Of a DNA stretch of 41,470 nt, positions 1-41,470 are shown in pieces. This DNA comes from an archaeon. Lineage in GTDB: Archaea; Iainarchaeota; Iainarchaeia; Iainarchaeales; VGJJ01. The stretch covers positions 1 to 41,470 of the forward strand of contig JBBSWQ010000006.1 of the NCBI GenBank assembly GCA_038046225.1. Direction: 5' to 3'. The notes beneath the pieces were generated by a model. That model made no database searches. It saw only the letters and a list, made by a program, of their open reading frames with translations, and was not told the origin of the DNA. The stretch's first letter is position 1. Each line of letters starts with the position of its first letter. A program made the position numbers and the translations under genes.

Positions 1-16
1 AATCCTGGAACTCAAA

Positions 17-862
17 ATGGAGGACGCCCCCCAAAAATACGGGTGGGCCCACCTCTACCTGGATCATGCTAAATTCTACCTCAACTCGGCGAACTATTAC
101 CAGGGAATTAACCAGGGAGCCTCTGCGGCCAGCAGCCTAAATAGTGGATTGAGCCTCATCCTGCTCGCCGAAAACACGTATGAAGTGACGAAGGATGTGG
201 AAGAATATTACGAACAGCTCCCTGCCTCTCAATTCTCCATCCTGGAGGGGGCAATAGGGGGATATACTCCTGCAACTGCCCCGGATGGAGGAACCATTCC
301 CCTCACCATCGGGCCGGATGGAAAAGGAAGCGTGGTAGTGAATGGGAATGGTCCATCCAGTTTTCCATTAACATGGATTCTAGGCATCATTGTGGTATTT
401 CTGGGAGTCGTGCTGCTTCTCACCTATGCGGGGAGGGTGAGTCGCCCCTCTTCTTCTACGCAGAATGGACCCCCTGGTTTCACGATAAGAAATGCGGAAG
501 CGGGAACCTCCTCCCTTGCCGGGGGAAGCCGTGTTCTGTTTGCTGTGGACGAGTTAGAAGCCAAGCTCTTCGCGGCCAAGCAGGGATTGAGGCATGCACA
601 ATACCAGCATGCCAATGGGTTGCTCTCCAGTGATGCATTTGAGGAAGTCGAAGGCCATTATGCGGAGCAGATTCGATTCACGAGCAAGGAATTGAGAAAA
701 GCCAATATGGATCTGCGCGTGCAGGAAAAGGGAGGGAAGCGCAAGGGAAGTGTCGCAGTTGCCGAAATGAAATCAGGCACGGGTCGAAATGCCCCCGATT
801 CACCTGGAAGAAAATGGCCGCCGACCAAGAAGACGGTCAAAAAAACAGCAAAAAAGAAATAA
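17..862 (+). CDS. hypothetical single-pass membrane protein with Lys-rich C-terminal tail (possibly 5'-truncated by the window edge)
   Basis: 281-aa ORF with one hydrophobic span (WILGIIVVFLGVVLLLTY) mid-protein. C-terminus is KWPPTKKTVKKTAKKK. The frame stays open back to nt 2, so the true start may lie upstream. No family recognised. Confidence 0.45.
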   Translation: MEDAPQKYGWAHLYLDHAKFYLNSANYYQGINQGASAASSLNSGLSLILLAENTYEVTKDVEEYYEQLPASQFSILEGAIGGYTPATAPDGGTIPLTIGPDGKGSVVVNGNGPSSFPLTWILGIIVVFLGVVLLLTYAGRVSRPSSSTQNGPPGFTIRNAEAGTSSLAGGSRVLFAVDELEAKLFAAKQGLRHAQYQHANGLLSSDAFEEVEGHYAEQIRFTSKELRKANMDLRVQEKGGKRKGSVAVAEMKSGTGRNAPDSPGRKWPPTKKTVKKTAKKK

Positions 863-934
863 TGGGAATTGAAAAAAAGAAGGGTTGGAATCCGAGGAAT
901 TTGGTTTCCCCGGACCCCATTCAAAAAGAAAACT

Positions 935-1237
935 TTATCCGAACAGGCTGGCCAATCCGGCCGCGGCCTCTTCTTCGGTCTTCTTCTCTTCTTCCTTGGG
1001 CTTCGCTTCGGCCTTGTGGTCTCCGTGACCGGCTGCGGGAGCAGCGGCGGGAGCGGCTGAAACAGCGGCTTTGGCGATGGCCTCTTCGATGTTGACATTC
1101 TTGAGAGAAGCAACCAGGGCCTTCACGCGGGCGGAATCCGGTGTGATTCCGGCGGCTTCCAGGACCTTCGTGACGTGCGCCTCGTTGATTTCTTTCTTTG
1201 CGGAATGCAACAGCATTGCACTATATACGTATTCCAT
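935..1237 (-). CDS. rpl12: 50S ribosomal stalk protein P1 (aP1 / L12e)
   Basis: 100 aa. [19 protein letters not shown]... dimerisation domain, Ala/Pro hinge, Lys/Glu linker and canonical C-terminal GLASLFG. GGTGA lies about 8 nt upstream of the ATG. Last gene of the L1-P0-P1 operon. Confidence 0.93.
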
Positions 1238-1317
1238 GACGAGTCACCTCATTCTCCTTTAGTTTGTCAACCACCTGCTATTTGCAAGTGGAATAACTGT
1301 AAATGGACCCCAGTAAT

Positions 1318-2166
1318 TTACTGGGCATCCTCCTTGACATGCGATTTCAATTCGTCCGCCGTGCGCTGGGCCTTGGCGAGGATTTCCCCCACCGTGGATT
1401 CGGTGAGGACATTCCCATCCAGCGCTACCTGCTTGGCCTCGCGGAAGGCCTTGGTGATGATGACGGGCGTGCTCTTCTCGTTGAAAATGACCGCGTTCAC
1501 CGAAAGATTGAAGGATTCCCGTTCGGCCTGGACGAATTGGTCGAAAATGGCATCCTCGTCGATGTCCAATACGGAAGCGGCGAATAATTCTTTCCCTTCC
1601 ATGACTTGCGTCACATTCAGGCGAAGCTTGATGGGTTTGATCCCAAATTTCCCGAGCACATTCGCCACGGGCGCGGTGACAGGGTCGCCCTTTTTGGTGA
1701 CCACCTTGTCTTCCATGACGGCGATGGTGGCTCCTTGAACGCGCACATTCAATCCCGCTCCTTTCAAGTCGGACAATGCCGGACCGGGAGGCAATCCTGT
1801 GTCTCCGGCGGGAATAATCAGGTCTTCGGGAGCGATCTGCCCTACTTTGGCGGAGACCCTTCCCGAGGATTGCTTGACTAATGCGTACAATTCGAAGGGA
1901 TTGATGCGCGAGAACAATACGGCGGTGCTCCCGGTGAGACCTTGGGCGATGGAGGCATCCACCCCTGCGTTCGTGAGGGCACGCTGGATGATCTTCCGCT
2001 TGGATACTGTCAGAACGGCCTTCCCGGAGAGCTTGACCTTCAATGCCCCATGGAGGTTGGCGGGGAAACCGGACAGATCGGCTACCCCAATGACGGGATA
2101 TTCTTTGGCCAATTGCTCCAATCGTGCGACCTCGGAATGCTTCCATTTTTTGGTGTGGCTGGTCAT
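1318..2166 (-). CDS. rplP0: 50S ribosomal stalk protein uL10 (P0), unusually short form
   Basis: 282 aa. N-terminus KKWKHSEVARLEQLAKEYPVIGVADLSGFPA... is typical of archaeal P0. The start overlaps the L1 stop (ATGA, 2163-2166). The protein ends KSHVKEDAQ without the acidic GLxxLFG tail. Confidence 0.88.
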   Translation of the reverse strand: MTSHTKKWKHSEVARLEQLAKEYPVIGVADLSGFPANLHGALKVKLSGKAVLTVSKRKIIQRALTNAGVDASIAQGLTGSTAVLFSRINPFELYALVKQSSGRVSAKVGQIAPEDLIIPAGDTGLPPGPALSDLKGAGLNVRVQGATIAVMEDKVVTKKGDPVTAPVANVLGKFGIKPIKLRLNVTQVMEGKELFAASVLDIDEDAIFDQFVQAERESFNLSVNAVIFNEKSTPVIITKAFREAKQVALDGNVLTESTVGEILAKAQRTADELKSHVKEDAQ

Positions 2167-2840
2167 GCGGTCGCACCTTCCATTTTCCCACCAATTCGGA
2201 TGGGGGCGGACATGGTCATCTTGACCAATACGGATTTCACGTTCACCTGCTTGTTCCCAATGGCAGGGAGGATGGCCTGATACACGGCAAGCGCATTGTC
2301 GGCGATATCCTCATCCTTCATTTCCTCTTTTCCCACGGAGATGTGAATCAATGGCATGTATTTTCCTTTCTTGTTGGATACCTTCACCACGGACTTCAGC
2401 CGCGCCACTTGGGCGGAGAGATTCTTCATATCCTCATGGGATACGGGGCGGGGCATTCGGTTCTTGGGTGCGAGCGTCTGTCCCAAGAATTTTCCCACGG
2501 TGAGCATGACGGGTCCTTCCGCCAAAAATCCAACATACTGCGTGAGCAATTCTCCCACCTGTTTCTTGTTGAGCTTGGAAATCTGGTCCTCCATCATGAC
2601 CGTGTCCACGATGGAACCGGCCTGCGAGGCGAATTCTTTGTCGCGGGCAAAAAGCAATACTTTTCCTTCCCCTTTTCCCACCGGGTTGGGCAGGGCGACG
2701 TCGACGTCCACTTGGTTCTCGACCTTTTTGAAATCGATGTTGCGGAAATTAATGGTGAGATCGATGGTCTGCTTGAACTTGCGCGGTTCGGCCGACTGGC
2801 GGAGTTGCTGCAATGCGTTCAAGACTTGTGATTTTTCCAT
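2163..2840 (-). CDS. rpl1: 50S ribosomal protein uL1
   Basis: The ORF track gives 2163-2909. I place the start at ATG 2840 (MEKSQVLNALQQLRQSAEPRKFKQTIDLTINF...), which is preceded by GGGAGG 8 nt upstream. uL1-type sequence throughout. Confidence 0.92.
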   Translation of the reverse strand: MEKSQVLNALQQLRQSAEPRKFKQTIDLTINFRNIDFKKVENQVDVDVALPNPVGKGEGKVLLFARDKEFASQAGSIVDTVMMEDQISKLNKKQVGELLTQYVGFLAEGPVMLTVGKFLGQTLAPKNRMPRPVSHEDMKNLSAQVARLKSVVKVSNKKGKYMPLIHISVGKEEMKDEDIADNALAVYQAILPAIGNKQVNVKSVLVKMTMSAPIRIGGKMEGATA

Positions 2841-2926
2841 CTGAAAACCTCCCACTCTCGAGTGGTGAAGCGGCTTTCCATCCATTGGAGAGAATGCGAA
2901 AGTAAGCATCTTCCGATGGGGAAAGG

Positions 2927-2933
2927 TTATAAA
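2927..2933 (-). promoter_or_regulatory. candidate TATA box (TTTATAA on minus strand) for the rpl1-rplP0-rpl12 operon
   Basis: The minus strand reads gatttgaTTTATAAccttt about 87 nt upstream of the rpl1 ATG, implying a 5' UTR of about 60 nt. Sequence-only prediction. Confidence 0.4.
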
Positions 2934-3012
2934 TCAAATCCCTGGGAGGGGGGCCCAGCATGGGGATGGGTCTAAATTTGGGCACATTCTTGGACACCTT
3001 TATCTTTTAAGT

Positions 3013-3033
3013 AAAAAAAGAAGAAAGAAAAAT
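3013..3033 (-). terminator. oligo-T tract downstream of rpl11 (archaeal intrinsic terminator candidate)
   Basis: The minus strand reads tttttctttcttcttttttt starting 14 nt after the rpl11 stop (3047-3049). Confidence 0.5.
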
Positions 3034-3046
3034 ACCCCGCTCTTAT

Positions 3047-3517
3047 TCACTTGAGCTGGGCGACGTATTTCCCGTCTTTAAAATCCAATTGGGCCTGCTT
3101 GGCGTGCTTCCCGTCAATGGTGATGCCCATGGAATTGCACGACCCGATGATTTCCCGGCAGGCTGAGGGGAGGGTGTATGAATTCAATTTTCCCATTTTC
3201 ATCTCGGCAATCTTCTTCACTTGTTCAAACGTCAAATTCCCCTTGACTTCCGTCTTGGGATTTCCTGCCCCTTTGTCGGCGCCGGCCTCTTTTCGAATCA
3301 GCGCACTCGTGGGGGGAGATCCGACGGTGATGGTATATTTCTTCGACTTGTCCACATCCAATACCACGGGAACCTTCATTCCCGCATAATGCTTGGTGGC
3401 TTCATTGATCTCCTGGACTATCTTTCCCACATTCAACCCTAAGGGGGCAAGTGCAGGTCCTAAGGGAGGGGCTGCCGTGGCTTTTCCTCCATCGATCATC
3501 AACTTGATTTCGGCCAT
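3047..3517 (-). CDS. rpl11: 50S ribosomal protein uL11
   Basis: 156 aa. MIDGGKATAAPPLGPALAPLGLNVGKIVQEINE...GSPPTSALIRKEAG is the classic uL11 N-terminal domain. Confidence 0.95.
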   Translation of the reverse strand: MAEIKLMIDGGKATAAPPLGPALAPLGLNVGKIVQEINEATKHYAGMKVPVVLDVDKSKKYTITVGSPPTSALIRKEAGADKGAGNPKTEVKGNLTFEQVKKIAEMKMGKLNSYTLPSACREIIGSCNSMGITIDGKHAKQAQLDFKDGKYVAQLK

Positions 3518-3607
3518 AGTGTATCATTTCCTAGAAGCGAATTGTAACAGCTGAAAGTATGGGGGCGGTAAAGGATTAAAAAGCCACCTCGGAGGGATGC
3601 CATTCTA

Positions 3608-4591
3608 TCATTCAACCGATTTCGATTTTTCGATGAAAAACCAAAAGTATGAGAAGAAAAAAGGGTAAGCAAGATCCCGGAGGAGTGTAAAAAACCACAC
3701 ACGTATTTTTTCCATGAATGTGGATGAACGCCGACGGAAGGAAACTATCCAGCGGAATAGGAATAGGATGGCGATTCCTGCGGGAATGGCCATCCATGAG
3801 AGTAAATAAGCTCCCATTCCGGCCACGACGAAAACGGTCCATGAGAAAATGGATTGAATCCATCCCCCCCTGCCTATTGTTCCATATTTTGCGGAATACG
3901 ACTTAGGAAACTTGCGCGCCAGCCGGATTTCCCCACGAATCATCCCTAGCTCATTCAAGATGCTCCTTGGAGTTATTGCGCGTGTTGGGTGAAATATCTT
4001 CACGCTGGAATCGAAGACGATGGGGCCAAATCGCAATGCCTGGTATGCGATATCCGTGTCTTCGCGGAAAAAATGATACGCTTCATCGAAGCGAACGCCC
4101 CTCTCTTTTACCAGGTCCCTGCGAAAGCCAATGTTGCATGCGGGGTATTCCCCTCCTGCATGATTCTTGGTCGCGTGCGAGAGCAAAGGGGTGTTGTCTC
4201 CATCCGTGTACCCTTCAATTCCCACCGCTGCCGGATTCCGTTTGAATGATTTAACAAATGATTCGACCCAGTCATGGGCAGGGATAACGTCATCATCGGT
4301 GAATGCGATTATCTCCCCACGTGCCAGCCTGATTCCCTCATTGCGCTTGGCGTCTGGCCAGCGAGTAGAAATCTCCTTATACATGAATGGATGCTTGGCG
4401 AGCCGCAATCCTTCATCGGCTGTCTCTTTCAGTGATGTCCCGGTAAATCCAATCAGGATTACTTCATATTTTTTAGGAGAAATAGTCTGATTACGGAGGG
4501 CTGCGAGCGTTTCGCGCAGGGAGGCAGGGCGATTATGCCCGGGGATAATTACGCTCACGATTGGATTGGGCTCGTGTCTTCGGGTCGACAT
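3608..4591 (-). CDS. family 2 glycosyltransferase with C-terminal transmembrane region
   Basis: 327 aa. GT-A signatures VSVIIPGHNRPASLRETLAALRNQT, IAFTDDDVIP (DxD) and FFREDTDIAY, plus 3-4 hydrophobic helices at the C-terminus. It starts 19 nt after the spt5 stop on the same strand. Confidence 0.8.
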   Translation of the reverse strand: MSTRRHEPNPIVSVIIPGHNRPASLRETLAALRNQTISPKKYEVILIGFTGTSLKETADEGLRLAKHPFMYKEISTRWPDAKRNEGIRLARGEIIAFTDDDVIPAHDWVESFVKSFKRNPAAVGIEGYTDGDNTPLLSHATKNHAGGEYPACNIGFRRDLVKERGVRFDEAYHFFREDTDIAYQALRFGPIVFDSSVKIFHPTRAITPRSILNELGMIRGEIRLARKFPKSYSAKYGTIGRGGWIQSIFSWTVFVVAGMGAYLLSWMAIPAGIAILFLFRWIVSFRRRSSTFMEKIRVWFFTLLRDLAYPFFFSYFWFFIEKSKSVE

Positions 4592-4610
4592 ATGAATGGA
4601 TCCGATGGGG

Positions 4611-5051
4611 TCAGTCCTTGATGACGCGGATGTATTCCGCTTTCGTGGTCACGGGGATTTTGACCGTGGCCTCGAGCAGTTCAACCGTCACTTCTTCCTT
4701 GGTCTCGTTCACGCGAATCACGCGGGCCTTTTCTCCCTTGAAGGGTCCGGCAATCAATTCCACTTTCTGGTCAGGCTTAATGCTTTCCATCAAGGGTTTG
4801 GAGGAAAGGATAGCGCCCAATTCTTCGATCTTGACTTGGCCGGGCACCACTCCCCGGCTCTTGACGAGGTTGATTCCTGCGATTCCGCGCTGGACCGTGT
4901 TCTCGTTATCGGCTTCGATGAGGATATATCCTTTCAATCCCGGCATGAGGGCCATGGAATAGATTTCCAATCCCTCCCTCTTGGTCTTGGCCGCGAGGAT
5001 GTCAATGACCATGGATTCCTGCCCCACAGTCGTTCGAACGGTATATATCAT
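4611..5051 (-). CDS. spt5: transcription elongation factor Spt5 (archaeal NusG)
   Basis: NGN domain (MIYTVRTTVGQESMVIDILAAK...GYILIEAD) plus KOW motif (VELIAGPFKGEKARVIRV). I start at ATG 5051; the track start at 5069 is a GTG. Confidence 0.9.
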   Translation of the reverse strand: MIYTVRTTVGQESMVIDILAAKTKREGLEIYSMALMPGLKGYILIEADNENTVQRGIAGINLVKSRGVVPGQVKIEELGAILSSKPLMESIKPDQKVELIAGPFKGEKARVIRVNETKEEVTVELLEATVKIPVTTKAEYIRVIKD

Positions 5052-5114
5052 ACGCGAAAAGACCCCCACAACCCTTAAAAAAGCCCCGTCCGGGGCCCCA
5101 AGAAATGAATAGAA

Positions 5115-5306
5115 TCAAATGGTGTTTCGGATGATGAAAGTGATGAATTCGACCCCATACCCCAACACGCCCAGGATGATGAGCCCGAGCGCGGTGATCC
5201 GAACCATGGTCATGTATTCAGCGGTATCGGGCTTCTTGCTCACAATGAGCACGCGCTGGGCATCCGTGATGAAGGAGTGAATCCACTCCATCGGTTTGAA
5301 TTCCAT
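5115..5306 (-). CDS. secE: preprotein translocase subunit SecE / Sec61-gamma
   Basis: 63 aa with a single C-terminal TM (ITALGLIILGVLGYGVEFITFII). Canonical position upstream of spt5. A minus-strand TATA-like ATTTTAAA (5330-5337) ends 24 nt before the ATG. Confidence 0.8.
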   Translation of the reverse strand: MEFKPMEWIHSFITDAQRVLIVSKKPDTAEYMTMVRITALGLIILGVLGYGVEFITFIIRNTI

Positions 5307-5413
5307 AAATGAAAAGGGGACTAAACGAGTTTAAAATGGTACGGAATCGCGCCAAGCCCCCCTAGTGGGGGAATCTTTTGCGATGATTGGCCGCCCAAAA
5401 ATGAATAAATCCC

Positions 5414-6601
5414 TTATTCCGTGAACTCGATATCCAAGTCGATTTTGGATCCTTCACTCTGGGGCGGACCATCTAGGAAGGGAATCTTTCCCCCGGCGAT
5501 GACCACCATGGCTTGGATATGGGAACGGGGCATGGCTTCATCGATCATGGCCCCCCAAATGATGTGGGCGTTGGGATCGATGCGTGCGCTTACGACTTCC
5601 ACAATCATCTCCGCCTCTCGCAATGTCATGTCGGTCCCACCCACCACGTTGATCAATGCCCGGTTGGCCCCGGAGATATCCACATCCAGCAGTGGGGACG
5701 TGAGCGCGTTCTCCACGGCTTCCAATGCGCGGGCGTCGCTGGCCTTGTCGGCCTTGCTCTCGCCCAACCCGATGAGTGCGGCTCCCCCCTTGTTCAAAAT
5801 GGTTCGCAAGTCCGCAAAATCCAGGTTGATCAATCCTGGTTTGGTGACCATCTCAGTGATTCCCTTCACGGCATTCACCAATACCTCATCCGCCACCTTG
5901 AAGGCGGAATTGACGGGCAAATCAGGGGCGATCTCCAAAATCTTGTCGTTGGGGATGATGATGACGGTATCGGCTTCCTTGCGGAGACGGTTCAATCCCT
6001 CTAATGCATTTTCGATGCGCGTCCGCCCTTCCACTGTAAACGGGAGAGTGACCACACCCACAGTCAATGCGTTCTGTGCCTTGGCGATGCTCGCGATGAC
6101 GGGAGCGGCACCCGTGCCAGTTCCCCCGCCCATTCCGCATGTGATGAATACGAGATCGGAGCCCTGGAGCAATTCTTTCAAATCGTGCTCGCTCTCCCGC
6201 GCCGCTGCTTCCCCAACAGATGGATCGGATCCCGCTCCCAATCCTCTCGTCAATTGTTTGCCGATTAATATCTTGCGCTGCGCGTTGATGTGCAATAATG
6301 CTTGGGCATCCGTGTTCACGGCGAATGTTTCTCCCCCTTCTAATCCCACTTCGGAGAGGCGATTGATCGTGTTCGTCCCGCCTCCTCCAACTCCAATCAC
6401 GCGAATCTTGGCGTGGGTTTCCTGGATGATAGCCTTCAATTCCTCTTCATCCTTCAACTGCTGCTCGGTCTTCTGGGAGGGATGCATATCCACGGGTTCC
6501 GCACCCATGCGAGGGTGGTTCATGACCGACCCGGAGGGGGTGTACCCGTACCCCTGGTTGGTTTCCTGGACTTTGCTGACCCGGTCGAAAAAACTACTCA
6601 T
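5414..6601 (-). CDS. ftsZ: cell division GTPase FtsZ
   Basis: Tubulin/FtsZ signatures IRVIGVGGGGTNTINRL, NTDAQAL and GMGGGTGTGAAPVIA. About 65 aa of N-terminal extension precede the core. Start is ambiguous: ATG 6601 (MSSFF) or ATG 6658. Confidence 0.92.
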   Translation of the reverse strand: MSSFFDRVSKVQETNQGYGYTPSGSVMNHPRMGAEPVDMHPSQKTEQQLKDEEELKAIIQETHAKIRVIGVGGGGTNTINRLSEVGLEGGETFAVNTDAQALLHINAQRKILIGKQLTRGLGAGSDPSVGEAAARESEHDLKELLQGSDLVFITCGMGGGTGTGAAPVIASIAKAQNALTVGVVTLPFTVEGRTRIENALEGLNRLRKEADTVIIIPNDKILEIAPDLPVNSAFKVADEVLVNAVKGITEMVTKPGLINLDFADLRTILNKGGAALIGLGESKADKASDARALEAVENALTSPLLDVDISGANRALINVVGGTDMTLREAEMIVEVVSARIDPNAHIIWGAMIDEAMPRSHIQAMVVIAGGKIPFLDGPPQSEGSKIDLDIEFTE

Positions 6602-6746
6602 CAAAAATCCCCCTCGTGCAATCCTCGTGTAAATAGTGGTATTGGGCAACTCTCCCATTAACGTTTTCTATCATTAAAAATGCTCCTATTAACGCGCGGG
6701 GGACGGCGATTTATTAACCAATGGAGGGTAATCCTGGAAGATTACT

Positions 6747-7559
6747 ATGAACCAGTGGGCTATGGGAATCACACTCGTCATTATCCTTGCATCCATCGGG
6801 GTTATTTTTACGGTGACGCAGTGGGAGCTCCCCCTCTCGAATGGAACCATTGTTTCGGGGACCCCCGAATGGGTGTTGCTCCAGCCCCAAAAATGCGCCG
6901 AAATCCCCTGGCGGAAAGAATGGTCGATTGAAAGTGGAAAATCCTATGCGGAATTCCCCGTGGGGGAGGAGCTGTCCATCCTCGGGGACTATTATTCGGG
7001 GAAGGGAATCCCTATCCTGGACGTCACCCTCACGTATCAATCCACCGATGCTACGTGCACCCAGTGCGGGTGCCCCGAATCATTCGTTTATGCATTGTTG
7101 GTCCACCCCTCCGACGCGGCCCGGCTGGCGGTATCGGGATTCACCATCCTTGACGCGGAGGATCCCGCCATATTCACGGGCCCCTTCTTCCGTCAATCCT
7201 CCACGCAACCCATCCCATTGGTGAAGTCCTCGGAGTGTGAGGGACTATTTGCCACCCACACGGTGATTGATGGATTGTTAGGGAGTAAAAAAGATTCCTG
7301 CTATATCCAAGCGGCAATATCCGAGAAAGACCCGGGGGTGTGCGCGAAGGTCTATTCCATCAAGGCCCAACACACGTGCTACACGGAAGTTGCGGTGTCT
7401 CAGAAAAATGGGAGTGTGTGCGATTACCTCTCCTCCCAACCCAAGGATAGTTGCATCTCGAGCGTTGCCGGAATCACGCAGAAGCCCGAACTGTGCATTG
7501 CAATCTCGGACTCCACTGCCCAATATCTCTGTGAATTGGGCGCGACGCAGAAAGAATGA
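6747..7559 (+). CDS. hypothetical membrane-anchored/secreted protein with C-terminal Cys-pair repeats
   Basis: 270 aa. N-terminal hydrophobic anchor MGITLVIILASIGVIFTV. The C-terminal third carries about 3.5 repeats of a ~25-aa unit of the form DSCY-x3-A-x6-8-C. Confidence 0.55.
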   Translation: MNQWAMGITLVIILASIGVIFTVTQWELPLSNGTIVSGTPEWVLLQPQKCAEIPWRKEWSIESGKSYAEFPVGEELSILGDYYSGKGIPILDVTLTYQSTDATCTQCGCPESFVYALLVHPSDAARLAVSGFTILDAEDPAIFTGPFFRQSSTQPIPLVKSSECEGLFATHTVIDGLLGSKKDSCYIQAAISEKDPGVCAKVYSIKAQHTCYTEVAVSQKNGSVCDYLSSQPKDSCISSVAGITQKPELCIAISDSTAQYLCELGATQKE

Positions 7560-7568
7560 TGGTTCATT

Positions 7569-8444
7569 CTATTTCTGCGTAATCATTTCAAATAATTCCA
7601 CGAACTCCTCGGGCTCCAACAGAAATACTTTCTCCTCCGACAATTCGGAATCGCGAATCGCATCCTTGCTTCCCTGCATATCCATCCCCTTCACGGGATT
7701 CTTTTCCATCTGGGAAACGGCATTGTTTACGGTCTTATTCTTGAAACGGAAAATGGTCTTGAGCCACTGCACGAAAATGGGGTAATCATCAAAACGCACC
7801 GCCTTGGGTCGACGATTGATCAGGAGCAAGGCCGAAAAGTGATTGGGAATGGGGTAGAATGATTTGGGGGACACTTTCCGTTTGATTTCCCCATCGAAAA
7901 AATACTGCCCGATTACCGAAAGAGGATGGTATTCCCCGCTCCCGGGAGGGGAGAGGATTTTCTCCGCGAACTCCAGCTGCCATATCATGGATGCACGTGA
8001 AAACCCATGCGCGAAGAGGGAATACATGATGTCATCCGATATCGCATACGGAGGGGAAGCCACTACTTTCGTGAAGGGAATCGTTGAGAGGTTGAGGTGG
8101 AGAAAATCGTCCTCGATGATGGTGATGTCCTTCCGATCCGCGAACTTTTTTTTCAGATAATCCGCCAAGGAGTGGTGAAATTCCACGCAGGTAATTTGGG
8201 CAGGAGTATCCGCGAGCGCCTGCGTGACGATTCCCGTGCCCCCACCAATTTCGAGGATATGGTCTCCTTTCCTGATCCCGGCAGAAGAAACCAAATCCGC
8301 AACCGCCTCATCATCCACGAGGAAATTCTGGGAATACCGTTTCTCGGGGAACACCCCGGACTCCATCATGGCCCTCTGTAATTCCTCGAACGCGGACACG
8401 GGCAATTCACCGGGGGTAGCGGGCCTTGCGCTCGAGATCCTCAA
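7569..8444 (-). CDS. rsmA: small-subunit rRNA (adenine-N6,N6)-dimethyltransferase KsgA/RsmA/Dim1
   Basis: YSQNFLVDDEAV, SAM motif ILEIGGGTGIVTQAL and VVASPPYAISDDIM. The track start at 8444 is TTG and overlaps the upstream gene by 38 nt. The first ATG is at 8369. Confidence 0.87.
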   Translation of the reverse strand: MRISSARPATPGELPVSAFEELQRAMMESGVFPEKRYSQNFLVDDEAVADLVSSAGIRKGDHILEIGGGTGIVTQALADTPAQITCVEFHHSLADYLKKKFADRKDITIIEDDFLHLNLSTIPFTKVVASPPYAISDDIMYSLFAHGFSRASMIWQLEFAEKILSPPGSGEYHPLSVIGQYFFDGEIKRKVSPKSFYPIPNHFSALLLINRRPKAVRFDDYPIFVQWLKTIFRFKNKTVNNAVSQMEKNPVKGMDMQGSKDAIRDSELSEEKVFLLEPEEFVELFEMITQK

Positions 8445-8985
8445 CCTGGGGGGGTCGGACGAAGAGAAAATGCTTCTCGTCTCCCTCCAACTCGGACATG
8501 ATGCGTCGGCGGAGAATGGATAATGGAGATGTCAGGAAGCGAATGCGGTTTTCCACATCCTTCAATGAATCGAACGGTTTGGCTTGGCGCTCTTTGAGGA
8601 TGTCCCCCAAATGCCGTCGCCCAACACCTGGAAGGAGTTCCAATTGATGCCGTTTGAGGGAGATGCTCCCGCTGATGTTGAAGAACGAAACGAATCGGGC
8701 CTCATTGAGCATGATGGCCTGATCCACGGCTCGCTCCAATTCTGATTTAGCCACGGACGTCAATTGCTCGTAGGGGATGCGCTGTTTGATATGGTCAATC
8801 TTTTCCCTGGAATCCTTGCCGATGTAGACCTCTTCAAGGGGCTTGAGATCCACTCCTACTTTGGGCACCACTTCCAACAGGGTGAAAAAACCCATTCCCA
8901 AGACGATGGCGATGGGTTCACTCTTGAAGCCGGAGCTCTTCCCTTGCGGTAGGAAATCGAGGACGATCGCTTTGTCTTCATTCAT
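8407..8985 (-). CDS. DUF655-family predicted RNA-binding protein (COG1491-like, OB fold + HhH)
   Basis: 192 aa. AIVLDFLPQGKS...EPIAIVLG and HQLELLPGVGRRHLGDILKERQAKPF (helix-hairpin-helix). Sits in the conserved archaeal neighbourhood rpl21e-rpoF-DUF655-ksgA. Confidence 0.72.
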   Translation of the reverse strand: MNEDKAIVLDFLPQGKSSGFKSEPIAIVLGMGFFTLLEVVPKVGVDLKPLEEVYIGKDSREKIDHIKQRIPYEQLTSVAKSELERAVDQAIMLNEARFVSFFNISGSISLKRHQLELLPGVGRRHLGDILKERQAKPFDSLKDVENRIRFLTSPLSILRRRIMSELEGDEKHFLFVRPPQVEDLERKARYPR

Positions 8986-9062
8986 GGGGGCATCACCATC
9001 ATTTGGGGAGGGGGGACTATTTATGGGTGCGGTCCACCGCTCCTTTTTCCCGGAAAAGGGTC

Positions 9063-9410
9063 TCAGGACCCGCCGTGTTTCTTGACGAGAGAGAGGACTT
9101 CCGCGTATTGGGCGTCCCCCAACCCGTGCGCCTTGGGGAGGACTGCCTTCAATGATTCCTCATCATCCGGGAGGAAATCCACAATCTTGACGGCCGCTTC
9201 CTCGGACATGTTTTCCATGTTGAGGAGATTGTTGTACAGGGTCTCGGCCTTATCCTTGGAAAGCTTGGCGAACTTGGTGGCGTATTCCAATGTCTGCGTC
9301 TGCTCGTAGGAGGGATCCTTTCCCGCGTTGTCGCGGTTTTCCAGAAAATCCTTCACATGAGAAAGGGAAACCGGTTTCCGTTCGAGCAATTCTTTTCCAA
9401 TCATACGCAT
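9063..9410 (-). CDS. rpoF: DNA-directed RNA polymerase subunit Rpo4 (RpoF)
   Basis: 115 aa. PVSLSHVKDFLENR...EQTQTLEYATKFAKLSKDKAETLYNNLL...AVKIVDFLP is Rpo4/Rpb4-like. Conserved position after rpl21e. Confidence 0.8.
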   Translation of the reverse strand: MRMIGKELLERKPVSLSHVKDFLENRDNAGKDPSYEQTQTLEYATKFAKLSKDKAETLYNNLLNMENMSEEAAVKIVDFLPDDEESLKAVLPKAHGLGDAQYAEVLSLVKKHGGS

Positions 9411-9434
9411 TCCATCCGCACTCGTTTCTTCAAA

Positions 9435-9752
9435 TTATTCCTTGGACCGGTCCTTGGGTTCCATCTGTTCAATCTCTTGCAAGTGAACCGGACTCACAAT
9501 CAGCTGGCACCATTGGGAACCCTGCTGAATCTCCACGATGGCCGCACGGCCCTGCATCCCTTCGACCTTTCCTGTCAACCCATGAAATCGGCGGAAAGGC
9601 ATTCCTGAATGGATGGATCCATCAATCACAATCTGGACGGCCTGCCCCTTCTCGAACGTGCGCAAGCGCATCGTGACGGTGGGCTTAATCCGGCGTGCCG
9701 TTATCTTGGCCCGGGACTTCGCCCGGAACCCGCGTGCTTTCTTCCCAGCCAT
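9435..9752 (-). CDS. rpl21e: 50S ribosomal protein eL21
   Basis: MAGKKARGFRAKSR...FEKGQAVQIVIDGSIHSGMPFRRFHGLTGKVEG. I start at ATG 9752; the track start at 9770 is TTG. Confidence 0.88.
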   Translation of the reverse strand: MAGKKARGFRAKSRAKITARRIKPTVTMRLRTFEKGQAVQIVIDGSIHSGMPFRRFHGLTGKVEGMQGRAAIVEIQQGSQWCQLIVSPVHLQEIEQMEPKDRSKE

Positions 9753-9802
9753 ATAACCATCTCTCCCCAACCTGGCAATACTCTAAGAAGTTAGAGAATC
9801 TT

Positions 9803-9810
9803 TTATAAAG
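9803..9810 (-). promoter_or_regulatory. candidate TATA box for the rpl21e-rpoF-DUF655-ksgA operon
   Basis: The minus strand reads ggtttcTTTATAAAAgatt about 50 nt upstream of ATG 9752. GGGGAG lies between it and the start. Confidence 0.4.
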
Positions 9811-9896
9811 AAACCGCGGAGAGAACCCCTTTTCTCCCCCCTACACGAGGAAAAAAGGGCCAAAAGACCTATTTAAATAGCTTTTGAGTCCAAGCC

Positions 9897-9904
9897 TATA
9901 AAAA
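9897..9904 (+). promoter_or_regulatory. candidate TATA box for tbp (one of three TATA-like boxes in this intergenic region)
   Basis: TATAAAAA at 9897-9904. Additional TTTAAATA at 9872-9879 and TTTTTAAA at 9909-9916. GTG 9929 lies 25 nt downstream and ATG 9950 lies 46 nt downstream. Confidence 0.45.
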
Positions 9905-9949
9905 GGCCTTTTTAAACGGCCTGACTGGGTGCCCCCAAAGGGTAGGGAG

Positions 9950-10900
9950 ATGGTTGGGATGAGCGAAGGATCCGGACAAGTTTTTGAACAGCATTCGTTC
10001 GATCACAAGGGAAGGAAGATCGATTACGCAATCGTAAACCTCGTCGCGAGCGGGGGACTCAACGCCAATCTGGACCTCTATAATCTGGCCATGTCCATCC
10101 CCAACATCGAATATGAGCCTGAACAGTTTCCTGGCGCCATTCTCAAGATGAAGGAGCCCAAAGTCTCCATGTTATTGTTCAAGAATGGAAAAATCATCTG
10201 CTCCGGTGCATCGGCGCAAAATCAAATTGATTTGGCCATCAAGAAAGTCAACAAGATGATCAACGAGATCCAGCCCAACGTGAAAATTCTCAAGACGATC
10301 GAATATGACGTCGTGAACCTCGTTGCCACCGGCAATCTCCACCAAAACCTTGATTTGTTCGCCACCGCCATGCAGTTGGACAATGTGGAATACGAACCTG
10401 AACAGTTTCCCGGGGCCATTCTGCGATTGGACGATCCTAAATTGACTATGCTATTGTTCAAGAATGGGAAAGTGATTTGCGCAGGGGCCAAAAATGAAAA
10501 AGAGATGATCCGGGGATTAGAAACCGCTGATGATTTGGTGCGAGGAATGAAATCCGGCGCCACCCCACGAAAATCCAAGAAAGAAGCCACGCTTGACGAT
10601 GATGAAGACGACTTCGACGACGATGAAGAAATGGCACCCCTCCCCGCCCCGAAAGCAAAGACGGTCGCAGTGCCATCCCACAAGGGAAAACCCCATGTGA
10701 TGGACGAAAAGGAAGCGGAACCCGAGAAAGAAGAGGAAGAGATGGTCGAAGAGGAAGAAAGCGAAGACGAGGACGAGATAGACCTCTCCCCCATCAAGGG
10801 AAAGAACCGCAAACCACCCGTCAAGGCCGTCGTGGAAGACGACGAGGACGACGAAGACGAGGAAGAGGAAGAGAAAGAAGACGACGAAGACAAATTGTGA
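9950..10900 (+). CDS. tbp: TATA-box binding protein with ~117-aa acidic/basic low-complexity C-terminal extension
   Basis: Two TBP repeats: IVNLVASGGLNANLDLYNLA...EYEPEQFPGAILKM...LLFKNGKIICSGA, and VVNLVATGNLHQNLDLFATA...EYEPEQFPGAILRL...LLFKNGKVICAGA. The tail starts at about nt 10547. Start is ATG 9950, or GTG 9929 per the track. Confidence 0.92.
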   Translation: MVGMSEGSGQVFEQHSFDHKGRKIDYAIVNLVASGGLNANLDLYNLAMSIPNIEYEPEQFPGAILKMKEPKVSMLLFKNGKIICSGASAQNQIDLAIKKVNKMINEIQPNVKILKTIEYDVVNLVATGNLHQNLDLFATAMQLDNVEYEPEQFPGAILRLDDPKLTMLLFKNGKVICAGAKNEKEMIRGLETADDLVRGMKSGATPRKSKKEATLDDDEDDFDDDEEMAPLPAPKAKTVAVPSHKGKPHVMDEKEAEPEKEEEEMVEEEESEDEDEIDLSPIKGKNRKPPVKAVVEDDEDDEDEEEEEKEDDEDKL

Positions 10901-10958
10901 TGATTTTCGTGGTGGAAATATCCATTTGCCGGAGGGCATGGCCGTCGCCTGCCCAACC

Positions 10959-10965
10959 TTTATAA
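10959..10965 (+). promoter_or_regulatory. TATA box (TTTATAA) of the 5S rRNA gene
   Basis: aaccTTTATAAccc ends 24 nt before the predicted 5S 5' end, which is typical archaeal TATA-to-TSS spacing. Confidence 0.55.
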
Positions 10966-10988
10966 CCCTTTACCAGGGGTAAATGATT

Positions 10989-11107
10989 TGTTGACAGCCA
11001 TAGAGGCCTGGCACCACCCGGTCCCATTCCGAACCCGGAAGTGAAACGGGCACTCGTGGCTTGTTGCGCTGGGATTTTTCCTGGAGCGACGCCAACGCTG
11101 TCAACAC
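10989..11107 (+). rRNA. rrn5: 5S ribosomal RNA (stand-alone gene)
   Basis: Universal 5S box CCCGGUCCCAUUCCGAACCCGGAAGUGAAAC at 11018-11048. Terminal helix I pairs tgttgacagc (10989-10998) with gctgtcaaca (11097-11106). Length is about 118 nt, followed by a T5 run. Confidence 0.85.
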
Positions 11108-11112
11108 TCATC

Positions 11113-11117
11113 TTTTT
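11113..11117 (+). terminator. oligo-T terminator candidate after 5S rRNA
   Basis: tcTTTTTc immediately 3' of helix I. Confidence 0.4.
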
Positions 11118-11137
11118 CTAAACCCTGGAAGAGGGGG

Positions 11138-11836
11138 TTAACCTTTCTTTTTTACTACCGCATATACGCTGGTTCCAAAGGGCAGAATCTTCGTTTTCGT
11201 AGAAAGAAAATTTTCGAGTGTAAGAATGGATAGCATTCCCTGATTGATTATTGGATTCACGTGCGATAAATCGCTTTCTTCACTTGAGAGAATTTTTTTC
11301 TTCACCCACGCAGGTAAGAAAAATGAAGCGTTCCAATAGGATGAATGCACACAATCCGCGTCGGCTTCGCGAATGCATTGAACTAATTCTTTCTTGGAAT
11401 ACCTCCGCAGATGGTGGACTAATTCATCGTGCTTGGACCACAACCACTGAAAGGCAGGAACTGTAATGATTACAATTCCATTTGGATTTAATAGTTTCAG
11501 TGCTTTTTTCAAGAACGCTCGATCTTCCTTCACGTGTTCTAGGACGTCCATCAGTAATATTACATCAAATGATGAATGGACCGTATTTAGTGAATCATGA
11601 ATGGTGATCCCTTTATCACGTGCATATTTTTGTGCCACGGGATGGGTTTCAATTCCCATGCGCTTGATATGCGGATACCTTTCCAGTAAGGTTCCCGCGC
11701 CACATCCTATATCCAAAATGGAGTCAAAGGAAGAAGCATGCTGTCGAATCAAACGTTCAATTAAATCCACACGTGCCAAATACCACCAGTTTTGATGCTC
11801 CAACTGGTGCATCTTATGATATTCCCCAACCTCCAT
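11138..11836 (-). CDS. class I SAM-dependent methyltransferase (Methyltransf_11/23-like)
   Basis: ILDIGCGAGTLLE (motif I), DVILLMDVLEHV and LNPNGIVIITVP. I start at ATG 11836 (MEVGEYHK), preceded by AAGGTGA. The track ORF extends to 11902. Confidence 0.8.
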   Translation of the reverse strand: MEVGEYHKMHQLEHQNWWYLARVDLIERLIRQHASSFDSILDIGCGAGTLLERYPHIKRMGIETHPVAQKYARDKGITIHDSLNTVHSSFDVILLMDVLEHVKEDRAFLKKALKLLNPNGIVIITVPAFQWLWSKHDELVHHLRRYSKKELVQCIREADADCVHSSYWNASFFLPAWVKKKILSSEESDLSHVNPIINQGMLSILTLENFLSTKTKILPFGTSVYAVVKKKG

Positions 11837-11872
11837 CCGCTCACCTTGACATAGGGGAATAGAAATAGATTC

Positions 11873-11880
11873 TATATAAA
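11873..11880. promoter_or_regulatory. TATA-like element TATATAAA in the divergent MTase/aglB intergenic region (possibly bidirectional)
   Basis: Lies 37 nt upstream of the minus-strand ATG 11836. A second box, TTTATAAT at 11917-11924, ends 25 nt before the in-frame ATG 11949 of aglB. Confidence 0.4.
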
Positions 11881-11936
11881 TACGATAAGTAATCAACCCC
11901 ATCCATCGTGCGACTGTTTATAATTGGATTAACTCT

Positions 11937-14210
11937 ATGGGACTTCATATGGATGTAGAACATTCAACAAGCACCCTACCGACCCTCGAACAGGCGACCG
12001 TCGCTCATACTGCTCCCACTTCCTGGATTGAACGCGTTGGGAACCGGTTGCACCGCTCGGACTTTGGCGTTATTGCCCTTATTTTCATTTTAGGCTTTAT
12101 CATTCGCGCCCACCTGATGCGATACGAATTATTCTTTGAGTTTGATTCGTATTGGCACGCGCGAATGGTGTCCTATATCCTCCAGGGACTGCCCGCCCCG
12201 ACGATGGATCCACTGGCATACTATCAGAATCCCGTGGCGGCGTCGTTCGCCAATCCCCCGTTGTTTTTCTGGTATGCATCGGTCGCGGTTTACAAGATTT
12301 TTACGTTAAATGCGGCTTATTCTCAGGAACTATGGATCTTTTTCGTAAAAATTATTCCAGCATTGTTTGGTGCGTTAACGAGCGTAGCGATGTTCTTTTT
12401 GGGAAAAGAATTGTTCAAGGGAAAAGATGAAAAAATGGCAGGATTGTTGGCAGGCATTTTGGTTGCCGTCATGCCCGCATTCGTCTATCGTACGATGGGG
12501 GGATTTTTCGAGGACGATAGTTTTGGTTTCCTCTGGATGGCGGTGGGTTTCGTCTTTTTTGTGAAAGCCGTGCGCAATCCCGAGTGGAAGAGAAATAATA
12601 TCATCGACGCGATACTCGCCGGCGTTTCTTTCGGCTTGATGGCTCTCTCGTGGTCGGGGTTCAATCAATTGGTTCCCATCCTCTTGGGGATTGGGTTTGT
12701 GCAGTTTCTGATTTGGACGAAGGAAGGGGAATTGAAAAAAGCGGATCACTATGCGCGATTATGGCTCATTTCATTTGGTCTATTGGCTGTTTTTGCCACA
12801 CTTCAATCGGGATTGTTCTGGCTGGACCAGTTTGGAGGAATCACCGGAATCGTGCTAGGATTGAGACTGGGATATATTGATACGCTCGCCGTGATTCTCG
12901 CGCTCTTCTTGTTTTCGATGGCACTATTCTTTGTCCAAAAGCGATTGAGCTGGGGTCCCAACGCGGTGAAAAAAATATTCTTCATCACTATTCTTTTTTT
13001 AGTGTTGGTCCCCCTCGTGGTCAATTTTTTCAACGTGAGCCTGCGAACAGGAGACGTGCTTGGTCAGACGATTGGGGAAGAAAGCGATGGGAAGAATTAT
13101 TTTGGAAACAAGTATAATTTCATGGTCTTGTTTGCCATTCTCGGGATTCCAATTATCGGTTACCTGTTGTGGAAACACTCCCGCCATTATGAGTTTTTAA
13201 CCATTCCATTGGTGTGGGTCGTGGTTACTTTTTTCATGGCATGGGGAAAATTGAAATTCACCTATTATTGGGGTATCCCTCTTGCACTAATCGGAGCCGT
13301 TTTGCTCGTTATCCTGCATCGTCATTTTGCGCGCAAGTCCATCCGTACCCAAAAGATAGTCGCACTCGCGATGGGATTTATCCTGATGGGGGGAATCGCA
13401 TCGGGGGTAATATTCGTGACGCAAAATGTTCCCAATATCGAAGCGAGTGCGGGGTGGAAGACCGCCCTGTTTTGGTCCAATCAAAACCTGCCGGAGGATG
13501 CCAAATTTTTCAATTGGTGGGATGAGGGGCATTGGATCACATTCCTTTCCCAACGGGGTGTCATCATTGACAACCGGAACGTCGATGTGAAGGCATCCGC
13601 GGACGTGGCGCTATTCATGATAACCCCTAATCCTGCGGAAGCAATGGATTTGGTCCAGAAACATGGGTCCACCCACCTCATTTTTGGAGATGATTTGCTT
13701 ACCAAGATGACCAATCTGGGGTTCTTTGCGTATGACATCACATCGGCTGCTGATCCGCGGATACAGGGATTGTCGGGTGCAATGTTTTTCTGCTCGAGGA
13801 ATGTGACCACGCTCACAAAGGAAGTGTCGTTTAAATGCGGAGAGAATACGTTCACGTCCGACCAACTGGAGTCCTTTCCTACGGTATGGACGCAGCAACC
13901 TACCGTACTCCAGGATGGCGCTCCCCTCTACCTATATCGTGATGAAGGAATGACACGGTTGTATGCGTTCTCCACGAAAGCGAATAATGCAATGCTCGTC
14001 CGATTGTGGTTCGACGACCCATCCCTGGATGAATCGTTCCCGCCCCTCTACTCCAATACGGGCGGGGTGCGCATCTGGGGGGTGAATCCAGGAATTGGGA
14101 ATTTCTCCACCAATCCTCCCGTCGAGGTAATCAATGAATCTCCTTCCATTCCACTGGACTCCAACGTGGCCATCCCGGATGCGAATGGAGTCGACACCAA
14201 CTCTTCCTGA
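11937..14210 (+). CDS. aglB: archaeal oligosaccharyltransferase AglB (STT3 family)
   Basis: 757 aa, polytopic N-terminal two-thirds plus a soluble C-terminal domain. First-loop acidic motif FEFDSYWHARM, second acidic motif FFEDDSFG, and catalytic WWDEGHW (WWDxG). Alternative leaderless start at ATG 11949. Confidence 0.88.
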   Translation: MGLHMDVEHSTSTLPTLEQATVAHTAPTSWIERVGNRLHRSDFGVIALIFILGFIIRAHLMRYELFFEFDSYWHARMVSYILQGLPAPTMDPLAYYQNPVAASFANPPLFFWYASVAVYKIFTLNAAYSQELWIFFVKIIPALFGALTSVAMFFLGKELFKGKDEKMAGLLAGILVAVMPAFVYRTMGGFFEDDSFGFLWMAVGFVFFVKAVRNPEWKRNNIIDAILAGVSFGLMALSWSGFNQLVPILLGIGFVQFLIWTKEGELKKADHYARLWLISFGLLAVFATLQSGLFWLDQFGGITGIVLGLRLGYIDTLAVILALFLFSMALFFVQKRLSWGPNAVKKIFFITILFLVLVPLVVNFFNVSLRTGDVLGQTIGEESDGKNYFGNKYNFMVLFAILGIPIIGYLLWKHSRHYEFLTIPLVWVVVTFFMAWGKLKFTYYWGIPLALIGAVLLVILHRHFARKSIRTQKIVALAMGFILMGGIASGVIFVTQNVPNIEASAGWKTALFWSNQNLPEDAKFFNWWDEGHWITFLSQRGVIIDNRNVDVKASADVALFMITPNPAEAMDLVQKHGSTHLIFGDDLLTKMTNLGFFAYDITSAADPRIQGLSGAMFFCSRNVTTLTKEVSFKCGENTFTSDQLESFPTVWTQQPTVLQDGAPLYLYRDEGMTRLYAFSTKANNAMLVRLWFDDPSLDESFPPLYSNTGGVRIWGVNPGIGNFSTNPPVEVINESPSIPLDSNVAIPDANGVDTNSS

Positions 14211-14294
14211 TTCGAGACTTGCACCACGTGCGTTTTAATACACCTGGACGCCCGTTTTTGAAGGTTCGTCTATGATAGTTCTGAAGGGAAAATC

Positions 14295-15395
14295 ATGTTT
14301 GGCATGCACCGCAAAATAGTATTCGTTTCACTCCTCCTGGCGCTCATTGCATTGGGATTCGTGGGCTATGAGATTCAACTCCTGCTTATCGCCTACTCCT
14401 CATTCGTCGTTGCCTTTCTTTCATTCCCGTTCTTCATCCGCCGAATGCATTTGCAAAAAACGTTTTCATGGAAAGATTTCAACAAGCCGGAAGGAAGTCC
14501 TCTTGTCGCCGGAATGGGTGGGGCCATCGTGCTCCTTTCATTCGTGTATGCCATCATGGTGGCGTTATTTTCTCAATCGTATTTGGGTCACTTTTCGGGA
14601 ATCGATCTCCTCTCCATCCTCGCTGCCATGCTTACGATTATCTTGGTAGGACTGATTGGGATTGTGGATGACGTCATTGGATGGACCAAGGGTATACGGC
14701 AGTACCAGCATGCCCTCTTCCCCATTTTTGCCGCATTCCCTCTCATGGTGCTGCCCCAGACAATCGGAAACACGGGAGTGGATATCCCATTTTTTGGATT
14801 CATGAATTTTGGCATCATGTATGCCCTTCTCCTCGTTCCCATCGCAGTGACAGGAGCGAGCAATGCCTCCAACATGCTCGCGGGGTTGAATGGATTGGAA
14901 GGAGGGATGGGCCTGCTCAACGCTATTGCCGTGCTCATCGTGGCGTTGGTATTGGGAAAAATCGAAGTGGCAATCATCATGGTCGGACTCATCGGAGCCA
15001 TCCTCGCATTTTTGGCCTACAATTGGTATCCTGCCAGAGTTTTCCCGGGGGACTCCTTCACCCTCATGATGGGTGCTGCCATCGCCTCGGTTTGTGTAAT
15101 TGGGAACATGGAAAAGATTGGGATAATGCTCTTCTCCCTTTATTTCATCGAGCTCCTATTGAAGGGGAGAACTCAAATGCAAGCACAGAGTTTTGGAGTC
15201 CCCCAATCGGATGGGACACTGAAAGCACCTGAAAAAATTGGCAGCCTAACGCACGTAGTCATGCGCATGGGGCGATTTACTGAAAAACAGGTGGTACTTA
15301 TCATTCTGGGAATGCAGATGATGGTAATCGTGGCCACTCTTTTCTTCTTTTGGACTAATTACCAGCAGGCAGCCCTTCTATATGGGGGCGTATAA
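14295..15395 (+). CDS. aglH: UDP-GlcNAc:dolichyl-phosphate GlcNAc-1-phosphate transferase (Alg7/AglH/WecA-MraY family)
   Basis: 366 aa, polytopic. Glycos_transf_4 signatures GIVDDVIGW, NASNMLAGLNGLEGG and YPARVFPGDSFTL. Confidence 0.85.
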   Translation: MFGMHRKIVFVSLLLALIALGFVGYEIQLLLIAYSSFVVAFLSFPFFIRRMHLQKTFSWKDFNKPEGSPLVAGMGGAIVLLSFVYAIMVALFSQSYLGHFSGIDLLSILAAMLTIILVGLIGIVDDVIGWTKGIRQYQHALFPIFAAFPLMVLPQTIGNTGVDIPFFGFMNFGIMYALLLVPIAVTGASNASNMLAGLNGLEGGMGLLNAIAVLIVALVLGKIEVAIIMVGLIGAILAFLAYNWYPARVFPGDSFTLMMGAAIASVCVIGNMEKIGIMLFSLYFIELLLKGRTQMQAQSFGVPQSDGTLKAPEKIGSLTHVVMRMGRFTEKQVVLIILGMQMMVIVATLFFFWTNYQQAALLYGGV

Positions 15396-15398
15396 CCC

Positions 15399-15857
15399 AT
15401 GATCCTCCTCACGTGTTCAGCCGGTGGACATCTCACGGAAATGCGGCAGTTGGCTCCGTTTTACTCTAAAATACCCCATGCGTTCATCACATTCGAACGA
15501 GCGGATACTCTATCGCTGAAGAAAACCGAAAACGTTTTTTTTATACCTCGTCCTGGAAGAAATATTCTGAACACCTTAAGGGCCTTTTTTGCAGTATTCT
15601 CGATTCTCGAGGAAGTCAAGCCCCAAATGGTGATTTCCACGGGGGCCGATGTCACGGTTCCGGTATGCCTCGCGGCAAAACTGAAGGGGATTCCGGTCGT
15701 ATTCATCGAGAGCTATTGCCGACCATATACTCCAAGTTGGAGCGGGAGAATTATCTCCTTATTCGCCAATCGCGTATTATACCAATGGCCGGACCTCAAA
15801 AAATATTATCCTTCCGGAACCTATTCCGGATCCATATTTGCGGGGGGAGAGAAATGA
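15399..15857 (+). CDS. Alg14-like (PssD/Cps14F-type) membrane-association subunit of a bipartite GlcNAc transferase
   Basis: 152 aa. CSAGGHLTEM, VISTGADVTVPVCLAAKLKGIPVVFIESYCR and ANRVLYQWPDL...YSGSIF match the Alg14 family pattern. Confidence 0.8.
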   Translation: MILLTCSAGGHLTEMRQLAPFYSKIPHAFITFERADTLSLKKTENVFFIPRPGRNILNTLRAFFAVFSILEEVKPQMVISTGADVTVPVCLAAKLKGIPVVFIESYCRPYTPSWSGRIISLFANRVLYQWPDLKKYYPSGTYSGSIFAGGEK

Positions 15858-17263
15858 TATTCGTCTCGGTTGGTACACACCCTCAGACGTTCAATCGTCT
15901 CCTCGATGGGATGGCTCGACTGGTTGACCAGGGCATCATTCGTGAGGAGGTTGTCATTCAATCTGGCACCACTCCCTTCACTCATCCCAAGATGAAAGTG
16001 ACTTCCTTCATGAGTATCGAGACATTTGAAAAGACACTCGCTGGGTGCACCCTTTTTGTCACTCATGCGGGGGAGGGGAACATCGGGACCGCGTTGCAGA
16101 TGGGGAAGCCCTTTATCATCATGCCTCGCCTCCAATCGAAAGGAGAGCATACTGACGATCATCAATTGGAACTCGCCACAGCCGTTGGAAAACGAGGAGA
16201 CGCCGTAGTGACCGATTCCCTCGATGGGTGGAAAACGCTGGCGAATGAAGCCGTCGAACGAGCTGTAAAACGAAAACGAGAGGAAACGGGACCCATGCTT
16301 CGCATCTTAGAAAGCGAGGCTCGGGCTCATGGGGTCGTATTTGCCCCTATCAAGACACGAAAATCCTCCCCTCCACGGAGCGCGAGTATCATTGTTGCTA
16401 CTCTTAATGGAGGGGAACCCCTCGTGCGGGCCGTGACCGGGATGCTCGCACAGAAATTTGATGGGGATTATGATATTGTTGTGGTGGATGATGGAAGTTT
16501 CGATGGGAAAACTCCTGAATTATTGAAAAAGTATTTTGGAAAAACTCCCCAGGTCAAACTTGTTTTCCTCCCGCGTTCGGGCGTATGCATGGCGAGAAAT
16601 GCAGGAATGCGGGAAGCCCGCGGGGAGGTAATCATCAATATGGACCATGACTGCATTCCCCAAGAGAGATGGTTGCAAACGATGGTCAATGGGTTTGACT
16701 CCCCAAATGTGGGAGCCGTGAGCGCGTACGGACATTATGGGGGAACCAGCACCGGATTTCGGAAGGCCGTGTTGGATCACTTGCAGGGGTATGACGAGGA
16801 TTTCTTTTATTACCGTGAGGACACCGATCTTTCCTTTCGGATTATGGAATTGGGATACGAATACAAACGGGTCCCCACCGCATCGAAAATGTATACGGAA
16901 GACCGCACCCTGGTGTCGCCGAAAGGGGTAGCGGCGGTCCTGAATTATACCCATCAACGCCTCCGCTACCACATGAACGATGTGCTCCTGCACAAGAAAC
17001 ACTCCACCCGGTTGTGCAATGGATTTCTTCATGTCCGATGGAAATTCTTCGTGGACCCGGTGGAAGACTTCAAGGTGGCCACTGGATTGTGGGATGGAGA
17101 TCAAAAAGAAATGGAACTATCCTCCCCTCGGGGATTGTCTTTCTTCCGAGGGAGAGGAGTGGGGTCATTTTTTCTGATTGTGTCCGGTGGACTTGGATAT
17201 GTGTTGGCGATCACCTTGGCTCGGATTGCGGGAAGCTTGAAGCATGGACATTTATTGATATAG
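15854..17263 (+). CDS. fusion protein: Alg13-like (Glyco_tran_28_C / PssE-type) catalytic domain + GT2 glycosyltransferase domain + C-terminal TM
   Basis: Start ATG 15854 overlaps the Alg14 stop (ATGA). N-terminal domain: MIFVSVGTHPQTFNRLL...THAGEGNIGTALQMGKPFIIMPR...GEHTDDHQLELA. GT2 domain from about residue 220: SIIVATLNG...IVVVDDGSFDG...INMDHDCIP...YYREDTDLSF. Terminal hydrophobic helix FFLIVSGGLGYVLAITLARI. Confidence 0.8.
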   Translation: MIFVSVGTHPQTFNRLLDGMARLVDQGIIREEVVIQSGTTPFTHPKMKVTSFMSIETFEKTLAGCTLFVTHAGEGNIGTALQMGKPFIIMPRLQSKGEHTDDHQLELATAVGKRGDAVVTDSLDGWKTLANEAVERAVKRKREETGPMLRILESEARAHGVVFAPIKTRKSSPPRSASIIVATLNGGEPLVRAVTGMLAQKFDGDYDIVVVDDGSFDGKTPELLKKYFGKTPQVKLVFLPRSGVCMARNAGMREARGEVIINMDHDCIPQERWLQTMVNGFDSPNVGAVSAYGHYGGTSTGFRKAVLDHLQGYDEDFFYYREDTDLSFRIMELGYEYKRVPTASKMYTEDRTLVSPKGVAAVLNYTHQRLRYHMNDVLLHKKHSTRLCNGFLHVRWKFFVDPVEDFKVATGLWDGDQKEMELSSPRGLSFFRGRGVGSFFLIVSGGLGYVLAITLARIAGSLKHGHLLI

Positions 17264-17272
17264 CGATGGGTG

Positions 17273-18253
17273 ATGGATATGCTGAAAGCGGATAAACGAA
17301 AAGTCCTCATTACGGGGATTAACGGATTTATCGGATCGCACCTTGCACGCACATTATTGGACAAGGGGTTCGAAATCCATGGGATTTCCCGAAGTCCCAG
17401 ACAAACCCCCTATCTGAAGGGCATTCCCGAATTGGAGCGTATCCATCTCCATGCTGGAGATATCCTTGATGTAGGATTCCTATCCGAACTGTTCGCCCTG
17501 CACGAATTCGAAGGCGTATTTCACCTCGCTTCTCAATCGGACACGTGGAAATCCACCCAAAACCCCACCGAGACGTGGGATGTGAACGTGAATGGGACGC
17601 TCAACCTTATGGAAACACTTCGAGAACGAAAAACCGATACACGGGTATTGGTCATGAGTTCTGTGCGCGTGTTTCATTCCTCATCCTCCACGCATGGGGA
17701 TCCAGAACTCATCCAATTGCATCCTTATGACGCCAGCAAGTGGTCCGCTGAAATGCTTTCCGCGAGCTATTTTCACACGTATGGGATGAATGGGGTCATC
17801 GCACGGTGCACCAACGTGTATGGGCCCAATGACTATAATTTCTCTCGACTCATACCGCGAATAATGAAAGGCATGTTCGTGGATCACAAAATACGACTCA
17901 TGGGAGATGGACAACTTAAGCGGGATTTCATGCACGTTTCAGATACGGTGTGTGGACTCATTGCCATGTATGAACAAATCCCCTCCCCTCGTGTCAAAGG
18001 AAAATCCCTCACCCTTGCGACAGGTAAATCCTACTCTATCCGGGAGATGGTGAATTTCCTTCAGGATGAATCGGGAACGAAAATTCTCGTGGAATGGGAG
18101 GAGACCACCTCTATGCACGATCGTGATCAGCAAGGCATTGATATACAGGAGACTCGGAATGTGTTGAATTGGGAAGCAAAAATGGGCATCCGTGAAGGGT
18201 TACGGGATACGATGAAGTGGTATCAGGAATATTTTCGGGAGGCGAAATCATGA
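17273..18253 (+). CDS. NAD-dependent nucleotide-sugar epimerase/dehydratase (extended SDR)
   Basis: VLITGINGFIGSHLARTLL (GxxGxxG) and the catalytic YDASKWSAE (YxxxK). The specific reaction cannot be assigned. Confidence 0.85.
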   Translation: MDMLKADKRKVLITGINGFIGSHLARTLLDKGFEIHGISRSPRQTPYLKGIPELERIHLHAGDILDVGFLSELFALHEFEGVFHLASQSDTWKSTQNPTETWDVNVNGTLNLMETLRERKTDTRVLVMSSVRVFHSSSSTHGDPELIQLHPYDASKWSAEMLSASYFHTYGMNGVIARCTNVYGPNDYNFSRLIPRIMKGMFVDHKIRLMGDGQLKRDFMHVSDTVCGLIAMYEQIPSPRVKGKSLTLATGKSYSIREMVNFLQDESGTKILVEWEETTSMHDRDQQGIDIQETRNVLNWEAKMGIREGLRDTMKWYQEYFREAKS

Positions 18254-18993
18254 AAGGAATCATACTGGCCGGCGGAAACGGAACGCGTCTCCGGCCATTA
18301 ACGAGCGTCACAAACAAGCACCTACTCCCGGTCTATGATAAACCGATGATATTTTATCCCCTGCAAACTCTCAAGGATGCTGGAATAAGGGAAATCCTCA
18401 TTATCACGGGGACCGAACACGCGGGAAATATCTTCAAGCTCATGGGTAGTGGGAAAGAATTTGGAACGAAATTCACTTACAAGGTCCAGGACGAGGCGGG
18501 GGGGCTGCCTCATGCCATCGCCCTGGCCGAGGATTTCGTGGGGGAGGATAGATTTATCTCCATCAATGGGGACAATATCCTTTCTGAATCCATCCGTCCA
18601 TTCGTCGAGGGATTTGGACAGGGAAATGAACAATCACGGATTCTCCTCTATCAAACGACGATTGAAGAAGCCCGGAAGGCCGGAGTTGCCCAGATGGAAG
18701 GAGATCAGATAGTCGGATTCGTCGAAAAACCATCGGACCCTCCAACTACTCTCATTAGCATCGGTGTTTATATGTACACCAAGGACGTGTTCGATGTTAT
18801 TCGGACCCTTCATCCCTCCCGCCGGGGAGAATTGGAGATTACGGATATTCACAATATCTACCTGAAACGCCGTGCCCTGACCACCCGTACGATCGGCGGG
18901 GAATGGCTGGATGCGGGGACCGTTGATGAACTATCACGTGCCAATCGAATCGTGCGAGGATGGAAAGGCGTTCATAGTGGGAATGGGAAATAG
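18250..18993 (+). CDS. sugar-1-phosphate nucleotidyltransferase, RmlA-like (glucose-1-P thymidylyl/uridylyltransferase)
   Basis: MKGIILAGGNGTRLRPLTSVTNKHLLPVYDKPMIFYPLQTLKDAGIREILIITG. The start overlaps the upstream stop (ATGA at 18250-18253). Confidence 0.88.
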   Translation: MKGIILAGGNGTRLRPLTSVTNKHLLPVYDKPMIFYPLQTLKDAGIREILIITGTEHAGNIFKLMGSGKEFGTKFTYKVQDEAGGLPHAIALAEDFVGEDRFISINGDNILSESIRPFVEGFGQGNEQSRILLYQTTIEEARKAGVAQMEGDQIVGFVEKPSDPPTTLISIGVYMYTKDVFDVIRTLHPSRRGELEITDIHNIYLKRRALTTRTIGGEWLDAGTVDELSRANRIVRGWKGVHSGNGK

Positions 18994-18994
18994 C

Positions 18995-19585
18995 ATGGTT
19001 ACCCGTGTCCAATCGTTATTGGCATCCATCCAGGGGAAAGTGTTGGATATTGGTGGGAGCGCAGGAACACTGCATGAGGAATTGGTGCGCTTGATTCCTC
19101 CCAATGGGATTGTTTCACTGGATATCGAGATTATCCGTGTGCGGACCAATCAAGTCATTGGCGACGGACAAACGATGCCCTTCAAGGACCAATCATTCCA
19201 AAGCATACTGGCAGGGGAAGTCCTGGAACATGTCGAAAACCCCTCCGCGTTCATCCGGGAATGCTGGAGGGTGTTGAAATGGAATGGTGTGCTGTCACTG
19301 TCAACCCCCAACAAGAAATCCTGGCTCAATCGCATCACCCACTCGTATGAGATGCCCCTGCACCTCTCTCTTTTTGAACCCGGATCCATACGTAAATTGT
19401 TGGAAAACGAGGGCTTTTCTATCCAAAAAATGGAATTCTTCCCGTATACCGAAGAGAGTTCAGATGGGGCAAGGAACAAGTGGTTCTTTCCGGTGCGATC
19501 AATCATCCACCGGATTGTTCCCGATTCACTGCGGGAAGAAATGGTTGTCATCGCCCGAAAGGTCCCTCATAAAGCCGGTAATTAA
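18995..19585 (+). CDS. class I SAM-dependent methyltransferase
   Basis: VLDIGGSAGTL, FQSILAGEVLEHVENP and LKWNGVLSLSTPN. I start at ATG 18995, 2 nt after the upstream stop. The track ORF starts at 18911. Confidence 0.78.
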   Translation: MVTRVQSLLASIQGKVLDIGGSAGTLHEELVRLIPPNGIVSLDIEIIRVRTNQVIGDGQTMPFKDQSFQSILAGEVLEHVENPSAFIRECWRVLKWNGVLSLSTPNKKSWLNRITHSYEMPLHLSLFEPGSIRKLLENEGFSIQKMEFFPYTEESSDGARNKWFFPVRSIIHRIVPDSLREEMVVIARKVPHKAGN

Positions 19586-20124
19586 TTTTTTTGAGGATCC
19601 TGATGAATCGTCGAAATCCGCGAATCAGCCTTATCGAATAGAATGATGGCGATGGGCTCTAAACCCGGGAAATTCAATTCAAAGCCCTTTATCCACCCAT
19701 TCAAATGAAATGTCCGTTTCAGCGTCTCTTGCGTGTATGGCCGCAAATGGTCGGGCTGATCCCAAAATCTCTTTCCAGGAAGCGGTGCCACTATGCATAC
19801 ATATTTTTTGGATATGCGCATCAATTCATGCGCGAACGTTTCAGGGTCGTGCAAGTGTTCGATGAGATGGGCGGAATAGACCAAATCATAACTATTGCTA
19901 GGAATCCTATTTTTCAGTATATCCATTTTATGAATATCTTTGCGTGTAGGGTGCAGGTCGATTGCAGTTATTTTTTTTCCGATTTCAGTAAAATAATCAA
20001 TCATTTTTCCATTTCCCGCTCCGACATCCAATACCGAGTCAATAGGCAGATGACGAAATAAGGGATCATAAAAAAAACGATGAATCAACATCTGACGAAT
20101 GGACATACTTTTCATGAGGTGCAT
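19582..20124 (-). CDS. class I SAM-dependent methyltransferase
   Basis: VLDVGAGNGKMIDYF, YDLVYSAHLIEHLHDP and KKYVCIVAPLP. The 3' end overlaps the convergent MTase by 4 nt. TATA spacing favours a start at ATG 20106 (MSIRQ). Confidence 0.75.
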   Translation of the reverse strand: MHLMKSMSIRQMLIHRFFYDPLFRHLPIDSVLDVGAGNGKMIDYFTEIGKKITAIDLHPTRKDIHKMDILKNRIPSNSYDLVYSAHLIEHLHDPETFAHELMRISKKYVCIVAPLPGKRFWDQPDHLRPYTQETLKRTFHLNGWIKGFELNFPGLEPIAIILFDKADSRISTIHQDPQKN

Positions 20125-20207
20125 TGGAATTTTAATAGCAATATCCTCAACCTTTTTTCATTTCTCGGCCATTTGAATCAGTGCCGAATAGACCCCTTGA
20201 TAGAACA

Positions 20208-21806
20208 ATGCTCGAAGAGGGGGCTTTTTTTTATAAAGGGAAGGATGCTGAGTATCTGTTCCAAGTGATTCAAATGGGGATCAACGTTCTTCTACTCAAT
20301 CCACCCTATTTTGCCCAGTTCTCCAAGAACTCGCGGTCTCCCGCTGTCAGTAAGGGCGGGTGCGTCTACTACCCCATTTGGTTAGGATATGCTGCGGGAT
20401 CGCTGGAAATCAACGGTCATCACGTCAAACTCATCGACGCTACGGCACCTAAAGAATTGATTTCCGTGGAAAAGGTCACGGAAATGGTCAGGGAATTCGA
20501 CCCTAAATTCATCATCATGCATACCGTAACTTCATCCGTTGTCAATGACAGCAAGGTCGCCATTCACCTGAGGAAAGAATTCCCGAATAGTATCATCGCG
20601 ATGGTCGGACCCCACGTTTCGGCCGTCTCGGAAAATACTCTCACGATCGCCCCGGAAGTCGATTTGATCATGCGGAAAGAATATGATTTGACCGCGGTGG
20701 AAATGGCCAACCGAATCGAAAAAGGACATTCGTTTGAGGAAATCCAAGGGATTACTTTTCGGAACAAGGACAATGAGATCATCAAGAACCCGGATGCTCC
20801 GGATGTCCCTGCGGACTATTTGGACAAACTTCCCTTCGTCACGCAGGTGTGGGCGAAGCACCTGGAGATTAAGGATTATTTCTATCCCTCCGTGCTCTGG
20901 CCGGAAGTCACCATCATCACCGGGAGAGGTTGTCCCTTCCGCTGCACGTTCTGCGATTGGCCCCAAACGTTTACTGGACACAATTTTCGTTCGCGTAGCG
21001 TGAAGAATATCGTCGACGAGTTTGAATGGATTACAAACAATCTCCCTCACGTCAATGACATCATGATTGAGGACGACACGTTCACGGTCGACCGTGCACG
21101 GGTGAAAGAGATTTGTCAAGAGGTCATCGACCGCAAGTTGAAAATCACATGGACCGTGAACTCGCGTGCGGATGTGGATCTGGAAACCCTCAAGATTATG
21201 AAAAAAGCCGGATGCCGATTGGTGTGTGTCGGGGTCGAGAGTGCATCGCAGGAAATCCTCAACAATATCAAGAAGGGGACATCCACGCAGAAGATCGAGC
21301 AATTCTTCAAGGATACGAAAGAAGCGAATGTGCTCGTGCATGCGTGCTTCATGATGGGCAATCGGGGAGAGACGAAGGAATCCATCCAGCAGACCGTGGA
21401 ATTCGCTAAGAAACTCAATCCCGATACGGTGCAATTCTTTCCCATTATGGTGTACCCGGGGACCGAGGCCTACGAATGGGCCAAGACCAATAATTTTCTC
21501 ACTATCAAAGCGGAGAATTGGGAGAATTGGCTATTGGAAGACGGCACGCACAATACAATTGTGAGCACGGATAAGCTTACTGCGGCGGAATTGGTTGATG
21601 CGTGTGACGATGCACGACGGAACTTCTACATGCGACCGGAGTTCATCGCCGCCAAGATATGGGAAGGGATCACCACCCCTTCCGAATTCCCCCGACTTGT
21701 GAAGAGCGGAAGGACTTTTTTCAAATATCTCTTCAATACCCACGAAAAATCCTCTCTTGGGGAGACCAACCAGCGGACCTCACTGCCAGTCATCCAAGGA
21801 CCATAG
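20208..21806 (+). CDS. B12-binding (class B) radical SAM enzyme, paralog 1
   Basis: N-terminal Rossmann-like domain (INVLLLNPPYF...FIIMHTVTSS...IIAMVGPHVSA), then the cluster motif GRGCPFRCTFC and MKKAGCRLVCVGVES. Start uncertain: GTG 20181, ATG 20208 or ATG 20274. Confidence 0.85.
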   Translation: MLEEGAFFYKGKDAEYLFQVIQMGINVLLLNPPYFAQFSKNSRSPAVSKGGCVYYPIWLGYAAGSLEINGHHVKLIDATAPKELISVEKVTEMVREFDPKFIIMHTVTSSVVNDSKVAIHLRKEFPNSIIAMVGPHVSAVSENTLTIAPEVDLIMRKEYDLTAVEMANRIEKGHSFEEIQGITFRNKDNEIIKNPDAPDVPADYLDKLPFVTQVWAKHLEIKDYFYPSVLWPEVTIITGRGCPFRCTFCDWPQTFTGHNFRSRSVKNIVDEFEWITNNLPHVNDIMIEDDTFTVDRARVKEICQEVIDRKLKITWTVNSRADVDLETLKIMKKAGCRLVCVGVESASQEILNNIKKGTSTQKIEQFFKDTKEANVLVHACFMMGNRGETKESIQQTVEFAKKLNPDTVQFFPIMVYPGTEAYEWAKTNNFLTIKAENWENWLLEDGTHNTIVSTDKLTAAELVDACDDARRNFYMRPEFIAAKIWEGITTPSEFPRLVKSGRTFFKYLFNTHEKSSLGETNQRTSLPVIQGP

Positions 21807-21822
21807 AACTCATTTCTCCCTA

Positions 21823-22884
21823 ATGACTACGCGGACGCGTGAAATTATGCCCCGGAAAACCAAGAAAGAAGGACTGACCGCAAGCATCATCATCCCTGCA
21901 TACAACGCCGAATCCTCCCTCAACGAATGCTTGGATGCCTTGCTCCAACAGACGACCCATCCAGAAGAAATTATCGTGGTGGATGATGGGAGTAGGGATT
22001 CGACCCCCCAAATCGCTAAATCCTATTCCCTCGTAACACTGGTTTCCCAAGAGAACCAAGGACCCGCTCATGCACGGAATGCGGGAGCCCAAAAGGCGTT
22101 GGGAGACATAATCCTATTCATCGATAGCGACTGCATTGCGGAAAAGGAATGGCTGGAGGAGATGCTCAGGCCATTTGATGATGCGAACATTGTAGGGGTA
22201 CAGGGGGCCTATAAGACCCGACAGAAAGCTCTCACCGCCCGGTTCGACCAATTGGATATCGAATACCGATACGAGGGGATGAAACGGAAGAAAAAATTGG
22301 ATTGGATCGGCACTTACAGCGCGGCATATCGGAAAAAGATTTTCATTGACGAAAAGGGTTTCGACGAGACATTCCCGCGAGCCTCGGGAGAAGACAGCGA
22401 GTTCTCCTATCGTCTCGCCGAGAAAGGAATGGCATTAAAATTCGCCCCGAATGCAATCGTATACCATACGCATCCGAGTTCACTTATGCACTATCTGCGC
22501 GTGAAATTCTTCCGCGCCTATTGGAGGACCCGCATGTACGTGAAGCATCCTGGGAAAAGCGTCCAGGACAGCTATACCCCTCACATGCTGAAGATAAACT
22601 TCTTTGTGGGGGGATTGTTCCTGCTGGTTCTGACCTATCTGGCCGTGCGGCTCCTCACCTCCGATCTTTCACGCGCATTGATAGTGAGCGAAATTGTGCA
22701 GCTAATGTATTTTCTAATCGTAATAACTATGGTTATCGTGGTCGCGCTGTATGATTTCCTTCTGTTAGTTGCACGAAAGGACCTTGCCCTGGTACCCTTT
22801 GCGATCGCCCTCACGTTCCTACGTTCCATCGTATTCGTCCTAGGAGCTGGATTTGGATTATTGGATCGGAGGGTATGGAAATGA
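21823..22884 (+). CDS. family 2 glycosyltransferase with C-terminal TM helices
   Basis: SIIIPAYNAESSLNECLDALLQQT, IIVVDDGSRDST, ARNAGAQKA, LFIDSDCIA and GEDSEFSYR, with about 4 hydrophobic helices at the C-terminus. Start ATG 21823. Confidence 0.85.
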   Translation: MTTRTREIMPRKTKKEGLTASIIIPAYNAESSLNECLDALLQQTTHPEEIIVVDDGSRDSTPQIAKSYSLVTLVSQENQGPAHARNAGAQKALGDIILFIDSDCIAEKEWLEEMLRPFDDANIVGVQGAYKTRQKALTARFDQLDIEYRYEGMKRKKKLDWIGTYSAAYRKKIFIDEKGFDETFPRASGEDSEFSYRLAEKGMALKFAPNAIVYHTHPSSLMHYLRVKFFRAYWRTRMYVKHPGKSVQDSYTPHMLKINFFVGGLFLLVLTYLAVRLLTSDLSRALIVSEIVQLMYFLIVITMVIVVALYDFLLLVARKDLALVPFAIALTFLRSIVFVLGAGFGLLDRRVWK

Positions 22885-23999
22885 AAGCCAAACGCCTGAG
22901 CATCCTCCATGTGGGAAATCATACCATTCCATGTATCGGGGGCATCGAAAACGTCATTTGGGAGAGCAGCAAGGAGCAATTAAGGGCGGGGAATGGAGTG
23001 GAAATAGTGGTCTTTAACACCTGCACGAAAGGAACCACGCTCCCCGCGTACGAGGAAAAGGAAGGGGTGAAAATCCACCGAGTTCCACAAAAGGGTTTTT
23101 CGTTCTATCGCGTCCCTCCATTGCCTGAATTTCTTCAATATGCGCAGGGAAAAGACATTGTCCATGTCCATGGCTTCGGAGGATGGTTAGAAGCGGCCTG
23201 CAGGACTAAAAAAAAACATTCAGCCCTCATCGTGTTAAATACGCACGGGGGATTTCGTCACACCACTGAAAGGTCCATTCTCAAGTGGGTATACCAAACC
23301 TTTTTCCTTCCTTCGTTATTGAAAAAAGTGGACGGGATTATCTGCGACAGCCCTTCGGATCAAACCTTTGTGGAGAATTTTTCCTATAAAACCAAAATAA
23401 TTCCAAATGGAATATCCTCAGAGTTTTTTGCCCAGGCTAAAACCAAAAAAGACAAGAATCAATGGCTATTTGTGGGTCGATTGTCGCGGAATAAGCGCGT
23501 CGATCGGTTGCTGGAAACTCTCGCTCACTATCCTTCCTTCCAAAAAATAACCTTACACATTGTGGGAGATAATTGGGAAGGACTACAAAAGGGACTGGAA
23601 CAGCGGGCCAAAGAATTAGGAATCGATTCTCGGGTCCGCTTTCACGGAAAAGTGTCGGATGAGACGCGGATGAAGCTATTCGCGAAATGTGGCATATTTC
23701 TTTCCGCCTCCGAATACGAAGGATTTGGTATTTCAGCTATTGAAGCGACCGCAGCCGGATGCATCCCGGTGCTGAATTGTATCCCTTCTTTTGAACATTT
23801 CGCGTCGCAGACTAAAGGGATTATAATAACCGATTTTTCCAATCCAATCAATGCGGCTAAGGACATCCAAAAGGTCATGGATGCTCGTGCCTCTTCAATT
23901 CAATTCATGAAAAATGAATTAAGGGCGTTTGCGGCGGAATATGATTGGAAAATAATTGTAGGGAACCAGTTGGAGTATTACCGGAGACTATCCCCATGA
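22875..23999 (+). CDS. GT-B glycosyltransferase (GT4 / Glycos_transf_1 family)
   Basis: LSILHVGNHTIPCIGGIENVIWE N-terminal domain and the C-terminal E-x7-E region SASEYEGFGISAIEATAAGCIPV. GGAGGG lies just upstream. Confidence 0.85.
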   Translation: MEMKAKRLSILHVGNHTIPCIGGIENVIWESSKEQLRAGNGVEIVVFNTCTKGTTLPAYEEKEGVKIHRVPQKGFSFYRVPPLPEFLQYAQGKDIVHVHGFGGWLEAACRTKKKHSALIVLNTHGGFRHTTERSILKWVYQTFFLPSLLKKVDGIICDSPSDQTFVENFSYKTKIIPNGISSEFFAQAKTKKDKNQWLFVGRLSRNKRVDRLLETLAHYPSFQKITLHIVGDNWEGLQKGLEQRAKELGIDSRVRFHGKVSDETRMKLFAKCGIFLSASEYEGFGISAIEATAAGCIPVLNCIPSFEHFASQTKGIIITDFSNPINAAKDIQKVMDARASSIQFMKNELRAFAAEYDWKIIVGNQLEYYRRLSP

Positions 24000-25321
24000 C
24001 CCTTTTCACACGCGTTTTTTCCGTTCTTTCATTTGGCACCCTCCAGGTCATTTTTTCCAAGCTCATCAGTTTCATTAACTTTGCCATTTTAGTGCGATTA
24101 CTCACACATGAGGAAATTGGAATCATTGGATTGGCGGGGGGATACATGGCTCTTTTGGGTTTCCTGATGGTATTGCCCGAGAACGTATTCATCCGGGATT
24201 TTAAAAAGATGCAGGGGCGATTAAACGAATACATCTCCTCATTCTTCTTTTTTGGAGTGATGCGCAGTCTGGTATTATTTGTTGTGGCGGGGGGGATGGC
24301 ACTCCATCTTTCCTCCCTCCAGTCGGATCCCCGATTGACCCTCTACTTCCTCTTGTTAGTGGGAACCACTCTTCTCAACAGTCTGGTGGGCCCATTTCGG
24401 GAAGCGTTTTATGGGGCGTATCGCCAGGCCCGAATCACGTTTGTGGATGTCATTTCTAACTTATTGCTATTGACCTTGATTGGATTATTATATTTCCAAC
24501 GCGATGTGATTGTGTATGGATGGCTCCAACTGGGAGTGGCCATGTTAGGGTTGGTATGGTGGATTTGGAATGCCCATCGCCACCTGCATTTTTCTTTTTT
24601 TCCCCCCACCTTTCAATTAGCCATTGACTCTCTGCGCAATTTTTCCATCTGGAATCACCTGGCAGGATCGGTCATTCGATTGGTATATCAGATTGACATT
24701 GTCATCCTGGGTTTTTTCGTAGGATTAGGGGTGGTAGGGGATTATGCAGTAGCACTAACCTTGGCAAACGTATTTTTTGTTTTCCCGCAAATGATCCAAA
24801 AAGTATTATCGCTTAGCCTTTCCTCCGTTGAGGATAAACGTACACTTGAAAATATGCTTGGAATCGCGGTGCGCTACAACACGCTTTTCTCCGTGGCCCA
24901 ATGGGGGGCCTTTTTGATCATGGGACCATGGCTTATTTCGCTTTTGGGACCAGAAAGCCCCGCGCAGATATGGACTTATTCTATTTATTTGGTGTCTGGA
25001 GTGACTTTGTTCAACATTGCCCGGCCTTGGTCCTCTTTAGCAGTGTCTAAAATTCCTCCTAAAGACTTCTTTTTTAAGCTTTTTTTTCTCCCCAGTATGG
25101 TAGCTGTTCCCATCTACTGGTATGCGGCTGCTCAATTAGGGGCATTAGGTGTGGCGAAAGCCAATTTGGTGACATTTTTTATTTTAGGTGGATGGCTGAT
25201 CATATACATGCACATTCATCTCAAGCTCATTCCGCGAATTTTCTATTTTTCACCGCACGAAAAACATTTTTTAGGGAAAATACAACATGTATTTCATTCT
25301 AGGGGGATGGGGAAGCGATGA
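23996..25321 (+). CDS. Wzx/AglR-like oligosaccharide flippase (MOP superfamily, Polysacc_synt-like)
   Basis: 441 aa, about 12 or more hydrophobic helices. The N-terminus FGTLQVIFSKLISFINFAILVRLLTHEEIGIIGL is typical of Wzx-type proteins. ATGA overlaps on both sides. Confidence 0.68.
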   Translation: MTLFTRVFSVLSFGTLQVIFSKLISFINFAILVRLLTHEEIGIIGLAGGYMALLGFLMVLPENVFIRDFKKMQGRLNEYISSFFFFGVMRSLVLFVVAGGMALHLSSLQSDPRLTLYFLLLVGTTLLNSLVGPFREAFYGAYRQARITFVDVISNLLLLTLIGLLYFQRDVIVYGWLQLGVAMLGLVWWIWNAHRHLHFSFFPPTFQLAIDSLRNFSIWNHLAGSVIRLVYQIDIVILGFFVGLGVVGDYAVALTLANVFFVFPQMIQKVLSLSLSSVEDKRTLENMLGIAVRYNTLFSVAQWGAFLIMGPWLISLLGPESPAQIWTYSIYLVSGVTLFNIARPWSSLAVSKIPPKDFFFKLFFLPSMVAVPIYWYAAAQLGALGVAKANLVTFFILGGWLIIYMHIHLKLIPRIFYFSPHEKHFLGKIQHVFHSRGMGKR

Positions 25322-26067
25322 AACGACTCTTTACGACCGAGCAGCAGCGGCAAGAAGACGAATATGTGTTCCCGTATCATTATCGGGGATTGTTTTCCGA
25401 GGAACAAGAGATGTGGGACCTGGAATATTTGGACTACCTGCATGTGGTTGGCAAAAAACTGTCCCCTTTTAATGGACAAAAAATCCTCGACGTAGGATGC
25501 GGGGATGGGCGATTATTTTATGAATTAAGACATGAAAAAATTATACCATGGGGAGTGGACCATTCCCATCGGGCGATTCAGTTTGCTCAAGGCTTCAACC
25601 CTCACGTCCAGTTTCGAGTAGGAGGAATTGAAGTCCTCCCTCCAAAAGAAATGTTCGACCAGATTACCATGATTGAAGTACTGGAACACATCCCCCCCGC
25701 TCAAGTGGCAAAAGTGGTAGGCGCCGTAGCTAGACGACTCAAGAAGGGTGGAAAACTGCTGGTGACCGTTCCTTCCATTCGAAGAAAGGTCATTCCGAAA
25801 CACTACCAACATTTCACCGAGAGAACTTTACGCGATGTTCTCGGGACTCATTTACACGTTCAAAGCGTGTATGGATATGGAAAGATGCCAGGGAAACGAT
25901 TGTTCAATTTATTCCGGAGGATCACCTTGTTGTTTTTGCCGATGAAGGATATTCTGCCCTTTTTTCAATGGGGGAAGCGATGGACCAGACTGTGGTATCG
26001 AACACACTTATCAATCGGAAAACCCGATGAATGTACGGGGCTTTTAGCCGAGTGTATTGCGCTTTAG
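25318..26067 (+). CDS. class I SAM-dependent methyltransferase
   Basis: ILDVGCGDGRLFYEL, ITMIEVLEHIPP and LKKGGKLLVTVPS. Confidence 0.8.
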   Translation: MKRLFTTEQQRQEDEYVFPYHYRGLFSEEQEMWDLEYLDYLHVVGKKLSPFNGQKILDVGCGDGRLFYELRHEKIIPWGVDHSHRAIQFAQGFNPHVQFRVGGIEVLPPKEMFDQITMIEVLEHIPPAQVAKVVGAVARRLKKGGKLLVTVPSIRRKVIPKHYQHFTERTLRDVLGTHLHVQSVYGYGKMPGKRLFNLFRRITLLFLPMKDILPFFQWGKRWTRLWYRTHLSIGKPDECTGLLAECIAL

Positions 26068-26076
26068 CTCTGCGCT

Positions 26077-27501
26077 TTATTGAATTCCCGTTTCGTGTTT
26101 GACCTTAATTGCCCAATTGAATAGGGATTTTGGGATAATCGAATGCGAATATAGCGTTCCCACCATCCTTCCAAAATAACCATACTCGCGCATGAGGCGA
26201 CGAACGTGATATTTTTTTCGAATCTCGGATTGAACTTGGGGAATTTTCTGTTCGATGTAATGGCGTTGTTCGGTCGAAATTTGGGGGGTGGCTACAATGA
26301 TGCGTTCGGACTTCGGATTAATATCGTTAAGGTATTCAGAGGGAGGAATTAGTAACAATCCCCGCGCCTTGGCGTTTTCATACCCCTCCGTGCCTGCGTA
26401 TGGAACATAATTGTTGAAGGTCGCCCATCGGATAGGGAACCTGAGAGCAAAATTGAAGGTGTCTTCAACGTCCTCCACCGTCTGATCGGGGAAGCCCACC
26501 ATCATGTTAAGATGGACATCAAATCCCACGTCAATAGCATCCCGGATTGCGTGCTCAATGGTTTCCATGGACTCCCCTTTCTTTACGATGGATAACATTC
26601 TGGGGTTTCCCACCTCCACTCCAAAAGCTATGGAAATAAATCCAACGTCCCGCATGCGCTGGAGTAGGTGCTTATTCACGCGATCCGCGCGAACCCCTTG
26701 GGGGACGTTGAGAATTAATCCTTTAAGATTTTCTTTTTTGACCAAATCACAAAAATTGAGGATGCGATTCATGTCTAACGTAAAATTATCATCCAAAAAC
26801 TCGACGCGACGATAGCCTTTGTCATACCAATACTTGATTTCCTCAATCATGCTTTCCGGTGTGCGAAAGCGCCACCAGTTCCCACTCACGTTAGGAACCG
26901 CACAAAACGTGCATTTTTCGGGACAACCGCGTGAGGACAAGACCATCATGCCGGGGTACCAATATTTTTTCAGCTCAAACTTTTCGTATTTTGGCCAGGG
27001 TAGGGATTGAATGTCTCGACGAAAGGGACGCTCCCCGTTGAAAATAGACTTTCCGCTTTCACGGTAAATAAGTCCTTTGATTTCCGACAAAGGCTTTCCT
27101 TGACAGAGTTCCAGAAAAGCATCCTCGCCCTCTTTTACAATACCAAAATTGATGGCGGGACACTCGTCCAACACGCGTTCTTTCTCAATAGAGACATGCG
27201 CTGCTCCCACTACGATGGGAATGAGGGGAAAAGCATCCTTGATTCGCGTGATGAGGGCATAGGAGTCCTTATAGCGATAGCTTTTCATGGCAAACCCAAT
27301 GATGCTGGGCTGGAAATCCTTGATCTTGGTCACAATGTCGTCAAAATGATACCCCAGATTCATGTCGATGGTATTATACTCTATACCATTAACCTGCAAG
27401 TATTCCGCGATATATCCCAATGCTAGGTCGGGTACGTCTCCTGGACGATAAGCGCTTTGATAATACGCCACAGGAATCAACAATACCTTGGAATAGCGCA
27501 T
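26077..27501 (-). CDS. B12-binding (class B) radical SAM enzyme, paralog 2
   Basis: N-terminal domain (VLLIPVAYY...IIGFAMKSY...IVVGAAHVS), cluster motif SSRGCPEKCTFC, and GFISIAFGVEVG. Confidence 0.85.
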   Translation of the reverse strand: MRYSKVLLIPVAYYQSAYRPGDVPDLALGYIAEYLQVNGIEYNTIDMNLGYHFDDIVTKIKDFQPSIIGFAMKSYRYKDSYALITRIKDAFPLIPIVVGAAHVSIEKERVLDECPAINFGIVKEGEDAFLELCQGKPLSEIKGLIYRESGKSIFNGERPFRRDIQSLPWPKYEKFELKKYWYPGMMVLSSRGCPEKCTFCAVPNVSGNWWRFRTPESMIEEIKYWYDKGYRRVEFLDDNFTLDMNRILNFCDLVKKENLKGLILNVPQGVRADRVNKHLLQRMRDVGFISIAFGVEVGNPRMLSIVKKGESMETIEHAIRDAIDVGFDVHLNMMVGFPDQTVEDVEDTFNFALRFPIRWATFNNYVPYAGTEGYENAKARGLLLIPPSEYLNDINPKSERIIVATPQISTEQRHYIEQKIPQVQSEIRKKYHVRRLMREYGYFGRMVGTLYSHSIIPKSLFNWAIKVKHETGIQ

Positions 27502-27525
27502 ACGAATACTCTCTCAGTCATTTCC

Positions 27526-28608
27526 TTATAATAATAGTCTTTTTTCATCCAACCATTCAACGGCCTTTCGCATAATAGAAGGACGATCCCAGTCCGCGTG
27601 AATAGCCTGCGCACGTAATTTGCGTCCGGATGGGGAAGGTTTCTTGGAAGAAAGCAATTGGTGAAAGGCGTCCCAGGAGTCCACACTCTTTCCCCACGTG
27701 GGATGCGCTTTCAAAAAACAATCTAATTCTCCCCCCGCAGGAGCTTTGGCCACAACGGGCAGCCCAGTCCCAGCATAATCAAAGACTTTGACGGGAAGAC
27801 TGGTGGGAAGTGAATTCCTCCAGGGAACGATTCCAATATCCCCCCCGGAAAGGATGGGGCCCATTTCCCCTATTGGAATATTCTCCCGGATAATGGACCG
27901 CGGAATTTTTTTTCTCATTTTTTCCTGTAGTTTTTTTTTCAGGACTTGATTCGCTGGCGATTGATCGCTAGCTAACACAAATACCCATATCTCGCGACGG
28001 GAAATGGAGGGAAGGGAATCCAACAAACCCTCCAAGTCTTCATCCCCAATGCTTCCTGCATATAGGATTACATAATCCTGACTGGATACTTTCCATTCCT
28101 GTCGCATTTTTTTGCGTTGGACGGCATCAAACACCAGTCGGGGATCAGTGCCATTGGTCACCAAAGTGAGACGAGAAGAGTCAATGCCATACTGTGAACG
28201 GGCCTCTTGACGATCACTCTCGGTCAAAAACCACAGAGCATCCGCGTGGGTATAAATCCACTTTCTCAATGAAAGGAAAAGAAATTCCTTAACGGAATGG
28301 GACGAGCGTGACAGAATATCCATGGCGCGACCATCCTCTTTGGCATCTAGCACGAACGGAGCGATGGATAAACGTGACCCTAACCATATCCACCATAATG
28401 GAGGGAGGGGTGGAGCTGTTCCAATGACTAAAGACGGATTTTCATGTCGAATGCGCAATGCCAACGAGAGACCTTTTCCATCTGCAGGAGAAAGGATGAG
28501 GGGATTATGCCCTTTTTCGGACAAAGCGTTGGCCAAATAATGGACGCGCACCCCAGCTGCTCCGGGATGAGAGGGAGTGTAGGGCGTATAAATAATAATC
28601 TTCTTCAT
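27526..28608 (-). CDS. GT-B fold glycosyltransferase (GT4-like, divergent)
   Basis: MKKIIIYTPYTPSHPGAAGVRVHYLANALSEKGH N-terminal domain typical of GT4. The C-terminal half is weaker (SLPVKVFDYAGTGLPVV). ATGA overlap with the upstream GT4 gene. Confidence 0.62.
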   Translation of the reverse strand: MKKIIIYTPYTPSHPGAAGVRVHYLANALSEKGHNPLILSPADGKGLSLALRIRHENPSLVIGTAPPLPPLWWIWLGSRLSIAPFVLDAKEDGRAMDILSRSSHSVKEFLFLSLRKWIYTHADALWFLTESDRQEARSQYGIDSSRLTLVTNGTDPRLVFDAVQRKKMRQEWKVSSQDYVILYAGSIGDEDLEGLLDSLPSISRREIWVFVLASDQSPANQVLKKKLQEKMRKKIPRSIIRENIPIGEMGPILSGGDIGIVPWRNSLPTSLPVKVFDYAGTGLPVVAKAPAGGELDCFLKAHPTWGKSVDSWDAFHQLLSSKKPSPSGRKLRAQAIHADWDRPSIMRKAVEWLDEKRLLL

Positions 28609-29648
28609 TGGGCCCTCTCCTGAGCCAGCACGACTTCTTTCTTCATTAGCTGGGAAAATGTGGAAAATGAAAAGCGTTTCTTAATCGAGGAAAATGTGGA
28701 TCGTGGAGGAGTAGAAAACGACCACTTGGTCAGTGCGCGATCAAATGATTCCAACGCATGTGGGATTATTTCCGCTCCTGTAGGGGAAAAATGATTGAAG
28801 ATCCCTACACGAGAGGATAATACGGGCGTCCCGCATGCCAATGCTTCCATGGGGACAAACCCAAATCCTTCATAGCGGGATGGAAAAAGCACTACGTCAG
28901 CCGCGCGATAAAAATCCACTAATTTTTCATGGGGTTGGGCGGAATGAGTGTGGAGGTTAGGAATGGAAGAGATATACTGAGAGGAAATAACCGCATGAAA
29001 GTCAATCCCCGGGTGTTTTTGAGCTAAAGCCTCCACCACATCAAATCCTTTGGAGTGGGTTGGATTGCCCACGAACAGTACCGTGTTCTTTTCTGGAGCC
29101 CATCCCATTTTTTGTCGCGCCCGGGAGGGGCTAGAAGGATAAAATACGTTTGTGTTGATAGGCAATTCCACAATGGATGAATAATTCAACCCATAATAGG
29201 AGTACGCCTCCTCTTGTGTAAATGAAGAATTGACCACAACCCGATGGGCTTGACGCGCGCTCTTGTTTTCAAAATGCGATAACAAAAAACGCATACGCCA
29301 AAAAAGCGGAGAAAAAGGAGAATACCCAGCATCCGCTAATCCCGCATACGTACCATGTAAAAACGAAACAGTGGGGATTTTTTTCGAAAGAGAGGGGAGC
29401 GCCCAACCATGCAATCCACTCGTAATCACAAAATCGGGAGGAGAGGAAAGCGATTCCACATACTTCGCGGCGGAAAGCCCTTGCTGAATCTCCCCCGCGA
29501 AAGGGACATGATGAGAGGTTGAAAAACCGGAAAGGGTTTCACGGCCCACGATTTGAAGAGAGGGAAACGTGTTGCGGAGGGATTGGGCAAATACTTCCAC
29601 TCCTCCCGGAATAGATTTTTCAGTGAGTGTAATCAATAAGGGTTGCAT
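28605..29648 (-). CDS. GT-B glycosyltransferase (GT4 / Glycos_transf_1 family)
   Basis: VLFVGNPTHSKGFDV and PSRYEGFGFVPMEALACGTPVLSS (E-x7-E region). Confidence 0.8.
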   Translation of the reverse strand: MQPLLITLTEKSIPGGVEVFAQSLRNTFPSLQIVGRETLSGFSTSHHVPFAGEIQQGLSAAKYVESLSSPPDFVITSGLHGWALPSLSKKIPTVSFLHGTYAGLADAGYSPFSPLFWRMRFLLSHFENKSARQAHRVVVNSSFTQEEAYSYYGLNYSSIVELPINTNVFYPSSPSRARQKMGWAPEKNTVLFVGNPTHSKGFDVVEALAQKHPGIDFHAVISSQYISSIPNLHTHSAQPHEKLVDFYRAADVVLFPSRYEGFGFVPMEALACGTPVLSSRVGIFNHFSPTGAEIIPHALESFDRALTKWSFSTPPRSTFSSIKKRFSFSTFSQLMKKEVVLAQERAQ

Positions 29649-29653
29649 ATTGC

Positions 29654-31126
29654 TCAGTCCTTCGTCGAGATGATTAAGTGAAATCCATTCTCACCTTCAA
29701 AGACCTGAGTGAGGGAATCGGAATGATCACGAAAGTATTTCCGAATGAGTTCGCGCTCCGCATCTACCAATTCTGAGCGAGGGCCACCTTTTCCCTGCTG
29801 GGATGTGTAACCAATATCTAAAAGGTATGCTCCAGCCGGAACCTCCTGATTACTATAATTGGAAATGGGATAATAGTGTCTCTCTCCAAAAAGTGGGTCT
29901 AAAAAATAAATACAATCATCTGCCGAACCAATCACGATGGAGGATTCAGGAATAAACGACGGAAGAATAGCAGAAATTTCTCCGCGGGGCGCTGCCAACT
30001 GATAATGAGATGAGTTGAGCGCCCATAATCCACCTGCGGCCAGCAAGAGAAACACCCCCCCAATTACTGCGGGGGAAACCCTCTCCGTGAATTTCCGCAC
30101 GGTTGGGCGCATGAAGAATAAATGGTAAAACGTCATTGTGGGAATCAACAGCAATCCAAGCAATGGAAGAAAATATCGGAGGCGCGCGGTGAAAGTAAGC
30201 GGGAGTGAAAAAGAAAAATCCCAAAAATTGGTGAAGTGGGAAAAGAGGAGGATTGTCCCCCCGCTCAACACCGCAAAAAGGGGCCATTCTTTTTTTGAGC
30301 GAAAAATAGCCCACAGGGAGAATGGCAGCGCGACAAACAGGAGCGCCATATACGTGACTACATTTTTTAGGAAAGCCGGATTGATTGCCGAGCCCACTTG
30401 CTCGATGGTTGACCCGTATCCAGTGGAGAGAAACCCGCCATAGTATGCGGCATTAAATCCAAAAAAAAGCAGGGCAGGAATCAGTCCGCCCGCGATGAAG
30501 GGGATCACTTTTGATCGCTCCTTCACGACCGCCTGCACCAAGAAGGCGAGTGGACCAATTACCGCGTCGACGCGAAAAAATACGGATAGTCCCAACAACA
30601 ATCCCGCTCCGAAAGTGGAGTGAAAGCGGTCCTTTTTCCAGAGCCAGTATCCGGACAAGAAGAGGGTCAGTACTCCCAATTCGGGAAAAAGGGTCCTGCT
30701 TTCCCAAGCGGCAAGCGGCAGGAAGAGATACAGGAGGGAATACTCCCCCGGCAATGTGTCACGGCGTAAAATAATATAGATCAATAGAAAATTGAAGAGA
30801 TGAAGTAATAGTCCCGAAAGAAACACCCATGAAAAGGGCAGGAATGTGAATGGAATCAAGGAAATAGATTTTCCTATCGGGTAACTGGAAATGGACCGGT
30901 TTTCCGAGAGGATATTTCCCCCGCAATACAGGGAATGATCGGGCGCGATTAGCGATCCCTCTCGCAATAGGAACGCGTTTTTGAGGTACTCGTGTTCATC
31001 TATTGCGACAAAGAATGGGGGGTAGAATGAAAAGAAGAAAAACAGAAACGCAATCACTCCCGCGAGCAAGAAACCGTGTGAGCGGACCCATTCCGCGTAG
31101 GAATGGCTGTTGGAAATAGCCTTCAT
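29654..31126 (-). CDS. polytopic GT-C fold glycosyltransferase, PMT/ArnT-like (polyprenyl-P-sugar dependent)
   Basis: 490 aa, about 10-12 hydrophobic helices. An acidic DE motif in the first extracytoplasmic loop (FVAIDEHEYLKNA) resembles the PMT/ArnT first-loop motif. Soluble C-terminal ~100 aa. Divergently paired with a polyprenyl-P GT2. Confidence 0.6.
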   Translation of the reverse strand: MKAISNSHSYAEWVRSHGFLLAGVIAFLFFFFSFYPPFFVAIDEHEYLKNAFLLREGSLIAPDHSLYCGGNILSENRSISSYPIGKSISLIPFTFLPFSWVFLSGLLLHLFNFLLIYIILRRDTLPGEYSLLYLFLPLAAWESRTLFPELGVLTLFLSGYWLWKKDRFHSTFGAGLLLGLSVFFRVDAVIGPLAFLVQAVVKERSKVIPFIAGGLIPALLFFGFNAAYYGGFLSTGYGSTIEQVGSAINPAFLKNVVTYMALLFVALPFSLWAIFRSKKEWPLFAVLSGGTILLFSHFTNFWDFSFSLPLTFTARLRYFLPLLGLLLIPTMTFYHLFFMRPTVRKFTERVSPAVIGGVFLLLAAGGLWALNSSHYQLAAPRGEISAILPSFIPESSIVIGSADDCIYFLDPLFGERHYYPISNYSNQEVPAGAYLLDIGYTSQQGKGGPRSELVDAERELIRKYFRDHSDSLTQVFEGENGFHLIISTKD

Positions 31127-31148
31127 ACATCAACGCGGGGTATGTTCG

Positions 31149-31156
31149 TTTAAATA
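31149..31156. promoter_or_regulatory. palindromic TATA element TTTAAATA in the divergent GT-C / polyprenyl-P-GT2 intergenic region
   Basis: Its minus-strand proximal edge is 23 nt from ATG 31126, consistent with a leaderless GT-C mRNA. It lies about 75 nt upstream of the plus-strand ATG 31231. Confidence 0.45.
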
Positions 31157-31230
31157 CATAGTGGGGCTGAATGGTTATTGATTCGCTTCGTGATGCGGTA
31201 ATTCATACAATCATCAAACGGTGAAAAAGG

Positions 31231-32115
31231 ATGACGGAAAACGCTATTTCTGATTTTGTCAGCGTCATTATTCCCGCGTACAATGAAGAAGATTCCATCT
31301 CCGAGACGGTTCGCCGCGTGTCACTCGTGCTGAAAGAAAATAAGATAGCCGGAGAGATTATTGTTGTCGATGACGGGAGCACCGACAAGACGTCGTCCAA
31401 GATTGCAGGGATTAAGGGGCTTCGTCTGATCGCGCATCCCACGAATAGGGGGTACGGAGCCGCGCTCAAAACAGGTTTGCGTAGCGCAATAGGGAAGTGG
31501 ATTTTCATCACGGATGCGGATGGAACATACCCCGTCGAGGATTTTTCAAGGCTGTGGGAAAAAAGAGAAAAAGCGGATATGGTGGTGGGGGCGCGCAACC
31601 CGAGCAGCCAACACATTGCCTGGACCCGCAAGCCCGGAAAAATGTTCTTGTCCCTCATCGCCAATTATCTGGTGGGACAAAAAATTCCCGATTTGAATTC
31701 CGGAATGAGACTTTTCAGGAAGGACATGGGGATGGAGTTCTACCATTTGTATCCGCAAGGGTTTTCATTCACGATCACCATCACACTTGCATCCTTAGTC
31801 AATCGGTATACCGTGAAATATGTGCCCATCGATTATGCCCCCCGCAAAGGAAAATCCAAGATGAATGTGATTAAGGACGGGTTGAATTTTATTTCCCTCA
31901 TTTTTAGGGTAATCACCTACTTCAATCCTGGAAAAATATTCATGCCCATTGGAACATTGTTCATTCTCCTCGGATTTTTCGTGGCGTACTACAGCACGTA
32001 CCATGTCGGACGATTCATGGATGCAACCACCGTCCTCCTATTGCTCGCGGGAATTCAAGTATACCTGTTTGCGTTCATCGCTCAATTGTGGGTAAAAACG
32101 AGGGCGATGCGATGA
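31231..32115 (+). CDS. polyprenyl(dolichyl)-phosphate glycosyltransferase, GT2 (Dpm1/Alg5/AglD/ArnC/GtrB-like)
   Basis: VSVIIPAYNEEDSI, IIVVDDGSTDKT, HPTNRGYGAALKTG and FITDADGTYP, plus two C-terminal TM helices. This is the GtrB/ArnC-type architecture. Confidence 0.83.
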   Translation: MTENAISDFVSVIIPAYNEEDSISETVRRVSLVLKENKIAGEIIVVDDGSTDKTSSKIAGIKGLRLIAHPTNRGYGAALKTGLRSAIGKWIFITDADGTYPVEDFSRLWEKREKADMVVGARNPSSQHIAWTRKPGKMFLSLIANYLVGQKIPDLNSGMRLFRKDMGMEFYHLYPQGFSFTITITLASLVNRYTVKYVPIDYAPRKGKSKMNVIKDGLNFISLIFRVITYFNPGKIFMPIGTLFILLGFFVAYYSTYHVGRFMDATTVLLLLAGIQVYLFAFIAQLWVKTRAMR

Positions 32116-33881
32116 AACCCTATTTGGATGTCGGGTCGGCCGATGCCTATCGGAAAGAAGCACTGGATCAGATTCCCCGTTTGTTGAGTTTGATGGATCG
32201 GAATGCCTTCTCCCCCACCTATGGGTGTGCGGATCGTACCTACTGGCTGGATAAATCGATCGATTTTTCTTCCGCGATAATGCAGTACAGTGTTCACTCC
32301 CTCGCGCTCGTATATGCCCACGATTTCCCGGAAAACGCGTACTATCATCAACCCAAGATCAAGGAATGGATTCTCGCATCCATGAGCTATTGGTCCAAGA
32401 TCCAGAAAAACGACGGAAGTTTTGACGAGTTTTATCCCAATGAAAGAGGCTGGGCGGGACCGACCGGATTTTTGTTATATGCTATGCTCTCCGCATTCGA
32501 ACTATTGGGGAACGAGTTCCCTCCCGAGCGGAAAAAAGAATTTTTTGAAACCTGTAGAAAGGCCGCGATATTTTTGGCCAAATATGATGAGCACGGAATT
32601 CTCGCCAATCATCATGCCATGGCTCTTCTTCCAATCTATTATGCCTCTCACGTGTTGGGGGATGAGTCCCTCCTCTATAATTTTGAAGAAAAACTCGATT
32701 ACTTTTTGAACCTCCAGTCACCGGAGGGATGGTTCCTCGAATACGATGGAGCGGATCTGGGATATCTTTCCGCCGGCATTTCATTCCTGACCAAACTCAC
32801 GCAAATCATGGAACGGGATTCCGATCATCCCAATCATCATGCATGGCTGAAAAAAATCTATGCGTGCATTCCTCCCGCTATCGCGTTCGCCTCGCATTTT
32901 GCCTATCCAAACGGATACTATGCCGGCACCATGGGCAGTCGCCAAACACTGCATTTCTATCCCCACGGGTTTGAAATCCACGGGAGAAAAAACCCCTTAG
33001 CTGCGGGAGTAGCGGAACACTTGGCAAAAGGATTATCGGAGGGATCACTAGTCCCTCCCCGCATCATGCCCGACCGATATGTGGCCTATCGGGTGAATGA
33101 GTTTCTCCAATCCTATTTGGAGGCGTTCCCGCGCAGCAAAACGAAGATAGGACTCATTCCCTTTCAGGAGAAAGCCTTCCAAAAAGTGTTTTGGGAAGCA
33201 CGGATGATGGTGAAGAACTCTCCTGCGTATTATGCCACGATCAACCTGGCTAAGGGGGGAGTGATCAAGCTCTTTGACAAGAAGAAAAAGTCTCTTGCGA
33301 TCAATGACTGCGGCGTCTTGCTGGAAGACGGGGAAGGAAACACCCTCACCACGCAATGGATTGATTCCTCCTATCAACCATCGTTTTCGGAAGAAGGGTG
33401 CACGGTCTCCGGAAAGATGCACGTGTGGGCGACCGAACTCCCCACCCCCATCAAGATGATGGCCTTGCGCTCCGCCCTGATAACTTTCGGAGAGAGCACG
33501 GACCTGGCGTACAAAATCAAGGGAAAAATACGTGAACGGATTATCCTCAAAAACAAGGCTGTTCCCCTTTCATTTGAACGAAAGATAACGTTTTCTCCTC
33601 AGGGGTGTGAGATCCTCGATACGATTGATGCGACCGAATATTCCCATTCTTTCGTCCGGGGAAAAGTGGGGGATGAATTTTCCATCCGGTATGTTCCCCA
33701 GAGCCTGTATTTCCAATTACAAGAATTGGGAGTGAGTGGGAGAATGCTTTCCTCTGTGGAAATTGACTCCCTTAACCAAAACAAACGCTTCGCGATGCGC
33801 CAAAAAATTGATCTGCCCCTGAAAAAGGAAACCAAATCCATGAAAGGAGTAATCAAATCTAAGGAAGGGGAAACCAAATGA
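32112..33881 (+). CDS. hypothetical cytoplasmic protein (589 aa), possible alpha/alpha-toroid fold; function unknown
   Basis: Start ATG 32112 overlaps the upstream stop (ATGA). No TM or signal sequence. Helix-rich N-terminal half with GCADRTYWLDKS and DGSFDEFYPNERGWAGPTGFLLYAM, and a beta-rich C-terminal third. No family recognised by eye. Confidence 0.6.
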   Translation: MKPYLDVGSADAYRKEALDQIPRLLSLMDRNAFSPTYGCADRTYWLDKSIDFSSAIMQYSVHSLALVYAHDFPENAYYHQPKIKEWILASMSYWSKIQKNDGSFDEFYPNERGWAGPTGFLLYAMLSAFELLGNEFPPERKKEFFETCRKAAIFLAKYDEHGILANHHAMALLPIYYASHVLGDESLLYNFEEKLDYFLNLQSPEGWFLEYDGADLGYLSAGISFLTKLTQIMERDSDHPNHHAWLKKIYACIPPAIAFASHFAYPNGYYAGTMGSRQTLHFYPHGFEIHGRKNPLAAGVAEHLAKGLSEGSLVPPRIMPDRYVAYRVNEFLQSYLEAFPRSKTKIGLIPFQEKAFQKVFWEARMMVKNSPAYYATINLAKGGVIKLFDKKKKSLAINDCGVLLEDGEGNTLTTQWIDSSYQPSFSEEGCTVSGKMHVWATELPTPIKMMALRSALITFGESTDLAYKIKGKIRERIILKNKAVPLSFERKITFSPQGCEILDTIDATEYSHSFVRGKVGDEFSIRYVPQSLYFQLQELGVSGRMLSSVEIDSLNQNKRFAMRQKIDLPLKKETKSMKGVIKSKEGETK

Positions 33882-34561
33882 CGGATGTTTCCGTGGATTA
33901 TCACGAACAATCCGCTTTCTGGGAAAAGAAACGAGACAAGCGCCTCCCCACCCATCCTGCCGTGGAAGCTTTTGCAAAACCCAAAGTGGATGCCATCGCT
34001 CGTTTGATCGGAATCACCTCTCAAACGATGCTATTGGACGTTGGATGCGGTACGGGTTTTTTCACCCATTACTGGAAAGAGAAAACTCCCCATGTGGTTG
34101 GAATGGATTTTAGTCATGAGATGCTGGCAAAAAATAACGTTCCCGACCTCGTCCGGGGAAGTGCAGAAGCTCTTCCATTCGATGATCAATCCTTCGACGT
34201 AGTGTTCTGTTCCAATCTCCTGCATCATGTGGAAAGCCCCGTGGACGTGGTGAAGGAAATGGCGCGCGTCACCAGGCGGTATGTGGTGTTATCCGAACCC
34301 AACGCAAGGAACCCGCTCATGAATCTCTTTTCACGCGTCGTCAAAGAAGAAAACGGCGCCCTGAAATTTGATCCGGGGTATTTGCAGAGCATCGGGAACA
34401 ATGCCGGCTTGCGAGAAGTGTATCTTGGAGAGGAAGGGAGCATTGTTCCCAACAAGACTCCGGGATGGGCCGTTCCGATATTGAAACCATTCAACAAGCC
34501 TATGGAGAGGGGATTCTACATCGTTTATGTCGGCGACCGTCTTGATACGGTCGAATATTGA
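33878..34561 (+). CDS. class I SAM-dependent methyltransferase (Methyltransf_11-like)
   Basis: LLDVGCGTGFFTHYW, FDVVFCSNLLHHVESP and RRYVVLSEPN. ATGA overlap with the upstream gene. Confidence 0.82.
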   Translation: MTDVSVDYHEQSAFWEKKRDKRLPTHPAVEAFAKPKVDAIARLIGITSQTMLLDVGCGTGFFTHYWKEKTPHVVGMDFSHEMLAKNNVPDLVRGSAEALPFDDQSFDVVFCSNLLHHVESPVDVVKEMARVTRRYVVLSEPNARNPLMNLFSRVVKEENGALKFDPGYLQSIGNNAGLREVYLGEEGSIVPNKTPGWAVPILKPFNKPMERGFYIVYVGDRLDTVEY

Positions 34562-34617
34562 GCGTTTTCTTCCCTCCTGAAGGCACGTTTTATTAATGGT
34601 TTTTTCCCCTTTGATGC

Positions 34618-36165
34618 ATGACTGCGTCCGCCTTGGAATTGCCCATTCAATCTTCCACGAATGTACCAACGTTCCGCTTTCTCTTGGTCAATCCCCCATT
34701 TCTCACGTCGTTTGGGATCAAGGAATCGGGAGGACATGCCATGCCACTAGGTTTGATGTATATCGCTTCCTACGTGCGAAAATATGTCCCTTCCATTCAA
34801 CCAAAAATACTGGATTGTGAACTCGATGCGATGACGGATGAACAAATCCGGGAAAAATTCATTCGAGAAAAAGCCGATTTTGTAGTGATGACAGTGCCCA
34901 CTCCCACCGTGAATGCGTGCAAGCGCATATCGGACATGGCCAAGGAAGTCAATCCCCACTGTAAAGTGGTCTGGGGCGGACTACACCCGACGGTATTTCC
35001 TAAAGAATGTGTCTCCCATCCCTCCGTGGATTTTGCCGTAGTGGGGGAAGGAGAACAAGTCATCCGAGAATTGGTGGAGCACGTATTGGACGGGAAAAAA
35101 GATTTCTCGGACGTGAAGGGAATCGGGTACAAGGACGAGCATGGTGGCGTGTTTCAAACGGGGATGCAGGAATTAATCCAGGATATCGATTCCATTCCCT
35201 TTCCCGCATACGATTTGATTGATGTGAAACGGTACCACACGGCTCCCTCGAAAAAACTATCCAATAGTGAGAGCACGATGAACATCATGACCTCGCGCGG
35301 CTGTGCGTTTGACTGCATCCACTGCATCTCCAAAACCACGTGGAGGAGAAAAATGCGCTTCCGTTCCCCGAAGAATGTGGCGGACGAAATGGAGTATTGC
35401 GTCAAAACATTTGGAGTGAAGGAATTCAATTTCATGGATGATTTGTTCGGAATCAATGAGAAGAGAGTCATTGACGTGTGTGCGGAAATAACGCGCAGAA
35501 AATTGGATGCACGATGGGTGGCGTTCGCACGAACGGATACGATTACCGAGCCCATGCTCCGCGCCATGAAGGAAGCGGGGTGCGTGAAAATTAGCATGGG
35601 AATAGAGAGCGGAAATCAGGACGTATTGAACAAGATGAGAAAATCCCTCCGCTTGGATCAAGTGAAAAAAGGAATCAAGCTCATGAAAAAACACGGATTC
35701 GAGGTTCATTCTTCCTTCATGCTGGGAAATGTGGGGGACACGGATGAGACGATTCAAGATACGATCCGCTTCGCCAAGGAATTGGATCTGGACAATGCGA
35801 CCTTCTTCATCACGTCTCCCTATCCAGGGACGGACTTGTATGGCATTTCCATGGAACAGGGATTTGTCACGAGTCAAACTCCGTGGGAGGACTTTATCCC
35901 TCTTGGAGACCGACAGCCCTTACTCGTGCAGGGTGCCGTGCCCTATGAACGACTAATCCAATACCAGAAGCAGGCCTTCAAGGAATTTTATCTACGACCA
36001 TCCGTCCTTGTGAAAAAATTCTTCAAAATACGCTCGGTATCGGACATTCGTACGCTCGTGGAAGGACTGACCGTATTCAAAGGGATCATGGAGAAGAAAG
36101 AAGAAAACCCGGACCCTCCCACTGCTGTCGCCAAAACCCGTGAAGAAAACGCTACTGGGGTCTAA
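34618..36165 (+). CDS. B12-binding (class B) radical SAM enzyme, paralog 3
   Basis: FRFLLVNPPF...ADFVVMTVPTPT...VVWGGLHPT, cluster motif TSRGCAFDCIHC, RFRSPKNVADEME and MKEAGCVKISMGIESG. Confidence 0.87.
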   Translation: MTASALELPIQSSTNVPTFRFLLVNPPFLTSFGIKESGGHAMPLGLMYIASYVRKYVPSIQPKILDCELDAMTDEQIREKFIREKADFVVMTVPTPTVNACKRISDMAKEVNPHCKVVWGGLHPTVFPKECVSHPSVDFAVVGEGEQVIRELVEHVLDGKKDFSDVKGIGYKDEHGGVFQTGMQELIQDIDSIPFPAYDLIDVKRYHTAPSKKLSNSESTMNIMTSRGCAFDCIHCISKTTWRRKMRFRSPKNVADEMEYCVKTFGVKEFNFMDDLFGINEKRVIDVCAEITRRKLDARWVAFARTDTITEPMLRAMKEAGCVKISMGIESGNQDVLNKMRKSLRLDQVKKGIKLMKKHGFEVHSSFMLGNVGDTDETIQDTIRFAKELDLDNATFFITSPYPGTDLYGISMEQGFVTSQTPWEDFIPLGDRQPLLVQGAVPYERLIQYQKQAFKEFYLRPSVLVKKFFKIRSVSDIRTLVEGLTVFKGIMEKKEENPDPPTAVAKTREENATGV

Positions 36166-36171
36166 CAGGGG

Positions 36172-37776
36172 ATGGAAAAGCACATGACAACTAAAATCCC
36201 TTTGTGGGTATGGGCACTCATCCTTGGAATCCCGCTGCTCGCGAGTGTTCCCTTGCTGGCGGGGTATGCATCTTCCTCTCCTCCCGAACAGGTTTTCATG
36301 GGATTCGATTTCATTGACGATTTCCACTATTATGGGAATTACATCTACTCGTACGCCCAAAACCCAGCGGATTTGCTCATTCCCAATCGGGCTACCTCTG
36401 AAAGTCAAGAAGGGCGGTTTTTCTTTCCTTACTTCTGGATCACGGGAATCGTGAGCACCGGACTGGGAATCCCTCTAGCCTTGGCGCTGATACGCTACCT
36501 CACCGGAGTCATTCTCCTTTTTCTCGTGTGGAAACTCTTGGATTATTTTTTTCCCGATCCCTTCTGGAAAAAGACCGCATTTGTATTGACCTGTGTGGGA
36601 GCCGGATTCGGGTGGATTACTAAACTGCTGGGAGCATTCATTCCGGCGCTGGGAAACTTGTATTCTACGGACTTGACCTACTCGCTGGGATATACCTTGT
36701 TCGGCTATCTCAGTTTTCCCCTCGCCATCGCGGGAGAAGCATTGTTTGTGGCTGGATTATATTCCCTTTTTCGTTACTGGGAAAAGAAAGACGGGAAATA
36801 CCTACTCTTCTTCGGAGCGAGTCTGGCGGGCATGTTTTTCGTGCACCCCGTGAGTGCGGTCACATTCTTTCCCGTGTTGATTGGGGGAGGAGTCTTATAT
36901 CTCATTCAGCATCCGCAGAAAACATCCGTTCGTGAATTATCTAAACCCTTTTTTGGAATGGCGATTGTTTTGATTGCCATCGGGTCATATTTGCTATGGG
37001 CATTACAGGATCCCGTTTTTCAATCCGTATTCTTCTCATACGGACTATGGCAACGGAGTGAGAGTCCCTTTTGGTGGATCCTAGGATATGGATTCATCCT
37101 CCTATTTGCCTTGTTGGGAGTTCGCACGCTCAAATTGGAAAACAAACACGTGAACGCGTTCTTCTGGAGTTGGCTGCTGGTCGTATTAGTCTTAAGTCTT
37201 AATCCGTGGAAAGGACTACGGTTCCAGCACGCGCTGTTTTTGCCGTTGGTTATTCTAGCTACGACCGGAATACGCTCTGCTTGGGAATGGATCCAGAAAA
37301 GCCCTATCCATAACTGGGTAAAGGAACCGAGAACGGTTGTCGGGCTGATTGTATTGGTCATGCTTCCCGGGGTGCTTTTTACAATTACCAACCACGCGGA
37401 GGATGTACAAGATCCATCGTTTCACAGCGGTCCTTTCCTATCGCAGGGGCAGATTGACGCATTGGCATTTCTGGAGAAACAAAAAACGGGAATCGTGTTG
37501 TCAAACTATACGATGGGAAACAACCTGATTTGGATGACTCCCCACTATGCGTACGTGGGACACTGGAATCAGACCACAGGAAGGGAGGATAAGGAGAAAA
37601 AAATAACTGCCTTTTTCTCGGGAGAAATGACCGTTGAAGAGGCGGAACTTTTTTTGCGCGAAGAAAAAATAACCTATATCCTGCGGGAAGGGGATGAAAA
37701 AGTGCCACCGCTGGAAAGAAGTGAAACCATGTATGAAGAAGGAAATATCTCCATCCATCGGGTGAATGCCCCATGA
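36172..37776 (+). CDS. polytopic membrane protein with soluble C-terminal domain; candidate GT-C / degenerate STT3-like paralog
   Basis: 534 aa, about 11-13 hydrophobic helices. First-loop acidic motif GFDFIDDFHYYGN. The ~130-aa C-terminal domain aligns by eye to the AglB WWDxG region but reads SNYTMGNN instead. Confidence 0.55.
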   Translation: MEKHMTTKIPLWVWALILGIPLLASVPLLAGYASSSPPEQVFMGFDFIDDFHYYGNYIYSYAQNPADLLIPNRATSESQEGRFFFPYFWITGIVSTGLGIPLALALIRYLTGVILLFLVWKLLDYFFPDPFWKKTAFVLTCVGAGFGWITKLLGAFIPALGNLYSTDLTYSLGYTLFGYLSFPLAIAGEALFVAGLYSLFRYWEKKDGKYLLFFGASLAGMFFVHPVSAVTFFPVLIGGGVLYLIQHPQKTSVRELSKPFFGMAIVLIAIGSYLLWALQDPVFQSVFFSYGLWQRSESPFWWILGYGFILLFALLGVRTLKLENKHVNAFFWSWLLVVLVLSLNPWKGLRFQHALFLPLVILATTGIRSAWEWIQKSPIHNWVKEPRTVVGLIVLVMLPGVLFTITNHAEDVQDPSFHSGPFLSQGQIDALAFLEKQKTGIVLSNYTMGNNLIWMTPHYAYVGHWNQTTGREDKEKKITAFFSGEMTVEEAELFLREEKITYILREGDEKVPPLERSETMYEEGNISIHRVNAP

Positions 37777-38738
37777 AGCGCGTGCTGTCTTTTTTTTTCC
37801 AACCATCAATCAGAGCACTGTTGGCCTTGCTGCTGCTTGGCGGGATTATCCTGCTGGCGAATCCCTTGCAGTCCCTCCCCCTCCTTTTGGAGGCAGGACC
37901 GGTTCTCCTGCTCTGGCTGGCAGTGGGATTCGGGGGAATTATCCTGACTAACGCATTAGCGGTGTGGTGGGTTCTCCGGACGATGAAGAATATTCCCTTG
38001 AAACGGGTCCTGCTAAATTACACATACAGTTGGAGCACGGAATTCTATTTTCCTGGAAAACTGGGAATGTTTTCCCTCGCGTATTTTCTCCAAAAAGAAA
38101 AAGTGGAAGTGGGGGAGAGCGTGGCCTCCATCCTATTGATCAAAATGACCATGCTCGTGTGGCTTTTCCTCTTGAGTTTATTGGCTATTGGAAGTTTGCT
38201 TACGACCAACGACTTCCTCATTTATTCGGGAACCCTGATTGCCGTAGTCGGAGGACTATCCTTCCTTTTTTTGACAGAGCGGGGAAGGCATTTCATCCGA
38301 TATGGTGTATTGGGAAAGCACGCGGTCCACTTCATCGGTTTTTCCAGACTGGTAAAGACCATGCTCGGCGATCCGATGAAATGGATCGGGTTGTTCTTCC
38401 TCGTCTTCTTGAGCATTTTCATCAATGGAATAATGGTCCAAGGCCTATTCGCGGAGGTGGGATATTCCCTCGACCTATTGACCGTCTTGGGGGTGGTTTC
38501 CTCAACCATCCTCGTGGGATTAATCCCAATCTCCCTGAACGGATTGGGAGTAAAGGAAGGAGCGCTAATTGTCTTCATGGGATTGCATGGTATACCGACC
38601 GAAATTGCCGCAAGCGTGGGATTGCTCAGCACGACGACGGGATACGTCCTGTCATTGCTCATCATGGCGCTTGTCCTGAAAGAGATTCCCTCGACCATTT
38701 GGAAAGGAGGAATCCCTCATGCGGGTCGCCCTGCTTAG
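37773..38738 (+). CDS. UPF0104 / LPG-synthase-TM-like 'flippase-like' membrane protein
   Basis: 321 aa, about 8 hydrophobic helices. General layout and the C-terminal LNGLGVKEGALIVFMGLHGI resemble the flippase-like domain often fused to archaeal or actinobacterial GT2 enzymes. ATGA overlap upstream. Confidence 0.5.
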   Translation: MKRVLSFFFQPSIRALLALLLLGGIILLANPLQSLPLLLEAGPVLLLWLAVGFGGIILTNALAVWWVLRTMKNIPLKRVLLNYTYSWSTEFYFPGKLGMFSLAYFLQKEKVEVGESVASILLIKMTMLVWLFLLSLLAIGSLLTTNDFLIYSGTLIAVVGGLSFLFLTERGRHFIRYGVLGKHAVHFIGFSRLVKTMLGDPMKWIGLFFLVFLSIFINGIMVQGLFAEVGYSLDLLTVLGVVSSTILVGLIPISLNGLGVKEGALIVFMGLHGIPTEIAASVGLLSTTTGYVLSLLIMALVLKEIPSTIWKGGIPHAGRPA

Positions 38739-39837
38739 TCCACGCACCCCCCGCGCTCACGCGGCAGGAATCGAGCAGAATATTTTGCACGTTTCACAAT
38801 ACTTGTTGAGAAAAGGAGTATCGGTCGAAGTCTTTTCGACCGCGGAAAAACCGCGTGGAAAATACTCCTTGCATGGAATACCCGTTCGAGAGTTTTCGGC
38901 ATTCGCCCCCGCGGATAATTATTTTTTTTCCATCCCCTTATTTCAATCCCTGAAAAAATGGGACGGGAACATCATCCACTGCAACGGGTACAACAACCTC
39001 GTTTCCGTGTTGGGAATCACGGCTAAGAAAAAGGGGCAGAAGCTCGTATTCACGCTCAACAGCAGCGGCTCCTCTTCCATGTTAAGAGGATTGCTGCACA
39101 TTCCCCTTGCGTGGTTTTACCGTATCCATGCAAAAAAGATTGATCACCTAGTATGCGTCTCGAGATGGGAATACGAAAAACTGGCTCCCTTATTCGGATT
39201 GAAAAAAGAAAACGTGTCCATTATCCCGAATGGCATTTCACTGACAGAATTCGCCAAAAAGGGGAATCGAAAAAGTGGAAAAATAGTGAGCGTGGGGAGA
39301 TTGGTGAAAAACAAGGGAATGCATCGCCTCATCAACGCATTTGGTCGAGTTCACGAGGAAATGCCGGAGACCGAACTCCACATCGTGGGGGATGGTCCTG
39401 CGCGGCATGACCTTGAACAACAGGTCCACGCACAGGGCTTGACCAACGCGGTTTTTTTCCATGGAAACATCGGATTCGAGGATCGAGAAAAACTACTCGT
39501 GCATTATCGCACGGCGTCCGTTTTCTCCCTACTCACCGATTATGAATCACAAGGCATTGTTTTTGCCGAGGCGGCCGCGGCAGAATTACCGATGGTGATT
39601 CCCGACAAAGGGGTCATGCACGAATACGTTGAAGCGGGTCTTGCGCAAGGAGTGAAAAATGTCGATGACTCTGAAGAAGTGGCTCGTGCCCTGATCCATG
39701 CCCTCCGATCAAAACCCTCCGCTGCCAAACTAAAATCTCTCAAATTTTCCAAATCCTTCAAACCTCTTATTTGGGACTGGGAAGAGGTGGGAGAAGCCGT
39801 GCATCAGTTATACCAACACTTAGTGGAGGAATCCTAA
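38719..39837 (+). CDS. GT-B glycosyltransferase (GT4 / Glycos_transf_1 family)
   Basis: MRVALLSPRTP...GIEQNILHVSQYL N-terminal domain, IVSVGRLVKNKGMHRLI, and TDYESQGIVFAEAAAAELPMV (E-x7-E region). Confidence 0.82.
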   Translation: MRVALLSPRTPRAHAAGIEQNILHVSQYLLRKGVSVEVFSTAEKPRGKYSLHGIPVREFSAFAPADNYFFSIPLFQSLKKWDGNIIHCNGYNNLVSVLGITAKKKGQKLVFTLNSSGSSSMLRGLLHIPLAWFYRIHAKKIDHLVCVSRWEYEKLAPLFGLKKENVSIIPNGISLTEFAKKGNRKSGKIVSVGRLVKNKGMHRLINAFGRVHEEMPETELHIVGDGPARHDLEQQVHAQGLTNAVFFHGNIGFEDREKLLVHYRTASVFSLLTDYESQGIVFAEAAAAELPMVIPDKGVMHEYVEAGLAQGVKNVDDSEEVARALIHALRSKPSAAKLKSLKFSKSFKPLIWDWEEVGEAVHQLYQHLVEES

Positions 39838-40512
39838 ATGTCCCTCCAAAAAGAAGAATACTCTCCCTTCATCGAGTTTGACCAAAAAATGTCGGCCAAG
39901 CTCAAGCCCCAATTGGAGGAATGGTTTTCCGACATGCGCGGAAAAAACGTTCTAGATGTGGGATGCGGTTCCGGAGAAGTGGGAAGTTTGCTGATCGGTC
40001 GCATGGACGTATATGGGGTCGATGAACAACCCCACGCCTTGAAAATCGCACAGAAAAAAGGAATCACGGTCACATCATCCTCCCTCGAGGAAAAACTGCC
40101 TTATCCGTCTGAATTTTTTGACAACGTGATATGCAAGGACGTGTTCGAACACATGGTCCATTCCCACACCCTCTTAGTGGAAATTCATCGCGTCCTCAAA
40201 AAAGGAGGAAAACTGTACGCGCACGTTCCCAACCAGTTTACTTTGCTGGATCGCCTCCTGATACTATTCGGGAGAAGCATGGTGGTGAAGCGCTGGTTCT
40301 CCGGAAGTGAGGAATGGAATTTTCCCCACCTCCGGTTTTTCACCCATTCGGGATTTAGGAGATTCTTAGAGGGCAATGGATTCGTAATCGATAAGGATTG
40401 TTCCGACTTGTGGAGTTATTCTGTGGGAATGGGAATTACTACGCGGATTTTGAGCGGACTATCGCCCGGACTATTTTCCCCCGGATTCACGTTCACTTGC
40501 TCGAAGAAGTAG
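39838..40512 (+). CDS. class I SAM-dependent methyltransferase
   Basis: VLDVGCGSGEVGSLL, DNVICKDVFEHMVH and LKKGGKLYAHVPN. The start directly follows the upstream TAA. Confidence 0.82.
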   Translation: MSLQKEEYSPFIEFDQKMSAKLKPQLEEWFSDMRGKNVLDVGCGSGEVGSLLIGRMDVYGVDEQPHALKIAQKKGITVTSSSLEEKLPYPSEFFDNVICKDVFEHMVHSHTLLVEIHRVLKKGGKLYAHVPNQFTLLDRLLILFGRSMVVKRWFSGSEEWNFPHLRFFTHSGFRRFLEGNGFVIDKDCSDLWSYSVGMGITTRILSGLSPGLFSPGFTFTCSKK

Positions 40513-41470
40513 CCGCTGTTTCAGGGGCGGGAACGATGATTTTCTTGGTTTCTTTTTCTTCGGCCTTGGAAGAATAGGGGGAAACATTCTTGGAAATCAT
40601 CCGAGGCAACCGGTCGAACACAAGGAATTTTCCGAGCGTGAAAAAGGACTTGACATAATCCGCCTTACGAGGACTCCGTGCCATCTGGTGCAAAATCATG
40701 CGCATGGAAGAACGAGGAGTCAATTGCTGTAAGGGAGAATTGAAGCGAATGTTATCCTCGGATACCAATCGATCCAAATCGATGGAGTGCTTGGCCACGA
40801 TGAATTTTGGAGGCAGTTTCCACTCTGCTTCCTTGAAATAATGATAATCGTCCTTGCCGCTCGCCACCTCATCATAGATTTGGGATCCGGGATAGGGGGT
40901 CATGAGTCCAAAAGACACGGTGGTCGGTTTTATCTCCGCGATCAAGTCCTGATTGGCACGGACATCTTCTTCCGTTTCGCCGGGAAGATTATACATCATG
41001 TTGGCGAACGTCCGAATGCCTAGTTTTTTGCATAAGTCAAATGCCTTATAGATCGTTTCCACCTTGCAATTCTTGTTGACCGCATCCAACATGCGCTGAG
41101 ACCCCGATTCCACTCCAAAATCGATCTGGATGCATCCCGCTTTCTTCATCCACGTCAATAGTTCTTCATCCACCTTGTCCACGCGTGTTTCTGCTCCCCA
41201 TACGAATGGGATTTTTCGGGCGATGAATTCTTTGCAAATCTCGATCACGTGATCTTTCCAGACGCAAAAATCATCGTCATAGAAATAAATCCCATCCACC
41301 TTGTATTTTTTTACCAATAATTCCACCTCGTCCGCTACCATCTTGGCAGAACGGAAACGGATGGGTTTTTTGGTCTCATTGTAGCGCCAAACGGAAGGAA
41401 TCGCACAAAAGGTGCACCGTGCAGGGCACCCGCGGGAAGCGAATACGTACATGGATGCCAGTGGAAAATA
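40493..41470 (-). CDS. radical SAM enzyme, paralog 4 (5' end and presumed B12-binding domain lie beyond the window)
   Basis: Cluster motif ASRGCPARCTFC, RFRSAKMVADEVE and MKKAGCIQIDFGVESG align with paralogs 1-3. The frame remains open upstream of the track ATG (41452) to the window end. The 3' end overlaps the convergent MTase by 20 nt. Confidence 0.85.
   Translation of the reverse strand, partial: YFPLASMYVFASRGCPARCTFCAIPSVWRYNETKKPIRFRSAKMVADEVELLVKKYKVDGIYFYDDDFCVWKDHVIEICKEFIARKIPFVWGAETRVDKVDEELLTWMKKAGCIQIDFGVESGSQRMLDAVNKNCKVETIYKAFDLCKKLGIRTFANMMYNLPGETEEDVRANQDLIAEIKPTTVSFGLMTPYPGSQIYDEVASGKDDYHYFKEAEWKLPPKFIVAKHSIDLDRLVSEDNIRFNSPLQQLTPRSSMRMILHQMARSPRKADYVKSFFTLGKFLVFDRLPRMISKNVSPYSSKAEEKETKKIIVPAPETAATSSSK

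Follow-up and report, generated by a model that had tools for sequence, protein, structure and literature searches.

Four radical SAM enzymes in a probable lipid-linked-glycan island of a groundwater DPANN archaeon

Gene content of the island

The window, by which we mean the whole 41,470-nucleotide stretch analysed, comes from a groundwater archaeon of the Iainarchaeota (DPANN), and the surrounding context is core archaeal chromosome (L11-L1-L10-L12, FtsZ, TBP and 5S rRNA). A glycan island spans 11.1-41.5 kb (Table 1). Four radical SAM (rSAM) genes lie there amid conserved AglB/AglH/Alg14/Alg13 lipid-linked glycan genes, and Pfam searches placed GT2, GT4 and GT-C glycosyltransferases, a Wzx-type flippase and an LPG_synthase_TM protein between the rSAM and methyltransferase (MTase) genes. 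Synteny extends across the island in loci L006 and L009 (near-identical island). The genes are tightly packed, with largest gaps of 149, 104, 56 and 40 bp and frequent 4-bp overlaps, so that precursor-peptide genes have no room, in agreement with an earlier note on this DNA, which had considered a RiPP cluster unlikely.

The four rSAM ORFs, their strands and their cluster motifs (GRGCPFRCTFC, SRGCPEKCTFC, SRGCAFDCIHC and SRGCPARCTFC) were found as that note had described them, with CxxxCxxC in all four. The profile searches it had proposed gave Pfam Radical_SAM scores of 83.1, 86.7, 89.0 and 85.8 bits for paralogs 1-4 (cut-off 29.5), and the Rossmann-like N-terminal domain that it saw in the three complete proteins matched B12-binding at 47.7, 60.1 and 78.4 bits (cut-off 32.1). 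In the alignment, the common blocks RFRSxKxVADE / FRSRSVKNIVDE, MKKAGC/MKEAGC and GVES/GIES were also seen. The MTases at 18995, 19582, 25318, 33878 and 39838, and the sixth at 11138, all exceeded the Pfam Methyltransf_11/23/25 cut-offs, and each rSAM is indeed flanked by an MTase. Paralog 1 probably starts at 20274 (MGINVLLLNPP...), since homologs align from there.

Table 1. Genes between positions 11138 and 41470 of the window (scores are from Pfam unless stated otherwise)
Feature	Position	Strand	Evidence	Related loci and remarks
Class I SAM MTase MT0, divergent from aglB	11138..11902	-	Methyltransf_23 53.5 bits	MT<AglB> arrangement also in L013
AglB/STT3 oligosaccharyltransferase	11937..14210	+	STT3 73.3, AglB_core-like 29.6 bits	
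AglH-like polyprenyl-phosphate GlcNAc-1-P transferase (Glycos_transf_4)	14295..15395	+	PF00953 116.1 bits	
Alg14-like subunit	15399..15857	+	Alg14 60.3 bits	
Alg13-like (Glyco_tran_28_C) fused to GT2 domain	15851..17263	+	Glyco_tran_28_C 40.6, Glycos_transf_2 91.6 bits	Ortholog of fusion in L002, 63% identical
NAD-dependent sugar epimerase/dehydratase	17270..18253	+	GDP_Man_Dehyd 179, Epimerase 164.5 bits	
Sugar-1-phosphate nucleotidyltransferase	18217..18993	+	NTP_transferase 177.6 bits	
Class I MTase MT1a	18995..19585	+	Methyltransf_11 49.8 bits	L002 ortholog 68% identical, upstream of rSAM1 there
Class I MTase MT1b	19582..20124	-	Methyltransf_11 48.0 bits	MT> MT< rSAM1> order (MT1a, MT1b, paralog 1) recurs in L017
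rSAM paralog 1, B12-binding/radical SAM	20274..21806	+		ORF reaches upstream to 20208/20181
GT2, ~4 C-terminal TM segments (estimate)	21847..22884	+	Glycos_transf_2 129.5 bits	
GT4 glycosyltransferase	22875..23999	+	Glycos_transf_1 100.7 bits	
Wzx-type flippase (Polysacc_synt_3)	23996..25321	+	43.5 bits	
Class I MTase MT2	25318..26067	+	Methyltransf_23 58.5 bits	
rSAM paralog 2, B12-binding/radical SAM	26077..27501	-		Last gene of minus-strand operon
GT4 glycosyltransferase	27526..28608	-	Glyco_trans_4_4 42.6 bits	
GT4 glycosyltransferase	28605..29648	-	Glycos_transf_1 64.6 bits	
Polytopic membrane protein (TM490), ~7 TM, possibly GT-C-like	29654..31126	-	No Pfam match; weak NCBIfam glycopolymer-formation match, 26.7 bits (cut-off 150)	Orthologs in L006 and L009, 47% identical
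GT2, polyprenyl-phosphate-sugar synthase type (AglJ/DPM/ArnC-like), 2 C-terminal TM	31231..32115	+	GT2 102.5 bits; NCBIfam AglJ 123.7, dolichyl-phosphate hexose transferase 89.2, ArnC-type 77.9 bits (all sub-cut-off)	
Uncharacterised 597-aa protein unk597, no predicted TM	32109..33881	+		
Class I MTase MT3	33878..34561	+	Methyltransf_11 85.6 bits	Orthologs in L006, L009, L007, L106
rSAM paralog 3, B12-binding/radical SAM	34618..36165	+	Canonical GGxH and GEGE motifs	
GT-C-type membrane glycosyltransferase (PMT_2-like, ~9 TM)	36172..37776	+	PMT_2 26.8 bits (cut-off 26.1; marginal)	Orthologs in L006, L009, L007
LPG_synthase_TM (flippase-like) membrane protein	37773..38738	+	74.1 bits	
GT4 glycosyltransferase	38719..39837	+	Glycos_transf_1 92.5 bits	
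Class I MTase MT4	39838..40512	+	Methyltransf_11 64.7 bits	L006 ortholog 60% identical
rSAM paralog 4, C-terminal 325 aa only	40493..41470	-	Radical_SAM 85.8 bits	N-terminus beyond window

The rSAM families and their conserved partners

Because the rSAMs are only 25-36% identical to one another and the MTases 19-33%, the rSAM-MTase pairs are not recent duplicates; the proteins are paralogous, as first described, in the sense of ancient family members. Each rSAM belongs to a widespread family of its own, judging from the homolog search for paralogs 1-3 and from three relatives for paralog 4, whose full-length ortholog in L006 (527 aa, 79% identical) carries a B12-binding domain. None of the four reaches any NCBIfam equivalog cut-off, and no characterised family claims them. 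Within the class B radical SAM superfamily we place them in the HpnJ/BchE-like part, as members that separated long ago, each now in a different sub-operon; their domain content supports the class B assignment made earlier. With the cobalamin (Cbl) motifs defined as in PMC9204698, GGxH and GEGE were aligned in paralogs 2 and 3 and in the paralog 4 ortholog, and paralog 1 has a KEYD variant in place of the canonical GE. Because AprD4, the closest relative with a solved structure, binds no cobalamin although it falls within the class B similarity network, a Pfam B12-binding match is not proof that the cofactor is bound. Methylating and non-methylating class B enzymes are indistinguishable by sequence or structure.

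The best curated model for paralog 1 is HpnJ, matched over its full length at 429.1 bits (NCBIfam cut-off 577.6); bacterial orthologs score 431-466 bits, and paralog 1 represents a sister family of HpnJ. The best fold matches of its AF2 model (pLDDT 77.7) are AprD4, TsrM and MgmA. Neighbours were identified by phmmer matches (E<1e-5) to proteins of the window at pattern-selected loci, so the counts are approximate and possibly biased; the metagenome contigs carry no taxonomy. A GT2 gene lies downstream of the paralog 1 ortholog in 60 of 73 loci (43/49 archaeal, 17/24 bacterial) and on either side of it in 23 of 25 bacterial loci, whereas an MTase adjoins it in 29 of 55 archaeal loci and in 0 of 25 bacterial ones. 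The conserved partner of paralog 1 is thus the downstream GT2 and not an MTase. Archaeal loci usually run AglB>AglH>Alg14>Alg13GT2>...>rSAM1>GT2>GT4. In Anaerolineaceae a polyprenyl-phosphate glycosylphosphotransferase (EPS_sugtrans, 273 bits, scanned in L060) is fused to this GT2, and in L003 a Bac_transf gene comes after it. The partner GT2 of L071 has the same size as the L060 fusion, 534 aa. The partner GT2 does not resemble HpnI; it matches MftF/EpsD best (~136 bits).

Paralog 2 has its best curated match in HpnJ (156 bits, below the NCBIfam cut-off), and an ortholog of the adjacent MT2 (48% identical) was found in L009 only. Paralog 3 scores 237 bits against BchE and 223 against HpnJ, also below the cut-offs. 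Its family recurs in a cassette of GT2, several B12-rSAMs, MTase and LPG_synthase_TM. The survey covered 39 loci of at least 6 kb: 37 contain a further B12-rSAM, 35 contain an MTase (which adjoins the rSAM in 23), and 28 contain a relative of the GT2 at 31231. LPG_synthase_TM also occurs in 28 and adjoins in 17, against 9/72 with 0 adjacent in the paralog 1 control survey. Outside the window this membrane family adjoins rSAMs of the paralog 3/4 type or is fused to them, as in the rSAM::LPG_synthase_TM fusions of L008 and L121.

Only the paralog 3 family has a widely conserved rSAM-MTase association. The firmest partner of MT3 is unk597. Pfam and PDB searches gave no match for unk597. Its family counts 1667 representatives, with weak Pec_lyase matches; P0361, P0364 and P0426 join it to class I MTases, and P0510 joins it to a GNAT. 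The repeated rSAM+MTase two-gene module of the earlier note was therefore not borne out: the pairs are not duplicated units, paralog 1 partners GT2, the MT2 pairing recurs only in L009, and MT3 partners unk597. The neighbourhood linkage that the note had proposed to survey does recur, rSAMs being linked to glycosyltransferases, flippase-like proteins and MTases in L009, L006 and bacterial multi-rSAM glycan cassettes.

Interpretation and alternative readings

We consider it reasonably probable (about 0.6) that the region is a lipid-linked-glycan (N-glycosylation-type) island in which the rSAMs tailor polyprenyl-linked sugars during surface-glycan assembly. The glycan or lipid-carrier tailoring proposed earlier is thereby retained as to the AglB island and its recurring linkage, but the association is specific neither to archaea nor to aglB islands. 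An unlikely alternative is remodelling of membrane-lipid head groups. TM-anchored GT2s would glycosylate archaeol or other membrane lipids, which the cell may take from a host; the rSAMs would turn the attached sugar into a cyclitol/calditol-like or alkylated group, much as HpnI/HpnJ act on hopanoids and Cds on GDGTs; and LPG_synthase_TM would flip the finished lipid. The HpnJ match of paralog 1 speaks for it, HpnJ and Cds both working on lipid-bound sugars, as does the lipid-flippase-type domain next to or fused to paralog 3/4-type rSAMs. Named homologs come mostly from DPANN archaea and from bacteria of the CPR, Elusimicrobia or Omnitrophica, and lineages of DPANN and CPR generally lack a complete lipid synthesis pathway. 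Against it, archaeal paralog 1 directly follows AglB-AglH-Alg14-Alg13, in bacteria its partner GT2 has a polyprenyl-phosphate glycosylphosphotransferase fused to it or encoded next downstream, the paralog 3 cassettes of bacteria include Bac_transf, Wzx and Wzy_C, and lipid-core biosynthesis genes were seen in none of the loci. Points against the preferred reading are that LPG_synthase_TM is known for flipping phospholipids, not polyprenyl-linked sugars, that all NCBIfam matches of the rSAMs are sub-cut-off, that the partner GT2 is unlike HpnI, that the GT-C assignment is marginal and that TM490 matches no family.

It is quite unlikely that the N-terminal domains bind no cobalamin, as in AprD4, and that the enzymes are radical sugar dehydratases, deoxygenases or epimerases yielding deoxy or epimerised sugars. 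AprD4 is the top match in sequence and fold, and the canonical GE motif is missing from paralog 1; against this, AprD4 NCBIfam scores (66-114 bits, under those of HpnJ and BchE) are far from the cut-off of 500, the three complete rSAMs exceed the B12-binding cut-off, and GGxH and GEGE mark paralogs 2-4. Weak similarity to the MiaB/RimO, Elp3 and HemN families would fit housekeeping enzymes of RNA, protein or cofactor modification that lie among glycan genes by chance, but this is very improbable and already disfavoured by synteny: linkage to GT2, MTase and LPG_TM is kept across phyla and both domains, with gene fusions. Scarcely credible is a RiPP or secondary-metabolite cluster, with class B rSAMs as methylases of a peptide or small molecule and glycosyltransferases decorating the product. 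The likeness to the RiPP rSAMs ApyD and rSAM_ocin_1 (81-153 bits) would favour it but is far under their cut-offs (750 and 282 bits), the gaps leave no precursor space, and the island contains no protease, cyclase, leader-recognition or NRPS/PKS genes, all neighbours being glycan-assembly genes.

Domain identities, conserved gene linkages and fusions are observed directly; from them, for the tailoring of polyprenyl-linked sugars, we infer the following substrates, step order and chemistry. In module A (17270-26067, + strand), AglH and Alg14/Alg13-GT2 would begin a dolichyl-PP-linked glycan, the nucleotidyltransferase and epimerase would provide an NDP-sugar, and the TM-anchored GT2 (21847) would attach a sugar. 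The 5'-deoxyadenosyl radical of paralog 1 could then take a sugar hydrogen on the lipid-linked intermediate, leading to rearrangement or C-alkylation, after which GT4 would extend the glycan, MTases O-methylate it, Wzx flip it and AglB transfer it. In module B (31231-41470), the DPM/AglJ-like GT2 (31231) would put a sugar on dolichyl phosphate; unk597 with MT3, paralogs 3 and 4 and MT4 may modify it at the cytoplasmic face, the LPG_synthase_TM protein may flip it, and the GT-C enzyme (36172) may carry out the transfer outside the cell. In module C (26077-31126, - strand), paralog 2 is coupled with two GT4s and the polytopic membrane protein. Sequence cannot decide between rearrangement, C-methylation and deoxygenation; for paralog 1 we slightly favour a non-methylating rearrangement, and for paralogs 2-4 we rate Cbl-dependent C-methylation as the likeliest. 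Of the C-methylated or radically modified sugars suggested earlier, radical tailoring fits, and C-methylation is one option among several: HpnJ and BchE, the curated enzymes closest to these rSAMs, do not methylate.

Comparison with known systems

As the earlier note had supposed, no published description of a multi-rSAM tailoring layer, or of any rSAM enzyme tied to archaeal N-glycosylation, was found in the literature searched. Many uncultivated archaea and bacteria carry these enzyme families in sugar clusters equivalent to this one, which points to an uncharacterised type of radical reaction on sugars bound to lipids. AprD4 gives the top sequence match (68-95 bits) and the best structural match (TM-score 0.76, normalised to the target). 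The sugar-acting relatives are HpnJ, the proposed sugar ring-contractase of hopanoid synthesis, to which paralog 1 is the sister family, and Cds, which contracts the ring of a lipid-bound sugar on GDGTs.

The glycan-assembly island and its surroundings

The window covers part of the core chromosome of an archaeon and contains the L11-L1-L10-L12 operon, the genes for FtsZ, KsgA, Rpo4 and TBP, and a 5S rRNA gene. The nearest homologs were found in Candidatus Diapherotrites / Iainarchaeum MAGs (DPANN phylum Iainarchaeota), and the same DNA is present in a Hainich groundwater assembly. From about 11.1 kb, the core genes are followed by a glycan-assembly island, in which Pfam identified AglB/STT3, an AglH-like Glycos_transf_4, Alg14, an Alg13::GT2 fusion, an epimerase/dehydratase and a nucleotidyltransferase, as well as six class I methyltransferases (MTases), four GT4 and two GT2 glycosyltransferases, a PMT_2-type GT-C, a Wzx-type flippase and LPG_synthase_TM. 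The set that marks an Agl island, namely AglB/STT3, an initiating phosphoglycosyltransferase, glycosyltransferases and a flippase, is present (STT3, AglB_core, Glycos_transf_4, Alg14, Alg13/GT2, GT2, GT4 and Polysacc_synt_3), and the Agl gene order is kept across Iainarchaeia. The radical SAM enzymes (rSAMs) of the island may modify an Asn-linked glycan, which is a candidate product only. The GC content of the island (positions 10001-41470, 0.45-0.505) is slightly under that of the housekeeping part (1-10000, 0.50-0.54); this offset, and the close homologs that the rSAM and GT2 genes have in bacteria, would fit an exchange of island modules by horizontal transfer.

Several other features were observed in the window. 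The 5S rRNA gene is isolated between the TBP gene and the first MTase gene; no 16S or 23S rRNA was found near it, and no tRNA gene in the whole window. The TBP has a C-terminal extension of ~110 aa in which Asp, Glu and Lys are extremely abundant. Alg14, of the eukaryote/EpsEF type, has a gene of its own. The next gene encodes Alg13 (Glyco_tran_28_C) joined to a GT2 domain; this fusion is kept in Iainarchaeia (63% identity in locus L002) and is often duplicated in relatives. An extra GT2 gene lies outside the island, between the ribosomal-protein operon and ftsZ. Of two ORFs without a Pfam match, one is Cys-rich with an N-terminal hydrophobic segment and is probably secreted, and the other combines a TM segment in its middle with a tail rich in Lys.

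Coordinates of features in the window and in homologous loci of other genomes or metagenome contigs (L-numbers), with NCBIfam scores of the rSAMs
Source	Position	Strand	Feature	NCBIfam score
Window	17-862	+	ORF, no Pfam match	
Window	3608-4591	-	Extra GT2, C-terminal TM segments	
Window	6747-7559	+	ORF, no Pfam match	
Window	9929-10900	+	TBP, two TBP repeats (164.5 bits)	
Window	10990-11106	+	5S rRNA (Rfam, 72.7 bits)	
Window	from 11138		MTase MT0	
Window	15399-17263	+	Alg14, then Alg13::GT2	
Window	from 18995		MTase MT1a	
Window	from 19582		MTase MT1b	
Window	20274-21806	+	rSAM paralog 1	HpnJ, full length, 429.1 bits (cut-off 577.6)
Window	from 21847		GT2_21847	
Window	from 25318		MTase MT2	
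Window	26077-27501	-	rSAM paralog 2	HpnJ 156 bits (cut-off 577.6)
Window	29654-31126	-	TM490	
Window	from 31231		GT2_31231	
Window	32109-33881	+	unk597	
Window	from 33878		MTase MT3	
Window	34618-36165	+	rSAM paralog 3	BchE 237 bits (cut-off 481.35), HpnJ 223 bits
Window	36172-37776		GT-C	
Window	from 39838		MTase MT4	
Window	40493 to beyond 41470	-	rSAM paralog 4	BchE 177 bits, HpnJ 171 bits (L006 ortholog)
L060	9485-11092		GT2::PGT fusion, 535 aa	
L071	9489-11093		GT2 partner, 534 aa	
L008	9440-11833		rSAM::LPG_synthase_TM fusion, 797 aa	
L121	9452-11845		rSAM::LPG_synthase_TM fusion, 797 aa	
L104; L129	3757-4401; 6341-7345, 9986-11155		Nitroreductase-family protein, SPASM-domain rSAM, class V aminotransferase	
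L104	10397-12115		Polytopic protein, ~570 aa	
L108	10403-12112		Polytopic protein, ~570 aa	
L106	10550-12265		Polytopic protein, ~570 aa	
L116	13183-14889		Polytopic protein, ~570 aa	
L008	13842-15566		Polytopic protein, ~570 aa	

Family placement and predicted chemistry of the rSAMs

The four rSAM ORFs described in the earlier note (paralogs 1-4) are present, their cluster motifs read exactly as it gave them, and Pfam confirmed the six class I MTases. The profile search that it proposed placed all four ORFs in the Radical_SAM family and the three complete ones in the B12-binding family above the Pfam cut-offs. In all four, the CxxxCxxC [4Fe-4S] motif lies within Radical_SAM (PF04055; 83-89 bits, cut-off 29.5), and the N-terminal Rossmann-type B12-binding domain (PF02310, cut-off 32.1) scored 47.7, 60.1 and 78.4 bits in paralogs 1, 2 and 3, respectively. 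Paralog 4 runs past the end of the window; its ortholog in locus L006 has PF02310. A search of the source assembly for DNA past 41470 gave only a 2,995-bp duplicate contig, and the downstream gene is deduced from L006. The start tabulated for paralog 1 is the most likely one. The note's term 'paralogous' holds in that the four belong to the same superfamily, but they are anciently diverged rather than duplicated modules: identities of 25-36% between the rSAMs and 19-33% between the MTases rule out a recent tandem duplication of an rSAM-MTase module. Searches with the complete paralogs showed that each represents a large separate family. For paralog 1 there were 3,672 matches at E<=1e-20, and identities of 50% or more occur in DPANN archaea and Desulfobacterales; paralog 3 gave 2,626 matches, with 42-50% identity in Patescibacteria and Elusimicrobia. 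Homologs of paralog 2 reached ~70% identity in Micrarchaeota/Aenigmarchaeota and ~42% in Omnitrophica, Elusimicrobia and Dehalococcoidia.

None of the four rSAMs reached an NCBIfam equivalog cut-off (paralog 4 was represented by its L006 ortholog). The candidate closest to paralog 1, HpnJ (TIGR03471), aligns with it over its full length, but every rSAM stayed below the HpnJ cut-off and the partner GT2 was never HpnI-like, either in the window or among the five relatives tested, of which four are bacteria of different lineages and one is an archaeon of the Hydrothermarchaeota; no hopanoid context (hpnI GT2, hpnK deacetylase or shc) was found in the window or the loci examined. Paralog 1 orthologs of those five sources scored only 431-466 bits with the HpnJ model, and their GT2 partners matched MftF/EpsD best, which argues that the paralog 1 family is, as judged from sequence, a sister family of HpnJ and not HpnJ itself. 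BchE (TIGR02026), the best model for paralog 3, was rejected on its score and on the lack of photosynthesis genes, and the AprD4-family diol dehydratases (NF033070) on scores of 66-114 bits against a cut-off of 500. The class B rSAMs of RiPP maturation (ApyD, NF050148, and TIGR03975) gave 81-153 bits against cut-offs of 750 and 282. Genes of the island are tightly packed, with 4-bp overlaps and largest gaps of 149, 104, 56 and 40 bp, so there is no room for a precursor-peptide gene; these gap sizes and the gene context ruled out a RiPP cluster, bearing out the earlier judgement that one was unlikely. All family placement here rests on model scores and homolog searches.

The AlphaFold model of paralog 1 (pLDDT 77.7, pTM 0.81) matched the fold of AprD4 best (TM-score 0.76, target-normalised), followed by TsrM, MgmA, OxsB, CysS and TokK, and AprD4 also ranked first among the PDB sequence matches to paralogs 1 and 3. 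This enzyme, a 1,2-diol dehydratase that acts on the sugar paromamine, does not bind cobalamin (Cbl). A B12-binding Pfam match is not proof of cobalamin binding, and cobalamin use by paralogs 1-4 is only predicted. Base-off Cbl binding is marked by a downstream G/A-x-S/T motif, GG on beta4 and GE on alpha5 (PMC9204698). Assigned by alignment only, the motifs are the canonical G(G/A)xH and (G)EGE in paralogs 2 and 3 and the paralog 4 ortholog, the variant MVGPHVS and KEYD in paralog 1, with KEYD conserved in its family, and an S/T-rich beta3 motif in all paralogs examined (paralog 4 through its ortholog). According to reviews, neither sequence nor structure can separate non-methylating class B enzymes, of which HpnJ and BchE are the two classic ones, from methylases. 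For HpnJ, the proposed reaction is contraction of the glucosamine ring in a sugar bound to a hopanoid; an equivalent role in calditol formation has been put forward for Cds, an archaeal rSAM. For paralog 1 we propose an HpnJ-type non-methylating rearrangement, which seems slightly more likely, and for paralogs 2-4 the more likely proposal is that they are Cbl-dependent C-methylases.

Gene neighbourhoods in archaea and bacteria

In a scan of one genome per GTDB species, at least 541 genomes, archaeal and bacterial, carried a relative of paralog 1. The best 80 of these, with 44-92% identity to paralog 1, come from Iainarchaeia, Desulfobacteria, Anaerolineae/Chloroflexota, Thermodesulfovibrionales, Nitrospiraceae, Fibrobacterota, Planctomycetota and Hydrothermarchaeota. 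Neighbouring genes were annotated by phmmer/HMM homology to the window proteins; the loci were pattern-selected, and metagenome contigs carry no taxonomy. Among the best 80, a gene like GT2_21847, the GT2 next to paralog 1, follows the rSAM gene in the same orientation in 43/49 loci of archaea and 17/24 of bacteria; counting either side, it is present in 47/55 and 23/25, respectively. A second B12-type rSAM within 8 kb is present in only 8/80 loci. In archaea, the rSAM1-GT2 pair directly follows AglB>AglH>Alg14>Alg13GT2. The GT2 partner in an Anaerolineaceae locus (L060) is fused to a polyprenyl glycosylphosphotransferase (PGT; EPS_sugtrans, 273 bits), and in Desulfobacterales a Bac_transf gene comes after the GT2 partner; these two arrangements suggest that the rSAM1-GT2 pair belongs to the assembly of polyprenyl-diphosphate-linked glycans. 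The GT2 partner in a Chloroflexi locus (L071), likened to the L060 protein by size alone, may be the same fusion.

Paralog 2 ends a minus-strand operon, TM490-GT4-GT4-rSAM2, which converges on Wzx-MT2. This order is kept in four other loci (L009, L013, L019 and L021), and MT2 only in L009. In one Aenigmarchaeota locus and one Elusimicrobiota locus, an unlabelled protein of ~445 aa and an MTase are encoded next to a paralog 2-like gene. The second of these, the bacterial one, combines three B12-type rSAMs with GT4s and with MurJ/Wzx, PMT_2 and sugar-nucleotide genes.

Paralogs 3 and 4 share the last part of the window (31231-41470, module B). Orthologs of paralog 3 that are 75-77% identical to it lie in L006 and L009 within the same order as in the window, GT2-unk597-MT3-rSAM3-GT-C, and beyond GT-C L006 continues with LPG_TM-GT4-MT4-rSAM4, also as in the window. 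The genes GT2-unk597-MT-GT-C-rSAM4-rSAM3 are contiguous in L007/L092, which puts paralogs 3 and 4 in one module. A metagenome scan for the paralog 3 family yielded 66 loci, and counts were made on the 39 loci of at least 6 kb. At least one further B12-type rSAM is present in 37 of the 39, an MTase in 35 (adjoining in 23), a GT2_31231-like gene in 28, and LPG_synthase_TM also in 28, in 17 of which it directly adjoins the focal rSAM. The paralog 1 survey served as internal control: there, LPG_synthase_TM was present in 9/72 loci and adjoining in none. Two rSAM::LPG_synthase_TM fusions were found: that of L008, a Patescibacteria contig, has an rSAM half nearest to paralog 4 (38% identity), and that of L121, on a contig without taxonomy, scores nearest to paralog 3. 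A representative bacterial cassette contains Wzy_C / Bac_transf-GT2-(nitroreductase)-rSAM-rSAM-MT-rSAM3-LPG_TM / ~570-aa polytopic protein / Wzx, and its extra rSAMs are members of further subfamilies, not orthologs of paralogs 1, 2 and 4.

Nitroreductase-family proteins, SPASM-domain rSAMs and class V aminotransferases also occur in bacterial cassettes and hint at further sugar chemistry, e.g. amino sugars. The ~570-aa polytopic proteins, for which 8-11 TM segments are predicted, are encoded repeatedly next to LPG_synthase_TM or rSAM genes in these cassettes. Pfam gave no match for the L104 protein, that of L008 is without a precomputed Pfam match, and hhalign detected no homology of these proteins to the window GT-C, TM490 or unk597 (best probability 1.9%).

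GT2_31231 has two C-terminal TM segments and is nearest to AglJ (123.7 bits, cut-off 325), then to the DPM-type/dolichyl-phosphate hexose transferase (89 bits) and ArnC-type (78 bits) models, and also to PpgS, all below cut-off; all four are polyprenyl-phosphate glycosyltransferases. The GT-C reached 26.8 bits with PMT_2 (cut-off 26.1). These two similarities suggest that module B has the layout of a polyprenyl-phosphate-sugar relay, in which the rSAMs and MTases would form a tailoring layer.

MT3 is most firmly linked to the preceding gene, unk597, which encodes a conserved protein of 590-597 aa with no predicted TM segments. No match for this family was found in Pfam (four orthologs) or in PDB sequence and profile searches, and a single-sequence AlphaFold model (pLDDT 41.6) was unusable for a fold search. 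At E<=0.001 the family counts 1,667 representatives, and 636 at E<=1e-30. In some members a class I MTase (P0361, P0364 and P0426) or a GNAT (P0510) is joined to the C-terminus, and the fusion proteins have weak N-terminal matches to Pec_lyase-like (pectate-lyase-like) domains; unk597 is probably a sugar-binding partner of MT3.

Overall reading and comparison with known systems

Conserved linkage to glycan-assembly genes supports the idea of the earlier note that the island tailors glycans or lipid carriers. The repeated rSAM-MTase module that it described is a real pairing in the window, and a conserved two-gene unit only in the paralog 3 family; among the relatives surveyed, linkage to glycosyltransferases recurs, but an MTase adjoins the paralog 1 ortholog in 29/55 archaeal and 0/25 bacterial loci of the best 80. 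Its archaeal focus did not hold, as loci of the paralog 1 and 3 families also occur in bacteria.

Known enzyme classes are found in a previously undescribed, widely conserved pathway context. A more far-reaching and tentative reading, to which we assign a probability of roughly 0.3, is that horizontally exchanged cassettes common to DPANN archaea, CPR (Patescibacteria) and other uncultivated bacteria employ several class B rSAMs on polyprenyl-linked sugars, physically coupled to a flippase-like membrane protein. On this reading, N-glycans and surface polysaccharides would gain sugars that are carbocyclic (cyclitol-type, ether-linked) and/or C-alkylated. If true, this would be a class of glycan building block and a biosynthetic logic undescribed for any cell-surface glycan. 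Class B radical SAM enzymes perform difficult chemistry in antibiotic, cofactor and lipid pathways; the literature searched contained no account of such enzymes as regular members of cell-surface or N-glycan assembly pathways. Full-text searches returned no paper linking rSAM enzymes with AglB clusters/N-glycosylation, DPANN/Diapherotrites glycosylation or CPR polysaccharide cassettes, and the word 'radical' is absent from a 2024 review of archaeal N-glycosylation. Three gene associations stand out: the HpnJ-sister rSAM with its GT2, widespread in both domains; the cassette in which GT2, several rSAMs, an MTase and LPG_synthase_TM occur together, with its rSAM::flippase-like fusions; and the unk597 family of about 1,700 uncharacterised proteins, with members fused to MTases. 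If the enzymes modify lipid-linked sugars, DPANN and CPR glycans, on surfaces that probably mediate the episymbiotic lifestyle, would hold sugar structures that current glycomics would not anticipate. Work on the chemistry of HpnJ-like enzymes could begin with the bacterial orthologs, which are tractable.

Among known systems, AprD4 resembles the paralogs in its Rossmann-like N-terminal domain and acts on a sugar ring, but it differs in lacking cobalamin and in its low model scores, and paralogs 2-4 keep Cbl-type GG/GE motifs. The class B C-methyltransferases GenK/GenD1, MoeK5 and Fom3 share the class B architecture and have sugars or sugar-like compounds as substrates, that of MoeK5 being a lipid-linked saccharide. 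They belong to actinomycete antibiotic pathways, not cell-surface glycan islands; no curated model for them matched the paralogs, for which methyl transfer is only predicted. In a similarity network, HpnJ groups with MoeK5 and Fom3 at a stringent threshold. HpnJ, which acts with HpnI and HpnK towards the bacteriohopanetetrol cyclitol ether, shares with paralog 1 the B12-binding and radical SAM architecture, a neighbouring gene for a membrane-anchored GT2 and a lipid-bound sugar as the proposed substrate. The paralog 1 family differs in lacking HpnK as well as in its scores and GT2 type, and its context is polyprenyl-linked glycan assembly (AglB/AglH, or Bac_transf). Cds, the calditol synthase of Sulfolobus acidocaldarius, is an archaeal rSAM proposed to convert a lipid-bound hexose into a cyclopentyl polyol, and it is a mechanistic analogue for a non-methylating sugar rearrangement, likened by proposed chemistry and not by sequence. 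It serves GDGT head groups in acidophiles, whereas the window comes from a groundwater DPANN archaeon and has these genes in an AglB island.

A precedent that could explain the MTases of the island is the transient methylation of an archaeal glycan at the dolichol-linked stage in Halobacterium salinarum; unlike the window, that case involves no rSAM, and its source names no enzyme. Module B differs from the known polyprenyl-phosphate-sugar relays (ArnC/ArnD/ArnEF/ArnT, GtrA/B/C and AglD/AglR/AglS) in that its flippase candidate is LPG_synthase_TM rather than GtrA, ArnEF or AglR, its similarities are all below equivalog cut-offs, and tailoring by B12-type rSAMs and MTases is found in no known relay. 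The predicted logic is the same: after a DPM/AglJ/ArnC-like GT2 that has C-terminal TM segments come candidate tailoring enzymes, a flippase-like protein and a putative GT-C. A Patescibacteria relative even has an ArnC/ArnD-like pair of GT2 and Polysacc_deac_1.
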